Assembly (NCBI GenBank): GCA_008632985.1
Contig: QPGO01000090.1
Coordinates: forward strand, 248,001 to 312,000
Source: Psammoneis japonica
Lineage: Eukaryota
Reading direction: 5' to 3'
Length of the DNA stretch: 64,000 bases
In this document: positions 1-64,000 of the stretch, one piece after another
How the letters are laid out: each line of letters begins with the position of its first letter
Numbering within the stretch: position 1 is the stretch's first letter
Made by a program: the position numbers and the translations under genes
The notes under the pieces: generated by a model
What the model was told of the DNA's origin: nothing
The model's database searches: none
The model's input: the letters and a program-made list of their open reading frames with translations, nothing else

Positions 1-1907
1 CACGTTGGGTACTTGAAGGTTCTGTCGTCGGGAACGTAACGGAAATCTTCGAGCAGGTTCGACGTGTCACTCCTTCCACCACTATTGCTGCCTCCGGCAA
101 AGGCGTACAAGAAGAGAAGCATAAAGATCACCACAAATGTAGTGATTATCTTGATCCATACATCCCTGCGTCCTCCTTGGCTGATGCTCGCAACAATCTT
201 GGCCAAACGATTCTTCTCGCGCCAATCTTCTTCGTCGTCATCGAGATCCGTTTCTTCTGGGCTGCACCTCTGACGAATGAAGTCACCGTCCAACAAGTCC
301 AAGGAACCCAATTCACTCAACACTGCTGGCACACTAAAGTAATGACGACAGGCCGAAAACAATCCCAAAACGAGAAACAACAATGCAATTGCATTATTTC
401 CAATGTCCAGCAGCATCCAAAGGGGAAAGGCAAAGAGAAATACAATCTCCAGAATAAAAGTAATCCAGCAAACCTTTTGCGTTGGTTCCGTGATCCGATG
501 GGTTTCTGTCACTTGATAAATGGCCTTGCTTCCCGAATTTGCACTCGTGTCAGCCTCGTTCACCGTGTCGCGATACGTGTCGTAGATTGCGTAGATGCGG
601 CGAACCGTGTCACGATTGAGAGCCAAAACAAGGACCACCACTACAAGAATCGCAAAAATGGGCAAGCCCATCCAGCGCAAAAAGGCAGTCAACAGGGCGA
701 GGAGCAGCAGATTCCCAAACACGGCGCAGACCATGCTGGAAATGACCTGAGCAGTTGTGATACGGGAGGGACCATTCACAACCACCACCGCCCGTGCCTT
801 TTTGCGACGGCAAAATAGCTTTTCCAAGCTCCAAGACGAATCCGTCACAAACAAGGTGCGATCAAGCACGTCTTCGACATTATACTGTCGGACGGGAGTC
901 TCAAATGTCGTGAACCACGTCTCGGGCATTTTCAAAGTCAATTGGCTATACCAGGAGACCTGTTCGTGTGTGAATTCATGGTCAGCCAGCTGCGATGCGT
1001 CGTAGGACTCATTTGCGTTCGGTAGTTCTTGGGAGCCTTCCACGTAAAACGTGCGGTTTCGGATTCCGGCAAAGCGATGCGACTGGCGCAAAAGAATGGC
1101 TTGCGTAAGAAACTTGCCCAGTTGCATAATGTTAGCATCGCGCAGACCGTACTTGGGATGATGACTGAGCAGTTCGAGGGCGCCCCAGATTTCAAAGATG
1201 AAAACGGCGAATGCAAAGAGACCAAAGGCTACAGTCACGCAGCCAATCCAGACGAGAGCCGTTGTTTCCCACCAATGTTCGCTCGTAAACAGTTGCTTCA
1301 GCATGACTACCAGCGGAATACCCATGAATAGGATAAACGCCATCCAGTCAATGACGACAGGACTGATGCGAATGACGCTCCGAAAGAAGCAATGTCCACG
1401 CCACGTGTCGTGAACAAATTCCGTTGCAATGGTTAGTGCCGAGGCCAAGCCAAAGACAAAAATAGGAATACTAAGAACGGTGCCCAGTAAGTGAAACACG
1501 TTTAAGCGTTGCTTGCTCGACAAACCTCCTTCCACAACGAGCGAAACAAACAAAAACAAAAGCACCTGCAAACAAAAAATGAGCAGAAAGCCCATCATGA
1601 GGACCGTCGCGAGCGTATAAGCACCGCGTAAGAGACTGAGCCCAGAACTACCGTCGGACGTGACCTTGGTCTTGAACAAGACAGAGTGCTCTTTCTCGTG
1701 GTCGCCATCGTGTACATCGCATTCCTGCTCGACAATCTGAAACTGTTCCGTGCCACTGCTGTAGACACGGACGGCTGTTTTTCGAAACCGAATAGTATCA
1801 GATGGCGCTTCGAGGCTGAAATGGTCTACAAAAGTCGATCGAGACTCATAGAGCGACGACGTGCGATCCTGCGAAAGCAACGGGTCACCCTCAGACACCT
1901 CCGCCAT
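1..1907 (-). CDS. Multi-pass membrane protein, 3'-truncated by the window edge (possibly the N-terminal TM part of a class-3 lipase-like family)
   Basis: Not in the ORF track. Hand translation from ATG at 1907 gives MAEVSEGDPLL...LRGAYTLATVLMMGFLLIFCLQVLLFLFVSL...WREKNRLAKIVASISQG...FRYVPDDRTFKYPT, open to position 1, with many hydrophobic helices. Lipase link is recollection only. Confidence 0.75.
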   Translation of the reverse strand, partial: MAEVSEGDPLLSQDRTSSLYESRSTFVDHFSLEAPSDTIRFRKTAVRVYSSGTEQFQIVEQECDVHDGDHEKEHSVLFKTKVTSDGSSGLSLLRGAYTLATVLMMGFLLIFCLQVLLFLFVSLVVEGGLSSKQRLNVFHLLGTVLSIPIFVFGLASALTIATEFVHDTWRGHCFFRSVIRISPVVIDWMAFILFMGIPLVVMLKQLFTSEHWWETTALVWIGCVTVAFGLFAFAVFIFEIWGALELLSHHPKYGLRDANIMQLGKFLTQAILLRQSHRFAGIRNRTFYVEGSQELPNANESYDASQLADHEFTHEQVSWYSQLTLKMPETWFTTFETPVRQYNVEDVLDRTLFVTDSSWSLEKLFCRRKKARAVVVVNGPSRITTAQVISSMVCAVFGNLLLLALLTAFLRWMGLPIFAILVVVVLVLALNRDTVRRIYAIYDTYRDTVNEADTSANSGSKAIYQVTETHRITEPTQKVCWITFILEIVFLFAFPLWMLLDIGNNAIALLFLVLGLFSACRHYFSVPAVLSELGSLDLLDGDFIRQRCSPEETDLDDDEEDWREKNRLAKIVASISQGGRRDVWIKIITTFVVIFMLLFLYAFAGGSNSGGRSDTSNLLEDFRYVPDDRTFKYPT

Positions 1908-2628
1908 GGCGATAAGTGATTCTTATGCAACTTATGCTGGTAAGATACTCCTCTACTTCCCTTCGTAGGAGATATGGCCTATATGCACCTTCTGTTTCGC
2001 TTCTGGGAAGTGGAAAGTTGTTGGAAGATAAAGTTCAATTAGGACTATGTATCGTGATTTGTCGCGATGCTGATTTTTCGCGAATTCACAGCCATCGCCA
2101 AAAGATACACAGGAAGATACCGTACCTCGTACCTCGTATCACAAATGGAAAACCAGAAGGCACCGCGCCTGATATGATGAGCGCCGCTTCTCCACGATCA
2201 TCATCTGTTGTTGACACTGAAAGCAGTGGCGTTTTAAGGCTAGTGCGAGGTTAGTCGGGACAGGGCTAGTATCATTCATGGTGTGCCGTGCGGGTGAAGA
2301 TGTTCTCGTTTTCAGATTTTTCGAGTTTCGCGATCGAAACACGCGAGATTCTTTCGTCTGCTAGTAGGGCCCTACTCTAGGACGTCTAACCATGCTGTAA
2401 GCTTCCATCCAAACGACTGGGTAACATGATGGACTAGGAATACCGTGTGCGACACTGCTGTTCACAGGAAAGGAGTTGGTCCTATGGATGTTCTTCACCA
2501 TGCGACTTCGACCTAAGATGCATTAAAGTACTTTACATGAATATCCAGCCCAGCTTAATGCCGTTACTGATATCTAAATATCATGTGGACAACTAACTTA
2601 TAGTGTTGCATTCTCGCTCACATCACAT

Positions 2629-3180
2629 TTAGTTTGGAGCATCTTCACATGTGGACGCCACAAGCATCGCTTCTGCCCACTGGCAGTACTTGTAAGACGC
2701 AAGATCACGAATCGTCAACACACCCAGCTGTTTCCAAGTAGTAGCTGCGTCATCTGTTAGCCCGTACAATGCACTCACAGGCTGATCAACAATCTCGTTA
2801 AGCGTTGCAGTCTCAAACGCCTTATCCACAGCTTTATCAACGTTCATGATCGAATCCTCCATTCGCCCATTCCCTTCCTCAGTCTCGGCGAGCGTCACAA
2901 AAGCTCTGGCTCGAAGGTAATACTTGTAATTAGCCAGATCCGAAACCTTCTTAATTTTGAGAGCCTCGAGTTGCTCCGAATGGACCGGCCCGATTCCCTG
3001 CAACGACGTAACTGGCTGGGCGACAAGTTCAGAGAAGGATTTGGATTCGTCTGCCTTGATGAGCGCCCCAGCGCAATTCAACCGGTGGCTCGCATACAAA
3101 ACGGTGTCAGTACTGAAGAATTTTTTCTTCTGATAAGCAAACGCTGAAACGACGAGGTTGCGCATCACCATTGTTGACAC
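2629..3180 (-). CDS. Conserved hypothetical protein with an internally duplicated ~65-aa domain
   Basis: Two repeats: ALIKADESKSFSELVAQPVTSLQGIG...KKVSDLANYKY and AVDKAFETATLNEIVDQPVSALYGLT...LTIRDLASYKY. Exact start codon uncertain. Confidence 0.75.
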   Translation of the reverse strand: MSTMVMRNLVVSAFAYQKKKFFSTDTVLYASHRLNCAGALIKADESKSFSELVAQPVTSLQGIGPVHSEQLEALKIKKVSDLANYKYYLRARAFVTLAETEEGNGRMEDSIMNVDKAVDKAFETATLNEIVDQPVSALYGLTDDAATTWKQLGVLTIRDLASYKYCQWAEAMLVASTCEDAPN

Positions 3181-3394
3181 TGACTCACGGGGTGATTGCT
3201 CACATGAACAACGTTGTTGCAGGTTAGGGACTACAGTACAGTACGCGGTATCGCATGAAAATCTTTTTGGCGAAAGCTGCGAGATGGCGCGGCGCGGAAA
3301 TAACCCGTCATATTTCTACATGACTGAATACTTATATGATATCTGGCGATCTCGCGCGATCGCGCGCGCGCTGCGCCATCTTGGAATCTGCTCG

Positions 3395-6300
3395 CACTCT
3401 CCATCGTGAGTCTATGCGTCGACCGTTCTTCGCGCGCGCGCTCGCACGCACCCGAAGGTCTCCTCATAGACTCTCGCGGAAGTAAGCTACAGAAAGAATA
3501 AACAGGCGTCAGACGCCAGTTTCCTAGCGTTTTACCGGTAAAACAATTATGTAGAAATTGTGTACAATTTTAAAAAAGAGATGAGGTTGGATCGAAAAAT
3601 GCGACAGAGACGCACAAAAACGCGACACAACACGACAAGCGACAATGGCGACCATGTGGGGATAAAAGCAATATCCACACTAATTTCAGGCATACTTCAG
3701 TAACAATATAAACATGATAAGTGTAGCTGATACAATAATTGGCTCGCTGGTGTCTATCTAATAGCTCTAATCGATCATTCGAGATGATGCCATTGTCATC
3801 AATATCCCGTATTGTTGCTACGCGTAATTCACGTAGAAAATTGCAAAAAAAAGCCATTGACAACGATGCTCTGAAATCAACCACAAACTGCATCCAGAGT
3901 CAATATGGGCGCACATCTATACTTATTACTCGCCATGAGACATATCCAATGCGTTTCGTCTCACCAAAATTAGTCAACAGCGTCACCGGCGGCACGCCAT
4001 TGTCAGCATCGAATGCCGTACAAAAAGCACGGGGACGACGGAAATCGGCTTCGTCTGTCGCATTTGTCTGTCTATCGCCCGTTTGTCTCGTAGAATCTAC
4101 GAGAAAGTTCCCATACATTTTACGGTCTGTCCATGCTTCATCTGACGCCTGTTTATTCCTGACAACCGTTTATTCTGCGCGTAGTAAGACGGACGGTGGC
4201 AAAAAAAAATGTTACCACTGCGTGAAACTTCTACGTGGGGGTGACCATTTAGCTGGAATAATTCGACTAAAATTTCTTTTTGCGCGTTCGTCCGCCATCC
4301 GAATTCTTCGTGCTTTTTGTGTGGAGAAAAAATGCCTCCGACCATGGTGAGTACACCGTTGCGACGTCGTCAGTGTTGATATGGGAGGCTGCATCGGTGC
4401 TTGAATATCTCTATTATCCCTATTAGAATGTATCTATAGTGCGATGCAGCTTCCCAGTTTTGATTTTATGATTCATTTTTACGTCACTCGTTCTCATGCT
4501 TTTTTGCTGTTGCCGCCGACAGAGTACAAAAGTGCCCAACACCTCAGCGGCAAAGGTTTATGCCAAGGTTACCTCATTTATTGATAGATTCCCCTGAAAA
4601 TCATTCTGGCTCGTGAGTCACAATGGAAAGATTGAGACAAGCTGATTCATGATGCTCTTGCTCTCCTTTGAGCAAGTGTTCCTGCGAATCGACCACTAGT
4701 CATTTCTAAGAGCAGATGGAAGGTACACTATAAACAATGTTGAAGAGACTCACAGTCAGCTGAAGACACAAGTGCTGTCCCCTGCGGCGCAACGCTAGTG
4801 ACAATTGTTCCGCAGGGTTCCTACAGGACGAAGAGAGTGCACCTTGTTCGTGACGACAGAGAGGCTGGACGCTGCAAATGAAGTGAAATAGTTGAAGCTC
4901 ACTGTTCAAGATCTATCTCTTCTTTAGTTGATGAGGAGAATGATGCAGCAGCCTCACCTGAAGGAACCCATTCATCTGTGCCCAAAATAACTGCAATAGT
5001 CTCTCCAGACGTGCGCCAATCAACTCGAGCAACCAAGAAGCCACCGCCGACTCATGCCAATCTGCATGACAAGATTAAGCACCATTTATCATAAATGGCA
5101 CTTTAATCGAGCAGCAGTATTGATTAGGAGATTACATGATAGCCATGTATTCTCTTTGAGCCTCGACAGCACGAACGGCGTGTAGAGAGCACTGCAATAG
5201 AGAATGTAATAATGCATGAGTAATGTAGTGTGGCAATATTAAGTTTTGATATGTCATGCACAGTGCTATCATTCTAAGTACTCAAAGCATTTCTATCTAA
5301 GTTCTCACTGTATGTTCCTGTGTGCCTGTATTCAATCGACAATTTTAAATTCGGGAGCCAAGAATTCCAAAGAATCGTCACCGTGGAGCATTCGTCGCTT
5401 TGAAAATTCGAGGACACAAATGATCCACTAAATGATGTTTAGCTTCGGACGGCGGAAGCAGTCACTTCAAAAAGGCTGCAGAAGCTGTTGGTTCCCATGT
5501 CGCACCGTAACTACTGCTTCCCAAAACCAACAAGGAATTCTGAGCTGTGAGGAAAAAGGAGCTTCAGGAGAATAATTCCTGATGAGGCGCTCATCAAAAA
5601 CCGGTGTGCTTCCTTGCGATAGAAAATAGGGTGCCGGAATCATGGAAGCATGTGTTCCTGGAAGACAAACAATTCGGGGATGAAATAAGGGCAAACGTTA
5701 GGCTCTGCAACACTGGGACACTGTGCGAAGCAATGAATGGCACTTTACTTACCCCATCTTCGTTTCTGTCGTTCGTTCCGCTGTGCAATGATGATGGCAT
5801 TCCAAAAGCAATGACTGTGCTGTCAACGACTGACGTGTAATCATTTCTATCGTTCGTTCTGATGCTATGCTGATGGCATTCCCCAAACATGCCGTTAGTT
5901 GGAACATCGTCGGTCGTCGGTTTATTGTTTTTTGTTTTTTCAGAGCGGCCGTTGATTTCACAATAATTGGTAATGAGCGAGTCATCTACACAACTCGTGG
6001 TATGTGCGTCTCGTAACCGAGCGAGGAGCAGACAATGTACCGGGCCTACGGCTTCATGGGCCCCACCCCTGTGGTAGGGGAGAATATGGTGATGTCATGG
6101 TTACGTGGCAGTTTATATCTTATTCATTATATTTTTATATAAATGTCCTCACATTTATTTATGCATTTGTACACAAATGCTAATAGTAGCAGGAAAAATC
6201 CTGAACTTATGGAATATACACATTCGTGTGGATATTAACATTAAAACTCAACGCACGGCGAAGCCGTGCGCGCACAACCACGCTCACACATACACACAGC

Positions 6301-7832
6301 TCCCCCTACCGGTACCACAGGGGTGCATGGGCCCCTCTTTCACGTAGTGATTACCGTGCCACCCTGGATTTGGAGAAACGCTCTACAGAGCTTTCTAGGT
6401 ACACAAAACATACCAGAAAATGTGCCGTTCCGACGATGATCGTTTTCATCGGCGCATCGACAGCTATGCCATACACCGTTCACTGGTTATTCGGATACTC
6501 GCTGTTGAAGCGTACCATGGCATTGGAACGGAGAAAATTGGTAAATATTTGATTGATTAGTCCCCAAGACTGACCAAGTGCAAAATCGTCACTTTTTCGG
6601 TAGGTGCTGACATGTGTCGTTGATGATCGTCATATATTCCGCTCCGTTGTGCCCTGTAAGTTATGACATGGAAACTTACGCATATTTTCGTTATTGTATT
6701 ACAATGGTATTGTCTTTCTTGCTGCATAAACGTTGTTTCTGTCGTTCGTAGGAAATGGCTTTTTATTTTTTGCCAGAAATGTACTCACTCACGGATTGGG
6801 CCCTTCCTCGTTATCATGCAGGTTCTCAGTCCATGTAATACCTTGGTGTTGTTTATTGGTGTCTATATGAGGCGTGTTTTGACCACAGCTCTCAGATTCG
6901 AGGCAAAGATGGTCTGGGGTCTCATTTTTGGTTGGGCGTCGCTCTTTTATGACTTTTATGGAGATTTCTGGACGGTTGTGTCGATTTCTTGCCCCTTGGG
7001 TAGATTTGAGTGCACTGGCAATACTCCTTTAGTGCCACTGAGTCAAGGAGGTAAGCTCTTGTGATAACAATGTTAATTGTTAGCATTCAAACTCACTCAA
7101 TGGGGCTTGTACTTCATGCAGGATTTCATCAGTTCGCAACAGTACGAATCCCTCTAGTGATGGCATGAGACAAATAATGCGGTTACAGCGACAAGTACAT
7201 GCACAAAGGATACACGTCAGAAGTTATATAAAGATAAAGAGGTAAGTTTGTGCTATGATTTTGCTCATAGTTGTTGACTTATCTTGAAATCTGTGTCGTA
7301 GATGTTCTCACTGCTTGTATCCTCCCGTCTCTTTTGGCCTTCTACAGCAACTGGCTTACGATCACCTACTAGCATGGTAGTTCTTGGTGATTGATGAAGT
7401 ATGGAATTAATGTTGGGTGTATCGCCCTGACCATAGCAATGAACGAGGAGAGCTAGCATTCAATGTGTGGCTAGCTCGATCGAGCCGAGACAAAAGGATC
7501 AACACGTCCGATTGTGAATGATGGAATGAGGAGCCATGTAGCAGTTATGTAACTATAGGGTTTTGTTATGGTACGCTCGAAACGTCCCAATAAAAGATTC
7601 ATTCTACAGTGTAAGATAGCCTTGGGAGTCGTTCATGCCGATAAACCGCAGTGGCTACGAAAGATCTTGCGGCATGTGCCGGTGCGACGGAAAAACGGCA
7701 CCGTAACAAAAGGCCTACATACGACCCTGGTACATCGTCCGTCTTACTTCCGCGAGAGTCTATGTGGCGACCTTCGGGTGCGTGCGAGCGCGCGCGAAGA
7801 ACGGTCGACGCATAGACTCACGATGGAGAGTG
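3395..7832. mobile_element. Non-autonomous TIR DNA transposon, Mutator-like (4.4 kb)
   Basis: ~92-bp near-perfect TIRs (3395-3486 vs 7743-7832; CACTCTCCATCG...CGATGGAGAGTG) and a perfect 9-bp TSD ATCTGCTCG (3386-3394, 7833-7841). No intact transposase ORF seen inside. Confidence 0.88.
6064..6325. mobile_element. MITE (262 bp) nested in the larger TIR element
   Basis: 13-bp perfect TIR CACCCCTGTGGTA/TACCACAGGGGTG, 9-bp TSD CATGGGCCC (6055-6063, 6326-6334), AT-rich interior. Confidence 0.85.
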
Positions 7833-8064
7833 ATCTGCTCGCGGCGACAGCGACATTGCGGCCATGATGGCCGACCTTTGAAGCACCAACGTGTTGAGTG
7901 TGCCACTTACAGTGGGCGTGTAGCACACACCCTCTCTTTAGATAATGACGATCATCCAAATAGAATGGCTCAGAGGTAGTTGGAAGCGTGGCTGTCTACT
8001 TCTGTGGTTTTTCGGATCGATTTCACAAAAAGCGGTAGTTTGTAAGCCCGCATGAAAAGTAGAG

Positions 8065-9175
8065 GTGACCCGACGTCTTTTATCCAAACACACGTTTGAC
8101 TCGTCCTTATTCTCTCTGGACGCGGTATCTGTGAACGATACGACCTGTGCTTTCAAGGCCTTGCAACTTATTCAGAGTGGCAAAGCGCTACTTTGTGAGG
8201 GCGATTTCCACAACGCGAAGCAATTGCTCAGCGCTCTCAAGCGGCGGCTTGTTGTGTCAAAGAAGGAGAGATCGCGGCACAAAACGGCAACGATTATTGA
8301 GCAGTGGCAACTACAGCGAACTATGAATCAGAAAAGGGCACGTCATCTAAACATGCTGTTGATTCACGTCGAAAAGGATCACAGTCTGCGTTCATATCGC
8401 CGAGCCCCGGACGTGTCTGACGTGTTGAATTTCAATTTTGGGGAGCAAGAAAATGCCTATGAGATTCCGCTGCATGAAGTGATTGGGATGGTTGGTGCGT
8501 AAAAGTGGAAGAAGAAAGGAGTTTTCATCCTGACGCTAGACCAATGCATTCATACGCACTACGATGTGTTTGTCCCCATACGTCGCGAGTAGCTCGATCT
8601 GCTTATGGAAGCACCGCATCCGTCGTCAAAGCACCTAACCATGTTGGAGGTCGGCGTTGGGACAGGAATTATCACCGCCATGATGCTTGTGAAACGAAAT
8701 GCAGCAACGGTGGTTGGAACGGACATCAACCCCAATGCATTCGCTTGTGCACAGGACAATCTATCGAGATTGAACCTATCCGATCCGGTAGAACTGATTC
8801 AAGCAGATATCCTTCCGCCGCAATCGACAAAGGTACATCTGATTTTCTGTTTCCTTGTTGGATCTTACTATCTATGATGAAAATCTAGCCATCTCGCGAA
8901 TGTTTCTACTTAATGTCAAACACTTGTTACGAGACGAGGAGAGTGAGGTTTGGCTCATACTTTCAACCATGGCTGAAACTCGCTCGAGGGAAGACCTATT
9001 GAAACTGATTGACGACGGAGACTTGATGGCGAAAGACGTATCGGAGACACGCCCTATACATGCAAAGGCTCGAAACCTGGAGAAAACAGACGACTTTGAT
9101 GCAATATCAGCCGGGACAGCTTCTGAAGGCAACTCATTTATGTCGAGCCAAGCAGAAGGTGTGACATGCGTGTGA
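8065..9175 (+). pseudogene. Class I SAM-dependent methyltransferase pseudogene (bacterial small-MTase-like)
   Basis: Frame reads GDFHNAKQLLSALKRRL...RRAPDV...GMVGA*KWKKKG...RRE*LDLL...LEVGVGTGII...GTDINPNA with in-frame TAA (8500-8502) and TAG (~8590), then a frameshift at ~8855 into IYDEN...EVWLILS. Confidence 0.75.
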
Positions 9176-9776
9176 TGTTTCTATTACGTAGTTTTCGATC
9201 GACACCATCTGTATGCGTGAGGACAGCAGATTGTGTGGAGTTTGGGATGAGGCTTGCCCCGTGGGAACGCTGGTGTGGGGCGTACGATTTTTCTCAGGAG
9301 CCCTTGGGACCACAAAATGACGAATCGGGAAATGCTCCACTTCGATGCCACTGATGCTGGCAACATGGTCTTGTGGGACAAGCTCGATCCCTCGAAAACG
9401 TGAAGCGGATATGGTACTTCACGATCGAATAACAACGAAGGACGAACGTTCGAGTTTGGCGCAAAAGCCACGAACGATGCAAGAAAGAGAGACGATACCT
9501 ATTGTTACTTCCAGTCGGAGGCTGTGAACCGTTTTGATGTCGCTTGCTCCTCACCAGTCAAGGCCTTCATTGTTGATCCGGCGTGCTGTGCTCCTGCCGG
9601 TGATAAGAAAGTAGATTTTCTATTCAAGCAGGCGCCTGGAAACACATCGCATGTGAAGGGTGTCATGTATGAGGTCACCGAAAACGAATGCGAGGGGGGA
9701 TACCGTTCAGTTGGTATGGTCCAGTTTATTTCTGAAATGACGCTGTTGAATTGAAGCTGATACATGCTTGTGATGT

Positions 9777-11147
9777 TCATGTAGCTTGGGCGAGGTCACA
9801 TGCCTTTACTACCTCTTGGTACCTTGAACGAATTGCTTCTCTGTCATGATCATTGGACATTTGAGGAACGGTATCGCGGTGAATGAGCCCCGCCTGATGC
9901 AAAAGCGCTTGACGCTGATCCTCACGATGTGCTTGCTTCCCGACTTTTTTCAGCATATCAAGCAGCTGACATGAGACTGCGCAATCACCACGGCTTGCCT
10001 GTCGCACTTGATCGACTGCCGCGTCCACCAACCCTTCGTATTCTGTGACGGATCTGATAACGCGAACAGTATTGTCTTCATCGAGCAATACTGACCCTGG
10101 AAGAGGTCTAGCAAAAATTGTCTCAAGAGCAGAACCAAGATAGTCAATGCAGTCAATTGCTGTGAAGGGATCGTTAGTCGAGAGAGCCCTAAGGCATATC
10201 CCAACAATTTGACGAATTCCATACTCAATATCTTGTTCAGGAGTCCTGCACGATCCCACATAGAAACAGTCCTGTATGCATTGTTCAAATGATGGATGTG
10301 AATCGATTGCACCCTTGTCTTCGGCTCCTTCCACGACGCGAACAACAGGTCGTCGTTTCGTGATGAACCACCCTGGACGACAAACTACCCATAGAACCAC
10401 ATCTTGCTGACAAGCATACTTCACCAAAGCTTCATAATCAATAGCTTGTATGTATCCATCTTTTCCAGATGTGACCTCCCAACCCTTGCCTTCCTCTGGT
10501 TCAGGTTGTTGCTCTTGCTCGCCCTCGTCATGATCCGGAAATGTGTTTTCGATCGTTTCTATCAGACCATTGTGTGCGTCTGCAACGACTGTTTCCACCT
10601 GGATAAGTGTAAGCACGTGTTGAATAAAGAGAATAAAGAAGAAAAGGCTCACGATTGCAAGTACCGTTGCAAACATGAGAGATAAATGCGGAATAAAGCC
10701 TTCTCCTTGGTTAGATCGCGGTCCTCGAATGACAAATAGACAATAGACAAATGTAGCCATGAGCACCGCAAGAGAGATTTGACTAGACCGATCCTTTACA
10801 AAGTTGCGTAACAAGCCCGGTCCAAACTGTTCCGACGCCAACGTCATTGTCACCAGGATGGACGAGAAAGCAACGCCAGCCAGTGCGAGGGTAGAGCTTG
10901 CAATCGTGGTGAGCAAAGCATTTGCGCTACTTTCTGACCATATTTTGATGAAGTCCGTAACAGCATCACCAGACTTGGTATCGATGAAGAGACAAAGTTG
11001 TGAAAGCAAAATTGCGCCAATTACAGAGGCAGTTGGTATTGTCCAGGTTGAAGCTCGAATCTTTTCTGTTACGTGTATGATCCATGTTTTTGCAGAACTA
11101 ATTTTGAGTTTGGCGTTGGTCTTCGCTGACATCTCTGTAGTCACCAA
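9777..11147 (-). CDS. DUF2254 family predicted membrane protein
   Basis: Intronless 456 aa with LASEQFGPGLLRNF, GYIQAID, RTPEQDIEYGIRQIV, RALS-NDPFTAIDCIDYL motifs typical of DUF2254; N-terminal TM helices. Confidence 0.85.
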   Translation of the reverse strand: MVTTEMSAKTNAKLKISSAKTWIIHVTEKIRASTWTIPTASVIGAILLSQLCLFIDTKSGDAVTDFIKIWSESSANALLTTIASSTLALAGVAFSSILVTMTLASEQFGPGLLRNFVKDRSSQISLAVLMATFVYCLFVIRGPRSNQGEGFIPHLSLMFATVLAIVSLFFFILFIQHVLTLIQVETVVADAHNGLIETIENTFPDHDEGEQEQQPEPEEGKGWEVTSGKDGYIQAIDYEALVKYACQQDVVLWVVCRPGWFITKRRPVVRVVEGAEDKGAIDSHPSFEQCIQDCFYVGSCRTPEQDIEYGIRQIVGICLRALSTNDPFTAIDCIDYLGSALETIFARPLPGSVLLDEDNTVRVIRSVTEYEGLVDAAVDQVRQASRGDCAVSCQLLDMLKKVGKQAHREDQRQALLHQAGLIHRDTVPQMSNDHDREAIRSRYQEVVKACDLAQAT

Positions 11148-11307
11148 GAGCCTTGGGGCCCTTAGAAACGTCTCACTATGGCAATTATGATACCGTGCTT
11201 ATACAAATATATGCATCACCAATCGCACCATCGTCGACTGATAGCTTCCGCCAACTTCCGCCAAACGCCAAAGCTTTTCCAAAAATGAGTGGTTCGGCGT
11301 GTAAGTC

Positions 11308-13071
11308 ATGATGACGTCATCATACGCCAACAACCAGAAAACAAGACTGACGTCAGCCAATCCGCGAACACCAACGAAGCTGGCGCCCAATATCGCGGCT
11401 CACAAAATTCCGAAAACCATGACGGAAGCAGATGCGGAACACGACCATGGAGACGGTGCTTCAAGAGCGTCTCCAGCCATTCCATCCGCCGTTGCGGAGA
11501 ATCCACCACTCCCTTATGAGTACACCTTGCCGGTAGATCCAAAGCAGAATGATCGAGCAACAAAAATTCAGATTTGCTCGTTCAAGCGACCGCACATGCG
11601 CAGTTTTCACTGTTCTTGGGCGGCATTTTTTACGGGTTTCTTTTTATGGTTTTCTATTTCGCCACTGCTTGGTGAGGTTGAAGTAGACTTGAACCTGACA
11701 CGCAACAACATTTGGGTCACGACGATTTGCTCCGACGTTAGCACTCTTATTCTGAGATGGCTTGTTGGGCCGTTTTGCGATCAGTATGGAGCGAGACTCC
11801 CCATGTCCATTGTCTTGCTTGTTTCCGCGATTCCTGTTGGCATGACTGGACTGGTTAACACGTATGCCGGGCTAGCGATCTTACGAGCGGCAATTGGTCT
11901 GGTTGGAACTACTTTCGTCATGGCGCAATTTTGGTGAGTGAGACACGCTTCACCGGACTTAAAAGGGTTTCAATCTACCTATGTACCGGTAATACTTACC
12001 TCTCTGTTCTTTGCAGGACCTCACGAATGTTTGCAAAAGAAGTTATTGGAACTGGAAATGCCATTGTTGCTGGTTGGGGAAATTCAGGAGCAGCATTCGC
12101 CCAACTCATCATGGGTGCTTTCCTCTTTCCCGTGTTTCGCGACAACGTCTATGACGGTGACGGAGAAAAGGCTTGGCGGACCATTTTTGTCTTTCCTGCT
12201 GTAGTGTCGATCGCTGTGGGGTTGTGGATTGTTCGTTATAGCGACGATGCCCCCCAGGGATACTACAAAGAGATGAAGAAGCTTGGCAACATGGATGTGA
12301 CTGCTGATCGAGCAAGGTACCGATCTCCCACGGCTTTTAGGAATGCGTATTTGCTTGCGATTCAATACGCCACATGTTTTGGTGTGGAGATTAGTATCAA
12401 CAATGCACTTTCGTTCTACTTTCAAGATGTGTTTGGAAAGAGCACGGAATCTGCGGCGGCTCTGGCGAGTATCTTTGGCCTTATGAACCTATTCGCACGT
12501 GCCTGTGGTGGAATGATTAGTGATCGAATGAATTCTGCAATGGGCATGAAAGGGCGCCTCTGGGTACACACTGTGGGGTTGATTCTGCAGGGAGCGGCAA
12601 CCATTGGTTTTGCATACGCGGACGCATCCTTGGCTGCCACGATTCCTACAATGATTGTCTTTTCCATCTTTCTCCAAGCGACGGAAGGTGCCAACTTTGC
12701 CATTGTTCCGTATGTAAACAGCGCGCTCACAGGTTCGATATCGGGTATTGTTGGCTCTGGTGGGATCCTCGGTGGGATTGTCTACAGCATCTGCTTTATG
12801 AACTTTTCGTACAGAACTGTGTATACAATCATGGGAGTTGCGGCCATCATCTCGTCATCCCTCAGCGCCTTTGTTCATATCCCAGGCCATGCGGGTCTGT
12901 TGTGGGGAACAGGCATTGTTGAACCAGTATGTAACTTCGATTGTAGTTTCACGCATTCTAAACTGCAAATTTCGACTAACCTTTTGCTTTGCCTTTTCTT
13001 CGCCACAGACAGGCAGCCAGAATCAGAGAAGGTCTACGGACTCCGACGATGAGACAGGTCGGACTGATTAG
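11308..13071 (+). CDS. NRT2: High-affinity nitrate transporter (MFS, NRT2), 3 exons
   Basis: RPHMRSFHCSW, GNAIVAGWGN, CFGVE, FGLMNLFARACGG motifs; GT-AG introns at ~11934-12016 and ~12928-13008. Confidence 0.92.
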
Positions 13072-13242
13072 ACGTCTCGTGTTGATTGATTTCTCGAATG
13101 CCCACTCTAGCGCAACAACAGTCACTCAATTTGTCTATAATGCTGGATGTCAACTTTTTTAAAACCACTTATCGTAACACTCTGTACATAGATGCGTCAT
13201 GGCCGTCATACAAGAGCCGTAGTTGAGCGTGCACTGTCATTT

Positions 13243-14825
13243 TTAACCTTCGTGGTGACTAAGAATCTCGGGGAAGGATGTTCCAACCTTGTCACGAGCC
13301 ATGCGGTAGCATTTGATCATGACGCCAAACGTATCATTCTCAACTCCACCCATATTCAGTTCGACTTTGTTCTCCTCTTCGCCAACCAAGAAACACATTG
13401 TGTACAAGGCGAACTCAAACTCGGGAGACACACCAATAAAGCTCGATCCAACTGACTTTTCGATTCCTTTCCTGCAACGCTCAAACGAGATCTGATGAGA
13501 ACACCAACGACCACAGACGCGACTATAGCCATACCAACTTACCAGGTGAACTGCAACGTGAGCAACTGATCGTTGTCGTCCGTGCGGGCATCATGCGAGC
13601 TCTTGGGCTTGATGTAGCCACGGTAATCCAAGTGTCCCCGCTTTTCCTCCAGGTAAAACTGGATCCAATTATGGAATCCCGAGATTTTGTCGTCCTTGAT
13701 TTCTCCGACAAAGACATGCTCAAAGCCACTGGAATCGCGGCTGGTCTCACGACGGTACAAGTCAAACCAAATCTTGTGCAAGAGCTTGAGAAATCCCTGT
13801 CGGTCACCGGGGATCTTGCTCGAGTCCTTGTTTTTGCAGTACGAATGACAAAACTGCATGGGCTTGGTTTCCATAATGGCCTTGAGAAAGGTCCACACCT
13901 CACGTCTCTCGGCGTCCGTGATTGTTTCTGTCGATCCCGTTTCCTCCGAGTAGTTGTCAAGCAAGGCGATAAAGGAGGCATAGGTGGAGCGCTTCAACGC
14001 GTTGCGATCGACGTAGTCAAAGAGAGGATCTTCCGCCTTGTCTTCTTTCCAGTAAGGTTTCTTGCCCTGGTGGTATTCAAAACATGCAGCGTAATGTAAG
14101 ATAATGTATACTGGCAGAAGAAAGCGTCGCTGTTGTTCTTGTCGTCCAGAGCCTATTTTCTTTACTCACCTCCTGAACGTTGATCCTGTAATCCTCATTC
14201 GGATCCAGACGATTAGCATCCAGATCCCACAAATGCTGAACAGCATCAGAGAGCGACATGTCCAAATCCACTCCCTCGTCATGCAGCTCAAAGGGTTTGG
14301 GCATCATGCAGGACATTTCAAAGGCATGCACGATGCAGTTGATTGCACGAAGCAACGAAATGTTGCTTTCTTTCTCGTCTGTTAGACTCTCGCAGCCAAC
14401 CTTGAATGCCAAGGCACGCGTCTTGATCAAGGCGTCCGGCTGAGGGGCATTGGAGTCTTGGAAAAAGGAGTAGAGCTCAGCGTTTTCCTCTCGATCGACC
14501 GATAAATCTTCATAGATTGACTTGTAAAACTCGCAAACCGCCTCTTCGTCCAACGGTTTACCATTTTCGAGCGGCCTCGGCTGGAGACAGGTGGTTTCAA
14601 TGGCGTGCACCACAAAGTTAATGGTTCGAAGTAGAGAAACGTTGGAATCGTTATCGTCCGAGAGAAACTCGCATCCGATCTTAAACGCGGTGGAACGGAG
14701 CCAGCGAATCTTATCGGGAGGCGGATTCAAGGCATCCAGAAAGGCGGTCAACTCGGCAGCTCCTCTCGATCGACGGCCAAGTCTGAGTAAATCTCACGGT
14801 AGAACGAAACAACTTTGGCGTCCAT
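13243..14825 (-). CDS. ENDOU: EndoU/XendoU poly(U)-specific endoribonuclease with a duplicated N-terminal domain, 3 exons
   Basis: LWDLDANRL, DSSGFEHVFVGE, SGFHNWIQFYLEE, DYRGYI, SPEFEFALYT motifs; ATG at 14825; introns near 14.07-14.17 kb and 13.47-13.54 kb. Confidence 0.9.
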
Positions 14826-15188
14826 GGTAACGAGTAAGATGCCTTGTGGGTTGTTTGAATTGATAAGAGTGGCAACGAGTCCGGCAATGAGCGTCGCTAC
14901 CATGCAACCACGAACCAACGTCGATGAAACGGGATCGTGAAAAGATCCACCGCCGATTTTTTTCGATCTTCAACGGACGAGGAACATATTCGGTATTCAA
15001 TTCTATATACTTCTATTATACACATTACGTGTTCGTCCGTCCGTCTTTCCATATGCTTAGAGTGTGCGTCGTCCGTGCGTCGTCAACTGCAAGTATGCGT
15101 GTGGCTGGGAGCAATGCCGGCTCGCGGTCCCGCGCTCCTCATCATTTTTTTTTACCGACGCATTGCACCAATTCGTTCGAGCGACACC

Positions 15189-17515
15189 ATGGCGTACAAT
15201 GACGACGCCTTCGAGACTCCACAAGCGTCTGTTCAGTCTGGATAGGCCTTATTGTTGTAGCTGCACTTTCCTTTTGGATACAGGCTGTGGTTACAGAAGA
15301 AAGGTAAGTTGAGAAGTTGTTGCGTATGTTCATTTCTCGGACACGAAAATTTACATGTTGTAACATCTCTCAACACGTATTCATTGTTCATTGAACGTCT
15401 TTCTTCCTATCATATCTCTCTCTCTCTCTCTCTCGACGATATGATTCAATACACACACAAACATGTTCTTATCGACTCCTTCTTTTAGATTCGTTCCGTC
15501 ACTGAATGTTATTGCCACGAGATTTCGCATTCCAGATGATGTGGCTGGTGCGACTCTCATGGCGACCGGAGCTTCTTCTCCAGAGCTCTTAACATCGGCT
15601 GTTTCGCTCTTTGTCACACACTCATCCTTGGGGCTCGGAACTATTGTGGGTTCTGAAATCTTCAACCACCTAATATATGCGCCGGTTCCATACTTGCAGC
15701 TCGAAACCATCGTCTGAAACTCGATCGAGTTTCAATTCTTCGGGATATTGTCTTTTATGCCTTGTCGCTTATTTTTCTGCTAGTGGCCTTGTCCGATCGA
15801 CGAACCGTAGACGAAGATAATGGAGAGACTCATATTTTCATATCATTTTGGGATAGCGCACTGCTCGTGGGGTGTTACATTGCATACGTGTTGGTGTGTG
15901 CAAATTTTGAGAGACTTGTTGCGAGATTTCGCACAACGACCGAACCCGGTGTCGACAAGTCGCCCTTTCCATTCATTGGTTCTGAATCCTATGTGGGTGA
16001 CGAGGGACATGAAAATCCCATAGTCGTGCCAGCCATGCCCTTTATCCACTTGTTGTCGCGTGAACCATCCACAAACTTTCGCAGTGATGATTCCACCGAT
16101 GAACACGACGTTTCCGTGGCAGAATTGTACCGATCAAAACACTCACCCACCCGAGGGAACGAACCGCCATCTCCCATTCGTTCGTTTGTCGTCAACAAGA
16201 AACAACCAAAGCCCAGCACAATTTATGGCCTTGAGGAGATGGTGTGGAGTGAGGTACGTAGCTGCTGGAGAACGAACGTTGACTATTCTTCATACAATTT
16301 TTTTTTCACGAAAGGCTGTCTTCAACTTTGCTCGTTGCAAAAGGATGGAAGCATATCTTGCTTTCTATGGCAGCGGTCTTCGTTTTACAGCAAAGCCAAG
16401 GTAGCAATGAATGCGTGGCAGCTTCGGTGGTTCACATTTCATCCCGATCGAGTAGAGTCACTGCCCGACCGTACTTACCAAAAGAAGCCTGCCGACTATC
16501 CACCATTTTCTCAAATCGAAGTTTGCGAACGGAATCTATTGCTAAAGGTGCATCCGTGTGGAGCTGAACAAGACAAAGTCTGTAAGTACAAGACTTGGAG
16601 GTGGCTCTCCAGTCCTGGATCCTGTCCTCAAATATGTCTTTGTTGTTTCGTTTTCTCTTTGCAGTCATCTTTATGGCCCCGAGTGCTGAGATACTTCGTA
16701 CGGCTGTGGAGGGATTGCGACGAACCATTCAAATCCATACTGGGGAGGGACCGAGTCTAGAGGCGCTCAGTGCTATTAGCGCTGTGGCTAGTTTTGGGCA
16801 GGTCGAAGACGGTCCATCCTTGATTGCATATCCATACGGAGCTTCGCTATTTCAACAAGCACTACACGTGGTACTATTCCCAATCAAGCTTCTGATGCAC
16901 CTTTCGATTCCTGACGCCCGTCACCTGACAAGTGACAAGTCGGAAGCGAGCTTGCCTCGTGCATTTTGTGCCACCATCTCCTGCGTTGGGTGGATTGTAA
17001 TAAGTAGCATCGCCATGGTCACTTCTCTCGAAAGATTAGGGGCGCTGATGCGAATACCTGACTCAATCATGGGGATTACTGTTTCTGCAGCAGGCACGTC
17101 GTTGCCCAACTATGTAGCCTCGCAGGTAGCAGCAAGACAGGGACTAGGCAATCAAGCTGTTAGCAATGCGTTGGGCAGGTGAGTGCTTTTTAATTCGATT
17201 CATCATTTACCCTACCACCTCGTCGCGTTTTAGGCTAACCTACTATCCTTCCTCCGCAGCAACATTTTCAATATCCTCGTTGGCTTGGGGTTGCCTTGGT
17301 TTCTGTATACGGGGATTGTGTTACACGGAGGGGAGCATGGTGACTTGAGGGACTGTCAAATCACCGAGTCTGTCGCTATCTTGGCAGTTGTCCTCCTCCT
17401 GTTTGTGATTCTTCTCTTTTGGAACGATTTCATCCTTTCTCGATGGCACGCCTATATGTTTATTGGGCTTTATGTCTTATACTTGGTTTACGCTATTGGA
17501 GGAGTTTTCATTTGA
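15189..17515 (+). CDS. K+-dependent Na+/Ca2+ exchanger (NCKX/SLC24-like) with PH-like loop, copy 1; two apparent 1-nt frameshifts
   Basis: PDDVAGATLMATGASSPEL, GLGTIVGSEIFN, AAGTSLPNY...AVSNALG alpha-repeat motifs. Frameshifts at ~15234 and ~15675 inferred by comparison with the paralog. Confidence 0.85.
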
Positions 17516-17673
17516 GCGTCCTTTGGGCATAGATCCACTGCCACAGTTTGCCGAGTTCAACATCATTTGCTCGTTCTGAATTGAATCGTTCGTTCTATGC
17601 GGAGAACAGAGAAAATGTTTGGTCCTTGCTCAAAATGTCTAAGATAGCACAAGTTCTGGCATTCAGCCTGCTT

Positions 17674-20600
17674 TTATGTCTCATTTCGAAGTAAATGCGG
17701 GAAAAGTTTATCAAGTTGCTTGGCTTTAGCGATCGCTCCCCAGGCAACGTAGAGTCTTTTAGACATCGAGAGATAGTACGACGCCCAATCTTCGTCTTTT
17801 CTCTCCAGGAAGAACAGTCCTGCTCTCTCACTGGCAAGTGCCCGGTCCTGGACATAACCCCGCTTGCCAGCACAAGCAATGGCCGCATCGAATTTTTCCT
17901 TTGCTTTCTCTCCTCCACTGAGTGCGACTTTTTCCGCTTCCAAGAGCAATAGCAGATGAACACAGTTACAATTTCCTTTATGAATCCATTTCTCGAGCCT
18001 CTTCATAGCCGCCTCACCTCGCCCACTTCTGCGACGTTTCAGCAAGAAGAGATGGTGCCTCTTTCTTTTACGAGCGTAGGCGAAAGACGCAAGACCCTCG
18101 AAGAAAGTTTGGCGAACGAACCAGTGGTGGGCCAAAATAACTTCTTGCAAGGTACGTGCACGTTTCATAAACTGGAGGGCCGATTCATATTCATTAAAAT
18201 AGCATGCGAGCCAGGAGCAGAGAAAGTACATATTGCATTCAAGAAGTTGGTCCTTGTCTGCTTTCGCTCGTTTCCATATTTCCTCCTCGATCATGACCTC
18301 TCCATTTAAGCGAAGCGGGTCTTTTGAAAGGCCCATAAGATTCTGTATGTATTGCCACCAGGGAAAAGACTGTATCCAGACAATTTCTTGGCTATAGTCT
18401 CTGATTATGTCTTTGTGCGTCTTGTAGCTTGCATGTATCAGGGAGAGTTTTTGTCCCGACTCAATCATGAAGCCTTGAGCGTACTGCAGGCACCACATGC
18501 AGTTCTCGATATCTCCTGTTTTTGCCAATCCATCACGGAAAGCTCTGATTAGTGGCTTCACGCCTTCTGCCGCAGGTTTCGTCCAATGATTGATAAAAGT
18601 GGTTGTCAAAAAGTCTACTCGCGTTGTCATGTCCTTCGCTCCCAACCGTTCTATAATGCTGATTCCGAGTTGCCCAAACATGTATGCTCCTTTCAAGTCG
18701 CAAAACTGACTTGCAAGTATCATGCCGTAGGCGACAAAGCCACTGGCAGAGTTTTTACAGATGCCGTAATGAATCGACCATTGTACAACACGAAGGATCA
18801 CCACGGCCAAAAGGTTTTGTCGAACGAAGTAGCAATAAGTTCCAATCTTGTCCATAATTCTCGTAGCTTTCACTCTTTTCATGTCAGTCATGACAGGAAG
18901 GCTTTCCAAATCCTCTTGAGAAAATGGTTTGAGAAGTTTCCTTGTCTTTAACAATTCAAATGCAACTCGAGCCTTGGAAGGATGCTTGGGTAGCTCAAGC
19001 CCGAGTTGCTCCAGCGCCAGAAGTCCGGTGTCGACAGCCTCGGTGTATTTCGCTTCTGATCCGAGTGAGGCGATGAGAGCGTCATAAACACGAAATTTGT
19101 CCTGGATGTCAACACCGTGCTTTAGCACCGTGTCCACGTAATGATGTAGACGATCCAAATTGCCCGTGCAGTACGCAGCTTCTGCAGCAAGGCTGAACGC
19201 CTCCACGCAAAGGTGATAGTTTCTATCCCACCCTTCTTCTCCGACAATTTTTGCAGTGGCTTCAAGGTAGGAGAGAGCGGACGTAAATGCTGACAGAGAC
19301 ATCGATTTCTTGCCGGCGTCAAAGTTGAGAAAAGCCAGTCGTCGAAGCATCTCTTCATCCGCTATATGTGAGGAACCCAAGTTAAGCATATCTACAATGA
19401 CGAAAAGATCCTTTTCTCGTTCTTCTGGTGTCGACTTGTCTAGAAGCTTCATCCCGATCTCAAGCATGTGATTGGATTGGCCATCCAATGGCATTAGAGA
19501 CTTTGCAGCAGATTGGATTTGATCGTGAACAAAGCTGAACATCGTCTTTCCCCCCTCTTCGCGCAATAATCCGAGGACGACACATTCCGAAAGTATTTCT
19601 TCCAAGTTGTCTAGCTCAACAATCTTTTGCAAAGCTCTAGCTTCGAATTGAGCCCCGAGACAAGCGGCATTAGCCAACACAAGTTTTGTCACTTCTTTCA
19701 ATTTCTGAATGCTGCGAACCATAAAAACTGCCACGTTTTCTGTCACACTCTGGCACCGCACCTTCTCCAAAGAGTATGTCCATTTGCAGTTTCCAATGTT
19801 AAAGATCAAAATGCCTTCTTCTTTTAGAGATTGAAGGAACCGAATGGTGAAAAAGGCATTTCCGTGTGTCTTGTCAAAAACCATATCCGCCAGGTCACTT
19901 GTGTCATGTGTATCCGCCCGCAGCATTTCTGCAACGAGATCTCGCACAGTCTCCCTGCCAAGATTGTCAACATGGACGCGATTCAACTTTGTCGCCGGTA
20001 GGTTCTCTGTAATGGAATCGATTCTTTTGATCAATGATTTGTTCTGGATTTCGTCCTCTTTGTCTCGAAAGCACACAACAAAAAGTAGACCGCCATCATC
20101 CTCTGCGTCTGTGACGAGAGTTTCCAACAGGTCCAATGATGATTCGTCAGCCCACTGGAGATCATCAAGCACCATAACGATTGGTCGTTCTGGGCCACTC
20201 ACACCACGAAGAAATGATCGAATCAAGTAGTTGAACATGTTTTGTGACTCCATGTACCCTTCACCAAGTTTTGCATTGCGAGCCTTCTGCTCTTTCTCGT
20301 CCGCGACGAGTTGATATATAGTGGGAATGACATCTGCAAGAATCTCAGCGCCATCCGAGCCTAACACGTCTTGAATTTTCTCCTTTATTCCCTTGTCGCT
20401 TTCGATTGAACGACATAGTTTGTCGAACGTGTCACGAAACGCAGAGTACGGCAACACTCGGTTCTGGTCGAATTTTCCGTAGGCAAAGATTCCTCCGATT
20501 CTTTCTGTCGGCCACTTCAGATGCCTCGCGAGCGCTGACTTGCCTGTCCCAGACGAACCCGATATGAGAAGGATCTGACTTTTTTGTTCCTTAGATATGA

Positions 20601-20724
20601 CCCTGTTGAGAACATTCTGGATTGACTCGATTTCTTTCTCACGACCGAACAGAATGTCCTCTTCGATTTTGAGCTGGCTGATTTGCAACTCATTCATGAT
20701 GATACTAGTCCAGTTACCTCTCAA
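17674..20724 (-). CDS. AAA_16/STAND-like P-loop NTPase with helical TPR-like C-terminus
   Basis: LFGREKE, Walker A GSSGTGKS, GKFDQ, Walker B MVLDDLQWAD, KTHGNAFF, FVHDQIQ; intronless. Likely start at MNELQ (~20696). Confidence 0.85.
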   Translation of the reverse strand: MRGNWTSIIMNELQISQLKIEEDILFGREKEIESIQNVLNRVISKEQKSQILLISGSSGTGKSALARHLKWPTERIGGIFAYGKFDQNRVLPYSAFRDTFDKLCRSIESDKGIKEKIQDVLGSDGAEILADVIPTIYQLVADEKEQKARNAKLGEGYMESQNMFNYLIRSFLRGVSGPERPIVMVLDDLQWADESSLDLLETLVTDAEDDGGLLFVVCFRDKEDEIQNKSLIKRIDSITENLPATKLNRVHVDNLGRETVRDLVAEMLRADTHDTSDLADMVFDKTHGNAFFTIRFLQSLKEEGILIFNIGNCKWTYSLEKVRCQSVTENVAVFMVRSIQKLKEVTKLVLANAACLGAQFEARALQKIVELDNLEEILSECVVLGLLREEGGKTMFSFVHDQIQSAAKSLMPLDGQSNHMLEIGMKLLDKSTPEEREKDLFVIVDMLNLGSSHIADEEMLRRLAFLNFDAGKKSMSLSAFTSALSYLEATAKIVGEEGWDRNYHLCVEAFSLAAEAAYCTGNLDRLHHYVDTVLKHGVDIQDKFRVYDALIASLGSEAKYTEAVDTGLLALEQLGLELPKHPSKARVAFELLKTRKLLKPFSQEDLESLPVMTDMKRVKATRIMDKIGTYCYFVRQNLLAVVILRVVQWSIHYGICKNSASGFVAYGMILASQFCDLKGAYMFGQLGISIIERLGAKDMTTRVDFLTTTFINHWTKPAAEGVKPLIRAFRDGLAKTGDIENCMWCLQYAQGFMIESGQKLSLIHASYKTHKDIIRDYSQEIVWIQSFPWWQYIQNLMGLSKDPLRLNGEVMIEEEIWKRAKADKDQLLECNMYFLCSWLACYFNEYESALQFMKRARTLQEVILAHHWFVRQTFFEGLASFAYARKRKRHHLFLLKRRRSGRGEAAMKRLEKWIHKGNCNCVHLLLLLEAEKVALSGGEKAKEKFDAAIACAGKRGYVQDRALASERAGLFFLERKDEDWASYYLSMSKRLYVAWGAIAKAKQLDKLFPHLLRNET

Positions 20725-21178
20725 CTGTCAGGAATTCAGACAGCCGACCGCTAGCCGAAGGCATAGTTTAACACTTCGAAGGTCTTCTGGAGCTACGAGA
20801 CATCAGAACAATAGCCTGAACAAGGAGGAGTAGCTATGGTAATCACATCAAACATCAGTGACACATAACATCACCTCAACCTCATCAACGCAGACACAAA
20901 ATTCGAAATAAGATTTGAATATGCGCGGGCTGTATGCGGAAGGTGGACAGACGAAAATTAAATGTGTGAATCGTTCGACTCAATTGGTTGTTGGCGGACG
21001 GACCTACCGGTACGTAGTAGTACACGCACTATTTGGGGATTTTGGATTTCTTCTTTCTTCTCGTCGGCGGCAGATTCACAATGATGCGACGGTGAGAAGC
21101 TAATCAAAGGCACGTCAATCTCTTCTTCTCATCTCTCATCTCGACTTGCTGCTGCCAGAGAGAGGTTGTTTTTCAACG

Positions 21179-23698
21179 ATGGATGATGGTGAAGTGGAAA
21201 GTGCTTCGCTTGGTATGTGGATATGGCTGTGTTTGTTGGCATGTGCCAGTTTCTGGTGCCAAGCTACTGTCACCGAGGAACGGTGAGTGCCGTTGCGTTT
21301 TAACAAAATGGATTCAGTGGTGTGGCACTGTTCTTACTGTTTCTTTTTCTTTTACGTTTTCTAGTTTCGTTCCCGCTCTGAATGTGATTGCAACCGAATT
21401 CAACATCCCAGACGATGTTGCTGGTGCAACTCTAATGGCTGCCGGTGCTTCGTCTCCTGAGCTCTTTTCTTCGATCGTTTCTCTCTTTATAACTCATTCC
21501 GCGCTAGGTCTGGGTACCATTGTCGGCTCAGAGATCTTTAACCAACTAATAATTTGTGCTGGAGCCGTATTTGCAGGTACGAGCTTGCTTGTTACGTTAA
21601 AAGTGGGCTTGCTTCGTGCTTGTGTATACATGGTGCTTATGCTCTTGACTCTGGTTTCTACTTTTCAGCACGCAGCGGAAAATTGAAGCTTGATAAAGCA
21701 ATCCTTGTGAGAGAAGTTGGCTTCTACGGACTCTCGATAGCTGTATTGTTTTGGGCGCTTCATGATCGGCGTCCGGTAGACGACGACGACGAGCTGCACA
21801 TCTTTATCAGCTTCCACGAAGCATTTGTGCTCTTTGCATGCTACGTTGTCTACGTTATTGTTTGCTGGAAGTTCAATGCAATATTGGCCTTTGTAAGAGG
21901 AGAAGGGTTTTCCTTGAAGAGCGGGGGCACCTCTTATGGTAGCCTGGGGAGAAGAACGAGGAGCAAGGTATGTTATCTTTGCTATTGGATGCTCTTGTAT
22001 CTTTTGCAAGTTGCTAAACTATTTGGTGCTTTCTATTCCATTTGTAGAGCAAGGACATACATATCCCGAGAATGCCGTTTCTCACAGAGATAAAGGAGCC
22101 AAGTGGAAACTTTGCGGAGCTAGCAAAGGTGGAGGAACTGTATCGAACAACAACTGGATCGAAGCGAGGGGTCACCAACAAACTCAAGAATCTTTTAAGT
22201 TTTGGCGAGTCGACGCCTTCCAGAGGCCGCCCCAGTGACATGTCATACATGTCTCGTGCAAGTGACGTTTCCAAAGCTGAAACAGCTAGTTTGGTACCCG
22301 ATACTCCATCCGAACGGTTTTCAGACGGAGCATCTATTCGGCTCTTTCAGTTACAGGTCCACAAGGAAAAACCAAGTGATCAGCATGAGCTGTACGACAT
22401 TGAAATGAATGCGGTAGGTTGAAAATGATAAGCCTGAGCTACCTAGCACGGATACGCGCAGTTGTCGCTCAAAGCCGGGTGTCTGTTTCTTCTCTTTGTA
22501 GGTTTCAGAGCGATTATCATGCTTTCTATGGCAACGCTCTTATTTTTACGACAAGGCTAGATTTGCGGTTCATGGGTGGCATTTGAGGTGGTTTACGTTC
22601 ACTAATGATGCTGTCTACTCCGTTCCAGATAGAGTTAGATCTGAAAGGTATCGAATGACTTATCCTCAATTCAAAGAAGTGGAAGTTGACGAGGACAGGC
22701 TCATCTTGAAGATTAAACACCCCGCCAAAGGGAAACGGAGCTGTAAGACATTTCTCCCCACCTCACAACTGGTTTTTGCGCGTCATTGTAGCTCACCTTT
22801 GTTCGCGACTGACTGTTCGTCTTTAAATTGCAGACTACTTGATGGCCCCGTCTGAGGAAGTCCTGGAGAAGGTGGTTGCGAAGCTTGAAGCAATCCTGGA
22901 GTTCCGGAGTCAGCACCCGGAAATAGCCCCTCCACCTTCCGACATGTCAGTGATGACGGAAGGGGAGAATACCTCAGACGAGCCATCACTTATTGAATTC
23001 CCTTATGGGGCATCATACCTGGAAATCGTGTTCTTTTTGGTGCTTTTCCCTCTGAGGCTACTCATGCATTACACTGTTCCAGACGTTCGTCGTGTCGACC
23101 AAGGTGGAAATCCTACGGAAACGTTGATGACAGCCTATGCAGCCATTGTGGCCTGTCTTATTTGGTTGATCATTGGAAGCTACTGCATGGTTACCTCGCT
23201 TGAAGACATTGCTGATCTTTTGGGAATTCCCGAGGCTGTTATCGGCTTTACTGTGTCCGCGGCGGGAACTTCGCTGCCAAACTACGTCGCATCCAAAGTT
23301 GCAGCACAGAAGGGCTTTGGAAATATGGCTGTCAGTAACGCGTTTGGGTCTAATACCTTCAACATCTTCATGGGTTTGGGCTTTCCATGGCTTCTCTACA
23401 CATCAGTGGGTACTCATTTCCAACCTTACCACGGTCTACGCAACGATGGCATTTTGGAATCCGTTGTTATCCTTGGCACGGTTCTCTTGATCTTTATTTT
23501 GATTGTACTTCAGAGTGACTTTACACTTTACAAATGGCACGGAATTCTATTTGTTTGGCTCTATGTGGTACGTTAAGGTTTGGTGCTATGACTTTCTTTA
23601 TAAATCCCGGATTGAACGCATCATTCACCTGCACCTGTTGCTTTGACTTCTTGCGCCAGGCTTATGTGGTGTTCGCTGTAGCGCAAGTCTATTTTTGA
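21179..23698 (+). CDS. K+-dependent Na+/Ca2+ exchanger (NCKX/SLC24-like) with PH-like loop, copy 2, multi-exon
   Basis: MDDGEVESASLGMW...; DDVAGATLMAAGASSPEL; CFLWQRSYFY...WHLRWFTF; AAGTSLPNY...AVSNAFGSNTFNI; stop TGA 23696-23698. Confidence 0.9.
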
Positions 23699-24559
23699 GG
23701 TAGCGACAAATCGAAATAGAGAAATCAATTTATGCAGTGCAGTGGAGCCTTGGGAAAAGATGATCGTTATGGCAATGAACACTTGGCCGACGGAATAAAG
23801 TTGACAACGAGTTATGTTGAAGGCTTTGGAGGGCTTCGTGTGTAATCCTTTTCCCAGAGAAAGATCTATCATCCCTCGACGGTGCTCAAAAGTTATATGT
23901 CTTCAGTTCTATTCAGGCATTTCTGCATTCGTTAGGCGTTGCGCGTCTGCTCATCACTGTTTTCCGCCTTACAGTTTCCCTGTGGCTTGGAAGTGCTACA
24001 GTATTCCCTCGCATCGATGATCGCAGCTTGTGGCATCTCCCATGTGTCAGTTCGTAGGAAGGGATTCACAGCGCCCTCGTCAGCTCCAGTGGAACTGTCC
24101 CGGTTGCGCAGGCCGCTGCTCTGCAATTAGTCTTGTCGTTGTCAATAGCCGGTTGCTCGTGCAGGATTCATAGCTTTAGCTGTCTTCGCAATGAACATGA
24201 ACGACTCGGGTTGGACAGCTCTTCCTTCGCAAGATGAGATTTCGGAAACTGGCACAGGTGCCTGGACTTTTGCCCTCAACTCTCTATGGTACGGGTAGCT
24301 AGCAATGAGTGCGGTTATGAGAACTCTCTCGCTCAAACGAACTATTCGATCGGACCCAAAAGAGTGGCTTGATGGAAATAACGGCTGGGCGACGTCGAAA
24401 TGTGGAGTTCAAACTGCTAATACGTGTGGAGGACTACAGAGGAAGTGTTGAAGCCAAACAACAATGTTATAAAGAAATAAGCACTTGAGACAGAGCTTTT
24501 CGTTGCTAGTTGCAAATGAGAAGCACGAATAGGTAGACTTAATGCTACAAATAATCCTA

Positions 24560-26444
24560 CTATTTTGCGGGTCGTCTTTGCATTTCTCTCCTCGCTTTGG
24601 CATCCTGCACCTTTAGCACCACTCCCACTACGCGACTTCGGATCGGTGAGGGCAATGCTTTCACCGTTCTTGTTATTCGTCCTTTACCCCAACGCTTCAT
24701 TGTCGCCAAGACGTCTCGGAATCGCACTCTTCCCTCTGTGTCAACAGCCGCTGGCATTCCAAAGTTTCTATCCAGCACCATACGTGCCGTTGGAGCCCAT
24801 TCTCGAGAAAGGCTCCAGGGAATGTTCAAACGATTCGAGAGACCTTTGATCAAAATCGATGATCTCCCCACAAGCACGAGATCCTGAGGGAAACTTTTGA
24901 GTTCCTTTACTGGCGAATTTGGGCTAAGTTCGCCTTTATCATAGCCACCAGGAAGCTCCTCGACAGACCCATCAAATAGCCACATTGCAACGGCTGCCGC
25001 AGCTTCATCCTGAGCATCTTCGTTTAGCTCCACTCCAAGCTCCAATGCCAGGTTCCCAATTAGCTCAAGATCTTCCGGGTTGGTGTCGGACTTGCGTGAG
25101 TCAAGAGCGTCCATAACCTTTGCAAGGGTCTCTCGACTTCTACCCGAAATTTGTTTTACTTGTCCAAAATCTATTAGGCCTATCTGCCCGTCCTCTAACA
25201 CGAATATGTTCCCGGGATGAGGATCTAGACAGGCAATTGTTCGAGAGAGACGCGTCAGCAGAACTGAGAAGGGACAATCACACCGGTAGTGGAAAACTGG
25301 ACCTACCTGCATGAAAGAAACCTGACTCCAAAATGGTGCGACCAAATACAGCTGTCAGCGCCGAAAGAAGTTTTCTTCCAAACAGCTTTGATTCCGGACT
25401 GTCAGGGTCGATCCCTTTCTTCAACATTTCTTCTCGTGCTCGTGACAAGGGTACGCCTTTAAGATAGTCCATGACAAGAACACGACGACTGACAAGGCCC
25501 GGTACAGGGCGAGGCATTACGAGTGGCACTTCGGCTGGAGCGGATCCGTCAGGCGTTCTTGAAACTGCTGTGTAGATGCGATCCATCGCAACAGCTTCGG
25601 CAACAAAATCAAATTCGTCGGCAAGCTGCGTTTCCAATTCCGCAAACACCGTGTAATAGTCCAGCGGGAGAGCATCTACTCCACGAAATGTCTTTGCGAT
25701 CGCTTTGAGGTTTGCAATGTCGCCGAGCAGCTTGGATTCGATTGAAGGACGCTGAATTTTTATTGCCACCTCCTTTGGTCCACCGTACTTTTCTGTTAGG
25801 ACTGCACGATGAACTTGTGCTATAGACGCAGCTCCCAATGGTTCCTCATCGAATTCGGAAAAGACATCTTCAAACTTCTCGTCCCTATTTAAGAGCTCCT
25901 GCTTGATGACGGCTTTGGCTAGTGCGGCTGGCATTGGGTCAACATTGTCGGTAAAACACGACAAAGCTTCTGTGTATTGTTTCGGGAATAGATCTTGCCT
26001 GCTTGATATGATTTGTGCAGTCTTTACATAGAATCCCTTGAGGGAAGCAATCGTCTCAGCCAGTTTCGAAGCCCCCTCGGCGTGCTTCAAGTCCCATATA
26101 CTTTCGATTTCCTCGTCACTCATTTTTTCGCCCAACAAGGACTTTCTCAACCATGTCTCTGCGAACACCCCGTAGTAGCTGGTAATTATCGGAATAGCAG
26201 TTGACCAAAAGGTAGCTGCGCGCTTCAGCCTGTCCACCTTGGAAAGTGGGGGAGGGAACTCTACGACTTCCTCGACAGTGTCATCTTGTACGGTCGCTGC
26301 TATCGTGGTTGTGGTTGATGAATCAAAGGCAGCAGTCGTAGCTGCAAACAAGGGAGTTGCCCCCCTGTTGCTTGGTGGGGCTAAGCCATTGGCGCTGCTC
26401 AACAAAAACCATGCCAACGGCAGAATCCTTGTAGAGACCTTCAT
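24560..26444 (-). CDS. ABC1/UbiB atypical kinase (ABC1K-like, probably plastid-targeted), 2 exons
   Basis: GFYVKTAQIISSR, PLGAASIAQVH, VAIKIQRP, FFHA-DPHPGN (split by an intron ~25229-25307), LIDFGQVK; N-terminal signal peptide. Confidence 0.92.
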
Positions 26445-26785
26445 GGCGGTGTCCGCTTCAATGGAAACTCAAACGACAGATGTGACAAAGAGAATGACGA
26501 CGACATCATGGGTAGAAGTAGGGCCCTACCTAACTGCGAGAAAAAGGCGCAGACAAAAAAGTGACTAGCTAGAGTAGACGTGAACGTTAAGTAATGATGA
26601 CGTCACTAAGAAATTTTTAATTAACACCCAGTCGGTGACGTGTTGACCGCCACCGCCGAACCCAACCACGACACACTCATCTTCATTCTTCAGAGAGCAT
26701 GAAGTGATTCTTCCATGTTGGGAGGCATCTCATAACTCATAAGTCGAACCTTTGTCTGTGACGCCGTTTTGCAACTGTATTCACA

Positions 26786-27214
26786 ATGATGCGCCTCTTT
26801 TCTGTCGTTCTTGTTGCCGTTATGGCCTTTTCTTCCTCTGCATTTGTTCCTCCTGAAGCTCCGAAGGCCTTTGTTCCAGCCAGATCTTCTGTTCCTCCAC
26901 CAAAGACTGTCGTGGAGGTTGCACCGACAATGTTTATTTACTGATCCATAAAGGTACGTGTTTCTGAGCAATAGCGTCGTTATTCTACTATTGTCTTGGC
27001 GTCGGAAAATCCAACATCCGTTTCGCCCGTTTCTGAAACTTAGACTGCCATGGACGCGGTCGCTTTTGGACTGGGGCAAACCGACGAGCTCAAAGGCACC
27101 GGTGTCTGGAGTGGTCTCAAGATCAAGCGCGAGCCAGACGACAAAGATGCTGACTCAGATAAGGCCACACCGGTGAAAAGTGGAGACAAAACCCCAGTTT
27201 CTAGTGGAAAATAA
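26786..27214 (+). CDS. Small putative plastid-targeted protein, 2 exons, with an in-frame TGA
   Basis: Not in the ORF track. MMRLFSVVLVAVMAFSSSAFVPP (signal peptide plus ASAFAP-like motif)...APTMFIY[TGA 26942-26944]SIK, intron GT 26954..AG 27043, then TAMDAVAFGLGQTDELKGTGVWSGLKIKR...stop 27212-27214. Confidence 0.6.
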
Positions 27215-27689
27215 GCGTGCAAGCACGCCACAATTGGAGTCCGAGACAGCCAATAGAAATTGATCGGGATTCATCGATGAATGACGAATAGCAGAAAGAT
27301 ATCTCATGGATGTGATTTTGTTATTCTGAAAGAATTGTTCCTGCTGCTTTTGATCATGCATCCTTGGTTTATTACCAGTCCAAAAGGGTGCAGTGCAAAC
27401 GTTGTCAAGAACTACGAGAATGTCCGTCTTTTTCAATGAACTGTAATGGACTCCACTGTAAAAATGTAATGGAAAAAACAATAATGGAAGCGCATCGAAT
27501 CCGTCAAGCTTGTAACAATAGCCACTTCTATCGTTACACACACCATTTACATACACACTGACTTGATTGATGCTTCATCAGTGTCCGTCTGTGTCTCCCC
27601 GCTGCCCCGAAAGCGGAGACAGTGCAGACGTCATGCAGTAGGACCCTAAGATGAGAGACATGGGGCTGTTAGCTCTAGCTAGCTAGATG

Positions 27690-30600
27690 GACGATGTGGT
27701 CTGGGTTGGTCATTTCCGGGTTGGGATGCGTTTGGCTCCCAGCTGGCCAATTGATTCCCTTTTTTCTACCATTTTTGGGTCATTCATTTCAAATGCTGGG
27801 GCGCCAGCCAGCCTTTCACGCAGCACCACATGTTGCTCACTGGGAGCCCTGTGCTGCACCTCAAGAAGAGACTCCACAAAGAATGTGCAAAAGGCTGAAT
27901 GTTGGAGTTTGACTCCAAAGCAAGAGGACTCAGACTCCATTGCTGTGCATTTCTGTAGCTCATGAGTCCCATTGAAGCCAAGTGCTGCCCATCCTGCGCC
28001 CAGGCTTCTCATTCTCTTGCTGACCAGCACGAGACACCTGGTGAGCTTCTTTTGGGCTCCATGGCATTTGATTGGCTGCAACATTGTCTGCACTTTGGCT
28101 GCTCATTTGCATCTCTTAGTCTTTTGTGACACCCACACTTTTGACTGGAGAGCTTTCATCAACTGCTCTCCAACTGCACATCAGTCTGCAAGCATGGCTG
28201 CTGCGCAACCTCTGAGCACTCTTTCCAAATGTCTGTGCAACACCTTGCAAGGACTGCCAACCCAGGTGGTGCACAGCTGCATTTGATGAGCTCAGTCAAC
28301 AACAGCACTTGTGTCTGTGTTTGGCATGTTGGTGTGTGTGTCTCAACAGTGCACGGTGCTCAGCCTGCGTCAACCCCAGCAGCAAATCATTTGTCTCTCT
28401 GTTTGTTGCACCAGAGACAAAATTTGATCGAGACACAACAAAAAATGGAGACAAGTGCAGAGAGACAGATGCAAAAAGACATTCCTGCAGACAGACAAAT
28501 GGAGGCAGTGACAAAGCCAACAGAGACATCAGAGACAAAAGCAGCAAGAGCAAAGAGAAGACAACTTTGTGGCCATTTCACCTCAATTGTTGCCACTCTG
28601 ACAACACAGTTGCTTGCATCACAAATCCTCATGCAGTGAAATGTGAGTGTCTGTTGCGCCGTTCATGGGGGGTGCAAAGTTTGGCCCACAAGCATCAAGT
28701 CTCATGGCCAGCTGTCACTTTTGCTGCAGCACAGTGCACGCTGCACACACATTTTTGGTTTTGTCTCCATCTGTCTTCATTGGAGACTGTTTTTTTTCAT
28801 TTGTCCATCTCCATCTGCCTCAATTTATTTCCCAACAGTTGGTTGGCCTTTGCTGACATGGTCAAGACAAAATGCCCAAGGTTCAAAAACAGAAGCAAGT
28901 TGCCAAATGAAAAGACTCCCTCACCCAACAATTTGGTGTGCACTCTGAGCAGAGACCCTTTTTTAACTCACCTGCATGGTGGCACATTTAAAGCAATCAT
29001 TTGTTCATTCTCAATGGCTGTTTTGCTGAAAAATTGTCACTCAAATGGGTGGGGTCGTGGACAAGTGTGAGCGTGGACAGCTTGTCAGAAAGTCTGTGAG
29101 AAAATTTGCCCTGTCTGTCCTGGCTGAAACTCTTTTTGCCATGCTCTCTCTCTTTCTCTTTCTCTTTAGTCTTTGCAAAGCTTTTTGCTTTTGACAGCTG
29201 AGAGCCAGCAGCTGACAGACAATGCAAAGCACCATGGTGCAACAAGGAAACTGCAAAGAGCAGAGATCACAATGAGGCCAAAAGCTGCAGTGGCAAATTG
29301 AAGGTCAAAAATGAGAAGGAAGAAACAAAACGAAGGTTGTCTCATTGCTGTTGCAGCTGCCAATGCTGCAGCAATGCCAACAGGAGACTGGTGCTGCATG
29401 CTTTCAGCACACTCAACCTGTTCATGCACCAGCAAAAAAGAGAAGCAGCCCCAGGATCACAGTGCTGGTGAAGAAAGTTGGCAACACCATGAAGCAGCAC
29501 CCAATGAAGCACAGCTGGTCATTGACCAACTTGGCTGACCAAATCTTTTAACAGAGACCAGTTGGTTTTTCCAACGCTGGCTGCAATGAGTTGCCAAAAC
29601 AAGCCAAAAGCACAAAGGGTGGGCTCCGCAGCTTCTCTGAAAAAAAGAGTGCTGAGATTAGAAAACAGAAAGGCTGAACGAAAAGAGCCGCACAGCTTTT
29701 CATTGGTGCTGGCAGAGTTGCAACACAAAATTGATTTGAGAGAAGATGTTGGGATCACTGTGTGAACAGGAGGAGCACTGGGACAAAAATCATCAGCTGC
29801 ACTTGTGCAGGGAAACTGAAAGCAGACACTGGCAACAAACAGCTCACAAAAGCTGAGAGAGAAAGCTTTTGGTGCTGGCTGCACAAATGGGGGCACAGAG
29901 ATTGGCTCATCAGCTTGCAAATTGCTTGTGTGCAGCCATGAGTGCGCTGGTTTTTGAACAGAAGATTCAGTGCAGCTGAACGAAAGAAGTGGAGAAAGTC
30001 AGCACATGAAGTTTTGGCAGCTGGCTGCCAAAATGATGGAAGTGACACTTGTCAACTTGGGCAAATCAATGTGTGCACACCATGGCACTGCATTCCAACA
30101 AGTGTCACTTTCTCCTTCTTTGGGTGTGCTGTGGCTCCCATCCATGATGTTTTTGTTGTCCTTTGGGTGGGCTGAGTGAGGATCTTTTGCATGGGTGCAG
30201 GCTTTGAGGCACCAGCTCATTTTTCAGCTTTGAATGTTGGGAGCCTTCTTTGCTCCTTTTTTGGAAAGGTTCAAAGCTGCGCTTGCCTCTTTTTCAAATG
30301 GGTGCACAAAACTGCACAGTCCAATTTTTGGGTGACAAAATTGCACCACTCACTTTTCAACCAAGTGTGCAAAATGGCACAGTCAGCTTTTCAAGTGGGT
30401 TCAAAAGTGCACCTTCTTCTTTTCAAGCAGGCTCAAGTTTGAAGTGCAGTTGGCTTCCAAAACTTGTCTCCTGCCAAACTGCACCTCATGTGCAGTGTGA
30501 GAGTTTTGCTCATCAATTGGTGTTGATGCACAAGCAACTTGTTGACAGTTGAAGTGCACTCAGACCGGCAATCATCCATGCATTAAAACACATTGGAGTC

Positions 30601-33330
30601 CTGAGCAGGCTGTCCTTCAAGTTTGCTTTAAAAACACCAATCATCAAGAACCAACCCACGCAAGCAAAGCATGTAAATCTTTGCACAGCCATCTTTGCTC
30701 CTTGCTGCGGAATCGAGAAAGAGCCACCCACCATTGCGATTCATTCTCTTGCCACATTCCTCTCAACCCACTCCCAACAAGAATGCTTGTTGTCCTTTTT
30801 GTCAGACAGTGATGCTGCATCACATTTTTTTCACAATTCTGGTTGCTGTTTGTCGCAGCACAAAGTCACAAAAGATTTCTTGTGCAACAGATGAGATTCA
30901 CTCGCATGGTGCCACGTCATTCCGCACAGCAGTTTTCACCACATCAGAACAAACAACAAACTGCTTCTTGCGTTCCTTGTCATTCAACAAATTCGAAGCG
31001 TGTGGGCGTGCAATTAATTGAGATTCACAGTGCTTGCCATGAGGATCTGCAAACCAAGCAGCTTGCCTCCACAAGTCACCTTTTTTGAAGAAAAACACTG
31101 GAGGCTCGGGTCTCCAGGGCCGGGCAAACTCATGAATCAAGGAAACAGCAAAAACACCCAATCCCAAATGGTTGCATGTCCTCGACTTTCCATGATCTCT
31201 GGGCACCTGGAGCTGTGCCATGAAAGCATCAGCCTCTTTGGCACTGTTGAACTGTGGCACCAATCCACGGTGGTGATCATCTTGTTCGGCAAGTTGACAT
31301 TCATCTGGAATCCAACGGCAAGCAACACGTTTGTCCAATGCCCAAATGTTGCCTTTTGGTTCATTGTCCAAATCAAGTTCAATGAAATGTGGCTGTTTCA
31401 CAACTTTGAAGCCGATTTGACCTGCGTCTTTTGAAGTCTCTTTGAACTCAAAATTTGGAAGCACCCACTTGTCGTCGTCATTGTCGTCACCATCTCGGTT
31501 GGCAAACGCAACATGTCCAAGCATTTTCTTGTTCTCTTTCCAAAGCTTTGGCATCCCATTGACCGTTTGTTGGATGACTTCATTGAAACCACTGATGTCC
31601 ACTGCATGGTGGCACACAACATCGTAAACTCCAATGAGGTTCTTTGGCAAGGTTGACTTGAAATGCCTGCCGGATCCATGCCACAGGCCTTCTGGACATT
31701 CGCACATGCACACCTCATCTTCCTTCAAGAGCCTTTCACAGTCATCCCTCATTTCTTGGAGCTCCTCCTCCTTTTTCTGTGTTTGGCATCGTCTTGCCTC
31801 CTTTGCAATGTTGCGACCTTCATCCATCTTGGGACAACACTCAAGACACTTTCCAACAGCCTGGTGTTGCTTGACATGCTCCACTGCTCCTTTCGGAATG
31901 CGCCCACATTCCGGATGGTTGGCACACTCCCATCCATTGAATGTTGTGTGTGGAGTGTCCCATTGAGTGACAGAAAAGTTGTCTTCTGTCTTTGTCTCAA
32001 GGCAGCTGCAGCACATTCTGGGCTCGGAAAGGAGAACAGCAAATTTTGCCTTCTTCTCAGCATGCTCTTTCTCTTGCTGCCTTTCTTTGGTGCAGCATTT
32101 CTCTTTTTCTTTTTCAAAGCACCAGTGGCACCGCGCTTCCTCTCCTTTCTTGGCTTTCCATTTTGACCTTGGTGAAATCACCGGCAGCAGTGTTGCAGTT
32201 GACGATGCACTGGAACATCCACTGCTTCATCTTCTGGACTTCAAAACATGGTTGACAAATTGCTTCCTCACCCTTTTTCGCTTTCCTTTTCTCACCCTTG
32301 GCAAAATCATCAGCTCTGGTCTTGCAGCAGCTGCATTCAAGCAACACGACCTGTTTGATGTGGTCGGGATGGGAGCCAACCTTTTGCTTCTTGTTGCGGT
32401 TGTTCGAAGCATGGCTTGGCCTCTTGTTGTCATTTCTTTCACTCATGGTGACTGCAGCTGTGTGATGGGGCCATGATGAGACTCTTGATGAAGATGCTCT
32501 GTGCTCTGCGATGGACGTCAACCCCACTGTGAAATTTTGTGGGTCCGTTGTGTTTTGAAAAATCCAACGAAAGCTAAAATCAGATCTGAGCAATTTCAAT
32601 GTTCCATTTTCCCACCCTTTTTCAAATTCCAAATTGCAGCTGTCCCTGAGAGACAGATCGCGTGATGCGTGATGCGCGGAATCAAATCTGCGACCTCATC
32701 GAATGATCTCCATGAGAAAAAGAAATGCACACGGGAGACAGTTTGTTGTTCTAGTTTTACCATGTCAGCTGCTGCATCACTGGCCCCGAGAGTTTGTCAT
32801 GCTCTGTTGCATCTGCAAGGCTTTGATGTTCACAAGACAGCCAAAGCTTTGTCTCATCCAACCCTTGACTGTGCCTGTTTGGACATGGAGGATGGCGCGG
32901 CACTGAACAAAAAGCAAGATGCCCAAGAAGGGATTCCACATGCCCTCAACAACATCAACTTTGGACAGACAGAACGATTGGTGAGAATCAATGGGTTTGA
33001 AACCAGTGATCTAGAAAAAAAGACTTGGAAGCTGTTGCACAGAACAAGCGAGTGTCCCGAAAAGCAAGACAAATGATCAAGTCACCGAAGAGTTGCTCGT
33101 CTCACCATGCGCTCTGAATCTGCTGACAGAGTTCTGCCAGACGGCATTGTGACACCAAAAGCAGAGTCTGCAGAAACAGCCCTTCCTGTGGCAGAGCACC
33201 TTGATGCCTTGGGTGATCGTGCAAACAATGTGCATGTCGTTTCCATGATTGAATCACCACAGGCCATGCTCAGCATGAAAGAAACATGCTCGGCGTGTCC
33301 GAGTCGAATGGATGCTGTCATTTTTGGAGG
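27690..33330. other. TpA- and CpG-depleted hypermutated domain 1
   Basis: No TA found by eye in ~28120-28825 or ~31627-32574; strong TG/CA excess. Confidence 0.9.
30898..32470 (-). pseudogene. Hypermutated gene with repeated CxxC zinc-binding units (Stc1-like)
   Basis: ECSCCKTRADDFAKGEKRKAKKGEEAICQPCFE, KAKKGEEARCHWCFE and CCSCLETKTEDNFSVTQW lie in two frames; Tyr nearly absent, Cys/His excess. Confidence 0.5.
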
Positions 33331-33720
33331 CGACGACTACGCGTCCGCTGTGGGTGCCACTAGAACAACGTCGAATGATGAGATGGAGTTTCCTCGAAAC
33401 TATTGCTTGATGCATGCGGCCGCATACGGATTGACTTTCGAGATGAAGAGCAGCTGGTTAGGGAATCATTAAGATCATTTCAGCAAGGCTTTTCTGGAAA
33501 GCAGGTTATACACCCAGCGCAGATTGCGCCGGTGCAAGAATCGTACTCACCAACAGAAGAATCAATCAAACATGCATCGGAAGTCGTCCGTGCCTTTGAA
33601 GAGCACCAAGAGGAAGGGAAGGGTGCGTTTAGCTTCAAAGGCCTGATGATTGACTTGCCAACGGTACTACAATACAAGCTGCTTCTAGAAAAAGCCCGTC
33701 TGATGGGACTTCACGAATAG
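32762..33720 (+). pseudogene. CitE/HpcH-HpaI (citrate lyase beta-like) gene with a degraded 5' half
   Basis: CLDMEDG, ERLVRING, DGIVTPK, MIESPQA, AVIFGGDDY, QGFSGKQVIHPAQI, GLMIDLP; frameshifts near 33.03-33.08 kb and ~33.43 kb. Confidence 0.8.
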
Positions 33721-33979
33721 CTCTCTCTAAAAGGTAGCCTTTACGGCACGAAGATACAGAATCTACTTATTCACTTTTCCAGTCTACCCTATGGAATTTT
33801 GAACCAGACGTTGCTCAACTTTGAAATGCGCAACATTTTGTTTCGACCATGCCTCCTCCTTCGCCGACCAGGATAAGATGGTCGGAAAGTGATCTCAGCC
33901 GCAAGACGATGATACTCCATGTTGCATGCCTGGAATGCCCCACCAAGCAACAGAAGCATAACGACCCATTCCAGACGCT

Positions 33980-35014
33980 TCATAGACCAGGAACAAAATG
34001 ATCGGGTCGCTTCCTTTTCCTACCAGCATGTCTGAAAGCAAATAGATCTGGCAAATCTTGAAGCAACGAGTAAAAAAGGCTCACAGTCGAGTCGTCCGTA
34101 CTGCTCGTCCCTACCCTGGCCAACACGTGCGCCCATAGACAAGGGTGTACGTTGTCTCGTGTCAACAGTTGCTTGCTCAGAAATTCCAAGATAATTGATG
34201 TCTCGTGGCGCCTTCCGTTTGAGATTGCACGATCCAATGGCGTGCGGCCACGCTCGTCGAGAGCATTTGCGTCGGCTCCGTGTTCGAGCAGCAACTTTAC
34301 CGTGCCTCCCCTGGCACAGTGTAACGGCGTGCATTCAGTTTCATCCGTTTCATTCACGCTCGCTCCATTCTGCAAAAGCGTGCGAGCCGTCTGAACTCTC
34401 CCACGTCTCGCAGAATGGTGAAGCGGTGTAAGATTTCCATATCTTGTCTTTGCATTTACGTCTGCCCCATTTCGTAAAAGAAACAAAATAATATCGCGCT
34501 GCCTTTCCACATCCGAATTGGTGACAATATGCAAAACAGTGTCGCCAAGGCTGTTTGTTTCGTCAACTCGGGCACCACCTGTCAGTAGAATTTGTGCGGT
34601 TGACACAAAGCCGTGCCTACACGCGAAGTGAAAGGGTGTTTCACGGTAGAGCTCACTATTTGCCAAACTTACTCCAGCGTCCAGTAACGCCTGAATCTTT
34701 TCGTCGCGGTCGCTTGTCGTCGAATAGAACATGACAAGAAAAATCGGTGAGGCATCATAATTGTCAGGAGACGTCGAATTGGGATTAGCGCCTAGTTGCA
34801 GGGCATGTCGCATATCTCCCGCAGTCCCTTGAATAATGGCCCTAACAAGGTTGCGAAAAAGAGTTGAAGGATGCAAAGGGTCCTCCATATTTGCCTTGAG
34901 GTGTACTACCGGTATGCTTACCGTATCATAGCTCACTGTCACCTGAGAATGTGCGTGCCGAGAGGCTTCCGACAGGTCGATAGGGGGATTTTGTCTCTTC
35001 CCCCACTGTTGCAT
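33980..35014 (-). CDS. Ankyrin-repeat protein (intact copy)
   Basis: TPFHFAC, GDTVLHI, TPLHHSA, TPLHCA, GRTPLDRA repeats; normal Tyr and TA content. Confidence 0.88.
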   Translation of the reverse strand: MQQWGKRQNPPIDLSEASRHAHSQVTVSYDTVSIPVVHLKANMEDPLHPSTLFRNLVRAIIQGTAGDMRHALQLGANPNSTSPDNYDASPIFLVMFYSTTSDRDEKIQALLDAGVSLANSELYRETPFHFACRHGFVSTAQILLTGGARVDETNSLGDTVLHIVTNSDVERQRDIILFLLRNGADVNAKTRYGNLTPLHHSARRGRVQTARTLLQNGASVNETDETECTPLHCARGGTVKLLLEHGADANALDERGRTPLDRAISNGRRHETSIILEFLSKQLLTRDNVHPCLWAHVLARVGTSSTDDSTVSLFYSLLQDLPDLFAFRHAGRKRKRPDHFVPGL

Positions 35015-35259
35015 GCTTTGTTTCCGTTATGATAGATGGAATTTAAGTGCCGAAAATCATATATGTGTTTTGCACCATCGGTTCGGGGGGGGGGTTAAAA
35101 ACTCTTTGCTGACTCACCGCCCGACACACCATCGGGTTTTGGAGTTTTTGATTCAGTACAGCAAGAGTTGCAGCGCCTTCCTTCCAAGAAGTAGGAGATA
35201 TAGGGCCCTACCTTGTAAAGATGGGGAACGGCCCGAGTTCCGAGTTTACACCCAAAGAC

Positions 35260-36585
35260 TCAAACATGCATCGGAAGTTGTTGATGCCTTTCAAGAGCAC
35301 CAAAAGGAAGGGAAGGGTGTGTTTGGCTTCAAAGGCCTGATGATTGACATGCCAACAGCACTGCAGTGCAAGCTGCTTCTAGAAAAAGCCCATCTGATGG
35401 GACTTTGCAAGAGCAGCTCTCTCCAAAAGGCAGCCTTTGTGGCACGAAGACACAGAATCCACTTGCTCACTTTTCCAGGCTGCCCTGTGAAATTTTGAAC
35501 CAAATGTTGCTCAACTTTGAAGAGTGCAACATTTTGTTTTGACCATGCCTCCTCCTTCGCTGACCAGGACAAGATGGTCGGAAAGTGATCCAAGCAGAAA
35601 GACAACAACATGAGGCTGGAATGCAAACACCAAGCAACAGAATCAGAATGACCCACGCTGAATGCTTCACACACCTGATTGGGTTGCTTCCTTTTCTGAC
35701 CAGTCGGCCTGAAATCAAGTGGACATGGCAAATCTTGAAGCAACAAGCAAAACAACGAGCTCGCAGTCAAGTCATCTGTGCTGCTGCTTGTCCCCACCCT
35801 GGCCAACACGTGCACCTGCAGACAAGGGTGCACGTTGTCTCGTGCCAACAGTTGTTTGCTCAGAAATTCTAAGACAATTGATGTCTTGTGGCACCTTCCT
35901 GATGAGATTGCAAGATCCAATGGCGTGCGCCCATCATTGCTGTCGAGAGCATTTGTGTTGGCTCTGTGTTCAAGGATCAACTTCACTGTGCTTCCCCGGG
36001 CACAGTCCATGCAACGGCATCAACCCAGTGTCATTGGTTTTATTCACACTCACTTCATTCTGCAAAAGCATGAGAGCCGTCTCAACTCTCCCACTTCTTG
36101 TGGCAAAGTGAGTCGGTGTGCAACCCCCATCCGTTGTCTTTGCATTTGTGCCTGCTCCATTCCTCACAAGAAACAAAATCATTGCCACTCTTTCCTCATC
36201 CAAAGATGTGACATCATGCAAAATAGTGTTGCCATTGCTGTTTCTTTTGTCAACTTGGGCACCACCTGAGAGTGGAATTTGTGCAATTGACACCTTGCCA
36301 AACCTGCGCGCAAAGCCAAAGGGTGTGCAGCCAAAACATTCTGTTGTCAAACTTGCTCCGGCATCCAGCAACACCTGAATCTTTTCCTGTGGTCGTTCAC
36401 ATGTGGATTGCATGTGACAAGAAAAATTGGAGTGGAGCAACCAGCAAGACATGGCGAATTTGGATCAGCACCTGGTTGCAGGACATGTTGCACATCTCCC
36501 ACAGTTCCATCCATGACAGCCCTCATTGGGCAACAAAAAAGAGTTGGACATGTGAAAGATCCTCCATGTTTTGCTTGAGGGGTGT
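35260..36585. pseudogene. Tandem duplicate of the CitE 3' end plus ankyrin gene (copy of ~33566-34905), hypermutated
   Basis: Colinear alignment starting TCAAACATGCATCGGAAG; differences dominated by TA->TG/CA and CG->TG/CA; frameshifted ankyrin ORFs. Confidence 0.9.
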
Positions 36586-36639
36586 GTGGAGCGCCAATGG
36601 ATGGTCATTGACCACTCAGTGGTCAGTGATTGCATGAAT

Positions 36640-37590
36640 TCCACATGAAACAGTCATGTTGGAAAAAACGCGTTGAACAACAAGTGCATTTGTGCGATGT
36701 GCTGTTTTGGTGGCAAATTGGAAAAAAAGAGTGTCTGTGCACCTCACTGCAGCCCCAAAAATGGCATGAGCCATCAAACACAATGGTCATCCGTGTCACT
36801 GGTGCAGTGGCCACGCCACATTGCCGCTGCAACCCCGGTGGTGTGGTGGTGCAGCAGGGCCCTGCGCACTGTGCACACCGCACAGGCAATGCAGCATGCA
36901 ACAGCACACACCCACACCCACAAAGAAAGACAAGTGGTCAATGCTCCTCATAGGCCTGGTTCATTGACCACTCAGTGGTTGGTGATTGCAGACTTTTTCA
37001 TGTTGGTTGGGCAGTCGGGGGGTTGGGCAGTTGGTTCGTCTGGATTTGAGAGTGTGTCCCTTGGATTTTGGAACAGCATGGGTTGTTCAGTGCAAATGAG
37101 TTGTTGCTTGGATTTGTGGAATGAACATTGAGGACATTGGAGGTTGTGGTGACATCCTAAAAAATTGACAAATTTCCTGTGACGGGTGCATGGAACGGTT
37201 TTTCAGGAGAGCTTGAAAGTGCTGCAAAATTGGGATTGCCGGCGTGGCATGTTGAAAAATGCACTGAGCTTTGAACAAATGGAGTTTGTCATGAATTGTG
37301 CGTGAAACAGTCACATTGAAAAACAATGTTGAACAACAAGTGCATTTGTGTGATGCGCTGTTTTGGCAACAAATTGGGAAAAAAAGAGTGTGTCCGTGCA
37401 CCTCACCACAGCCCCAAAAATGGCATGAGCCATCACATGTGACAGTCATCCACGTCACCAGTGTGGTCCCCCCGGCAGTGCAGCAGGGCTCTGTGCACTG
37501 TGCGCACCATGCAGGCAATGCAGCGCGCAATGGCACACACCCACACCCACAAAGAAAGACTGGTGGTCAATGCTCCCTGCAGGCCTGGTT
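36640..37590 (+). repeat. Two ~300-bp direct repeats (~36640-36960 and ~37300-37590)
   Basis: Shared GAAACAGTCA...GTTGAACAACAAGTGCATTTGTG...CAGCCCCAAAAATGGCATGAGCCATCA...CACCCACAAAGAAAGAC. Confidence 0.85.
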
Positions 37591-40500
37591 TTGTTTTGAG
37601 GTCAAGAGAGGCAAGGTGCTTGGCTTTTTGCTTTTGAACCATGAGCCGAGCCACAAACCGCAAGTTGCACTCTCTGTTGCCCTCTCTGCTGCTAGAGTCT
37701 CTCTGCTGCCAGAGCTCTGGCATGCAGTGGCTGCTCTCTCTGACTCCAGCAGATGCTGCACAGTGGACAGAGTGGTGCCAGCACAGAGAGGCCTCCAGCA
37801 GCTGGGGCCCTGCTCTGGTCAGTGGCTCCACCAGCAGAGCACCACACCACAGTGCTGGCCACAGCAGAGCATGAGTCATCAGTCGTCAGCACCATTCGCA
37901 ATCCACAAAAAATCACCAAAACTCCCCCCACTGTTGTGCCACAGCAATCTCTGGAATTGTGCATTGCAGGAAAGGTTGAGGGGGGGGGGGGGGGGGGGGG
38001 CATTTTTAACATGCTTTGCATGAGGCAACACACCACCACATTTTGAGTCTTCTTGCTCTCTCAACACAGCACACTGCACTCTGCTGCCACTGCACAAGGT
38101 GAGCACATGTGCTTGGAAATGTTGTGAGTGCCTGGCTCTCTCTGACCAACATCCCTTCTGATGCTGGTGCCTCATGCAACATTCTTCAAACCCTTTCTTT
38201 TGGGAAAAAGAAGCAGTGCATTGGCAGGCTGAAGACAGCAGGCACCAAGCTCAAAGAAAGACTTGCCCAAGCCACAAGGGGAAGCAGCTGGGAGGCCCCA
38301 AATGGTGGCAAGAAGAAAGCCAGCAACAACATTGCAGCTGAGGATGTTTTTTTATGATGACCCAATGCTGTCATCAAGGACAGCAATTGCAGCTGGAAAT
38401 GCGGGAAAAATGCAGAACTCTCCATCAGTCCAAGTTTGGCTTTGCCAAGGGATTCCCCAAAATTTTTGGGAGTTGCCACCTTTTGCCATGCTCTTTTGCA
38501 GGGAGCATGAGTTCCTGGAGAATCACCACAAATGCTGCTTTGTCATGTGTGTGCTGTGGAAATGAACTCAAATTCAGGCAGTGGGAATTCCCTGCATTTC
38601 TCCTGCATCTTAACCATGAGCCTGGGTCATGTGAAAGTCACACGCAGGTTGTCACACTGTGGTGAACTGCATTGTCCCCCGTCAGTGCCACAGCCTCACA
38701 CCATCCAACAACTGTTGTGTTGAGCTTGTTCCAAAAACATGTCACAGCAACAGGAGGGAAAAGGTTGGTGGTCAATTTTGAAATTTTATTGTGAGCATTG
38801 AGAAATCTAATGCTGAACATGCCATGCTGCAAGTTCAGAAACAATTGCACAATTTCTTGCCCAAAGCAGGGCTGCTGATTTTGGCACTTTGAGCAGATGC
38901 CCATTCCACATAGAATGTGGCATTCAAAATCTCATGTCAGTTGTCCCAGTCATTTCATCAACTCACCCTTGTGTGGCAGTGGGCCATGTGATCTGTGCAA
39001 GTTGAACATTTTTGACTTCTGGCACATTTTCTGCAGGCGCTGCATGCGCGAAGCTCAAATTGTGTGCCCAAAGCAACAGCTGCACCTTTGTGCTGGAAAT
39101 CATGCAATTGTTCCCAAATTTGCAGCACCGTCATCTGTTGCAATGATGCCAATGGAAAAGAGCAACAGCATTGGATGCAGCAAAGGCAGTGCCAGGTGAC
39201 ACAGACCTGAAAACACAAATGTTCCATTTTCCCTCCCTTTTCACCTGTGCGCAAATGAAAGATCTCATCATGCTGGCCAGGAAACAGCTTGCACAACTTC
39301 AAATTTCCATGTTGTCATTTCTTCCCCTCAAAAATTTCCTCACTGATGACATGATGCTCAGGACACCAACAGGGAGATTGGCACATCACTCACTCTTTCA
39401 AATTGACCACATGGCACCACCTTGCAAGCTCTCCTTAAAACACAGGAAAGTGCAAAAAGTCGCTCAAAGAAGAGGAAAGCAATGTTTGCAGTGTGTGTGC
39501 AAAGTTGACAAAGCTTTCAACAGCAGGAAAGACCTCATTGTGGCATTTGGTGCCAAGCAACTCTTTCAACAGATTTTTGTTTTGAAAGACAAGAGCCAAA
39601 AAAAATTGTCAAAAAACATGAGCACAGCTTTCAGTGCACCAGGCCAACACTCACAACGGCAATTTTTTTCTTCTCAGTTGTTTTTTTTTCTGCCAAACGT
39701 CCATTTTTTCTGCCAGCCCTGCCACTGAGATGGTGGGCACATGACATGCGCAAAGTGGCAGAGCCATGCAAACTTGACAAGCATGACTCAGATTCAGTGC
39801 CAACTTGCTGTTGGTGCGCTGCAGCTGGAAACCATGGAAACCACCTCACCATGGCAACTCTGTGGTCCCTGTTTTCTCAACGGCATCACCTTCAAGAGCC
39901 GCAACAATTGATGATGTGTTGCTTGCATCTTGTGAACTTGTGTGTGGCAGAGTTGACATGTGGGAGTGCAACAGGCTCATTGTCAACTTTTGTTGTCAAA
40001 AAGTTTCACTGCAACCAATCAGCTTCAAAGCATGACAAGGTGTGCACATGTGAAATCAACTGTGAGCTGTCAAGACATGTCAGCGTTATGGTGAGTTGTG
40101 AGTTTGTGGCTCTGTTGGTGGAGCACATTGCATTCGCGGTCACCATTGTCATTGCATTTTGACAAGTCATGGAAAATTTGAAATGTCCAACACTTGTGTT
40201 GGCAGGCATGTGATTGAACACAGGTTCTTCACATGGTGCAGTGCTTGACACACAGAGCACATCCAATTTTCACAAGCAATCATGGGCTCATTTCATCAAC
40301 ATGTGGTGCATCAGCACAGATTGTCAAATGCAAAATGTGCTGACATCAACATGCAAACATTGAGCTTGCCACCAACAAACAAAACAGTGGACACTTGGCA
40401 AAAAAATGGGTGTTTTTTGTCTGTCAATGGAAGGCATCATTGCCGAACAAGCTGAGCATGGCATTGAAGCCAACGACAACACAGAAGCAAGAGAGATTTT

Positions 40501-42247
40501 CTGCACTGTGCTACGAGAGCTGCTTCTCCAAGCAACATGTGTGCCCTGCAGCTCATGGGGGCACCGCTGCTCCTTCTCTTCTTTGTGCAAGAAAGCCATG
40601 AGGACCTCATCTGGATCATGTGCCAAGATGCTGCCAGTCTGGAGAGTTCTTGGCCTGGGAGCACCATGTGGCAATGCCCTCCTCTCAACATGCCCACCAA
40701 AAAGCACAAATCCAGGGGGGTCCAGTGCTGTGCTGTTGTCATGTTGCCCCCCCCTTCCTTGCTCTTGTGCAGCCAGTGCTTGTGGCTCACATGCCTGGGG
40801 GGAACAAAAAATCTGAGCTCTGCAACTGAGATGTCACACACATGGAAATCACAGCTGAGTGCTTTTTTCTTTTTTCTCAGCATCCTATGAATGACTTGAG
40901 CCAAGGCACTGGCTCTGACCACCAAAGTACATCCCACACGTGTGCACAAGTCAACCAACAAGTGTGGGTCGACCGCCTGGTGCGCGACATTCGGGAGTGA
41001 TTGATCACACTGAGGGTGATGTGCTCTTAAATTTGATACGTCTGTACGTCGTCTCACGGATCGTGGGGTCTTCGATGCGCGCACCCAGCACTTAGACTGC
41101 TTACTCACTGGCTATTGGCGATGGCAAATCCAAAATCCAAGTTCACGATGATGACAAAGAGTTGGAGAGGTCGTCATCAGCGATGAAATTGGCACTGAGC
41201 ATGGGGTAGATATTGTGAGTGACTCTTCTCTAGCACCTGCCATGTGATCGATTAATTTCTGCAAGTGATGTTGAAACAAAATACGCCGTTTACCTGTCGG
41301 ACTTGCGATGAGGCTGACATACCTCAATCGATGTCGAGAAGATTTTGAATTCAATGACTGATGCTGTTGTTTCATTTGATCGAGCTTTGTATCCATATAC
41401 TCGAATCAATTGTTTGCTCACGCTATGTGCTCTTTTATCGATAATGTTCTTTTTGATGCTGTTCGACCAAAGGTATAAGGTATGTTACTTGCATCCCACA
41501 TCCTTGGGTTACGAGCACGAGTTCATTTGTTTTGACTGTGAAGATCCAATTCGATCGTGACGTTACCCATTGTGTGGCAGTGGTCGATAATCAATATCAG
41601 TCTTTAAAGTTCTCTGAGTCTACAAAATGAGCATGCAATCGCAGGATGAAAATGCAATGTGCTTAAGCATTTCTCTCTAGCTAGAGACTTACGCGTTTGT
41701 TCCTCCTTTTTGTACCGATTCTTCTTCTCTCACTGTAGAGACATAATCCTGGCGTCGCCGTTGAGGGCAAACCTGGTAAGACTCGTTTTAGTTTGCTCTA
41801 GTAGATTGTTTCAGAACCCTACAAACTTGGCTATCGCATAGACTTTTTGGTCCATAATGTGACGGTTTGATCATGTCGGGAAGAGTAGTTCCTTGCCATT
41901 CTCTCCGAGTGCGGAGTCAGATACACTGTTGACGCATTAGCACTATCATAGAAAGGCAAACACCCAAACTTCTGAATGAAGCAATGATGGTTTCACATCT
42001 TTGACCGACTCACACTCTTTTCATTTCGTTTGACGGATAAAGTTGAAAACATGGAATGATGGACGTTTGACCGTGCAACTTTGACGTGAGAAAGGATGTG
42101 TTGAAAGATTGCTTTCTCACATTATTCGTACGTGGAACCAGTGCGGTTTTTGGTGCAGCCTTTTCCACTGTGCGATTGCAAGCGAGCGGCGCAATTTTCG
42201 GCGACGATACAAGTATGAACACCGAGCAACACTGCCTCACTGCAAAC

Positions 42248-42600
42248 ATGACCAAAAACCACGACCATATTCTCGAGATTAACGTGGGTGGCAGGATGTT
42301 TAGTTGCCGTTTTCGACGCTCTGTGGCAATCCCAAGTAGGCCCTTGCCATGATGATTGAAGCGGATTCAACAATTGGTGTTGTTGCCATGGATGCGTGTG
42401 GCCTTTCTTTTATTTTTCATACCGCGATTCCGACAGTTTTGCAGGGATTCCTTCCTTTTCACGTCGCGGTGGACGACTTGTTGGCGCTACAAGCATAACC
42501 TGTTGATGAGCATTGAAAGCTTCTTGATGAAGCAGAGTAGCTTGGGTTGCAACGTCTAAGTCGGCGAGCGTATCGAGCAGAAGCAAAAAAAGCGAAGCAA
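42248..42600 (+). pseudogene. BTB/POZ (KCTD/T1-type) domain pseudogene
   Basis: ILEINVGGRMF, RDSDSF, LLDEAE*LGLQ in shifting frames, with stops. Confidence 0.6.
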
Positions 42601-43053
42601 GAGGAAGAGGGGGCGCAATCTCATAATTGCAGCACTGCGTTGTGTGGCGTTACGAGTGCGCCGAACTCTGCTCGCCGCTGAATTCGTCAGGAACTAGGAA
42701 ATTTGATAAGTTTTTGAAAGGAAACCTGAGGAGGGTTCTGTCTCTAGAGTAGAGGGTTACGTATACCGGAGCCTGGTGACGCGCTGAAATCCAATCGCTT
42801 CAACAATAACGATGAAGTATTAAAGGTACCATCCGACATTTGTGCTACAGACACATGATATCTCGCATACGCCGTAGTAATAATTCGAGCAACCTCACAA
42901 TCATGTGGGCTGTACTCGTACGGTATGCGATGCGGAACTAGGCAAGAGTCCTTGCAACATCTTGTCGCGAATAAGAAAAGTGAGCCCTACCGTACAACCT
43001 GTTTCTCAAGCCACTGGAGCGCGGTTCCTGTTCAATACCTATGACGTCGGAAA

Positions 43054-43773
43054 TCACCGCAAAGGAGTTTCACATAAGAAGGCTTTTCGAGGACTTCTGC
43101 CACTACTTTCGTTGATTTCACTCAGCAACCGCTCGCTTTCATGTTCTGCACGATTGGCTGCTGCCAGGTCAGGCCACTGAGACTCACAAAAGTCTCTCCA
43201 AATCTCCACGGCCACATCTGGCGAAGCCGTATGGTGTTCATACTGCTCCTTGGAACACACGTGCTCGTCTTTCTCTAGACACTCCTTTGCCCATAGAGGA
43301 GACCGTCCCCACTCATCTTCAGCACAAACATGAGCGGGCGATGGTTCAAGAATGATGTCCTCTGTCCATAAACAAAGAGGTCTCTTTTCTAGAAGCTCAG
43401 GTTTCTCGGCGAGACAGTCTAACGTATGCAAGACTCGACCGCACGGAGCTCCGGCTCGTCTCTCCTTTTGAAGAGGCCACCCAACGACCAAACACGCCAC
43501 GTTATTCTCCTTTACTACCGTATGAATCTCATCTACGATAGCCTTATCGAGCTTTCGCCGGTTGTTGCGAGTCTCGTACTTCATTTGAATCGCTTCCAGC
43601 TTGATGGGTGGAGACACTTCTCTTCGAGACGGATGAGGTGCCAGAGCCATGCCAATACGGTCGCTGCCAATGTCGAGCGATAGCGCGTATCCCCCAAGAT
43701 GTTTCCAGTCTAGAGCATTGGCAACTCTGGATGGTGTCGTTATGAACGTTGTCAATTTGCTTACCGTTCTCAT
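43054..43773 (-). CDS. YqgF/RuvX-like RNase H-fold protein
   Basis: LSLDIGSDRIGMALA and LVVGWPL...GAPCGRVL motifs. Confidence 0.75.
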   Translation of the reverse strand: MRTVSKLTTFITTPSRVANALDWKHLGGYALSLDIGSDRIGMALAPHPSRREVSPPIKLEAIQMKYETRNNRRKLDKAIVDEIHTVVKENNVACLVVGWPLQKERRAGAPCGRVLHTLDCLAEKPELLEKRPLCLWTEDIILEPSPAHVCAEDEWGRSPLWAKECLEKDEHVCSKEQYEHHTASPDVAVEIWRDFCESQWPDLAAANRAEHESERLLSEINESSGRSPRKAFLCETPLR

Positions 43774-44240
43774 GGTGTCTTTTTCTTCTGCGTTGCATGT
43801 GGGAACAAGAAGAGACGAAACAAACAGAAGGCCCGAACGAGAATTTTGTGACCGAATTTTTTGAATTCGCGCGGTGTTCGGTTTCTGGCCACACGTCTGA
43901 TGTCACGAATGTCACAGAACGTGCGACAGCTTGTCAGTCTGATGTGGTGTGTGGTGCATGACTGACTAAAAATGACGTGTCAACCACGTTTGTCTGTGCA
44001 CTGTGCACCCATGCCGACAAACAAATGAAAATGGGTTATCAGCCATTGAATTGGGAAGCACCGTTTTGTTTCCAAAATCGATGCTTCTTTCATCTTCTGC
44101 ATTGTCAATTGACATGCTTTGTGCCTCTGGGGGTGTCAGATTCATGGTTCTGAAGAATGCCATCACTTTGTCACAAGAAGGGCGGCCTTTTTTCTCTCCA
44201 AGAGGAGGACAGACTGGCTGTCAGCAGAGCTGGGGGCTGT

Positions 44241-44516
44241 TGACAGAAATTGAAGGCAAATGGCAAGAATTCAAACAATGACTCCTTACTGCTGTCTAAA
44301 TGGCAGATGAGTCTCCGCTCAGAGACCGTTGCAGGAGCCGAAAGACGTGTGAGTCGGTGCAATCGGGCTACTGTCATTGTTCTTGTGAGCCTTGTGGCTC
44401 GAAAGCAAACTGCATCGCGCGTGAACGCGCGGAGCTAAAGCACACAAAACTGTGCGCGGTAAACTAAACAGCGCGCGACACTTCGCGCGCATCCAAATCC
44501 TGTTCAAATCCTGTCA
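44241..44516 (-). repeat. 3' LTR (TpA-converted copy)
   Basis: TGACAG...CTGTCA; 11 transition differences from the 5' LTR. Confidence 0.95.
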
Positions 44517-47500
44517 CTCCCCAGTTTGCTTGAGGAGCCACAGAAACAGATTCGACTTCGGATGGAATGAAGTTCCAGAACATGAGGGGGCGGAGAAGGT
44601 CCCAGATTTGGGAGTGACCCCAATGCTTGCTGAGAATGTCAGCAGGGTTGCGGGAGCCTTCGATGAAGTGGAACTCAAGGTAACCAGAGGCAATTGCCTC
44701 ACGCACACGGTGGAACGACAGTGCGGTGTGTCGCTTGTGTAACTTGGAGTGCGGGATGGTGGCACTGTCTACAACCGACTTGTTGTCACCGAACATGCAA
44801 CTGACATTGCGGATCGGGACGCCAAGGCAGCGCAGGGTGATGCGCAGGTCAACAATCTGCTCAACACAATTCCTTGCGGCAACAAATTCAGATCCGCAGG
44901 TTGCAGTTTCCACGGTGGCTTGTTTCTTGGAGAACCAATCAGCCGGGAATTTGTTGAGGAAGTGGAGCATTCCCATGACAGAGCGTCCGGTGAGCATGCA
45001 ATGGTGCAAGTTTGCGTCGACGCAGTGGGTGGCAGTGACGAACTTGCCAAGGGGCAGTGGAGCGTCCTTCGGGATCATCTCTTCTGCTTCACCATGCATG
45101 GAATGCATCCATTCATGGGCCGGAGCAGGGAGATCCGAACAGTCAGGCTCTTCCGTGCGAACGCGGAGAGCACCGTGTCGCATCTTGGAGAGGCACCCAC
45201 ACACGCGTTTGGCACGATCCAAGTGGCCTTGACGGGGTGCAGCTCGGAAGCTAGAGAGTGACATGACAGCCGTGGCAATGTCAATTCGACCAAGGGACAC
45301 TGCCCATTGGAGTGAACCAACAAGAGACTGGAACTTGTGAATGCCATCGGGTCCCAGCAGTTCGGAAGTGTCCAGTTCGGGGTGGTCACCCTTCTCTAGA
45401 GGTGACAGGGCGTTGGTGGCAGGTTTCTCCCCAAACAGTCGGGCGCAGCTGTCGACCATGCGCTCGATGTACTTGCGCGGAGACAGGCACAAGGTTCCGT
45501 CGGGGTCCCGGGAAAAGTCGCAACCCAGATGGAACTCAATGGGTCCCACACCCTTGAGCTTGAACTTGCACTTTTCCGTGAGAGCATCGACGAAAGATTG
45601 GGGGTCCTTCATGGCAATGGCGAGGTCATCCACATAAACGGCAATGCATTCACAGTGGTCGCCGTTCCTGCGCATCCAAATGTCGGGTTCGGCGCGGCAG
45701 GGGAAGAAGCCTTCAGCTCGCAGGCAGTCGGCGAAGCGCTCGTGCCAGCGGAGACCGGAGCTGCGCAGTCCACACAGTGCCTTGTGGATGACAAGGATGT
45801 GTCCTTCGAGTTTGCCAAATTCGGGTCCAGCTGCAATGTAAAGCTTCTCCTTGGTGGTGGCTTCAAGGCAGGCATTGCCAATGTCGGTGGCCCATGTCTC
45901 CAGCTCGTTGAGTTCGGCCAGGAAAATCATCAGCCGAAGGCCACGGAGGGAGACTGCTCCGGAGTAGACACTGTCGACAGGTACGTCCGTGAGGTGCCCG
46001 TCGGCTACGAGTCGTGCCTTGTGGCGACCGTCGTGTTTCACGTCGTACACCAGGTGCACTCGGATCTTCTTGTGTCCCGCAGGAGGAGTGGAAGACTTGA
46101 AGGGCCCGCAGTCATGGAAGACTTCGTATTCGTCGAGTTGGTCCATCTCGAGATTAGTTGCGTCTCCCCACTTGCGGTTGCCGTTGCGTTTGTCTAGTGA
46201 CATGGCGTGTTTGTAGTTCCGGGGAACTTCGCATCCGTACTTGCAGCGAGGTGCAGTGCGGAAGGAGCGAAGCTTGGCTTGGTTGGCCATGCGAAATAGC
46301 TTCTTTTGGCGCCTTGCGATAGTGCGGAACCGCTTCCAGCCATCCGTGTCGAGGAGTCCGTTCTCTCGTGCATAGATGGCACAGGTGACGGGGTCGTCCT
46401 TGGCGATGATGGCAAGAGGCTCGGACGTGATCTCCCCACTTTCCCATTCAAGCATGATGTTGTAGCTTGAGCCTTTCCAGGTTGGGTCGTGAGGCTTCAG
46501 AGGTCCTTCGTGTGATGCGATGCGTCGAAATTTCCAAATGGTGGTGTCTTCGTCTTCTTGCTCAATGTGATTCATGATGTCATTGTAGGCAAGGACTTCC
46601 TCGTGTTCATCATTGTTGACAGAGCAGACGAACTCAGTGAGCTCGGGATTGCCGTTCACTTTCCATTCGTGGTCTTCGACGGCCTTGACGATGCGAGCTC
46701 TGTGGCGTTGTCCGTCCTCTTGTGGCTGCATGAGGAAGGTACGTCCAATGATGTCTTGCGGATCGAAAACTGGCATCTTGGGTGTCCTGATCTCCCCATC
46801 AGGAGAATCGACGGGGTTGTCGTCATGGCGAGATTTGATGATGGGTTCAGGTGGCTCCCCATCAGGAGGATCAAGACGCAGGTTTCGAACGGCAGGATCG
46901 GGGGTGGCGGAGTGAACGTTGGACCGGTGGAGGATGTTCTGAGTCTCGTCAGATAGGATCTTGAAGGTCATCTGGTGGCCGACGTGCTCAGCAATGCCAA
47001 CAAAGCGTCCACGCAACTCACGGGATTCGGGCGGCCAATCGGAGTCATCGAGGTGGAAGCACACTGGTTCCCACCAGTGAAAGCGAAGCAATGGGCTGAT
47101 GTCCGGGGTGGATCCAGTGAGAGTCTCGAGGGGCGTGCGCCAGTGGAGACGTGGGGACGCTGTGTGGTTGAGCATGAAGCACACGCACATGAGCGCCAGC
47201 AGTGCCGCAGACGTCGGTGACGGTAGACTCGGTGCCAACAAACAGTTGGGCGCTGGTGCAACCAGAGTCGACGGCCGGGGTGTCGGCGCAAACGGTGTCA
47301 GTGGCGACAGGCTCGTTGCGGCGGTGCACATTAAGGGCGGGGTTGGGTGATTTGCAGGCCTTGCGAAGGTGTGCACCGGCGGGCATGCGGGCGCACTGCG
47401 TGGTGCAGTCAAAAGTGCGACGGACCGCATCGACAGGCAGGAAGCCAAAGCAAGGCCGAAGAGACTCGAAGGGGGGGTCCTTGGGCTGCACAGTGCGCTC

Positions 47501-49906
47501 CGGAGGTGGAACGTCATCGCCATTGGGGTCAATCGCATGCAGATGACACTCGCAGAACACGTCGTCGTTCGGAATGAGGTGATCATCGAGGGCGGATGCG
47601 TGATCGGCAGACAAGGAAGCGGACAAGATGGTCTCGTTGACAACGACACGGTGACGGCAGTTGCCGCATTCGTCAAACAGGTTGGCAGTGGGATCGTCCT
47701 GCAGGTCAGAGATCGCGTCGCACCACTGGTCGTCGTCAGTGACAGAGTGATCGAGGACGGAAGGGTCCCATGTGTCATCACCGGTGAGGATGACATGGGG
47801 CAGGGTGTCCCATTCGGCGTCAGTGTAAGGTCGCATGGCAACACAAGGCAGGCCAGCCTTGATGTCAATGGGGATGACACAGCCATCAGGAGTGGCAATG
47901 CGTTGCAAGCCGTTGGGCACCTTGACAGAGCGATCGTTGACATCCTGTTTGTGCCATTCGAGCTGGCCGCAGGAATGGATGGTCTTGCCCTTTCCCGTGC
48001 ATGCGCACTGATGGAGGATGGCGATGACGGGACCACGCTGGGTCTCAATGACGGCACCAGCGGTGACAATGGGGATGTCCACCAATTGATGATCGTCAAT
48101 GCCCTGAACGTCGACTTGGCGAGAGGTGCGTGCAATGACGTGAACGTCGTCGCCAGCAATGCCGCCGTTGGCCCCACGATCGACTGGAGCGCCAGTGCGT
48201 GTGGAGCGATGAGCAGAGGCAGAGCAAATGACATTGTGGTTGTTGACGCGGCGGCAAGTGCGGCCGTTGAGTTCTGTGTCATCTGCAGGAGCTGGTGGGG
48301 CAGAGGAAGTGGCGGATGGCCCCGGTCGACTGGCATTGGGGGCTTGGTTAGGTGACAACAGACGTTGCAGATCACCGGGTGGCAGTGGCTTGCGCTTGGT
48401 GAGGTGCGCCAGGATGGGATTATCCGAAGTGGCGTCCACATGTGTGGCGGAGTCACCACAGTCAGCAGGAGTCGTGTTGGACAAGTTGACATCACCGTCA
48501 CTCCCAGGGTGTTGGTCGTGAAGGTTGGCCGTAACAGACTCATGGCAGTTGCTGGCTCGCGGGTTGCGGGGAGGCGGACGAGAGTGCTCAAGGATGATCG
48601 CCTTGGAGGAATCGGGCAACGAATCCCAGAGCCGTTGGTGGTCGGGAGGGAGACGTCTCCATTGGACACCGGTGAGGCTGGGACCGCGGGTGCAGGCAGC
48701 ATTGGCTTGAAGGACGTCAACGTCGCTGTCAATGTCGTAGAACACATCGTCGGACGGTTCCTCGGAGCAAACGTCGTGTGCGCATGTGGCGCGTCGGGGA
48801 GCTCAAGGTGTCGTCTTGGGTTGAAACGTGCTGTCGTGCTGAGCTGCCGCAGAGAGGAGCAAGCCACAGCATTGATCGCATGTGAGGCTCTTGCCACTCT
48901 GCGCACGATGCTGATCAGCTTGGTTCTTGACAGCACGGAGTTCCTCGACAGGGTGCATGGCATTCTCGAGCATGACGCGCTTCTGTCCTTCAGAGAAGTG
49001 GTCGCTGGCGGGGATGAGTGCCTCGCACTTGCGCAACTGATCTTGCCAATGAAGGATGAACCCGTGGGTCGGACCTTTCCAAGTGCCATCACCAAGACGT
49101 GCGGTGGTGAGGTGCGTGAGCAGGGTGGAGGACTCGATGGATGCACGGGTGGAGGCAAGCGCGCACTCAGACAAGGAGCGGCAGACGGTCTGTGCGTCAG
49201 AAGACCCCACATTTTCGCGAATGAGAGCCTTGCCCTTGTCGGTGAGAAGGATGCGTTCGAAGACGGCGAACATGTGCTTTTGCTGTTCAGCAAAGAGCAG
49301 TTTGTCTTCAGGGCTGGTCGGTTTGTACGACGAGTCTAGAACGCACTCGACGTCTTGGGCACGGGCTTGTGCCACAAGTGAGGTGTGCCAAGTGTGCCAC
49401 TGCTTGTCGGATTTGAGAGCCGTGAAAGCGGTGGGATCACGCTTGATGCCTCGCTTGAAGTCTCGCACCGGGTCGCGTGCCTTGGTCAGGTTGGTGACAT
49501 GTGGAGGTGCAAGGGGTGAGCTGCCGATGGACACAGAGGACATGCAGTCCGGGCTGAGGCGGCAGGCAAGGAACTCGTCATGCGTGAACAAAGAGGAGTC
49601 GTTGGCAACGTCAAGGCCTTTGTGTGCTTTGACAATGCACAGGCTAACTGGCGCTGCTAACATGTTCTCATAACCACGGGGCAAAGGGATTGCATTGGTG
49701 CCGTTGTCGCACTCAAGCGAGTCGATTTGGGACGGCATGAACGTGAACAGTTCCTGATGCGAGTCCGTGCCGTCTTGGGCCAAAGCCAAACGAAGAGGAC
49801 TCCCAGCACCTTGGGCAAGCACGGTTCCAACAACGTGCTCGAAACCATCGGTTTGTTGCTGACGAGTGAGAACCATGGCAGACAAAAGTGGTGTCAGCAC
49901 AATCAA
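44464..49906 (-). pseudogene. gag-pol polyprotein remnant (gag 48803-49906; PR/IN N-part 47045-48745; IN C-part, RT and RNase H 44464-~47200)
   Basis: FKRGIKRDP (gag), VDRGANGGIAG (protease), RHKARLVADGH, AVYVDDL, WFSKKQATVE, NPADILSKHWG; frameshifts and an integrase-core deletion. Confidence 0.93.
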
Positions 49907-50815
49907 TTCTGGTTGGGAAGCGAAGGCAGACTCAAAACTTGGGTGAGAATGGACTTGACTTGAAACAGACTTGACTTGAAATCTTGAACTATCTTAAAAT
50001 CAGAAGTCGCCGGGCTTTGTTGTCCCGTTCGTTGTCAAGTGCTAAACTTCCCATCCGGTCCGTAGAGTTGTGCCGGCACGTCCGAACCCGCAGCCAGCGG
50101 CGCTTTGGGTTGCTTGCGAGCGGAGCAGCGGGTTGTAAACCCCTGCAGGCAAGCTGACTAGAGGTGGACAAGACCCCCGAACTGTTCTTGTTTTATGTCG
50201 GTTGGATTTCCCGATCAGGCTGGCCAGTTGACGCAGGCGTTGGGCGCTGTGGACGAACGAACAAACGCGGGAAAGCACCCTCGCCCCAACGCAGGCTGTG
50301 ATCACGGCTGCTTGCTCTCACAGTCGTCCTCGTGGACCTAGTAGAACTGTAGAGCACCAGTAGTCCGGGGTAGATCAGGTACAATGGACTCGGTGTGCTT
50401 GTAGAGTGGTGGCAAAACCGCAGTCCGAAGGGTGGGTACAGGTTCTTGGCCGTGAAGATATGTATATATATATATGTCTTCAGCGACGAAGATCCTTGAA
50501 TATGTAGGGTTCTTGACCGTTAACCGATGAATAGGTATATCAAGGGATGAGGATCAAGGATAGACTTGGATATGACCGTTGAATGTATGTCTTCAGCGAT
50601 CAAAGGCAGTATAATGAATCCAGACATCCAGCGGCAAGGAGACTTGACGGTGACGTTAACTTCCTGCCGATGCCCTGGTATTGGATGCGCGTAGACTTGC
50701 CGATGTATGTAGAATATATACGGAGGTCCACGTAGAATTGAAATAGCGTCGTTGGTAAATCAACGACGACGATGGCGGTTGCTCAATGGGTTGACAATGA
50801 GCAAGACTGTTAATC

Positions 50816-51091
50816 TGATAGAAATTGAAGGCAAATGGCAAGAATTCAAACAATAACTCCTTACTGCTGTCTAAATAGCAGATGAGTCTCCGCTCAGAGA
50901 CCGTTACAGGAGCCGAAAGACGTGTGAGTCGGTATAATCGGGCTACTGTTATTATTCTTGTGAGCCTTGTGGCTCGAAAGCAAACTACATCGCGCGTGAA
51001 CGCGCGGAACTAAAGCACACAAAACTGTGCGCGGTAAACTAAACAGCGCGCGATACTTCGCGCGCATCCAAATCCTGTTCAAATCCTGTCA
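50816..51091 (-). repeat. 5' LTR (TpA-retaining copy)
   Basis: TGATAG...CTGTCA, followed by TSD GCTGT. Confidence 0.95.
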
Positions 51092-52949
51092 GCTGTGCAC
51101 AGCCATGTGCTGAGAAAATTTGCACAGTTTTTTGGGCACCCAAGTTGTGCAGCAAGTCAACTGCTCAGCCATTGTCTCTTGCAATGGCAGCATGATGAGA
51201 GTCCACAGTGCACCACACTCCTTGTGTCAAACAATGTGGGCCCCCATGAGCTCTCTCATTTGCCGTTGTCAACTCCACATGCCTTGTTGCTCACATTTTG
51301 CACACAGGTGTCATGAATTTGAAATGGACAACATAAAAAACATTCATCAATGAGGACATTCAACAACAAAAATTCAAACAGTGGATTTTTTTAGAAAGCG
51401 GCAATGTGCTGCTTTTGCCCCCCGCCGTGCTGTGACATGCAGCACTCATTTGCCCTGCCGTTTTCACCAAGATCTCCATTGACCTGCTTGCTGATGCTTG
51501 CAAATTGGGTTTGTGTGTCAAACAATGGAAAGCCACTGTCTCTTGGAGTCACTTTGCAAAGTTTGCCCCTGCAACAAGAGGACAGACTGGCTGGAAGAAG
51601 AGACATGGACCGATTTTCACTTGCAAATTGAAAGTGTTGTCACCACACCAGCACAATGTGCAAAACAGAACGTTGGGAATGGCACATGTCATGTGCAAAC
51701 ATGCAGTCAATGTCCACATGACAGGCATGTAAAATGACTGCACATGACTCTTTGTGCAGAATTTGTGCCAGCTGCTGGTGCATGCTTGGGGCTGGATGAA
51801 ATGAGATCCAACAACGGCACTCCATGTCAAGTGAGTTTGAATGTCAGAGCTGCCAAAATTGACCAAAACACCAGCCACGTCTTTTGACAAAACATGCAAA
51901 CATGGATGTGGTTCATGAAGCAGTCAGAGTTGAAAAGCAACACCAAATTTAAAATGTTGACTTGGCCAGGAAAATTTTTCAAATCTTTTGACATTGTGCT
52001 TGCAAGTGGCAAGCATCGACTTTTGACTTGGAGCTGTGCAGGTCATCAGTGAAGCAGGGCCTGCATCTGAAAGATGGCCCAGTCATTTGCCAAAAACCAC
52101 TGTCATCAGGTGCCATTGTGTGAAAATTGCAAAACTGGTGTTTGGGATGTTTTTGGCAGCTCACACTGTGCCAGCCGCACAGCTCCACAATTGTTTGACT
52201 TTTCTGCGCCCACGAAGAGCAAAATGCTCAACTGTGAAAAGTGCCAAAATGAACAATGAAGCTCTCTGTTAAAACAAAGTTGGGCTTTTTCAACCCCTGC
52301 AATTTTGACCAATTGCGCTGCTTTCTCTTGGACAAATTTTGCACTTGTGGCTCAGGCAGCTGCGAAGAGATCCATGCTGCGCAGAAATTTGCACAGCACA
52401 TCTGAAAGGGCAAGGGCAGTGGCATGCAAGAAAGTTGTGGACAGATGACAGCTTGCTGGGGGCACATGCAGAAACCATGCAAAAGTGACTTTTGGCAACA
52501 ATTTTGGGCATCTTGTTGGCCCTGGTGTTGTTCAAACTTGTTGGTTGCACACCAGTGTGTTGTCATTCTGCTGCATGCATCGCTTCAAGAGTGTTTGAGC
52601 TGAACATCTCCTGTGGGCCAAAATGAGGTGTGAGCTGAGTCATTTTTCTGAAGTTGGTGACAAAGAGGAACATTGACATTTTGCCACTCAACTGGAACAA
52701 CAGGTTTGCATCAAGAAGAAAAGTGGCGCCAAATGCAAAAATGGTTGCGGAACTTGCAATTGTGGTGCATGAGTTAAAAAGAGAAAATGCCAGAACAAGA
52801 CATTTTGTCTGGCATTGGTGTGGAAAAAATCAAAGAGCACATCCTTGGCATCTTCCTTTCACACAAGTCTTTGCCCTGCTTCATCTCAACAGAGGCTCCA
52901 GCCAGCAGAGCAAGATTTTTGACAATGTGGGCAAGAAATGTTGTTTGCC

Positions 52950-53790
52950 GGCCCCTGGCCAGAAATGTTTCTCACCACTCACCGGAGGTGTCCTTTGCCG
53001 CTGCTGGCCAGAAACATTTCTTGCTGCCAGCAGCCAAAAAGGTTTCCCACCACTCCCAAGACATGTTTTTAACCACTGGCTGGAAACTTTTTTGCGGCTG
53101 GCCAGCAGCATTTCTCACCACTTGCCAGAAATTTTTTCACTGCCAGCCAGGAAAGTTTCTTGCCGCTTGCTGGTGGACATTTCTTTGCCACTCTGAAAAT
53201 GTTGCCAAACTTGCCAAAAGTTGCCAAAGCCACCAAAGCTGATGACTGATGAAGTCACCAAAGTTGACACAGGTGACAAAGTTGACACAGGTGAGAAAGT
53301 TGGCAAAGCTGACAAACACTCCAAGCTTGCCAAAGCTGAAAAAGTTGCCAATTTTGCCAAAGTTGACAAAGTTGCCACAAATCTGACAAAGTCGCCAAAA
53401 TTTCCAAACTTGACAAAGTCAACAAACTTGCCAAAGTTGACAAGGATGACAAGAAAGCTGACAAACTTGCTGAAAGTTGCCAAAGCTGCCAAAGTTGACA
53501 AAATCACTGAAGCTGACAAACTCACCACTCTCGCCAAAGCTGACAAGCCAAAAGTGTTGTTTGCCATTGCCTGAAACATTTCTTGCCACCCACCAGAAAT
53601 GTTTTTTGCCACTGACCAGAAGCAAGCATTTGATGCCATTTCTTGCTAGAAACATTTCTCGATGCTTGCCAGAAATGCTTTTTGCATCACCGGCCAGAAA
53701 TGTTTCTTGCCGCCACTCGCCAGAAATGTTTTTCAATGTTTCTTGCCACTGGCCAGAAATGCTTTTTGCCAGTGGCCAGAAATCCTTGTT
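52950..53790 (+). repeat. Composite minisatellite: ~23-bp units flanking a ~9-bp unit array
   Basis: CCAGAAATGTTTCTTGCC-like units at ~52960-53190 and ~53570-53790; GCCAAAGTT/GACAAAGTT units at ~53200-53550. Confidence 0.8.
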
Positions 53791-55169
53791 GCCACCTCGT
53801 GCTTCAAAGTTTGCACCCAGCGCTGACATCACACGGGCAAAATTGCACCATCTGCTGCAGCGCAGTGCAACAAGAAGCTTGAGTGGCAGAGAGCTCACTT
53901 TGTGCCAGCCGCTGGACAAATGTTTGCAGCATTGGGCCAACAACTCTTGCCAAAGCCACTGCAGAAAAACCAGTTTTTGCCTCCTGCACCAAGCAGCAAG
54001 CTGATGGGTTCCAGTCCTGGGTGGGACTCCGTGTGACATTGGGCCCGCAGAATTCTGCGTGCGAGCTCCGCAGTGCAAGAGCTCAATTGATGGATGTGTT
54101 TGTCTTCAACATCAAATGAACGGCCAAGTTTGTGGTGCAATCGTGCCTGTTGCCACTCAACGTTTTTGCAAATGCGCGTGCCCTGCGCAATTCTTGAGGC
54201 ATTGTAGAATTGCGCTGCAACAAAAAATGTCAAAAGTTGTTGGACGGATCGCTCAACAAGTGCACCGTAAAATGACACAAAATGTCAAAAAAATCATGTG
54301 GAAATCTGCGTGCGTGACATGCGACATGATTGAAAAAACTGTCGATGTCACAGCTCAGTGGTGCAAGGTCCCACCCAGACCTGACTGGAACGCATCAGCT
54401 GCAAGCATGACAACCCACTGCCTGACCAAGTCAAGCCCACCCTGGTGCAGATCATGTGTCAAGCCATGGCTGCAGCCTTTTGCAATGATGACAGCAGCCA
54501 AACTGTTGCCAGCATGGTTGCCCTCACGCTCTTCTGTCTGCTTCTCCATCTTTTTGAAAACATGTTGGGGTGCTCCTTCAAACATGTGCCCAGCCTGCCT
54601 TGATGACGTCGAACTCTGGGTTTAGCCAACATTGTTGCAATGCATTTGCCACCTCATCTGGTGACTTGGCTCATGTCTTGTTTGCTGCTCTGGCCTTCAG
54701 CACCCAAAAAAGGGGCACAAGGGGGTCAATTTTGTCAGGTTGGCATGCAGCAGTGACCCAACAACACCATGCCCGCCCCCCCTGGCAATGGCCTGCTGTG
54801 CACACCACCTCCAAGCACATGGCACAACTTGCGCCACACATCCAGGGCCATCTTCTGCAAATGTGGTTGCTGCCATTTGGTCAAGCCACCTGATGTTGCC
54901 TGATGTTGCAGCTGCCTTGTTGGCCTCCACAGCCATGGCCAACCCACCAGCTGGCTTTTCACCTTGTGGTGATGTTGGCGCTCAACACTTGTGAGCTTCA
55001 GGAATGATGGCCCTCCTGTGTGCACAAGTGGGCAGTGTAACATCATCCACCCATCTGCACAACTTCTCATGCCACATGGTGAGTGGAGGGGCCTTCACCC
55101 TGCTCCCCACCAGCCAGAATCTCCCTCCCAACAATGCTGGCGACACACTTCCAGCCACCTCCAGTCAGT

Positions 55170-55650
55170 GGCATGCCTGCCTGTCCTGCACACACAGGCA
55201 AAACAGGTGGGTGGCACGCGCCACTGTGAATCTTTGATTGCCACCAATGCTGCCCCCTGGTGTGATGATGCAATCTGGTTGAAGCAGTGTGAGCAGCTGT
55301 GAGCTGGGCAGCAGAATTGGGAGAGAAACCAGATCTTGCAGACTGAAGAGACCTGGAGCCAAGTCAGGATCACCTTCAGTGTAACCAGCAAAGATTGCAC
55401 TGCCATCATTGGCAAACACATGCACCATGAAATTGCTGATTGCTTGATTGACAATGCATCACTTTGTTGCAATGAGACTAAGATGACTTGACTGTGAGGA
55501 CCAGGCAAGCCAGTGCAGTTTGTAAGTGCCCACCCACAGCCGCCTGGTGTGCCTGCCTGTCCTGCGCACAAAGGCAGCACAGGTGGCTGGGTGGTGCATG
55601 CCACTGTAAATCTTCAATTGCCACCAATGCCAGCTGGTGCAATGATGCCC
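55170..55650 (+). repeat. Two ~100-bp direct repeats (~55170-55270 and ~55550-55650)
   Basis: GCCTGCCTGTCCTGC...GCCACTGT...TTGCCACCAATGC in both. Confidence 0.75.
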
Positions 55651-55845
55651 TCTTCTTCCATCTGTGCCCCCCCTGTTTTCCTTCTTACTTCCACTGGTGG
55701 CTTGGATTCTTGTCCCAAAGGACAGGTGGAGCAAGACTTGATGACGAGTTTTGAGATCTGAGAGCTGGAAGCAGCTTCTAGCTAGCACCTGCATGGTGTT
55801 CAAGGAAAATCAGGAGAACTTTGAAATTTAGACAACATGTTCAAC

Positions 55846-58233
55846 TTATGACTTGATTGCGTGATGTGCAAATTGCCCCAACTTGTACCTGTCGTATTGA
55901 GCATATAGCTCCTTGTCCCGCTCTGTTGACCCATGGGCTTCTAGTCGTAACCTCAATGTTTGCTCAGTAATGGAAGAGGGAAAACTTGGTACGTGCACAG
56001 AACTTTCTGCACAAATCAACTCCTCCACAATTAACAAGTCCACCTGCTCTTGTAACTCGCCGTCATTTCCCACTGCACTGGTCGCCAAAGTTGTTGTTTT
56101 GATGAGCTCGGAAGCAAGAAAGTCCTCAATCATGAACACAGGGGTCGACAAGTTATCCAAACCCATGACTGTGTCCCGGACCCACAGAGGGTCGTTTGTC
56201 GAAACGAAGATGGCATCAAAATTGATAGCACATATGGGAAACTCGTCATCGATGCCACCACTGGAAGTGCATTGCAAGTGATGGAATAGACGTTCCCAGG
56301 TGAGAGTATCGTGGCTGAGGTTCGAAGGTTTTGCGGATGTTGAGCAGCCAAACGACTTTTCGCCTTTGATGAAGAACTCATAGGGGTACAGACTACCCGT
56401 GCTGGTACAGCTGACCATTGGCCATGTCACACGATCTCCCCGACGCACGTGCAACGTAACAGGCGCAGATCCTCGTCAGTCTCCAATACTTGTTGTCGAA
56501 TCGACAACAGCACCTTGTCCTTCAAGTCGTAAAAATCTCGATGGAAAGGAAAGAAGATACGGTCGCCGTGTGGAAAATACTGGGGAGGAGTAGCAATGTG
56601 CACGGCACCCCAGTCACAATGAACTTGAATAGAATGGTCATTTGGATACGGGTCAACTGCCAGTTTGTTCTTCGGGTTAGGTTTATGCTGGTACGGGACT
56701 CTATTTCGTGGAGTGCCCGGATGACAACCAGGCTCTCCGTGGATGCAGAATTGTAGACGAGACCTGGCTCGATCGACGTCGTAAGAATTTCAAAGGCCAT
56801 GTGATTCTTTTCGTGTTTCGAACCGGTGTATCCATCGCGCGGTACGACCAAGGTTCGATTGTACTGGACTGCCAGATTGCTTGAATCTGAAGACAGATCA
56901 TTTGGTTGGTGAGTCCGCCATGGGAGGGTTTAATGACTAGCCACCGATCGTTCCCCGCGATCTCGGGCGGCTTTTCCGTTGTGGGATGTATCTCTAGTTG
57001 GTCTACCTGTGGACGTGAGGCCGTCGACGACGTAGGCTTGTCGCGTATCATGCCCGCATCAGAAGTGCGATTTTCAGCCAACAAATCATTTGTCGTGCCC
57101 ACACACTGGTCACAGAACGCATAGTAGTCGTAGTTAGCTATCAAGTAGTCCCGCACCATTTTCTGGAGCTCTTCGTCTTTCCAGATGCATTCAGAATCCT
57201 TGTCACGTGGTTTATTCGTTGCCCGAAAGAAGTAGTCAGCTTGAATCCTTTTTCGCTGGAGTCGTTCACCCATCCATTGTATGTACTGATCGTGCTGATG
57301 AAATTCAAAGCATTTGACATGGAAATTGTCCATTGATTCGAGCTCGGAGCTATACCGGTCTTTGGCAAAGAGACATCTTTCTATTTCTTGGTAAACCTCT
57401 TTTGGGCTGGAGCTGTCGCAACGAAAGGGTCTCTTCCCCCCATTTTTCTGATTGCAGTAGGACATGAGATGATCCACAGGGTCCCGACAGGGCACGTGAA
57501 GCTCCACAGGAAAAGGCCAGTCCTCGAAAAGTTTCCAGTTGGTCCAATCGGGGCCTTCAAAGCTGACCCAGTCGCAATCTTGGAATCCAATCTCTTTCAT
57601 TATATCGGGGTGTACCCGCCCGCGACTGTATCCCGAATTCAATTTTGTATATGAGTCTTTTGTACGATACCAGTTCTTCTCTTGTGATTTTTCGCGCTCG
57701 TTGACAAGATAGGCGTCGTAGGAGTACCCCTTATTGCCGCAGACACGTTCGTATTGCATGGCCAGTTCTCCATTGATGGATGTTCCCGCGGTTTTGGCTA
57801 TGTGCACATGACCATACAAAACTGTTGCGTCTGGGCCGGTTCTTTTTTCATTTTCGTTCGAAGACGGATGGGATGGAGCGGAGATGCGGGAAAGCCCAAT
57901 AGAAGCCAAAAGAAGCAACACGGAGGCTGTGAGTAGCCACCAGCTTCCAACATGGCAGGTAACTTGGATACTGCTGGGTCTGACTCCTGGAAGCTTTCCC
58001 CTCGTGTTTCGTGTCAGATCATCCTCCTCATTGGAAAGAAGTTTGCTCACTTCTTCTACATCAGCGTCGTCCACTTCCTGATCAACGACGTCCATGATAG
58101 AGAAGGCTTGGGCTTGTGCACTACGACGGCTCGTTAGCGATGAAATCCGTCCAAAATACCTCCCTGTATCGTACTGGGTAGACATTCTAGAGTAGAGTCG
58201 GGAAGCAGCGACCGTAACATCGCATCTATTCAT
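55846..58233 (-). CDS. Type II membrane protein: sulfotransferase-like domain followed by an O-fucosyltransferase-like domain (frameshifted or spliced)
   Basis: TM helix; HVHIAKTAGTS (PAPS-loop-like) and RDPVDHLMS; then GGLTNQ, NRTLVVP, HVRRGD, IFVSTND, EELICAES spread over frames. Confidence 0.65.
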
Positions 58234-58538
58234 ACTACTTTCCCATAAATTGTGCAGTTGGAAGTGACCTGGGAATCGCTGAAATGCGTTGGATCGCGCG
58301 CAATAATCATTGATGACGTGTCAGTCGTGCGTTGAGTTAGTTCTTCACAAATTGCGTTGTCTGCATGATCGCATGTGGGTGTGTGGTGTGTTTCGGAGGG
58401 ACCTGTTTCATTGAAGACATTGAAGATCGAAGATCGGAAGCCAAAGGTGATGGGGAAGCGACACCACGACATTGTTGATGCATTAATGGTGCGTGGGACG
58501 TGTCGAAAGCCCCGTTTCTTACAATATAATATTACAAT

Positions 58539-59606
58539 ATGCGTAGAAGTCGCATCAGCATTGTCATTGTGGCAATCACAGCCATTCTTCATGCCAGTGA
58601 TTCGTTTGTCGTGCCTTCATCGCTTCCTTGTCAAAAAACAGTGCGTTCCACAGGGTTGTCGCGTGGTTCACAAAGCGTTGGGGCGGCGATACGAAACAAT
58701 GTTGAAGTTGTAGTAGATCATTTGATCAACGCCATTGACACGACAAAAGAGAAAGAATCAGAGGGCGTAAACGGTGCTCTCGTCACGGAATTGCTGGATA
58801 GTCTGGAAGAAAATTCCACAAAAACTGACGATAGCGACCATCCCGATCGCTTTGATCCGCTCTTGGGTTTGTACGATGTGGCTCATGTTGAAAAGAAACG
58901 AGAGCGAGACAATCCTGTGGGAGGCAAATGGACTCGCAAAACTGGATTGGCACAAAAGATACTAAAAACGAGAAGAACCTTTCAACATTTGCTCGCCACC
59001 AACAGTACGGGATTGTCTAATCCCAATTTGGACGCAAGCGTTGTTGCAGAAGCAGTCAATGTGATTTCGTTGGATGCTTTGTGGGGTTTGATTCGATTGA
59101 CTATTATTCTACGAGGCGATGCCGTGCCTCTCGAGACTAGAGAACGGCTCGACAATACAATACCCCTGACCAATCTTGCCGTACGAGCGTTTTTCGATCG
59201 GCCTAGGATTGTCATTGGAAAGACTGGACGATTCGTCAACCTTAGTCTTGGGCCGACATCTAGTGTCGTGTTGGATTCTACTTATATCGACAATCGAGTT
59301 CGAATAGGCAAAGGTGGAACGTCGGGCACTCGATTTGTCTTTGTGAAATGTTCAGACGACGACCAGGAAGCTTTGGAGTTCAAATCCCTTTTGGAACGGA
59401 AACCGACACGAAAATCACGTATCCTTGCGTTTTTTGGTGCAATCACCTCCGCAAGTATCTATCGTGCGGTCAATCACCCGAGCTTTCGAGTGGCGGGAAC
59501 AGTCATTGGCACGGTCGCATCACTCTTGTGTTTGGGGCTCCTCAAGTCAACCGGGGGAATCGAAAAGGATGATGTATCCTATCGAGAAGGTGTCAGTAAC
59601 AGTTAA
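58539..59606 (+). CDS. PAP/fibrillin-like plastid lipid-associated protein with C-terminal TM helices
   Basis: Signal peptide then SFVVP; LDSTYIDNRVRIGKGG..GTRFVF C-terminal fibrillin-type motif. Confidence 0.65.
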   Translation: MRRSRISIVIVAITAILHASDSFVVPSSLPCQKTVRSTGLSRGSQSVGAAIRNNVEVVVDHLINAIDTTKEKESEGVNGALVTELLDSLEENSTKTDDSDHPDRFDPLLGLYDVAHVEKKRERDNPVGGKWTRKTGLAQKILKTRRTFQHLLATNSTGLSNPNLDASVVAEAVNVISLDALWGLIRLTIILRGDAVPLETRERLDNTIPLTNLAVRAFFDRPRIVIGKTGRFVNLSLGPTSSVVLDSTYIDNRVRIGKGGTSGTRFVFVKCSDDDQEALEFKSLLERKPTRKSRILAFFGAITSASIYRAVNHPSFRVAGTVIGTVASLLCLGLLKSTGGIEKDDVSYREGVSNS

Positions 59607-60096
59607 TATCTGAGTTTGACTGAGCAAGTGTGGAACTCTTCCACCGTTCCCGTTGCTCTAACTTCGCCTTCGTCCAACTGCGGACCTGTAGAGCAGAGGA
59701 AGACACACTCCCTCTACAGTAGAGGCCTACATAAAGAAGTAACTAGCTAGCGACCCCTAGAGTAATCTCGATAAATGGCCTGTTGAATATCCCAATTCCT
59801 ACTACAGTAGTGAAATCGTGTTACAGGCGGAATGAATATCCTCCCACTTCCTCTCTTATTAGTTGTTGGCATCAGATTGCACGCTTCGCTGAGCGACTAT
59901 GTACCGTACGGTAGATGAGACCGCAAACGCACTGGCGATCAGACCGCCTCACCGCAATCACCAACTAACTAACTCTCATTGGTTTGTGTCAGTCGAGTCG
60001 CTGAACACTAAACACTGAACAGGCATCTTCGAGACGCTGCTGTAGTTATTGAACGTACTTTTCGGCAAGAAAGCAACACGCTCGTTGTGGATTATA

Positions 60097-62008
60097 ATGG
60101 GGCATCAACGAAAACGTCAAGGAAGACGGGGCAACAGAGAACAAGAGCCAGAACAAGTCGTCGATGACTTGGCGGTGGCAGCGAGCTTTGCGCATGCATT
60201 GCCGCCCAGCAGCAACACGACAAAGGAGGAAGCAGTTGCCTCGACGACGGAAGATTCGGACGAAGCTTCTAGCGACGAAAATGAAATTGAAATAGATGAC
60301 GAAGATTCAAATTCTGATTCGGGTAATCAAGAAAAGAACGAGGGGACAACAGCAACTCTTGAAACAGCGGGAGCAGAAGATACTACCACCACCAACAACA
60401 ACAACAACAGCGAACACGAATCTTCTGATGACGATTCAGAAGTGGATTTAGCCGAAGCACTTGAAAAAATGAATGATTCAGACGATGAAGATACAGGGAG
60501 AAAAAAGAAGAATGCAAGTGATGCTCTTTCTGGACCCACAACCGAACACGAGGTTGATCCATACAAAACACCCGTTTCCGAGCTAGAATCCAAACTCAAA
60601 ATGAAATTGACGGTGGAAATAATGAAACGACGGAAAAAGTCAATTCTAAAACAAAGCTTATTCTGGTGAGGGATATTTGTACAATTTCGCATGGCGCATG
60701 GTTGAAATGCACACATTGTTTTTCTAAACACTTTCTTCTGAAACACTGCCGCATGCGGTACGCAGGCGGGTAATGTTAAGAGTCACATGGTGGATGAAAG
60801 AACCATTGTAGTGGAAAGTACAACCACTGGATTTGCTGCGCCATTAGACGAGGGTAGTCTCCTTGTGCTCAAAGTTGATAAGGAAAGCAATCCTGAAACT
60901 GATGGGTTTCACTTGGCAAAGTGTTTGAGGTGTTTGGTCCCGTTCACCGGCCGCTCTATACGATTCGACTACCGCCGCCACAGTTACCAGCAGTAGCAAA
61001 GACAGCAACCAGAGACGAAAAGAAAGGTAAGCCTAGTAATGATCAAGATACCGAATGTAGCAAAGGTGACGATGGCGCTTCGAAGACGGCCGCGTGTTGT
61101 ACAAACGACGATACAGAGGAGACATCAAGCGAAAAACTTGCAGATGAAAGCGAAACAACGTCTATGGCAGACGAGGCAGGGCAGACAGAAAACAGTGAAA
61201 CATTGAGCAGTCGTCTAAGGACATAGAAGATGCTTGGAGTCATGGTGGACGTTATACAGCAATGCTGAAATCTGATCCCAACCTGAAAGTATTTTACGTT
61301 GAGAACAAGGCAAACCGGATTGATACTGCTGCTATCCTTCGAAATAGCGGCAAGGGTTGTGGTAAGTCACTGAAAGAATTACGTGCTTTGTGATAGGTTC
61401 ATCCTCACAGGGTTCTTGTCGTTGCATGATGAATAGACGCTTCCAACGTATACGACGAGGAGGCTGTCAATGCCAATGACGTGTACTACAGCGATGACGA
61501 GCAAGAGCGTGAAGCAAAGAGTCGCAAGAAGAAAGGCGGGAAGAGAACGAACACAACCACCCAACAACCGCTCTGGGATACAGCACTTTCGTCCCCCTCA
61601 GCATCACGGCGGTAACATGCCTTACGGTTCGGCACCGGTCTACCCCCAAAGTTATCAACCTCAGACTGCCTACAGTCACAATCCGGCTTTGAACTATTCG
61701 CAGCAATACGCAGCACAAGCTCCTTACCGACCATATCCACCTCAATATGCTGCTGCCTATTCATATCAACACCCGGCGCCCTATACGCCAATGCCCCAAG
61801 CTTTCCTGGATATTTACCACGGCAAATGTACCCGAACCAACATGTCGGTCAACCGCCGCCGCCGCCTCCTCCACCTTATCGTCCGACTGTGTATCCAAAC
61901 GTACCTGTACCAGCTATTGCGCAAGCGCAACAACCAGGTACACAACCTAACAATCCCTATCCGCAGCCTCAGGAAGAACCCGACACGGTGTACTACGACT
62001 ACACATAG
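60097..62008 (+). CDS. NAF1: H/ACA RNP assembly factor NAF1 (Gar1/Naf1 domain), multi-exon, apparent frameshifts
   Basis: Acidic N-terminus, PLDEGSLL, GKVFEVFGPVHRPLYTIR, KGC-DASNVYDEE, Pro/Tyr/Gln-rich C-terminus. Confidence 0.8.
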
Positions 62009-62083
62009 ATCTTGGCTTCTACCGTACGAAACGAGCGCACAAGCCCGGGAATTTGACAGTCAGTGTTGTGTGCCCATTTCTTA

Positions 62084-63830
62084 TCATGTCCATGGGAGCC
62101 AGTTCACATGCATGGCATTCCCAAGAACAATGTAGATTAAACAATAATACAGGACAAGGTGTCCCCTCTCAACCTTTGATTCGTTATCTTTGTCGGTCCC
62201 CTGAATAAGGAGAGTTGTCATGTACCAGTAAATGGCAGGGCACGACGAGAAGATGAGTCGTGTCGAAACTTGTACGTGTGCGACCGTTGCTCCAACAAGG
62301 GAAAAAGCTGATAATACCGCAAAGTGTGTCAGAACGTGAGGTCCCATCAAAAGGGCGCCTTCCTCGGAGGCCGACGCGGTTGAGGAGGGTGCTACCGAAG
62401 CCTCCAACGCAAATATCGCCCATTGTATTATGTGAATGGGACGCTTCCAAGAAACTGCTTCGTATGCGCGCTCAGAGTTCGAGGGAGAAGTTTCTCTGGC
62501 TACAAACGACTTCCAACTGGCGTGAATCCATGTCAGCGAACCAGAAAACCCCAACCACAAGACAGGGGTAGCTAGAAAAAGTTTGGAATTTGTTTCAATT
62601 CATAATAGCGTAGAAATCCGACGTTCCAATGCTTACGTTGCACGTATCCGTAGAGAGAGAAGGGAAGTAGATTCGTTTCTTCTTGTGCCGTTGCGCACCA
62701 AGACGGTTGCATTGTTGAGTCTGACAAACAATGAAACGAGTAGCCTCGCCAGTCATGAAAAATGACTGGTAGAGCGACAATCACTGCTAGCATCAAATAA
62801 TATGCTGCTCTGACAAGTGACCATGTCAAAGATGTTCCGCTCTGAATCGACTTTAGAAACGTGGCAACATTCCATATCAAGAGCCACAGAGACGCCATTG
62901 TCCCGTTTGAGCGGACAAAGGATGCGATTGTCCACAGGAGAGTAGCCGCCACTACATTGCCTCGAAACGCAACATTGTATCCCAGAAAGGTTAGAAAAGC
63001 AAAGGATGATTCCGAGTAGGCTGTCGAAAAGAAGACGCTAGCCGGATTGATGCAAAAGAGAACGGCGCAGACTAGAGCATGGTGAAGACAGCGTTGCACC
63101 TCGGTGGGAGTCAAGGTGCTTGGGTCATTCGAGGTGTTTCGTGCCGCCACTCTATACGTCAAATCATGCAACACCAATGATGTCATTACGAACAAGATGA
63201 AATTGACAAGGATGGCTGCCAACACCGATACCCCTTCAAACGATGGTGGTAGGGCTACACCAGGAATGATCCACACCAAGAACAAGGCGGTGTAACGAAT
63301 CATCAATGGAAACAGCGGGAAAAAGGCATGTGCCTGTTCCGACAGGACAAAAAGATCGTCATTTTCACAAGTCTTGTCGTCTCCGCAATGGCTTTCCACA
63401 TCCACCAGAACGGGTATTGGTTTCCGCGCATCCGGATGCACCGCAAGTCTCAGAAAACGAGCAGCGTCCCATCTTGTAAAGGGCGTCAGCATAACATTGT
63501 AGATTTGTGTTAAGAATTTTGACGACTCCATGTGCGTTGTATCTGTGGCGCACTCCCTGAACAATGGATCCCAATGCCGGTCGTGGTGTGCTCGTTTGTC
63601 ACAAGCGTCTCCGTGGAGGCAAAAGCACGGGGGACCGTCGTTGAGCGGAGGTCGAAGCGAAGTACGTCTTTCCCGGGGTCAAAAAAGTCGCCAACAACAG
63701 CAGCTGAAGCAACCATACCCAAACAGATCACAAGACGTGATGCTATTGAAAATCGAACTATAAATGTCGGGAATCTTTCATTGAATCGGACGGCATTTTA
63801 GCAGCCACTGCCGGAGATTCGTCATGATGA
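62084..63830 (-). CDS. PIGV: GPI mannosyltransferase 2 (PIG-V/Gpi18); start uncertain, apparent frameshifts
   Basis: TPFTRWDAARFL, NPASVFFSTAYSES, YVQRKHWNVGFLRYYELKQIPNF, AHVQVSTRL, NWLPWT. Confidence 0.88.
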
Positions 63831-64000
63831 GCCTTTTACTGTGCCGTAGGAAGAGAGTCAATTCTGTTTCGCAACCTTAAGGGATTGTTCTAAGCTGCAA
63901 TGTCGAGCTCAATATCTATTGCCAACAAGCAACCATCAACTCTGGGTGCCACCTCATATCTTTTGCTCATGGTGGTGCCGCACTCTCCATCACTCGCTCG

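Follow-up and report, generated by a model that had tools for sequence, protein, structure and literature searches.

In the RIP of ascomycete fungi, C is changed to T at CpA in both copies of a duplicate, creating TpA and AT-rich DNA, and the deaminases ADAR, ADAT/TadA and APOBEC3 act on RNA or single-stranded cDNA and leave one-strand footprints, with APOBEC3 inactivating retroelements through hypermutation. TpA is the target in the chlorarachniophyte Bigelowiella natans, where 230 of the 231 mutations gained by mutation-accumulation lines were A>G or T>C; each of these fell at TpA in one of two silent viral inserts. In a 2026 preprint, Mettrop et al. (bioRxiv 10.64898/2026.01.13.699255) put forward an enzyme resembling ADAT2, an adenine deaminase, as the cause, and their Discussion gives U/T as the base before the edited A for ADAR.

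Here we describe a locus within a 64-kb chromosomal stretch (the window) of a raphid pennate diatom with the same hypermutation of TpA to TpG or CpA. The process, for which a first-pass annotation knew of no described pathway, has in fact been measured in B. natans (bioRxiv 10.64898/2026.01.13.699255). As in the available account of that species, the changes are A>G or T>C at TpA only, fall on either strand and are confined to certain nuclear regions, and the TpA-poor, CpA- and TpG-rich clusters that are its long-term trace, in which reverse-transcriptase and transposase domains are over-represented, resemble those in the window. Unlike the rhizarian B. natans, the host here is a stramenopile and the targets comprise an LTR retrotransposon together with old repeats and dead copies of host genes, with no viral genes found among the hypermutated targets of the window. 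Depletion is near saturation (O/E 0.05, versus a Rho of 0.45 in the B. natans NCLDV insert), CpG decay is present in three blocks, a feature not discussed in the available text of the preprint, and timing comes from an LTR pair rather than from direct measurement in lines. Our literature searches returned no report of TpA-only hypermutation in diatoms.

Like RIP, the process at this locus is a transition hypermutation, regional and context-specific, by which repeated or selfish DNA is ruined where it lies, but it differs in that A>G at TpA erases TpA, with GC level in the old blocks or raised in a young copia element. A further difference is the sparing of one duplicate (an intact ankyrin gene) and of one LTR from an abundant family; since both are repeats and both are untouched, the name "reverse RIP" given at first pass misleads as to targeting. 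With ADAR, ADAT/TadA and APOBEC3 it has in common a 5'-neighbour preference and, putatively, deamination, but unlike theirs its changes affect both strands of integrated DNA, in random order, and include non-retro sequences.

Four blocks of the window have lost nearly all TpA

Blocks were called by a two-state HMM on TA positions, and their borders almost equal the coordinates proposed at first pass:

27685..33337, block 1, old hypermutated tract: 18 TA in 5653 bases, TA O/E 0.05, CpG O/E 0.32
35248..41027, block 2, old hypermutated tract: 18 TA in 5780 bases, TA O/E 0.05, CpG O/E 0.23
43763-49989, block 3 (copia block): 44 TA in 6227 bases, TA O/E 0.15, CpG O/E 0.90
51055-55778, block 4 (51097..55778 as a feature), old hypermutated tract: 17 TA in 4724 bases, TA O/E 0.05, CpG O/E 0.25

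TpA O/E is 0.05-0.15 in the blocks versus 0.60 in the flanks, and the ordinary TA content noted around the blocks holds across five flanking and intervening segments (0.59-0.91). Borders are sharp, tracts are a few kb long, and TG and CA are raised 1.3-2.0 fold within them. The two TA-free stretches reported at ~28120-28825 and ~31627-32574 were recovered as runs of 709 bp (28117-28826) and 950 bp (31625-32575); outside 27000-56500, TA-free gaps average 24 bp and reach 176 bp at most, and with 0.0415 TA per position, as in the flanks, the probability of a 950-bp run is 3e-18. AA is not depleted (O/E 1.29 in blocks, 1.14 outside), and GC is 56% in the copia block versus about 47-50% in the flanks.

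CpG O/E is 0.32, 0.23 and 0.25 in blocks 1, 2 and 4 against a reference of 1.0, with TpA-loss and CpG-loss borders coinciding, whereas the copia block is not CpG-depleted (0.90). This CpG depletion was absent from the first-pass annotation. It resembles the CpG decay of 5mC-methylated transposable elements, a process by which TpA removal is impossible; the earlier statement that 5mC deamination "creates TpA" was inexact, as at CpG it yields TpG or CpA, the decay present in three of the four blocks.

A young copia element dates the process

Block 3 lies largely within a Ty1/copia retrotransposon on the minus strand, with Pol at 44572-48247 in two frames (Pfam RVT_2; tblastn mapping):

43763..44235, left remnant of the old tract that received the copia insertion, TA-poor from 43763
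44236..44240 (left copy) and 51092-51096 (right copy), target-site duplication GCTGT
44241..44516, minus strand, 3' LTR, hypermutated, 6 TA
44517..49989, minus strand, copia internal region, hypermutated: TA O/E 0.15, CpG O/E 0.90, GC 57.5%
49990..50815, minus strand, copia 5' internal region, unmutated (826 bp): TA O/E 0.92
50816..51091, minus strand, 5' LTR, unmutated: 16 TA, O/E 0.84

Given the target-site duplication, 43763..44235 and 51097-55778 were contiguous before insertion. The LTRs differ at 11 of 276 positions, 10 of them TA sites of the 5' LTR that read TG (6) or CA (4) in the 3' LTR, a polarity that rests on contiguity with the internal region and not on an outgroup. The 3' LTR is changed at 10 of the 16 TA sites that its 5' counterpart retains, and CpG is identical at 21/21, which places the process after insertion and makes it far faster than CpG decay. 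The 5' LTR is untouched although it comes from a highly repeated family, and tract borders fall inside single units, one in this copia copy at about 49990 and one in a gene copy at 33337.

Pol carries the corresponding protein damage. At 20 alignment columns with Tyr in >=80% of 120 homologues, the element has 7 Tyr, 9 Cys, 2 His, 1 Trp and 1 Phe, while the other conserved residues are all kept (F 17/17, W 12/12, H 16/16, K 18/18, R 28/28, G 39/39, P 24/24). Against the profile consensus, the 41 Tyr positions divide into 10 kept, 18 Cys, 6 His and 7 other; retention at non-Tyr positions is 0.70, equal to that of unmutated relatives.

Gene copies reveal direction, strand and context

30901..32226, minus strand, dead protein-coding gene copy, 442-codon stop-free frame (phmmer)
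32666..33073, plus strand, HpcH/HpaI-type aldolase (C-C lyase) gene copy, hypermutated 5' half (Pfam HpcH_HpaI, E 1.1e-8)
33382-33717, aldolase copy, unmutated 3' part (C-C_Bond_Lyase, E 1.3e-8)
33566..34904, minus strand, intact ankyrin-repeat gene, unmutated reference copy (ORF 33980-35014; Pfam Ank_2, E 5e-49; TA O/E 0.62 in segment 33338-35247)
35260..36583, minus strand, hypermutated tandem ankyrin pseudo-copy (78.7% identity over 1308 aligned bases; residual Ank hits)

The first-pass observation that paired copies show TA replaced by TG or CA is borne out by the ankyrin pair, where 39 of the 49 TA of the intact gene are so changed in the block copy (22 CA, 17 TG; 1 TA is kept and 9 are other), and the same direction is seen in three pairs inside the window. 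A>G changes number 41/97 after T versus 13/205 after A, 17/185 after C and 14/174 after G, and are thus 5-7 times commoner after T than after any other base; as A>G after A, C and G is at background, a general GC bias does not account for the effect. Sites that became TG and sites that became CA are intermixed (19 runs versus 20.2 expected over 39 sites, and 5 versus 5.8 over 10 sites): both strands are affected, without strand runs. In the same pair, 53 of 79 CG have become TG or CA in the block copy, and the old blocks show, in addition, the kinds of indels and transversions that long decay leaves.

A second aldolase copy, from runs X1 and X2, shows at least 33 differences from the window over 32782-33236; of the 33 listed, 13 are TA there, 12 are CG there and 8 are other. 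The frame at 30901..32226 has no Pfam domain that we could find and 30 phmmer hits at E<=0.001, the best being P0241 (E 1.7e-94, 45% identity); by-eye reading of the 14 Tyr of aligned P0241 gives 1 kept, 4 Cys, 2 His, 3 Phe and 4 other in the dead copy.

Read support and metagenomic relatives

A 17-kb contig of run X1 (word depth 63.9) agrees with 27000-32880 (5.9 kb of block 1) except for 1 gap and 4 letters, each of the latter a substitution at a CpG/CpA site. Run X1 may be the sample behind the window assembly, and hence not fully independent.

Among 50 metagenomic relatives of the copia element scored for Tyr retention, three carry the TpA signature: L031, L035 and L002 keep 1/24, 2/22 and 16/35 Tyr, with TA O/E of 0.27, 0.13 and 0.31, respectively. 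In each of the remaining 47, neither Cys nor His exceeds 3. L031 and L035 are 94.5% identical, and 65 of their 99 differing columns are such steps (20 sites CA versus TG, 25 sites TA versus TG or CA, by site); the two mutated independently at the same ancestral TA sites. Eight further relatives (L008, L025, L034, L037, L047-L050) have a CpG O/E of 0.13-0.30 with ordinary TpA. As the young copia has lost TpA and no CpG, and these eight have lost CpG with ordinary TpA, the two processes are separable.

Proposed mechanism and alternatives

The first-pass interpretation is supported: every test run agreed with a region-limited, TpA-specific A:T>G:C process on both strands of integrated chromosomal DNA, and the best explanation is probably region-targeted adenine deamination on chromosomal DNA by a putative enzyme. 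The locus is a nest of junk DNA in the diatom chromosome, made up of a young Ty1/copia element, dead gene copies and old repeats, in which adenine in 5'-TA would be enzymatically deaminated to hypoxanthine and read as G at the next replication, turning TpA into TpG or CpA, that is, A>G on either strand. The change is made in place, on integrated chromosomal DNA, and takes away 70-95% of TpA before any CpG or background changes build up; the agent would be a putative nucleic-acid deaminase, presumably directed to particular chromatin domains. A Pfam-type domain search found no deaminase domain within the window. The locus has seen at least two rounds of action, one that left the older tract around the copia insertion and a later one that mutated the element itself. 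The CpG>TpG/CpA change in the three old blocks is a second, slower process, ordinary 5mC-type decay of the same silent DNA. As TpA is lost, codons for Tyr turn into codons for Cys or His, the stops TAA and TAG vanish and GC rises in the young element, so that its proteins are ruined while its DNA stays. The process may cripple selfish DNA; the "defence system" and the targeting by silencing put forward at first pass are inferences.

Because TpA is its own complement, adenine and thymine chemistry are indistinguishable by sequence alone, and T>C is inseparable from A>G at this palindrome. Oxidised thymine can mispair with G, and dinoflagellates and diatoms both belong to the SAR group. In silenced DNA, a TET/JBP-type dioxygenase might oxidise TpA thymine, with 5hmU or 5-formyl-U serving as a silencing mark; occasional pairing of the modified base with G would then give T>C on either strand as a by-product, with the same TpA>CpA/TpG outcome. 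We consider this unlikely, if credible: a dinoflagellate TET/JBP homologue makes 5hmU, a thymine-directed mark enriched on and repressing transposable elements in a related protist lineage, which could in principle give T>C, but the available text of that paper reports it as an epigenetic mark, with no TpA-specific mutational footprint like that of the window (PMC11572971). A loss of 70-95% of TpA before one CpG change would also demand a very mutagenic mark. The coincident borders of TpA and CpG loss in the three old blocks could instead reflect T:G mismatches from 5mC deamination that recruit long-patch repair by a polymerase-eta-like enzyme, with A>G errors at WA, the hotspot motif of polymerase eta, a pattern familiar from phase two of antibody hypermutation; with A>G after A at background, AA undepleted in the blocks, and the young copia TpA-poor while its LTR CpG are intact, this is very unlikely.

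Pre-integration editing of the retrotransposon's RNA or cDNA by an ADAR-, ADAT- or APOBEC-like activity, followed by reverse transcription, would loosely match the sparing of the 5' LTR and first 826 bp with the rest edited, like gradients in edited retroviral cDNA. Yet both strands are mutated in random order, DNA that was never retrotransposed is equally affected (the tandem ankyrin copy, half the aldolase copy, the dead gene at 30901..32226), and the 3' LTR, which is double-stranded early in reverse transcription, is heavily edited, leaving this reading a slender chance. The chance that true TA on modified DNA was miscalled as TG or CA is slimmer still: the pattern is regional, as expected of an epigenetic mark, and no sequencing platform is recorded for the assembly or run X1, but a strand-dependent miscall predicts two forms per site, whereas a single contig at unique-flank word depth carries block 1 with 4 differences. 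The signature also recurs in three contigs of other metagenome assemblies, two of them mutated independently at the same ancestral TA sites, and the old blocks bear the indels and transversions of long decay. Least probable is that no special mutagenesis occurred and TA-poorness stems from GC-biased gene conversion, codon usage or selection against TA. In its favour, GC is high in the copia block and ranges from 0.39 to 0.54 among relatives; however, this reading is already contradicted by the Tyr test, in which conserved Tyr became Cys or His with all other conserved residues kept, by the A>G context counts, and by a single insertion with one LTR changed and the other not. Tyr is also retained in 47 of 50 relatives.

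Local sequence preferences and repeat content

For the TpA process in the window, mutated adenines are commoner before a pyrimidine (34/57) than before a purine (14/53; p = 5e-4), and TTAA, CTAA and CTAG are over-represented among the TA sites that survive, so 5'-TAY may be preferred in the host genome; the metagenomic pair L031/L035 did not show this 3'-pyrimidine preference (27/52 versus 29/60).

The retrotransposon, duplications and dead genes attributed to the blocks at first pass are present; "satellites" was an overstatement for short tandem arrays at 53259-53795 in block 4, the largest a 9-bp unit x26 (53259-53502, 65% matches). Self-BLAST further found, in block 2:

36633..37590, internal repeat pair (36633-36961 and 37290-37590, 75% identity), member of a dispersed repeat

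Its summed word depth is 3700-5600, versus about 64 in adjoining sequence.

Regional loss of TpA

Four tracts of the Psammoneis japonica window have lost nearly all of their TpA dinucleotides, and on this point the first-pass annotation, which had proposed a regional loss from the sequence alone, was correct in substance. In 1-kb windows, the observed/expected ratio (O/E) of TpA was 0.01–0.09 over 28–33, 36–41 and 52–55 kb and 0.08–0.29 over 44–50 kb, as against 0.40–0.90 elsewhere in the window, and a two-state HMM run on TA positions delimited four blocks whose borders are sharp, to ~100–300 bp.

Limits and composition of the TpA-poor blocks (two-state HMM on TA positions)
Block 1, 27685–33337: 18 TA in 5653 bases; TA O/E 0.05; CpG O/E 0.32; GC 0.472
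Block 2, 35248–41027: 18 TA in 5780 bases; TA O/E 0.05; CpG O/E 0.23; GC 0.486
Block 3, 43763–49989: 44 TA in 6227 bases; TA O/E 0.15; CpG O/E 0.90; GC 0.564
Block 4, 51055–55778: 17 TA in 4724 bases; TA O/E 0.05; CpG O/E 0.25; GC 0.486

The five segments outside the blocks had TA O/E of 0.59–0.91, CpG O/E of 1.00–1.12 and GC of 0.468–0.502. The longest TA-free runs measured 950 bp (31625–32575), 925 bp and 709 bp (28117–28826), the first and last being the two stretches in which the first-pass annotation had found no TA; outside 27–56.5 kb such runs reached at most 176 bp, and the chance of a 950-bp run at the flank TA frequency is 3e-18. Pooled over all blocks, CA and TG O/E were 1.70 and 1.66 (1.16 and 1.17 outside), and AA was not depleted, with an O/E of 1.29 in the blocks versus 1.14 outside. 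CpG, on which the first-pass annotation was silent, is scarce in blocks 1, 2 and 4 (the "old" blocks) and not in block 3, and TA and CG densities shift jointly at the old-block borders. By their CpG O/E, the old blocks appear to have undergone decay of the 5mC type, whereas the block that holds the copia element does not; this CpG decay accompanies the loss of TpA and does not account for it.

Contents of the blocks

The blocks contain repeats, a copia element and dead copies of genes; the genes that separate the blocks are normal, and no viral genes were found. The principal features are as follows.

35260–36583, start of block 2: tandem ankyrin pseudo-copy, duplicate of the intact gene at 33566–34904
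Block 1: dead gene copy of 442 codons, best homologue the protein P0241 (E 1.7e-94)
5' half in block 1, 3' half at 33382–33717 outside the block: HpcH/C-C-lyase gene copy, its 5' half mutated and its 3' half unmutated
44241–44516 and 50816–51091: 276-bp LTRs of a complete Ty1/copia element, minus strand
44236–44240 and 51092–51096: 5-bp target-site duplication, GCTGT

A Pfam search of 78 stop-free frames (90 codons or longer) from blocks 1, 2 and 4 and of two copia frames returned only a single HpcH_HpaI fragment, a weak match to DUF7298 (E 0.0056) and ankyrin remnants, leaving most of blocks 1, 2 and 4 unmatched; the 442-codon copy in block 1 likewise has no Pfam domain. The ankyrin gene at 33566–34904 is intact and unmutated although it adjoins its mutated duplicate, which shows that host-gene duplicates are among the targets. 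The first-pass annotation had also placed satellites in the blocks; a few tandem arrays do exist, all of them short and poor.

Summed word depth in sequencing run X1 was 3700–5600 over 36338–37671 and ~590 over 39673–40339 in block 2, as against ~64 nearby, which points to a dispersed repeat family, without a Pfam match, inside the old tract. A frame resembling RuvX, of the Holliday junction resolvase family (43057–43761, minus strand), ends a few bases from the left border of block 3.

Direction, context and strand of the changes

The ankyrin gene and its copy in block 2 (1308 aligned bases, 78.7% identity) allow the changes to be counted site by site. At the 49 TA of the gene the copy has 22 CA, 17 TG, 1 TA and 9 other dinucleotides, and at the 79 CG it has 30 TG, 23 CA and 16 CG. 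Sorted by the 5' base, A>G changes number 41/97 after T, 13/205 after A, 17/185 after C and 14/174 after G, while C>T changes amount to 54/158 before G and to a fraction of 0.08–0.10 before other bases. An excess above background is thus confined to TA>TG/CA and CG>TG/CA, which indicates two context-specific processes over a symmetric background. The replacement of TA by TG or CA in paired copies that the first-pass annotation had described is therefore borne out, in 39/49 sites of the ankyrin pair and in 10/16 of the LTR pair. The aldolase region has a second copy, carried by contigs from runs X1 and X2, that differs from the window (32782–33236) at 33 positions or more; among the differences listed, at least 13 are TA and at least 12 are CG in the second copy where the window has TG or CA, and at least 8 are of other kinds.

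The order of TG and CA outcomes along the sequence is that of chance (19 runs versus 20.2 expected over 39 sites, and 5 versus 5.8 in the 10-site set), and the runs test on these 39 and 10 sites revealed no strand-coordinated runs. Such an order implies that sites are hit singly, on either strand, and speaks against editing of cDNA or processive editing of a single strand. Within the window pairs, adenines were mutated more often before a pyrimidine (34/57) than before a purine (14/53; Fisher p = 5e-4; 55 sites, with the 9 sites of other outcomes left out). Among the 97 TA that survive in the blocks, ATAT occurs 0 times (125 outside) and ATAC/GTAT once (241 outside), with TTAA, CTAA/TTAG and CTAG over-represented 3.8-, 2.4- and 2.05-fold. 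This 5'-TAY tendency is only tentative, since two TA-poor metagenomic relatives of the copia element, L031 and L035, lack the 3'-pyrimidine preference (27/52 vs 29/60).

The copia element in block 3

Membership of Ty1/copia is indicated by direct LTRs of the form TG...CA, the 5-bp duplication and an RVT_2 domain (Pfam E 9e-26). Pol is split between 48247–47204 in one frame and 47286–44572 in another, with at least one frame break, and within a 1609-codon open frame only the last ~760 codons are genuine Pol, the remainder being a stop-free wrong frame. The element is nested in an older tract poor in both TA and CpG (43763–44235 plus 51097–55778); the locus has been hit at least twice, the old tract first, and then the copia element, which inserted and was mutated in turn. 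Its 5' LTR (TA O/E 0.84) and the next 826 bp (0.92) are untouched, though they adjoin old block 4. A (TA)8 microsatellite stands intact at 50459–50474, in the unmutated 5' leader and a few hundred bases from the TA-poor border. Word depth over the element was 80,000–165,000 (7027 contigs), which marks an abundant family and is not a copy number; for comparison with other copies, the read contigs span the element up to position 47000, short of its 5' part (47000–51091).

Both LTRs of one insertion start out identical, so their differences date from after insertion. The two LTRs differ at 11/276 positions, ten of which fall at TA: the 5' LTR has 16 TA sites, and at 10 of these the 3' LTR is changed, with TG at six and CA at four; the eleventh is an A/G difference in an AAC context. 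At all 11 positions the mutated LTR has G/C where the other has A/T, and all 21 CpG of the LTRs are identical (21/21). The polarity of these changes is inferred from the contiguity of the 3' LTR with the internal region, whose own polarity the protein comparison below establishes. Given that polarity, about two-thirds of the TA sites would have changed before any CpG or background substitution accumulated, and the mutation would have acted after insertion and fast relative to CpG decay.

At the protein level, TAY>TGY yields Cys and TAY>CAY yields His. We aligned the copia Pol with 120 homologues of 55–69% identity. Of the 20 columns with Tyr in at least 80% of the homologues, copia retains Tyr in 7 and shows Cys in 9, His in 2, Trp in 1 and Phe in 1. 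Columns conserved for other residues are preserved (F 17/17, W 12/12, H 16/16, K 18/18, R 28/28, G 39/39, P 24/24, A 23/23 and L 37/38), and Tyr makes up 1.5% of the copia Pol, versus a mean of 4.3% and a minimum of 2.3% among the homologues. Apart from damage specific to TA, the element is, to judge from these residues, a well-conserved and recently functional copy. A TA-poor codon habit of the copia family was also considered, and is excluded by the loss of Tyr with other conserved residues kept.

Read contigs and metagenomic relatives

A 17-kb X1 contig (word depth 63.9) spans 27000–32880 with four other letters and one gap relative to the window, support that is only partly independent because X1 may be the source sample of the window and its platform is not recorded. 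The four substitutions (28092, 30709, 30982 and 30995) are all CpG versus CpA, two each way, and could reflect polymorphic or heterozygous CpG sites in a tract that is presumably methylated, or else CpG errors left in the consensus. Run X2 covered 11/30 bins, each of which lies over genes between the blocks rather than inside a block, and lack of cover is not a sign of silence.

Metagenomic loci with relatives of the copia Pol give independent support. Among 51 such loci, 50 of which could be scored for Tyr, three have a low TA O/E (L035 0.13, L031 0.27 and L002 0.31) and the other 48 range over 0.52–1.02. The same three have lost conserved Tyr: L031 keeps 1/24 (8 Cys, 10 His), L035 2/22 (9 Cys, 6 His) and L002 16/35 (11 Cys, 7 His), while the remaining 47 scored loci have at most 3 Cys and at most 3 His each. 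L031 and L035 are 94.5% identical, and at 20 sites one has CA where the other has TG, the mark of separate hits on the two strands of a shared ancestral TA; at 25 further sites TA stands against TG or CA. Together these steps account for 65/99 differing columns and CpG steps for 8 more. Eight other loci (L008, L025, L034, L037 and L047–L050) combine a CpG O/E of 0.13–0.30 with ordinary TpA (0.52–0.85), and CpG decay and TpA loss are thus separable; the hosts of these eight elements seem to methylate them without TpA hypermutation.

Targeting, mechanism and alternatives

Tract borders do not track repeat units: one lies within the copia element, and that of block 1 falls in the middle of the HpcH/C-C-lyase gene copy. 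Together with the intact ankyrin gene and the untouched 5' LTR, this shows that the process does not recognise repeats as RIP does; a regional factor, presumably chromatin state, would set the borders. The data establish the sequence context and direction of the changes, their timing, their symmetry between strands and their regional limits. Most likely, adenine at 5'-TA would be deaminated to hypoxanthine by an enzyme acting in selected domains of chromosomal DNA, and the hypoxanthine fixed as G upon replication. Such an editor, either an adenine deaminase or some equivalent enzyme that reads TpA, would wipe TpA from chosen kilobase tracts faster than any CpG change and, by turning Tyr into Cys or His, would kill transposons and surplus gene copies, and may thus serve in defence. 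No deaminase or dioxygenase domain was detected by Pfam in the window, among 45 flank frames and 15 large ORFs.

The data argue against several other explanations. Mutagenesis of the polymerase-eta type, with its WA motif, is expected to produce A>G at both TA and AA, but A>G after A is at background in the ankyrin pair and AA is not depleted in the blocks. Editing of retroelement RNA or cDNA, of the ADAR or APOBEC type, predicts a one-strand footprint limited to retroelements, whereas the two strands are interleaved here and non-retroelement gene copies are affected. GC-biased conversion, or a compositional habit of the family, is contradicted by the Tyr columns and by the LTR pair. An artefact of base calling on modified DNA would, as a strand-dependent miscall, leave two competing forms per site, but the X1 contig gives one form, and the signature recurs in the metagenomic L031, L035 and L002.

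A thymine-directed alternative would give the same footprint. Oxidised thymine (5hmU or 5fU) can mispair with G, and a dioxygenase that placed such a mark would leave an identical trace since TpA is palindromic. Dinoflagellates have a 5hmU mark that silences transposable elements (PMC11572971). We consider it an even call that diatoms possess a dedicated, chromatin-directed TpA editor of integrated double-stranded DNA, a chemical mirror of RIP that is possibly old and widespread in SAR.

Comparison with known systems and significance

Diatoms are major marine primary producers, and to our knowledge the restraint of their transposons is poorly known beyond cytosine methylation. Full-text literature searching turned up no diatom case of TpA-specific hypermutation. 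TpA-specific A:T>G:C hypermutation has been reported once before, in a 2026 preprint on the chlorarachniophyte Bigelowiella natans (Mettrop et al., bioRxiv 10.64898/2026.01.13.699255) whose text, as distinct from supplementary tables that might list further taxa or motifs, makes no mention of diatoms, stramenopiles or Phaeodactylum. According to that text, of 231 mutations that B. natans mutation-accumulation lines gained in two integrated viral regions, 230 were A>G or T>C changes, every one of them at TpA, at a rate of ~6e-7 per site per generation; the genome holds 124 TpA-poor clusters rich in CpA and TpG, TpA-poor coding sequences are enriched in reverse-transcriptase and DDE domains, and the authors propose an ADAT2-like deaminase (bioRxiv 10.64898/2026.01.13.699255).

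As far as that text describes the B. natans case, the diatom changes resemble it in being nearly all A>G or T>C (11/11 LTR differences from A/T to G/C), in their restriction to TpA (A>G after T in 41/97; 10/11 LTR differences at TA), in giving both TpG and CpA (22 CA and 17 TG in the ankyrin pair; 6 TG and 4 CA in the LTR) and in their confinement to foreign or selfish DNA with normal flanks, here without viral genes. They go beyond it in near-saturated depletion, the post-insertion timing given by the LTR pair, speed relative to CpG decay and environmental replicates. Diatoms are a second lineage with a process of this kind. Fungal RIP has a comparable effect and differs in chemistry, product and target recognition: it makes C>T at CpA, creates TpA and leaves AT-rich DNA, whereas here TA O/E is 0.05–0.15, with CA and TG enriched and a GC of 0.47–0.56, and it mutates all duplicate copies, whereas the ankyrin gene and the copia 5' LTR are spared.

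The footprint has been measured in a rhizarian and is also observed in environmental copia copies, so the system may be of ancient origin and spread widely across SAR, which raises the testable question of whether it is an ancient, shared defence of these lineages. The hunt for the enzyme is directed to diatoms, a group with some genetically tractable members; if real, the enzyme would be a naturally occurring adenine editor (A:T>G:C) that acts on chromosomal DNA. For annotation, TA-free tracts drop TAA and TAG stops and so yield long false ORFs, such as the 1609-codon copia frame, changes of Tyr to Cys or His blur the homology of transposable elements and genes, and old element copies slip under repeat-detection thresholds.

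Host genes in the flanks

The flanks encode an ABC1 kinase 69% identical to that of Epithemia clementina and a DUF2254 protein 53% identical to that of Phaeodactylum tricornutum, with other matches up to 67%; these two genes place the window in a diatom. The DUF2254 membrane-protein gene (9780–11198, minus strand) is intronless and its non-diatom relatives are mostly bacterial (35–49% identity), and it apparently goes back to an early transfer from bacteria that Phaeodactylum shares. Fragments of a Na_Ca_ex exchanger lie on the plus strand at 16586–17179, 21096–21683 and 22827–23573, and between them a 1016-codon AAA_16 ATPase frame (17677–20727, minus strand) may be an intron-nested gene or an insertion splitting the exchanger gene. 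An XendoU-type endoribonuclease gene (13246–14165, minus strand) is divided between two frames, probably by an intron.

Follow-up and report, generated by a model that had tools for sequence, protein, structure and literature searches.

The 64-kb stretch of diatom DNA that we analysed (the window) contains a tandem duplication of the tail of an HpcH/CitE-like gene and most of the neighbouring ankyrin-repeat gene, a Copia-type retrotransposon and four blocks of DNA strongly depleted in TA steps (A to D). The features are as follows, with o/e denoting the observed/expected ratio:

27770–33337: block A; TA 3.1 per kb (o/e 0.044), CG o/e 0.31, TG and CA together 91% of pyrimidine-purine steps
32762–33720, plus strand: HpcH/CitE-like gene, broken; 5' part to about 33240 hypermutated
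33338–35247: normally composed island; TA count 77, against 78.4 expected
33566–34904: copy 1 of the duplication (HpcH tail, the DNA between the genes and the greater part of the ankyrin gene); 49 TA, 83 CG
33980–35014, minus strand: intact ankyrin-repeat ORF of 344 aa (Ank_2, E = 5e-49, 165 bits)
34905–35259: unique spacer of 355 bp (DNA upstream of the ankyrin ORF together with the ORF's 5' end); TA o/e 0.84, CG o/e 0.79
35248–41000: block B, 5.75 kb; TA o/e 0.047, CG o/e 0.24; copy 2 at its left end
35260–36583: copy 2 of the duplication, hypermutated; 4 TA, 24 CG, 140 TG, 149 CA; many indels
35291–36452, minus strand: ankyrin pseudogene of copy 2 in two frames (35291–36010 and 35970–36452; Ank_2 21 and 74 bits, respectively)
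36633–37590: two-fold repeat of about 657 bp within block B
43771–49989: block C, depleted in TA only; 44 TA left (o/e 0.15), CG o/e 0.90
44241–51091, minus strand: LTR retrotransposon of the Copia type (RVT_2, E = 9e-26; LTRs at 44241–44516 and 50816–51091)
49990–51091: Copia 5' LTR with the leader, undepleted; TA o/e 0.89
51092–55500: block D; TA o/e 0.047, CG o/e 0.25; begins at the first base past the LTR

The local alignment confirms the tandem duplication proposed in an earlier note on this DNA, and all the strings which that note quoted are found where it placed them. The two copies, separated by the spacer, are about 80% identical (1048 identical columns out of 1357, with 51 gap columns and 258 mismatches, comprising 164 transitions and 94 transversions). 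The duplication must be old, since the copies differ by ~12% at other sites too. Copy 1 contains the intact ankyrin ORF, as the earlier note had also said, while copy 2 is missing the first 37 codons of the ankyrin gene and its upstream region. No counterpart of the spacer was found past copy 2, even in purine/pyrimidine coding, and two alignments, one of the spacer with the DNA after copy 2 and one of the DNA before copy 1 with the spacer, each gave a score lower than the shuffle mean. Self-BLAST within the 64-kb window revealed no further large repeats of the duplicated unit.

The differences between the copies are strikingly one-sided. TA or CG in copy 1 is matched by TG or CA in copy 2 at 90 sites (21 TA>CA, 17 TA>TG, 29 CG>TG and 23 CG>CA), as compared to 6 sites in the reverse direction (sign test, 2.5e-20), so the earlier claim of hypermutation in one copy only is correct. 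Just 1 of the 49 TpA steps of copy 1 is kept in copy 2, with 38 converted into CpA or TpG, and 16 of the 83 CpG steps are kept, with 52 converted into TpG or CpA; the remaining dinucleotides are kept at 56–81%. The TpA products are distributed about evenly between the strands, both in copy 2 (21 CA vs 17 TG) and in the LTR discussed below (6 TG vs 4 CA). The earlier note covered only the TA half of this pattern and overlooked both the CpG half and the 5.75-kb block around copy 2. Three sequencing runs were available, all of one sample from one study. Contigs from one of them (run X1) show no differences from block A over 281 nt and 4 substitutions from copy 2 over 1420 nt, all four at steps where CG or TA alternates with TG or CA, and therefore the signature is not an artefact of the assembly.

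It is copy 2 that was mutated, while copy 1 represents the TA- and CG-bearing, ancestral-like state. This polarity follows from composition, outgroup residues in the HpcH tail, the Pfam scores of the ankyrin parts and the existence of an intact second HpcH version. Copy 1 is similar to bulk DNA, for which 38.7 kb of the window served as the reference (TA o/e 0.56–0.62, CG o/e about 1.0), while copy 2 is similar to the depleted blocks. In the HpcH tail the copies differ (copy 1/copy 2) at A/V, S/G, V/A and Y/C, and at none of these sites is the copy 2 residue found in any outgroup. At A/V and V/A the outgroup residue is that of copy 1; at S/G the closest homologue has the copy 1 residue, with threonine the commonest among outgroups; at Y/C the outgroups do not contain tyrosine, and the two nearest homologues have phenylalanine. 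The ankyrin part of copy 1 scores 165 bits, compared to 74 and 21 bits for the two pieces in copy 2. The search for ankyrin outgroups returned only generic repeat matches (27–43% identity), with no usable orthologue among them.

The same polarity can be read at the right end of block A, where the 5' part of the HpcH/CitE-like gene lies. A second version of this gene was found in contigs from run X2, which reach over 32747–34951 only and have no bearing on expression. It has an intact 300-codon frame, in contrast to the window copy with its stops. Compared with this second version, the window gene shows gaps of 1 nt after 33014 and of 25 nt after 33428, and its positions 33048–33129 form an 82-nt GC..AG intron-like stretch. 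Among the 33 differences listed between 32782 and 33236, 20 have TG or CA in the window where the other version has TA (11) or CG (9), with one difference in the reverse direction. At other sites the second version is about 2% diverged and it has kept its TA, while the 5' part in the window is nearly devoid of it. Comparison with 24 homologues shows that 17 of 51 conserved columns are off consensus in the block A part, and reverting TG/CA to TA/CG restores the consensus in 7 of them (1 in the reverse control); in the island part 29 of 91 columns are off consensus and only 1 is restored (Fisher p = 0.002). The second version contains the outgroup residue at 5 of the 7 reverted sites. Contig depths of the two versions are about 60 and 64, compatible with either an allele or a paralogue.

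Copy 2 is thus part of a larger pattern of four depleted blocks, with edges sharp to tens of bases. Pyrimidine-purine steps occur at 233–257 per kb throughout the window, blocks included, and only their partition changes: in blocks A, B and D the share of TA drops from 17% to 1.3% and that of CG from 23% to 6–7.5%, while TG and CA together rise from 60% to 91–93%, with similar numbers of TG and CA per kb. The TA deficit is overwhelming in each block (Poisson P of 1e-58 to 1e-76). Residual TA is nearly equal in blocks A, B and D (3.1–3.2 per kb) and their CG levels are also close; these three blocks out of four have lost 70–75% of their CpG. Outside the blocks, TA is normal in non-coding DNA (the spacer, the copy 1 flanks and intergenic parts), and in the copy 1 flanks and spacer CG is normal as well. 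Block B begins on its left somewhere between 35247 and 35279, an interval that includes the start of copy 2 at 35260, and this agreement with the point where homology starts might indicate that homology plays some part. On the other side block B reaches 4.4 kb past copy 2. The repeat inside it has a summed run X1 contig depth of 5,485–19,949, compared to about 65 nearby, and so belongs to a high-copy family. Block A is found on a 17-kb unbranched run X1 contig with single-copy depth. The three blocks other than B have no partners within the window, even in purine/pyrimidine coding, and a search of the window for hidden homology with 30-mers coded in this way returned known repeats only. A Pfam scan of the 54 stop-to-stop ORFs of at least 100 aa in blocks A, B and D identified HpcH alone above cut-off, with three other matches (E = 0.02–0.05) below the curated cut-offs.

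The Copia element allows the two halves of the signature to be separated. It is flanked at both ends by a 5-bp target-site duplication (GCTGT), and block C takes in the 3' LTR with 470 bp of adjoining host DNA, as well as the greater part of the element's interior. The LTRs differ at 11 positions out of 276, and 10 of these have TA in the 5' LTR and TG (6) or CA (4) in the 3' LTR. Since LTRs are identical at integration, these differences arose in DNA, and the TpA changes postdate integration. Their direction, judged from the LTR pair rather than from an outgroup copy of the element, is probably from TA to TG/CA. Thus 10 of 16 TpA steps changed, in one LTR only, while none of the 21 CpG steps differs between the LTRs and other changes amount to one site in 2 x 276 nt. 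As an indirect estimate, the excess at TpA would be of the order of a hundred-fold. TpA is lost much faster than CpG, and the loss of TpA without CpG in block C shows that the two processes are separable. The 470-bp host flank beside the changed LTR is also affected, with 2 TA compared to about 19 expected from the 41 TA per kb of normal regions. This TA-poor flank adjoins the first ATG of a RuvX-like ORF, and so promoters are not spared in every case. A tblastn comparison of the three Copia frames with the rest of the window gave one meaningless match (E = 0.5).

What is the unit on which the process acts, then? We consider it probable that this is hypermutation of TpA to TpG or CpA at the DNA level, limited to and targeted at domains of kilobase scale, the edges of which are sharp to within tens of bases, and not at homologous pairs. 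It would proceed by dinucleotide-specific transitions on either strand, with CpG converted to TpG or CpA in addition in older domains. Copy 2 would be a duplicate of the HpcH tail and ankyrin gene, truncated and without a promoter, that lies inside the domain 35248–41000, while copy 1 would have escaped because it sits in the 1.9-kb island made up of the intact ankyrin gene and its flanks (the ORF with about 230 bp upstream and about 640–740 bp downstream). The earlier note had suggested that targeting follows chromatin state or lack of transcription rather than homology pairing. Its regional aspect is supported by the extension of block B well beyond copy 2, by the blocks that are partnerless within the window and by the change in one of two LTRs, and chromatin state may play a part. 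The other option in that note, that selection preserved copy 1, is insufficient, since TA and CG are normal also in the spacer and in the non-coding DNA that flanks copy 1. The TpA half is presumably enzymatic and directed at putative silent chromatin, either through adenine deamination at TpA, the proposal made for Bigelowiella natans, or through a mispairing modification of thymine at TpA. The CpG half probably reflects deamination of 5-methylcytosine in DNA methylated by a diatom DNMT5-type system.

Repeat-induced point mutation (RIP), as it occurs in Neurospora and other fungi, changes C to T and G to A, typically CpA to TpA, and leaves an excess of TpA in the mutated copy; it needs homology and changes both partners of a duplication. 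The diatom blocks resemble its outcome in that transitions have piled up over whole regions and put duplicated or mobile DNA out of action, with a strong dinucleotide preference and a skewed dinucleotide footprint. However, RIP turns CpA into TpA, and in the diatom TpA is lost instead (49 to 4 in copy 2), one partner is spared (copy 1, the 5' LTR and also the second version of HpcH have normal TA and CG) and single-copy DNA is apparently affected, as judged by the contig depth of block A and its lack of a partner within the window. The RIP frame of the earlier note is not supported, as both TpA and CpG were destroyed, and in copy 2 rather than in the TA-bearing copy 1. RIP could in principle have created the TpA of copy 1 from an ancestral TG/CA-rich state preserved in copy 2, since comparison of two sequences at the 38 TA vs CA/TG sites has no inherent polarity, and many diatoms, according to the accessible text of PMC9998398, encode a RID-related DNMT4 of unknown function. 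We find this almost inconceivable, as TA and CG in copy 1 are at the ordinary level without any excess, T-to-C changes would also be required to make 52 CpG in copy 1, its ORF is intact with the higher Pfam score, the outgroup residues agree with it and the HpcH 5' part gives the same polarity independently. A homology-triggered process with a different chemistry, which mutated the truncated duplicate one-sidedly and then spread into neighbouring DNA, would explain why the 32-bp interval containing the left edge of block B also contains the start of homology, and would fit with the second, unmutated HpcH version in the same sample, the high-copy repeat in block B and a retrotransposon as one of the blocks. 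It is nevertheless unlikely, given the single-copy depth of block A and its lack of a partner within the window, and given that copy 1, the second version of HpcH and, of the two unequally treated LTRs, the 5' LTR are untouched.

Drift without any targeting, in which old methylated non-functional DNA has reached mutational equilibrium under CpG decay and a genome-wide bias from TpA to TpG/CpA that selection counters only in genes, would account for the equilibrium-like residual TA and CG of blocks A, B and D. CpG decay is ordinary in methylated repeats, and even in the normal parts of the window TA is already low, at an o/e of about 0.6. We regard it as quite improbable, because non-coding DNA outside the blocks has normal TA, the edges are sharp, the young Copia element lost most TpA but no CpG in one LTR, and a second HpcH version about 2% diverged at other sites has kept the TA that is almost entirely gone from the 5' part in the window. 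Some long-read base callers can be misled by modified bases. A preference of ADAR for a 5' U is described in the accessible text of the B. natans preprint (bioRxiv 10.64898/2026.01.13.699255). Either a base-calling artefact or RNA editing followed by reverse transcription could be imagined. Both are extremely improbable: the strands are hit equally, indels and transversions also separate the copies, and the sites are cleanly TG or CA in the run X1 k-mer contigs at a depth of about 65. Origin of the element as an ADAR-edited retrocopy was rejected, as the LTRs differ from each other and host flank DNA is also affected. Foreign DNA with an inherent bias was dropped as an explanation of copy 2 itself; the non-HpcH parts of blocks A, B and D may have such an origin, consistent with the absence of Pfam families other than HpcH among their 54 ORFs.

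The closest known case to the domain-limited process favoured here is the TpA-only T/A>C/G hypermutation of silent integrated viruses in the chlorarachniophyte B. natans, seen in mutation-accumulation lines (Mettrop et al., bioRxiv 10.64898/2026.01.13.699255). In the accessible text of this 2026 preprint, the targets are integrated NCLDV and virophage DNA, de novo mutations appear in a subset of lines and a large NCLDV region is transcriptionally silent. Common to both systems are T>C and A>G changes nearly only at TpA, with CpA or TpG as the product on either strand, restriction to particular regions no longer than tens of kb, and a long-term loss of TpA with a gain of CpA and TpG. The rate in B. 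natans is orders of magnitude above background, and the likeness in this respect depends on our indirect estimate from the LTRs. As far as that text goes, there are also differences: the host here is a stramenopile and not a rhizarian; depletion is close to saturation (TA o/e 0.05 vs 0.45 in the B. natans NCLDV region); the targets include a Copia element and host-type gene copies (copy 2 and the HpcH 5' part, i.e. a duplicated gene copy and a pseudogene) and so are not limited to viral inserts; CpG is lost (70–75%) in three of the four blocks; and the process is read from sequence rather than seen in lines. In diatoms, methylation of transposable elements is DNMT5a-dependent, again according to the accessible text of PMC9998398. 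Decay of methylated CpG is similar to the CG>TG/CA loss in blocks A, B and D in being limited to repeat-like DNA, here putatively silent and methylated, but it does not explain the loss of TpA, and block C has lost TpA without CpG.

Our full-text literature search found no report of TpA-restricted A:T-to-G:C hypermutation in diatoms or other stramenopiles (the SPLASH preprint names diatoms and hypermutation, in unrelated contexts), and the chlorarachniophyte preprint, restricted in its accessible text to integrated viruses, is the sole prior report that we found. New here are the TpA signature in a second eukaryotic supergroup, in saturated and sharp-edged form, and its action, separable from CpG decay, on a retrotransposon and host gene copies. 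Tentatively, and without yet favouring the idea, we suggest that diatoms may possess a genome defence that is the chemical mirror of RIP. It would convert nearly every TpA in silent domains to TpG or CpA on both strands, at ~hundred-fold above background and without creating new stops, beside methylation-driven CpG decay, and would halt within tens of bases of active genes. Such action could be copy- or even allele-specific, since one sample contains both hypermutated and untouched HpcH versions. A hypermutated copy can no longer recombine with its partner or be recognised as one. Because loss of TpA removes TAA and TAG and never makes a stop, long spurious ORFs fill all six frames of the blocks; gene predictors will miscall them, and repeat finders will overlook the blocks. 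The LTR pair, the duplicated gene and the two versions of one gene offer a natural experiment for dating and measuring the process and for seeking the enzyme. If the mechanism is indeed common to Bigelowiella, it would represent an ancient, SAR-wide DNA-editing immunity.

The duplicated unit, made up of the tail of an HpcH/CitE-like gene, an intergenic stretch and most of an ankyrin gene, aligns locally between copy 1 (33566–34904) and copy 2 (35260–36583) over 1357 columns, of which 1048 are identical, 258 mismatched and 51 gapped (80% identity in ungapped columns). Transitions make up 164 of the 258 mismatches, and at 90 transition sites copy 1 has TA or CG where copy 2 has TG or CA (21 TA>CA, 17 TA>TG, 29 CG>TG and 23 CG>CA), a strand-symmetric signature with only 6 sites in the opposite direction (sign test 2.5e-20). 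Copy 2 retains one of the 49 TpA steps of copy 1 and 16 of its 83 CpG steps, while all other dinucleotides are kept at 56–81%. This confirms the one-sided hypermutation proposed in an earlier note made from sequence alone, whose quoted strings are present where it placed them; the TA versus CA/TG half of its pattern stands, and the CpG half had been missed.

The window aligned to itself in BLAST yields this pair, two retrotransposon LTRs, a ~657-bp repeat (36633–37590) and a few short matches. The copies are separated by a unique 355-bp spacer (34905–35259), so the arrangement is not strictly head to tail. No counterpart of the spacer was found 3' of copy 2, even with the sequences in purine/pyrimidine coding, hence copy 2 lacks the first 37 codons of the ankyrin gene and the region upstream. 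Outside the signature the copies differ at ~160 more sites (~12%), which makes the duplication an old one.

Copy 2 is part of one of four sharply bounded TA-depleted blocks in the window, and copy 1 lies in an island of normal composition. The edges come from a 500-bp composition profile together with a list of where each TA lies.

Blocks, island and Copia-type element (o/e, observed/expected dinucleotide ratio)
27770–33337: block A, TA o/e 0.044, CG o/e 0.31
33338–35247: island, TA o/e 0.62, CG o/e 1.00
35248–41000: block B, TA o/e 0.047, CG o/e 0.24
43771–49989: block C, TA o/e 0.15, CG o/e 0.90
51092–55500: block D, TA o/e 0.047, CG o/e 0.25
44241–51091, minus strand: Copia-type element, RVT_2 E = 9e-26

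Each block holds 14–44 TA against 181–255 expected (Poisson P 1e-58 to 1e-76). The number of pyrimidine-purine steps is constant across the window (233–257 per kb) and their shares alone shift, which is what mutation confined to transitions at TA and CG would produce. On its left, block B begins somewhere after 35247, where the last TA is retained, and before 35279, the first CpG to be converted; the start of copy 2 (35260) lies in this interval. Block D begins directly after an LTR. The island comprises the ankyrin ORF with ~230 bp upstream and ~640–740 bp downstream. Losing TA abolishes TAA and TAG stops and never generates a new one, so long ORFs abound in every frame of the blocks; in a Pfam scan of 54 stop-to-stop ORFs of at least 100 aa in blocks A, B and D, HpcH alone reached the cut-off, three others staying below it at E = 0.02–0.05. 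The commonest context of surviving TA in blocks A, B and D is TTAA (13 of 49, a raw count), which might be less susceptible to loss. At 36716–37000 in block B, contigs of the public sequencing run X1 reach a summed depth of 5,485–19,949, compared with ~65 nearby, and have many joints, which places the ~657-bp repeat in a highly abundant family.

Four lines of evidence, namely composition, coding capacity, outgroups to the HpcH tail and a second version of the HpcH gene, agree in pointing to copy 2 as the derived copy. Copy 1 (TA o/e 0.56, CG o/e 1.04) matches the 38.7 kb of ordinary window DNA (0.59–0.60 and 1.00–1.04), and the values for copy 2 are 0.04 and 0.32. As the earlier note had stated, copy 1 keeps an intact ankyrin ORF (344 aa, Ank_2 165 bits); in copy 2 the gene is in two pieces in different frames (Ank_2 74 and 21 bits). 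In the HpcH tail four amino-acid differences arise from signature changes: Ala/Val (GCG/GTG), Ser/Gly (T|AGC / T|GGC), Val/Ala (GTA/GCA) and Tyr/Cys (TAC/TGC). We aligned 24 HpcH homologues, from the upper part of the best 150 matches in a search of 1.84 billion representatives, and at none of the four differences does any of the 24 have the copy-2 residue. The copy-1 residue is found in some or most of them for Ala/Val and Val/Ala; at Ser/Gly the nearest homologue carries Ser, with Thr the most frequent residue overall, and at Tyr/Cys Tyr is absent throughout, the two nearest homologues carrying Phe.

The HpcH/CitE-like gene itself (32762–33720), broken in the window, provides an independent case of polarity 500 bp to the left of the copies, at the right end of block A. 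A 1007-nt contig from X2, a second run of the same sample as X1, carries another version with 50 substitutions relative to the window, one additional base after 33014 and 25 after 33428, and without 33048–33129 (82 nt, GC..AG). Once these indels are applied, the sequence reads through 300 codons without a stop until the TAG at 33718, whereas the unaltered window sequence meets six stops. Among the 33 substitutions listed for 32782–33236 (27 further differences lie outside this listing), the window has TG/CA where X2 has TA in 11 and CG in 9, four form two CA-versus-TG doublets, one is reverse and 8 are of other kinds. Judged by the 24-homologue consensus, 17 of 51 conserved columns differ in the block-A part, and reversion of TG/CA to TA/CG explains 7 of them (reverse control 1); in the island part 29 of 91 differ and reversion explains one (reverse control 1; Fisher p = 0.002 between the parts). 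At five of the seven sites the X2 version has the consensus residue (Arg, Arg, Tyr, Arg, Arg), which establishes the direction from TA/CG to TG/CA with an outgroup.

The Copia-type element is bounded by LTRs of 276 nt and flanked by a 5-bp target-site duplication, GCTGT. The two LTRs of an element are identical at integration. Here they differ at 11 sites, 10 of which are TA in the 5' LTR and TG (6) or CA (4) in the 3' LTR. Block C takes in the 3' LTR, the greater part of the interior and a 470-bp stretch of host flank, in which 2 TA remain of ~19 expected at normal density; the 5' LTR and leader (49990–51091) are untouched (TA o/e 0.89). The hypermutation therefore works on DNA after integration, and its limit is set by domain and not by homology, in support of targeting by regional state as suggested in the earlier note. 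At the ten sites the change probably ran from TA to TG/CA, judging from the depleted interior, the host flank and the polarised cases rather than from an outgroup. With 10 of 16 TpA changed and one other change in 552 nt, an excess in the region of a hundred-fold, TpA change is far faster than ordinary substitution, and since none of 21 CpG differs between the LTRs, it is separable from CpG loss. The open frame of the element (44464–49212, minus strand, 1,582 codons) is protein-like in its C-terminal part only (RVT_2, YVDD kept), with no gag or integrase family at E <= 0.01; its first ~640 residues, rich in Pro/Ser/Thr/Ala, look like a wrong frame left open through TA scarcity. The TA-poor host flank (43771–44240) runs up to the initial ATG (43773) of a RuvX/YqgF-like ORF, and the depleted domain thus adjoins a gene start.

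X1 contigs agree with block A without a difference in 281 nt (end of a 17-kb contig, depth 64) and with copy 2 over 1420 nt (depth 65) apart from 4 substitutions and 2 indels of one base each. All four substitutions are at CG/TA–TG/CA steps, two per direction, and may be recent events or assembly differences. X1 is possibly the assembly's own source, so this agreement shows consistent base reading and not independent support of the locus. If modified bases were miscalled depending on strand, the sites would not each come out as a clean TG or CA. In the island, X1 and X2 contigs disagree with the window at full depth at 33468, 34650 and 34671, one being TA in the window and TG in the reads; such disagreement stems either from the assembly or from a different haplotype.

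The window is eukaryotic with few introns, and its ABC1-kinase ORF shares 69% identity with an Epithemia clementina protein; as this species is a diatom, we take the window to come from a diatom or something closely related. It also contains a full-length DUF2254 membrane protein (9777–11132, minus strand, E = 5e-108), of a mostly bacterial family, which may be an old horizontal transfer; a 1007-aa ORF (17674–20697, minus strand) with an N-terminal AAA_16/STAND-type NTPase domain; and a 92-bp inverted repeat pair (3395–3486 / 7743–7832; 96% identity, 4.3 kb apart).

We hold these descriptive claims, taken together, with high confidence. What is the process then? RIP, the frame in which the earlier note had put the pattern, is like it in purpose and also leaves a footprint in the dinucleotides, but C>T at CpA and change in both partners are absent here; the frame was wrong both in chemistry and in the copy taken as mutated. 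Nor is selection on codons, also offered there, enough for the sparing of copy 1, because non-coding parts of the island keep TA as well. The simplest reading is that copy 1 would be protected as an active transcription unit, the island matching an intact gene with its flanks; a simple rule that active DNA is spared is, however, at odds with block C, whose TA-poor flank reaches the first ATG of the RuvX-like ORF. TpA is self-complementary, so A-to-I deamination on either strand would yield TpG and CpA. The footprint would be the same if a thymine modified at TpA mispaired with G, an idea that comes from hydroxymethyluracil in dinoflagellates, which prefers TpA. The CpG component is consistent with 5-methylcytosine deamination; diatoms have DNMT5a-mediated CpG methylation of transposable elements, and many have a RID-related DNMT4 of unknown function, according to PMC9998398.

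Full-text literature searches, in which subscription journals are little covered, yielded no description of this signature in diatoms or other stramenopiles, and one described process that has it, in Bigelowiella natans. A preprint on that species (bioRxiv 10.64898/2026.01.13.699255) reports TpA-restricted T/A>C/G hypermutation in two integrated regions, one from a giant virus and the other from a virophage, at ~6e-7 per site per generation in mutation-accumulation lines, ~thousand-fold over background, and proposes A-to-I deamination with an ADAT2-like candidate. Chemistry, strand symmetry and regional confinement are common to both, the window process being read from sequence. B. natans is of another lineage, and its NCLDV region has a TA o/e of 0.45, in contrast to near-saturation at 0.05 in the window; its targets are integrated viral regions, whereas in the window a copy of a host gene, a pseudogene of the host and a Copia element are hit, and TpA loss goes alongside CpG decay. 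We would file the window case with this very recently described TpA hypermutation, and we lean towards an enzymatic, chromatin-directed mechanism, in which the TpA component would be the work of an enzymatic process aimed at silent chromatin.

Follow-up and report, generated by a model that had tools for sequence, protein, structure and literature searches.

A Ty1/copia retrotransposon of the diatom Psammoneis japonica, located at positions 44241-51091 of the 64,000-nt stretch of DNA that was analysed (the window), was probably hypermutated at TpA dinucleotides, on both strands and as an integrated copy, over its gag-pol region and 3′ LTR, with its 5′ LTR and leader being spared. The element is a young, recently inserted member of a diatom copia family that has a very high copy number. 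A repeat search recovered one direct-repeat pair, 276 nt each, which corresponds to the 3′ LTR at 44241-44516, the mutated copy with 6 TpA and 21 CpG, and to the TpA-rich 5′ LTR at 50816-51091 with 16 TpA and 21 CpG, both on the minus strand. The orientation that was proposed in the initial annotation, in which 50816-51091 is the 5′ LTR, was supported because the minus strand carries both the RVT_2 reverse transcriptase domain (PF07727; 45448-46086, E 9e-26) and the long reading frame of pol, and because a purine-rich stretch at 44517-44527, a putative polypurine tract as judged from its letters, adjoins the 44241 copy on that strand. The element is flanked by the 5-bp target-site duplication GCTGT (44236-44240 on the left and 51092-51096 on the right) and its LTRs have TG...CA ends, which in the 3′ copy read TGACAG...CTGTCA; both features are in line with a copia element, as is the position of the integrase part before the reverse transcriptase, given that full-length homologues are collinear with the element from 49876 to 44548. 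The Ty1/copia gag-pol region was delimited by homologue alignment to 44548-49876 on the minus strand, where one frame extends from the ATG at 49876 to approximately 47205 and another one from approximately 47286 to 44548. This region is defective: an in-frame TGA (48803-48805) interrupts it and, near 47205 in the integrase, a gap of approximately 60-80 residues coincides with the change of frame; here other family copies carry extra sequence, with loose ends of their contigs at 47200-47202. No Pfam match to gag or rve was obtained in this degraded copy. The gag ATG is separated from the 5′ LTR by an untranslated leader of 939 nt (49877-50815, minus strand) that has stops in all three frames.

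The LTRs of one element are identical at integration. A position-by-position comparison of the two repeats, which align without gaps at 96% identity, reproduced exactly the list of 11 differences that had been drawn up initially. All 11 are transitions with A or T in the 5′ LTR and G or C in the 3′ LTR, and there are no transversions or indels. The 3′ LTR has G instead of A at 44280, 44302, 44331, 44359, 44379, 44412 and 44434, and C instead of T at 44244, 44360, 44375 and 44479. Ten of the differences sit in a TpA of the 5′ LTR, which reads TpG (six) or CpA (four) in the 3′ LTR; the exception is 44434 (GAGCT vs GAACT). Were the differences random, the probability of finding at least ten of the 11 on the 32 TpA positions among the 276 would be 4.3e-9, and the probability that all 11 have the same polarity is approximately 1e-3. 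The claim that the CpGs were untouched was also correct, with none of the 21 differing between the LTRs, and so was the caveat that the polarity of 44244 is ambiguous, as C at this site produces a perfect terminal inverted repeat. Within the 276 nt of the LTR, ten TpA changes are thus set against at most one other change. Because ten of the 11 differences arise from the process at TpA, dating this insertion by LTR divergence is invalid, as had been predicted.

The contrast between the LTRs extends to the whole element. Its TpA-depleted part (44241-49989), which comprises the gag-pol body and the 3′ LTR, contains 42 TpA in 5749 nt with an observed/expected (o/e) TpA ratio of 0.159 at a GC content of 57%, and it keeps its CpG (o/e 0.91). 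The unmutated island (49990-51091), which is composed of the 5′ LTR and most of the leader, contains 61 TpA in 1102 nt with a TpA o/e of 0.894 and a CpG o/e of 1.12; the TpA o/e of the host background is 0.58-0.60. The 5′ LTR was unhit throughout, which would have a probability of 1.5e-7 if it had shared the rate of the 3′ LTR. Within the body, the TpA depletion has no 5′-to-3′ gradient, and there is a second, weaker TpA-retaining patch at 45750-46750. The limits of the regions are sharp, with block edges resolved to approximately 100-300 nt, and the island stops exactly at the edge of the element, as would likewise be expected of a gene-conversion tract or of a mosaic in the assembly.

The same TpA signature, at saturation and accompanied by CpG decay, was found in three older blocks of the window (A-C), in which the CpG o/e is 0.22-0.29 and approximately 75% of the CpG have been lost. 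The element lies within block C, whose left part (43763-44240; TpA o/e 0.06) and right part (51092-55600; TpA o/e 0.050, CpG o/e 0.25) were hypermutated before the element inserted. Overall, the TpA o/e of the mutated regions of the window is 0.04-0.16. A Pfam search of 46 + 2 ORFs of blocks A-C revealed no transposon or viral domain; the matches there were to an ankyrin copy and to a fragment of a host aldolase at a block edge. The 74 ORFs of the window that were scanned outside the element yielded no match to a deaminase domain.

The direction of the change was determined using relatives. Conserved pol columns were taken from a query-anchored blastp pile of 150 homologues. In the 23 columns in which the consensus is Tyr, the element has Tyr in 6, Cys in 8, His in 3, Phe in 4, Trp in 1 and Ile in 1, and hence 11 of the 23 Tyr codons are now Cys or His. 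Of 349 other conserved columns, 308 have the consensus residue in the element, and of 11 consensus His it has retained 10. Among 50 metagenome relatives, 47 have kept Tyr in the same 23 columns (with Cys in 0-1 and His in 0-2 each); in 47 of the 50, the TpA o/e is 0.48-1.18, which makes the body of the element an outlier. At the DNA level, 30 sites were treated as ancestral TA because eight or more unmutated relatives could be compared there and no fewer than 60% of these have TA; in the element these are TA at 10, CA at 14, TG at 4 and AA at 2 (CA or TG at 18 of 30), and in the same test 28 of 29 CG sites have been kept. In the LTRs, polarity was read from the loose-end consensus strings of family contigs, which resolve one of the 11 sites: at 44279/80 the 3′ LTR has TG, the 5′ LTR has TA and other family copies have CA, and the ancestral state was most likely TA, the only one that is a single step from all three. 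Tyr loss, the comparison with relatives and this three-state site agree with the polarity that was originally suggested, TpA to TpG or CpA, for the whole element, whose TpA-poor body is derived. A family consensus with the TG or CA state, which would have reversed this reading, does not emerge from the available evidence, which for the LTR comprises the one directly polarised site of the 11.

The process acted on both strands. The initial annotation had argued for a process on double-stranded DNA rather than ADAR editing of RNA, and A>G as well as T>C were indeed observed on the sense strand of the LTR (4 and 7 of the 11 differences, respectively), of pol (14 A>G vs 4 T>C at the DNA level; 8 Tyr to Cys vs 3 Tyr to His) and of a mutated ankyrin copy. 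The sense-strand A>G:T>C split in pol (14:4) did not differ significantly from the one at the LTR TpA sites (4:6; P = 0.097). The ankyrin copy belongs to a tandemly duplicated host segment that is not a retroelement. One copy of the pair is intact and the other is saturated: 39 of the 49 TA of the intact, TpA-rich gene are CA (22) or TG (17) in the other copy and one has been kept. In this pair, 53 of the 79 CpG are TpG or CpA. The signature was also present in three of 50 environmental copia relatives. Two of them, L035 and L031, can be aligned without gaps over 1722 nt and have 99 differences, 65 of which are in TA/TG/CA sites, including 20 sites at which one copy has CA where the other has TG; conserved Tyr became His in eight columns of L031 and in five of L035. 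Judging by these states, the two copies appear to have been mutated independently at the same TpA sites. In copy-versus-copy controls, 2 of 20 differences in the repeat of L001 and 0 of 4 in that of L011 were at TpA. The terminal repeat of L001 (1-537 vs 7493-8029) was rejected as an LTR pair because it overlaps the pol match, and the terminal repeats of L006, L009, L012, L017 and L019, which are 100% identical and located at contig ends, were left out as uninformative. An exact scan of metagenome contigs with a 32-nt stretch of the LTR returned no loci.

Further copies of the family were found in the Logan contigs of run X1, 14,244 pieces of which match the stretch; contig depths were not taken as copy numbers. 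The variant places among the copies consist of 117 A>G, 110 T>C, 97 G>A, 71 C>T and 56 transversions. Site 45965/6 is TA in the element and CA (62%) or TG (21%) elsewhere. Among the variants listed, TA to CA or TG states at 45965-46741 are common to most family copies, with shares of 0.5-1.0, and because these states are shared, part of the TpA depletion of the element may have been inherited from source copies that were already mutated. Over the island, the longest of the contigs listed for other copies diverge from its sequence by approximately 2-3% (12/620 and 18/564).

According to the explanation that we favour, the element would have integrated with identical LTRs and, once integrated or no later than the stage of completed double-stranded DNA, A:T pairs would have been changed to G:C almost only at TpA, giving TpG where the adenine of one strand changed and CpA where that of the other strand did. 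Over gag-pol and the 3′ LTR, approximately 60-65% of the TpA would have been converted with the CpG spared, and the 5′ LTR and the adjoining leader of approximately 0.8 kb would have escaped. The one-directional differences at ten TpA of the LTRs would follow from the process having acted on the 3′ LTR and not on the 5′ LTR. The changes in this copy would then have arisen in place, strictly after insertion, in DNA that was presumably chromosomal at the time; as gene conversion or an assembly mosaic can occur in a family of such high copy number, we infer the in-place origin of the LTR changes rather than observe it. We know of no enzyme for TpA-directed A:T to G:C hypermutation. By analogy with the chlorarachniophyte Bigelowiella natans, the agent may be an adenine deaminase acting on DNA, which would turn adenine into hypoxanthine that is read as G, and its targeting may follow silenced chromatin, with the promoter-leader region protected.

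The only published case of chromosomal A:T to G:C hypermutation at TpA is that of this chlorarachniophyte, described in a preprint of 2026, and the diatom element would be a further one. According to the available text of the preprint, of 231 mutations that mutation-accumulation lines of B. natans acquired in two integrated viral regions, 230 were A>G or T>C, all of those at TpA, and reverse-transcriptase and DDE-endonuclease Pfam domains were enriched among TpA-poor CDS (Mettrop et al., bioRxiv 10.64898/2026.01.13.699255). As described there, the two cases share A>G and T>C changes at TpA that yield TpG and CpA on both strands, discrete regions with sharp limits and a long-term TpA depletion with CpA+TpG enrichment. 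They differ in the host, which is a rhizarian in that case and a stramenopile here, and in the targets, which in the B. natans text are viral DNA and here are a high-copy LTR retrotransposon and a duplicated host gene segment. Relative to what that text describes, the sparing of part of an element (the 5′ LTR and leader) and the loss of approximately 75% of the CpG in older blocks are also peculiar to the diatom. Moreover, in B. natans de novo mutation was demonstrated, whereas the diatom case is known from its sequence footprint. The terms CpG, LTR, retrotransposon, diatom and stramenopile do not occur in the available text of the preprint (bioRxiv 10.64898/2026.01.13.699255). Searches of the literature outside subscription journals, diatom transposon papers included, did not turn up any description of TpA hypermutation in a diatom.

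Two alternatives explain the unequal LTRs differently. Ectopic gene conversion, an alternative that accepts TpA hypermutation as real in this genome, could have brought the 5′ LTR and leader (approximately 1.1 kb) from an unmutated member or the rest from a mutated one, for which the very high copy number, the end of the island where homology ends, the 5′ LTR without a single TpA change and the weaker TpA-retaining patch can all be cited; approximately 1.1 kb is also a plausible length for a gene-conversion tract. However, outside TpA the LTRs differ at one position in 276 nt and the other copies listed are 2-3% off the island, and hence the donor would need to be nearly a sister copy; the intact target-site duplication excludes a crossover between elements. 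We consider conversion unlikely, although not negligibly so. An assembly or polishing mosaic, in which reads of different copies were merged and the LTRs do not represent one physical insertion, is distinctly unlikely. Over the element the Logan contigs are highly fragmented, with none of the listed pieces reaching across it, and the variation between copies is exactly of the TA/TG/CA type, but the 5-bp duplications match, the flanks are collinear parts of one older block, and the mutated fractions of the 3′ LTR (10/16) and of the Tyr-or-Cys/His columns of pol (11/17) are alike, as is expected for one molecule. If the cDNA was edited while it was being made by reverse transcription, in the manner of APOBEC3G but on adenine, the LTRs could have been unequal already at integration. 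In the standard model of reverse transcription, pol and the 3′ LTR are where the minus strand is single-stranded longest, whereas the leader is the first part to be covered and the 5′ LTR is copied from early plus-strand strong-stop DNA, which predicts the geography seen here, with the body and 3′ LTR mutated and the 5′ LTR and leader spared. Edits of the minus strand would, however, give only T>C in the sense strand, while pol has mostly A>G and the LTR has both; the body has no gradient; and the signature also occurs in the tandem host-gene copy, in blocks without retroelement domains and, according to the available text on it, in the chromosomal DNA of B. natans. This explanation is improbable.

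The two remaining alternatives are at odds with the mutation of both strands, because of which RNA editing and a RIP-like CpA to TpA change were rejected. ADARs are, to our knowledge, confined to animals, and the host is a diatom. ADAR-like editing of the element RNA that was then fixed by retrotransposition would fit the non-significant excess of sense A>G in pol and the U or T before the edited A, which is the ADAR preference according to the Discussion of the B. natans preprint (bioRxiv 10.64898/2026.01.13.699255). Against this, edits of the RNA would enter both LTRs, yet the LTRs differ, and sense T>C is frequent: it accounts for seven of the 11 LTR differences, and His has replaced Tyr both here and in L031 and L035; such an origin is highly improbable and ADAR editing was rejected. 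A RIP-like CpA to TpA change confined to the 5′ LTR and leader, or a family that is intrinsically poor in TpA, is scarcely credible. The TpA/ApT (0.8-1.25) and (CpA+TpG)/(ApC+GpT) (approximately 1.0) values of the island are near the cut-offs that are commonly used for the RIP indices, but its TpA o/e of 0.89 is normal for the clade and it is the body that is the outlier, in which conserved Tyr became Cys or His; the three-state LTR site is best explained by an ancestral TA, and of the two ankyrin copies it is the intact one that is rich in TpA.

TpA hypermutation of the integrated element, the reading that we prefer, resembles ascomycete RIP in that transitions alone accumulate densely, at specific dinucleotides, in repeated or foreign DNA of the chromosome and destroy its coding capacity. 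In RIP, C becomes T, mostly within CpA, so that TpA arises, and both copies of a duplication are mutated. Here, in contrast, TpA is destroyed (o/e 0.04-0.16) and only one of the ankyrin copies was mutated, and fungal RIP was rejected on both grounds. With APOBEC and ADAR activity in animals the diatom case shares clustered transitions of the deaminase type in LTR elements, but those act on one strand before integration, unlike the change on both strands, the unequal LTRs and the mutated non-retroelement DNA that were observed here. The methyl-CpG decay of silenced transposons has its likeness in the CpG loss of blocks A-C and of the ankyrin pair; it fails to account for the copia element, in which no LTR CpG differs and the CpG of the body have been kept.

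For genomes of this kind, LTR-divergence dating and repeat landscapes based on Kimura distance would be badly inflated, and, as TAA and TAG codons are lost, long ORFs that are spurious open up in every frame and can lead gene prediction astray. If the process in the diatom is the same as the one in B. natans, it is not peculiar to one species. Its known targets would then widen to retrotransposons and duplicated host DNA, represented by the copia family, the host segment and the environmental contigs, and searches for the enzyme would be directed at genes that are common to diatoms and chlorarachniophytes. Moreover, old blocks that also show CpG decay and, next to them, a young element that has changed only at TpA would constitute a natural time series that could serve studies of rate and targeting. 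More broadly, we regard it as an evenly balanced possibility that diatoms, and perhaps SAR protists generally, have an adenine-directed counterpart of RIP, which would act in place to inactivate retrotransposons and other DNA that is silenced or duplicated, would be much quicker than the decay of CpG, would have a resolution below that of the element, would spare the 5′ LTR promoter and leader, and would be common in nature.

The element at 44241-51091 is a Ty1/copia retrotransposon on the minus strand in the order 5' LTR (50816-51091), leader (939 nt), gag-pol (ATG at 49876 down to 44548) and 3' LTR (44241-44516). The minus strand carries a long pol frame with an RVT_2 domain (E 9e-26) and a purine-rich tract next to the 44241 LTR copy, and GCTGT was found on both flanks. 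The order follows from the direct repeat, the orientation of pol, the position of the tract and the collinear alignment of full-length homologues along gag-pol. Two defects were found in this copy: an in-frame TGA (48803-48805) separates gag from the remainder of pol, and approximately 60-80 integrase residues are absent near 47205 (47200-47210), with a change of frame. Loose contig ends of other family copies have extra sequence at 47200-47202.

The 276-nt repeat, the single one of its kind in the window, was aligned ungapped at 96% identity by the repeat search. A position-by-position comparison gave 11 differences, all of which were transitions, that exactly matched the list in the initial annotation and agreed with its statement that there were no indels, transversions or CpG differences (21 CpG in each copy). 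Each of the 11 pairs an A or T of the 50816 copy with a G or C of the 44241 copy. Ten of them are within a TpA of the 50816 copy, which has 16 TpA compared to six in its partner; the sole difference outside TpA is at 44434 (GAGCT in the 44241 copy vs GAACT in the 50816 copy). For differences that are random over the 276 positions, the probability of at least 10 of 11 falling on the 32 TpA positions is 4.3e-9. The LTR observation was thus confirmed, and its interpretation as a post-insertion change of TpA to TpG or CpA is supported. Because 10 of the 11 differences are of the TpA kind, LTR dating is invalid for this element, as was originally claimed.

In a dinucleotide scan, the LTR difference proved to be the margin of a far larger pattern in the window. 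The host background in the rest of the window has a TpA o/e of 0.58-0.60 and a CpG o/e of 1.0. Three older TpA-poor stretches stand out from it: block A (27960-33010; TpA o/e 0.042, CpG o/e 0.29), block B (35250-40930; 0.048 and 0.22) and block C, which was cut in two by the copia insertion into a left part (43763-44240; 0.06 and 0.75) and a right part (51092-55600; 0.050 and 0.25). Within the element, the body with the 3' LTR (44241-49989) is TpA-poor (0.159) at a CpG o/e of 0.91, and the 5' LTR with most of the leader (49990-51091) has values of 0.894 and 1.12, the boundary between mutated and spared sequence being located approximately 110 nt upstream of the gag ATG. Inside the RT region, TpA is also retained, though more weakly, in a further patch (45750-46750; TpA o/e 0.44-0.49). 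In blocks A-C, CpA+TpG reaches approximately 1.8 times expectation and the edges are sharp, being resolved within approximately 100-300 nt. TAA and TAG are nearly absent, and long spurious ORFs are therefore present in several frames; Pfam scans of the ORFs in these blocks found no transposon or viral domain. The blocks are discrete and of approximately 5-5.7 kb apiece, and their near-equal sizes may be a coincidence. Short diverged direct repeats (group identity 67-86%) occur in block B (36633-36961 vs 37290-37590) and block C (53185-53781 and 55174-55648), and there is a weak RuvX-like match at 43054-43902.

Four concordant tests argue that TA is the ancestral state and TG or CA the derived one, as was proposed initially. 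When 150 homologues from a library of 1.8 billion proteins were piled on the pol of the element, its residues at the 23 consensus-Tyr columns were Tyr (6), Cys (8), His (3), Phe (4), Trp (1) and Ile (1), while the consensus was matched at 308 of 349 other conserved columns and consensus His was retained at 10 of 11. The composition of pol is Tyr 1.3%, Cys 2.9% and His 4.9%, compared to approximately 4%, 1% and 3% in the homologues. The control set consisted of 50 related copia loci from metagenomes, 47 of which had a pol TpA o/e of at least 0.48; these showed 0-1 Cys and 0-2 His at the consensus-Tyr columns. At the DNA level, 30 dinucleotide sites were TA in at least 60% of at least eight unmutated relatives, and here the element has TA at 10, CA at 14, TG at four and AA at two; compared with the unmutated relatives, CG was retained at 28 of 29 sites.

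Other family copies were sought in the Logan contigs of the runs that contain the DNA of the window, which represent one sample; 14,244 contig pieces of one run were placed on the stretch. The family variant places comprised A>G (117), T>C (110), G>A (97), C>T (71) and transversions (56). Site 45965/6 is TA in the window and elsewhere CA (62%) or TG (21%) in the family contigs. In loose contig ends, LTR site 44279/80 (TA in the 5' LTR, TG in the 3' LTR) is CA in other copies, and one TpA common to both LTRs is TG. At these three sites, TA is the sole state one step from all of the others. Only 44279/80 among the LTR differences was polarised directly, no LTR site being among the variant places listed (40 of 452), and the polarity of the remaining ten was taken from the element-wide result. 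At seven listed sites within 45750-46750, the window has TA and other family contigs have CA or TG in 52-100% of the depth, which signifies that mutated states are widespread and partly shared in the family. At several sites, one derived state is common to most copies, and part of the TpA depletion of the element may have been inherited. Five body sites (45056, 45145, 46315, 46913 and 47597) carry a TG or CA private to this copy where virtually every other family contig has CG; ordinary CpG decay is therefore already under way to some extent, although none is visible in the LTRs.

The signature extends to DNA other than retroelement copies. Block B begins on its left with a tandem copy (35260-36583; 77% identity) of 33566-34904, which lies within an intact ankyrin-repeat gene (Ank_2, E 1e-36) of normal composition, and the left edge of the block coincides with that of the duplicated segment. 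The 49 TA of the intact copy became CA at 22 and TG at 17 sites in the duplicate, with one kept; among 79 aligned CpG, 30 are TG, 23 are CA and 16 were kept. TG was retained at 67 of 90 sites and CA at 71 of 95. The mutated copy is fragmented into weaker ankyrin matches. Unlike in RIP, one ankyrin copy alone is mutated here.

The LTR TpA within ATA or TAT account for eight of the 10 converted sites and none of the six retained (Fisher P = 0.007). The ATA/TAT share of all surviving TpA is 8/42 in the copia body (P = 8e-5) and 11/50 in the old blocks (P = 1e-4) vs 49% in the background. The side of the extra A/T does not correspond to the edited strand, and the effect therefore seems to reflect local AT richness around the site, not one fixed base at -2. 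The survivors in the old blocks are enriched for TTAA (13/50 vs 3.6% in the background).

Among the 50 environmental relatives, three combine a low TpA with a loss of Tyr like that of the element: L035 (pol TpA o/e 0.15; Tyr 1, Cys 5, His 5 at 14 covered consensus-Tyr columns), L031 (0.26; Tyr 0, Cys 5, His 8 at 16) and L014 (0.32; Tyr 8, Cys 6, His 3 at 17). L035 and L031 belong to one family as copies with 94.5% identity. Compared over 1722 nt without gaps, they differ at 99 positions, 65 of which are in TA/TG/CA sites (20 CA/TG, 13 CA/TA and 12 TA/TG sites). The opposite products at the CA/TG sites indicate that both were mutated separately after diverging. In the TpA-normal controls, 2/20 (L001) and 0/4 (L011) differences were at TpA. 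A terminal repeat of L001 was rejected as an LTR pair, since it is a copy overlap inside pol.

We consider it probable, and the best reading of these data, that a recent copia insertion was mutated in place by a TpA-specific DNA process acting on both strands. The converted fraction is approximately 60-65% both in the 3' LTR (10/16) and in pol (11/17 Tyr-or-Cys/His columns), as expected for one history, and the still intact CpG of the element implies that the TpA process far outpaces CpG decay. The older blocks carry both processes with TpA near saturation, which suggests that bursts of TpA mutation preceded a slow CpG loss. On the sense strand of the element, the LTR differences are T>C (7) and A>G (4), and pol shows Tyr to Cys (A>G) eight times and Tyr to His (T>C) three times. 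This bears out the earlier preference for a dsDNA process over ADAR; editing of the sense RNA would yield A>G only, copied into both LTRs, and RNA editing was rejected as highly improbable. A RIP-like gain of TpA, which the four polarity tests contradict, is hardly credible and was likewise rejected.

Chance does not account for the fully spared 5' LTR (P = 1.5e-7 for zero conversions at the 3' LTR rate). Either the promoter-leader region is left out by the targeting, or the asymmetry has one of three other explanations. Gene conversion of the element from an unmutated family copy is unlikely, and the single non-TpA difference between the LTRs speaks against a random donor. An assembly mosaic within this very high-copy family appears to be quite unlikely. 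Editing of reverse-transcription intermediates predicts the observed geography of mutated and spared sequence, but minus-strand cDNA editing yields sense T>C only, whereas both transition types are mixed here; moreover, there is no gradient and targets other than retroelements were affected, which makes it very unlikely.

The best named match of the ABC1-kinase ORF was from the diatom Epithemia clementina (69% identity), and the DUF2254 ORF matched Phaeodactylum tricornutum (53%) and a marine protist transcriptome (63%), which identifies the host as a diatom. Its genes at 1-27700 and 55700-64000 are ordinary and intron-poor; they include a DUF2254 membrane protein, an MFS transporter, an XendoU endoribonuclease, three Na/Ca-exchanger fragments, an AAA_16 ATPase (1017-aa ORF), the ABC1 kinase and a PIG-V mannosyltransferase. 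A 92-nt inverted repeat (3395-3486 vs 7743-7832; 95.7% identity, approximately 4.3 kb apart) is present in the host background. None of the scanned ORFs of the window contained a deaminase domain.

The full-text literature searches returned one report of this mutation type, in the chlorarachniophyte Bigelowiella natans (bioRxiv 10.64898/2026.01.13.699255). According to that preprint, mutation-accumulation lines had 231 mutations in two integrated viral regions, of which 230 were A>G or T>C, every one of the 230 at TpA; the rate was approximately 1000-fold that of the background. TpA-poor, CpA+TpG-rich windows form 124 clusters in the genome, TpA-poor CDS are enriched for reverse-transcriptase and DDE-endonuclease domains, and an ADAT2-like deaminase was proposed as the agent. 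CpG, LTR, retrotransposon, diatom and stramenopile are not mentioned in the preprint, and the diatom transposon papers searched by term had no TpA, hypermutation or deamination content. Because it was described in 2026 in another protist, the TpA process is not categorically new. Beyond the B. natans report, we found an element that was spared in part, an association with CpG decay in the older blocks, a mutated host-gene duplicate and environmental relatives with the TpA signature. The P. japonica case represents a different phylum and a different target class from B. natans.

Follow-up and report, generated by a model that had tools for sequence, protein, structure and literature searches.

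TpA dinucleotides of a diatom copia retrotransposon were probably converted to TpG and CpA by a regionally targeted process

In a copia-type polymerase of the diatom Psammoneis japonica, cysteine and histidine are found where related proteins have tyrosine, and the question raised by this locus is what kind of process changed these residues, in which direction, and on what other DNA it acted. The window, that is the whole stretch of 64,000 nucleotides analysed here (contig QPGO01000090.1, positions 248,001 to 312,000), had been read in a first-pass annotation as holding a reverse transcriptase and RNase H systematically recoded from Tyr to Cys or His and from Val to Ala. The 12 peptides quoted for that reading (DIGNACLEA, KALCGLRSSG, DHCECIAVYVDD, RVCGCL, EPDCSDL, THCVDANLHH, ETATCGSEF, TLRCLGVP, SCMFGDN, HWGHSQ, GHKKIRVH and YSGAVSLR) are all present in the minus-strand translation of 44467-46500.

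These peptides belong to a complete Ty1/copia-type LTR retrotransposon insertion of 6851 bp on the minus strand (44241-51091), which is no longer coding. Its LTRs are 276 bp each and 96% identical by self-BLAST, its ends are TG...CA, and an intact 5-bp target duplication, GCTGT, flanks it on both sides (44236-44240 and 51092-51096). Pfam detected RVT_2 (PF07727, the Ty1/copia reverse transcriptase; E 4.2e-26) and, in the mutated part upstream, matched no integrase or protease domain. Relatives of the element share 55-70% identity with it. Residues 10-1948 of one full-length relative (P0126, 2070 aa) are collinear with the element in two frames by tblastn: residues 1051-1948 match the RT/RNase H part of pol, which is the region of the first-pass annotation (44578-47217, minus strand, 60% identity), and residues 10-969 match the presumed gag-PR-IN part, in a different frame (47204-49912, minus strand, 31% identity). 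An in-frame TGA is found at 48803-48805 and a frameshift near 47204-47217. No second copia remnant was detected in the window by tblastn with two full-length copia relatives, and no RNA data set containing the element was found among the listed holders of its sequence. The family is very highly repeated in X1, a DNA run analysed as k-mer contigs and possibly made from the same sample as the window's assembly.

To describe the replaced residues, the element was aligned with 59 relatives in pol, leaving out the chimeric P0001 and calling a column conserved at 80% or more. The element deviates at 33 of 384 conserved columns, and the deviations are concentrated on tyrosine: 13 of the 21 conserved Tyr columns are altered (9 Cys, 2 His, 1 Trp, 1 Phe) versus 20 of the 363 others (Fisher p = 1.5e-10). 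All nine cysteines are encoded by TGY and both histidines by CAY, and the only Val to Ala change at a conserved column reads GCA, so that the codons agree with the proposed TAY to TGY/CAY and GTA to GCA changes; there is also one Ile to Met change, read as ATG. The word "systematic" is therefore justified for tyrosine, but not for valine, which rests on a single conserved column. Relatives keep tyrosine where the element has Cys or His: in a second alignment of 132 relatives over 19 Tyr columns, 130 retain at least 79% of them. The two exceptions are P0132, a misaligned fragment, and P0065 (6 Cys, 2 His), which looks like another mutated copy.

The same polarity is found at the nucleotide level. 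The element was also read at 29 positions with TA in 60% or more of 30 unmutated relatives; it has TA at 9, TG at 13, CA at 5 and TT at 2. A second comparison is internal to the insertion. The 3' LTR (44241-44516, minus strand), when aligned to the 5' LTR, is partly mutated with six TA kept, whereas the 5' LTR (50816-51091, minus strand) has no detectable mutation and keeps TA at all 10 sites altered in its partner. The pair differs at 11 positions, of which 10 are TA in the 5' LTR versus TG (6) or CA (4) in the 3' LTR; the reverse pattern occurs at no site. Altered TA sites are thus 10/16 in the 3' LTR and 0/16 in the 5' LTR (Fisher p = 2.5e-4), and a single change was counted at all remaining positions of the 3' LTR. 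The tyrosines of the relatives, the conserved TA positions, the LTR pair and a pair of ankyrin genes considered below all give TpA to TpG/CpA as the direction of change, and the earlier claim that TA is the ancestral state holds. From the LTR difference (10 of 11 at TA) it follows that the change occurred most simply in DNA, after the integration of the element.

The tract depleted in TpA, as delimited by composition, covers the presumed gag and PR/IN regions, RT/RNase H and the 3' LTR (44246-49990, minus strand), with 42 TA in 5745 bp, observed/expected ratios (o/e) of 0.16 for TA, 0.91 for CG, 1.31 for TG and 1.53 for CA, and a GC content of 57.2%. A patch at about 45840-46460 is less mutated and contains 13 of the residual TA. 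It could be asked whether the element is simply TA-poor by nature, through codon usage, selection against TpA or a TA-poor donor, and TpA is indeed generally under-represented (o/e about 0.6). However, the element's own 5' LTR and leader together hold 60 TA in 1101 bp (TA o/e 0.88, GC 50%), TA o/e lies at 0.52-1.02 in 47 of 50 related loci, and conserved tyrosines of a catalytic domain have been replaced in a frame that is itself broken. The LTR comparison refutes intrinsic TA-poverty, whose probability we consider practically negligible.

The leader, from the 5' LTR to gag (49991-50815, minus strand), has a normal TA content, as judged from composition and word depth. It belongs to the copia family, because its word depth in X1 is as high as that of the rest of the element. 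The 5' LTR and this 0.8-kb leader were spared although they are equally repeated and have an old tract as their neighbour. An unmutated copy could have repaired them by ectopic gene conversion; if so, the timing argument from the LTRs would be weaker, leaving unaffected the pseudogenes and the two-strand pattern described below.

Concerning the rest of the window, the first-pass annotation had seen a real phenomenon but only part of it, as TA-poor DNA extends to about 22 kb and includes non-transposon sequence. It forms five pieces, 22,047 bp in total, with TA o/e of 0.04-0.16 and TG/CA o/e of 1.3-2.0, versus TA o/e of 0.59-0.62 in four normal parts of the window. Beside the copia tract there are three older ones. 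T1 (27800-33350) is without TA (o/e 0.05; TG and CA about 1.7), with CG o/e of 0.16 at 27800-30800 and 0.52 at 30801-33350. T2 (35300-41000) is without both TA and CG (TA 0.05, CG 0.23, TG 1.88, CA 1.84). T3 is split by the copia element, which was inserted within it together with its target duplication, into a left part (43800-44240; TA 0.07) and a right part (51092-55700; TA 0.06, CG 0.24, TG 2.03, CA 1.69). The old tracts hold balanced numbers of TG and CA, without large-scale strand asymmetry. The borders are sharp, within about 50-200 bp, and the tracts extend across differing kinds of sequence. Pfam analysis of the 78 ORFs of at least 90 aa in T1-T3 gave matches at or above the curated cut-off only for ankyrin (2 ORFs) and HpcH_HpaI (2 ORFs). 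Sub-threshold DUF matches were seen on two ORFs of these tracts. As for other ORFs of the window, an ABC1 kinase ORF has its best named matches in diatoms only (64-80% identity) and marks the host as a diatom, and a DUF2254 ORF matched bacterial clusters only in a protein-atlas search.

The ankyrin genes form a tandem pair, of which only one member has been changed. Copy A, an intact ankyrin-repeat gene on the minus strand (33566-34904; ORF 33983-35026; Pfam Ank_2, E 1.4e-36), lies in a 1.9-kb island of normal composition (TA o/e 0.62 and CG o/e 0.97 over 33400-35260). Copy B (35260-36583, minus strand), its decayed and hypermutated paralogue, is 77% identical to it and still gives weak ankyrin matches. 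Relative to copy A, 48 of 49 TA are altered in copy B (22 CA, 17 TG; only 1 retained), as are 63 of 79 CG (30 TG, 23 CA), while the remaining non-CG dinucleotides are retained at 57-79%, CA at 75%. It should be noted that the pair is old, with 183 of its 279 mismatches of other kinds, and that the polarity assumes copy A to be the functional one. At the edge of T1, where TA counts stay at 0-2 per 200 bp up to about 33400, lies the remnant of an HpcH/HpaI aldolase (citrate-lyase-beta-like) gene (32666-33400, plus strand), with PF03328 on two adjoining ORF pieces (E 1.1e-08 and 2.9e-10) and an in-frame stop between them. Finally, a repeat is present in two copies (36633-36961 and 37290-37590) which, from their mismatch pattern, were mutated independently: 48 of 55 mismatches are transitions, and 13 adjacent double mismatches pair CA with TG. 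Its word depth in X1 is 3900-6000, versus about 60 for unique DNA. The process acts, then, also on DNA other than retroelements.

These targets bear on the possibility that the changes were made in RNA. ADAR-like A-to-I hyperediting of the element's RNA, fixed by reverse transcription and integration, would suit a retrotransposon of a highly repeated family, and an A>G change preceded by T agrees with the upstream-U preference of ADAR, a 5' U/T neighbour preference common to the process seen here (10.64898/2026.01.13.699255). More generally, APOBEC editing of cDNA and ADAR editing of RNA in animals also leave clustered transitions that inactivate retroelements. These systems act before integration and on one strand, with APOBEC giving G>A/C>T at TC or CC (PMC4866542), whereas here both strands are mutated within one copy, as seen in the 6 TG and 4 CA of the LTR and the 9 Cys and 2 His of pol. 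Moreover, the two LTRs of a single insertion with an intact target duplication are unequal at 10 TA sites, the ankyrin paralogue and the HpcH-like remnant, which are not retroelements, carry the same changes, and the tracts cross different sequence kinds. The RNA-editing reading is largely refuted by this evidence and we hold it very improbable.

A further concern is that modified bases at TpA and CpG in heterochromatin were systematically miscalled during sequencing or assembly. The tracts are where modified bases would be expected, and the sequencing platform of the assembly and of X1 is not on record. Against this, X1 contigs at a word depth of about 60 reproduce T2 with only 2-4 differing letters per piece of 0.9-2.2 kb, and they are not a copy of the assembly, because they differ from the window at other sites. 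Among the variants listed between X1 and the window (40 of 462), all 4 transitions in T2 set CG or TA against TG or CA. Data sets of other origin bear the same signature: besides P0065, it is found in 3 of 50 metagenome loci of other copia lineages (63-67% nucleotide identity), with TA o/e of 0.13-0.31 and CG o/e of 0.74-0.80, where conserved TA positions still read TA at 2/21, 1/23 and 13/26 and the rest are mostly TG or CA. Palindromic sites are cleanly TG or CA and CG/TA is never made, which mixed-strand miscalls would not give, and the ankyrin and copia reading frames are degraded to match. An artefact is on these grounds extremely improbable.

Other copies of the family in X1 also differ in which sites were changed. 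At the residual TA at 45965/45966, C is found at 45965 in 32940 of 53186 depth units and G at 45966 in 11028 of 53186, and a loose end at 44270 comes from another copy, which ended differently at a position that is mutated in the 3' LTR; these patterns suggest independent hits in different copies. Partly mutated states exist, namely the 3' LTR, L014 and P0065; with the four T2 transitions between X1 and the window, these are slight hints that such changes may arise de novo.

We then considered the sequence context of the changes. Strand-folded A>G rates between copies A and B are 16/25 at TAC, 13/27 at TAT, 8/24 at TAG and 4/20 at TAA, versus 2-20% in the 12 non-TA contexts. T[A]Y is altered at 29 of 52 sites and T[A]R at 12 of 44 (p = 0.007), so the preferred target is T[A]Y. 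The residual TA of the tracts point the same way when set against normal DNA: ATAT 0 vs 113, ATAC 1 vs 229, and TTAA, the best kept, 14 vs 60. Two known signatures were compared with these rates. WA is the motif of polymerase eta, and such a signature does not fit, as A[A]N contexts are altered at 2-4%, except AAT (9/46). PyCG is the site of the UV-type signature, which does not fit the CG changes either, with ACG (14/49) and GCG (11/36) about equal to CCG (7/27).

The changes also appear to be coordinated locally by strand. Of 39 pairs of neighbouring events of the same type, counted post hoc, 30 lie on one strand (p = 0.001). The runs tests gave 19 runs vs 20.8 expected for TA events alone (P = 0.34, not significant), 22 vs 27.0 for CG events alone (P = 0.098, not significant) and 37 vs 47.5 for both combined (P = 0.018, a modest effect). 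A single agent for TA and CG was rejected: neighbouring events of different type were matched in strand in only 26 of 53 cases, and therefore the two losses are treated as separate processes. Loss of CpG is the familiar one. CG to TG/CA changes in T1-T3 and copy B resemble the decay of methylated CpG, and deamination of 5-methylcytosine is their most likely cause, because diatom repeats are CpG-methylated, in large blocks (PMC5124317, PMC9998398). The loss of TpA, in contrast, is stronger and comes first. CpG decay cannot explain it, because in the young copia element CG stands at 0.91 while TA is at 0.16.

It could still be argued that no dedicated mechanism is involved, and that silent methylated heterochromatin decays slowly through spontaneous damage that depends on context and through less efficient repair, TpA and CpG being its most labile sites. 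The older tracts are indeed beyond recognition, apart from the ankyrin and HpcH remnants found by Pfam, their CpG loss matches ordinary 5mC decay, and both processes prefer sites flanked by A/T, which DNA breathing could explain. However, the LTRs differ at 10 of 16 TA sites and 1 other position with CG intact, so that TpA in this young insertion changed at a rate exceeding background by about two orders of magnitude, and the borders are sharp. The spontaneous spectrum reported for Phaeodactylum is GC>AT biased (PMC6604790), and in Bigelowiella natans the signature is reported to arise in bursts, in 11 of 15 lines (10.64898/2026.01.13.699255). Dinucleotide specificity, action on both strands, sharp borders and a rate far above background are all observed here. 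Slow decay is quite improbable.

From this one 64-kb window we propose, with good confidence, that a regionally targeted process acting on DNA, most simply after integration, converted TpA to TpG/CpA in a diatom copia element. It would introduce A:T>G:C transitions at TpA on either strand, and would have acted, to near saturation, on other, presumably silent, DNA of the window, including two host-type pseudogenes. In older tracts a second, slower process would remove CpG (CG>TG/CA), with an end state in which both self-complementary YR dinucleotides have collapsed to TG/CA. In coding DNA it turns TAY into TGY (Tyr>Cys) or CAY (Tyr>His), GTA into GCA (Val>Ala) and ATA into ATG (Ile>Met); as by-products it raises GC, removes TAA and TAG stops and leaves long spurious open frames. 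Neither A>G nor T>C at TpA can make a stop codon, and TAA and TAG are destroyed; in the copia tract TGA makes up nearly all stops of the three sense frames, and a wrong frame is open over 1623 codons. The earlier suggestion that proteins are inactivated by missense load without stops, unlike in RIP, is correct in that no stops are made by the process, but missense is not the sole damage, given the TGA and the frameshift of the element.

The comparison with RIP can be extended. RIP acts in strand-coordinated runs and, like the process described here, is transition-only and dinucleotide-specific, affects repeated or silent DNA with sharp borders, and kills transposons and duplicated genes; diatoms even have DNMT4 enzymes related to RID (PMC9998398). 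Nevertheless, RIP is described as C:G>T:A mainly at CpA, creating TpA and stops and lowering GC (RIPCAL), whereas here TpA is destroyed, stops are erased, GC rises and 75% of CA sites are retained in copy B. RIP, furthermore, mutates both duplicates; of the ankyrin pair only one member, copy B, is mutated, and copy A has stayed intact.

A much closer parallel is offered by mutation-accumulation lines of the chlorarachniophyte B. natans, in which two silent viral insertions are reported to have gathered 231 mutations, 230 of them A>G/T>C and all of these 230 on TpA, at a rate about 1000 times background; its genome has 124 TpA-poor, CpA+TpG-rich clusters, its low-TpA CDS are enriched for RT and DDE domains, and the authors propose an ADAT2-like DNA deaminase in a defence comparable to RIP (10.64898/2026.01.13.699255). 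The two cases share strand-dependent A>G/T>C changes at TpA giving TpG/CpA, action on DNA, regional confinement, rising GC, rates orders of magnitude above the flanks, and a TpA-poor, CpA+TpG-rich footprint that includes reverse-transcriptase genes. They differ in host, here a diatom (stramenopile), a group without mention in the accessible text of the preprint, and in targets, here host-type pseudogenes and a member of a very high-copy LTR retrotransposon family instead of giant-virus and virophage insertions. Depletion is near saturation here (TA o/e 0.04-0.16), versus a reported Rho of 0.45 in the B. natans NCLDV region, and the older tracts are also CpG-depleted, a loss without discussion in the same accessible text. 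The preference for a pyrimidine at +1, the local strand coordination and the spared 5' LTR and leader are added by the present case; the B. natans changes were seen in real time, while ours are read from sequence footprints only. Judged by its footprint, the process would be TpA hypermutation of the Bigelowiella type, in a diatom. Our literature search, with most subscription journals outside it, found TpA>TpG/CpA hypermutation only in the B. natans preprint and none in diatoms, and a 2025 diatom transposon preprint makes no mention, in its accessible text, of hypermutation, dinucleotides or deamination. The phenomenon thus appears to be known only since a 2026 preprint, from one chlorarachniophyte, and the diatom case to be new.

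As to the agent, we infer an enzyme that is brought to silenced chromatin or directed by RNA. A TadA/ADAT2-type DNA adenine deaminase is the most likely candidate, acting at T[A]Y in short runs that are coordinated by strand. The native tRNA site of ADAT2/TadA is U-A-C, which resembles the T[A]Y target and makes this family a candidate for the chemistry. We know of no demonstration that deaminases of this type serve in genome defence. The amphioxus BjADAT2, a tRNA-editing enzyme, is reported to deaminate DNA both A-to-I and C-to-U (PMC10354150). By analogy with what has been proposed for B. natans, the process may be a genome defence, and we put forward tentatively, as a possibility of some weight, that diatoms have a DNA-editing defence, with chromatin- or RNA-guided adenine deamination at T[A]Y in strand-coordinated runs, which is the same system as in Bigelowiella.

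The same targeting and outcome could be produced on the other base of the pair, if a TET/JBP-type enzyme oxidised the thymine of TpA to 5-hydroxymethyl- or 5-formyluracil and mispairing with G led to T>C. 5-Formyluracil does mispair with G, and dinoflagellate 5hmU sits at TpA and TpC. The sequence signature is the same for A>G on one strand and T>C on the other, and the context can equally be read as N[T]A with R preferred before T. On the other hand, a literature search on 5hmU, 6mA and base J returned nothing for diatoms, and the sole paper with the same signature favours, in its accessible text and by argument alone, adenosine deamination. We consider thymine oxidation unlikely and keep adenine deamination as the preferred chemistry.

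A footprint in a diatom and in environmental copia contigs would show that the process is not confined to one alga. Diatoms are a major group of phytoplankton for which genetic tools exist (CRISPR, methylomes), so the enzyme can be sought and knocked out, and the natural substrates of the window (an LTR pair, a gene duplicate and a high-copy family) give a readout of context, strands and borders. There are practical consequences for annotation: DNA free of TA is nearly stop-free, so that long ORFs are predicted falsely and gene models come out poor in Tyr and rich in Cys/His, which confounds gene prediction, and LTR divergence is inflated by TA changes, so that insertion dates based on LTRs would be wrong. 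A natural DNA adenine editor would also be of interest to base-editing research. If a system shared by diatoms and Bigelowiella is real, it would have an ancient origin and be widespread within the SAR supergroup, or even further; in concert with CpG methylation, it would drive silenced DNA to a TA- and CG-free state, and the erasure of stops would fill genomes with long open frames, which could feed new genes.

The Tyr recoding noticed by the first-pass annotation lies in the minus-strand RT/RNase H part of a Ty1/copia-type element (RVT_2, Pfam E 4.2e-26), which is delimited by two 276-bp direct repeats at 44241-44516 and 50816-51091 that are 96% identical in self-BLAST. These LTRs start with TG and finish with CA, and GCTGT is duplicated at 44236-44240 and 51092-51096, on the outer side of both; matched flanks around such a pair indicate a single complete insertion of 6851 bp on the minus strand. 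P0126, a related protein of 2070 residues, is collinear with the element over its residues 10-1948 in two frames, and the element has a frame switch at 47204-47217 and a single in-frame TGA at 48803-48805. Concerning the host, the named best matches of a flanking ABC1-kinase ORF are exclusively from diatoms (Nitzschia, Cylindrotheca, Seminavis, Cyclotella, Thalassiosira and others, at 64-80% identity), which makes the host a diatom, as the label CoDi in the earlier annotation had implied. The window also carries a minus-strand ORF at 9780-11198 that encodes a complete DUF2254 domain (E 6e-108), has only bacterial clusters as its nearest neighbours in the protein atlas and may have come into the diatom genome from bacteria, a 1017-aa minus-strand ORF at 17677-20727 with an N-terminal AAA_16/STAND-type NTPase domain, and, in DNA of normal composition, a 92-bp inverted repeat pair (3395-3486 and 7743-7832, 95.7% identity, 4.3 kb apart).

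The interior of the element together with its 3' LTR (44246-49990) contains only 42 TA in 5745 bp, an observed/expected ratio (o/e) of 0.16, with TG and CA elevated, CG at a normal o/e of 0.91 and a GC content of 57%. The 5' LTR and leader (49991-51091) have a TA o/e of 0.88 and 50% GC, and normal parts of the window a TA o/e of 0.59-0.62. A (TA)n microsatellite is found at 50459-50474, in this unmutated leader adjoining the tract nearly emptied of TA. An insertion starts out with identical LTRs. In this one they now differ at 11 places, and in 10 of these the 5' LTR has TA where the 3' LTR has TG (6) or CA (4), the reverse never occurring; thus the 3' LTR has lost 10 of 16 TA sites and the 5' LTR 0 of 16 (p = 2.5e-4), with a single change at all other 3' LTR positions. 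Since both outcomes are seen within one copy, both strands were hit. The 5' end may have been restored by gene conversion from an unmutated copy, which would weaken a timing argument built on the LTRs only. We also compared the element with 30 unmutated relatives at those 29 alignment positions that are TA in 60% or more of them: the element has TA at 9, TG at 13, CA at 5 and TT at 2, and each relative retains TA at 14-27 of the 18-29 positions that it covers. Both comparisons support the direction of mutation first proposed, with TA as the ancestral state.

At the protein level, all 12 peptide strings quoted in the first-pass annotation are present in the translation of 44467-46500. In an alignment of the element with 59 relatives, from which the chimeric protein P0001 was left out, the element deviates at 33 of 384 columns conserved at 80% or more. 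Conserved Tyr columns account for 13 of these changes out of 21 (9 Cys, 2 His, 1 Trp, 1 Phe), against 20 of the 363 other columns (p = 1.5e-10), so that the recoding of Tyr is confirmed; every Cys codon is TGY and both His codons are CAY, and there is one Val>Ala (GCA) and one Ile>Met (ATG) at conserved columns. We also evaluated whether active relatives carry Cys or His at the same places, as would speak against the proposal, and this was not the case: when the alignment was widened to 132 relatives and 19 Tyr columns were compared, 130 of the proteins had Tyr in at least 79% of them. The outliers are P0132, a misaligned fragment, and P0065 (6 Cys, 2 His), evidently a further mutated copy to judge from its residues. 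It had also been suggested that the process loads proteins with missense changes and creates no stops, and indeed in 44246-49990 TAA and TAG have disappeared, which leaves TGA as nearly the only stop. For this reason long false frames are found there: six-frame ORFs of 170-585 aa are abundant, and a wrong minus-strand frame at 44464-49335 stays open for 1623 codons. DNA emptied of TA, with its long spurious ORFs, is therefore a trap for gene prediction.

A dinucleotide scan of the window revealed four further tracts nearly without TA, at 27800-33350, 35300-41000, 43800-44240 and 51092-55700, with TA o/e of 0.04-0.07, CG mostly lost (o/e 0.16-0.73) and TG and CA at 1.6-2.0. Most of their content has no Pfam match and their combined extent far exceeds the copia finding; including the copia tract, TA-poor DNA makes up 22,047 of the 64,000 bases. 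The last two of these tracts adjoin the element on either side, and the element integrated into a tract that was already older. The first two are separated by a normal-composition island of 1.9 kb, in which an intact gene for ankyrin repeats is found, copy A (33566-34904, ORF 33983-35026, Ank_2 E 1.4e-36). Copy B (35260-36583), a tandem paralogue 77% identical to it, is part of the 35300-41000 tract, whose left border is the junction between the two ankyrin units. Copy B has lost 48 of the 49 TA of copy A (22 to CA, 17 to TG) and 63 of its 79 CG (30 to TG, 23 to CA), and the remaining 14 dinucleotides are retained at 57-79%; other differences make up 183 of the 279 mismatches, and so the pair is old. 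A second host-type gene is also among the targets: a plus-strand HpcH/HpaI aldolase (citrate-lyase-beta-like) remnant with an internal stop lies at 32666-33400, on the edge of the 27800-33350 tract, and TA-poor DNA gives way to normal DNA within it, near 33350-33400. Two repeat copies in the 35300-41000 tract differ by 55 mismatches, of which 48 are transitions, including 13 adjacent CA/TG double mismatches; these doubles mark each copy as having resolved the same ancestral TA or CG independently.

Sequence context was measured on the pair of copies A and B, with strands folded. A>G changes occurred at T[A]C in 16 of 25 cases, T[A]T in 13 of 27, T[A]G in 8 of 24 and T[A]A in 4 of 20, and at 2-20% in the 12 non-TA contexts; a pyrimidine at +1 is thus preferred to a purine at TA (29/52 vs 12/44, p = 0.007), and with this preference Tyr codons (TAY) turn mostly into Cys. 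Among the 83 TA left in the tracts, ATAT occurs 0 times (113 in normal DNA) and ATAC once (229), and TTAA is best kept (14, with 60 in normal DNA). C>T changes reached 22/44 at TCG, 11/36 at GCG, 14/49 at ACG and 7/27 at CCG, and 4-14% outside CpG. Runs tests were not significant on the copy A/B events at TA alone (P = 0.34) or CG alone (P = 0.098), while all events pooled gave 37 runs against 47.5 expected (P = 0.018). By a post hoc count, adjacent events in copy B share a strand in 30 of 39 cases when of the same type (p = 0.001) and in 26 of 53 when of different types, which, with the caution due to such a count, points to two separate processes, each acting over brief runs on one strand. 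The young copia insertion has lost nearly all of its TA and kept CG intact, and therefore the TpA process is the faster of the two.

The signature is also found in other DNA data. The stretch occurs in one DNA sequencing run, X1, and in three small runs from that sample; the window may itself have been assembled from the X1 sample, for which no sequencing platform is recorded. X1 contigs, with a word depth of ~50-100 on unique DNA, reproduce the 35300-41000 tract with 2-4 other letters per 0.9-2.2-kb piece, and, since they deviate from the window at other places, they do not simply duplicate the assembly. Among the individual variants listed (40 of 462), all four transitions in this tract (35956, 36224, 36359 and 36401) are CG/TA vs TG/CA, which suggests that the process is so recent that the population, or the haplotypes, may still be polymorphic for it. 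Over the copia region (44100-51200) the summed word depth rises to 65,000-155,000, against ~50-100 in the unique flanks, which is not a copy number and indicates a highly repeated family; its copies in X1 differ nearly exclusively by transitions, and across 33400-51200 places with another letter comprise 383 transitions vs 77 transversions. A patch of the copia tract at 45840-46460 retains 13 TA, including 8 of the 11 surviving Tyr codons, and at four of its residual TA sites, among the variants listed, most other X1 copies are mutated. At the TA at 45965/45966, the other copies have C at 45965 in 32940 of 53186 depth units and G at 45966 in 11028 of 53186. Independently of X1, among 50 metagenome loci related to the element, TA o/e is 0.52-1.02 in 47; the other three (L035 0.13, L030 0.27, L014 0.31) retain CG at 0.74-0.80 and belong to other copia lineages, with 63-67% nucleotide identity to the element. 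Their conserved TA positions are still TA in 2/21, 1/23 and 13/26 cases, respectively, the remainder being mostly TG or CA; P0065 likewise represents another lineage from a separate data set with the TA>TG/CA signature and CG kept, and L014 and P0065 are only about half mutated.

Taken at the level of DNA, what is observed is a two-strand, TpA-specific A:T>G:C transition process with sharp borders, at a rate about two orders of magnitude over background, that hit a young retrotransposon and older silent DNA and spared an expressed-looking gene island. We consider a TpA hypermutation process of this description highly probable. It resembles RIP in being transition-only, dinucleotide-specific and repeat-inactivating; however, its changes are not C>T at CpA, TpA is lost where RIP would generate it, and one member of a duplication was left untouched, so that RIP was rejected. 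RNA hyperediting followed by retrotransposition was also rejected, as its features were not found in the window. In the literature searched we found no paper on TpA hypermutation in diatoms and one direct precedent, Bigelowiella natans. In mutation-accumulation lines of that species, the mutation rate of two silent viral insertions is ~1000 times that of the remaining genome, A>G or T>C accounts for 230 of 231 changes, all of these GC-biased changes falling on TpA, and changes are present in 11 of 15 lines; the genome has 124 clusters of TpA-poor, CpA+TpG-rich windows, low-TpA coding sequences are enriched in reverse transcriptase and DDE domains, and the authors propose an ADAT2-like DNA deaminase and liken the process to RIP (bioRxiv 10.64898/2026.01.13.699255). 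The accessible text of this preprint mentions neither diatoms nor CpG. The window carries the same TpA signature and is therefore grouped with hypermutation of the B. natans type; it adds a new host group, new targets in the form of an LTR retrotransposon and pseudogenes, a new degree of saturation and the accompanying CpG loss, as well as the +1 preference, the strand runs and the spared promoter end.

Concerning the chemistry, the T[A]Y preference is reminiscent of the TadA/ADAT site, U-A-C. The most likely step would be the action on DNA of an adenine deaminase with this preference, converting A to inosine that is read as G, and the enzyme might be recruited to silenced chromatin or be RNA-guided; we propose adenine deamination tentatively, at close to but not quite an even chance. 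A rival chemical step is the mispairing of oxidised thymine with G. The CpG loss of the older tracts would most simply be due to deamination of 5-methylcytosine, diatom repeats being CpG-methylated in large blocks (PMC5124317, PMC9998398). As for the borders, the spared 5' LTR and leader and the tract edge at the ankyrin junction suggest either that an active promoter sets the limit of mutation or that a duplicated unit is recognized. The Tyr recoding of the copia element is part of a larger, real and recently recognized phenomenon.
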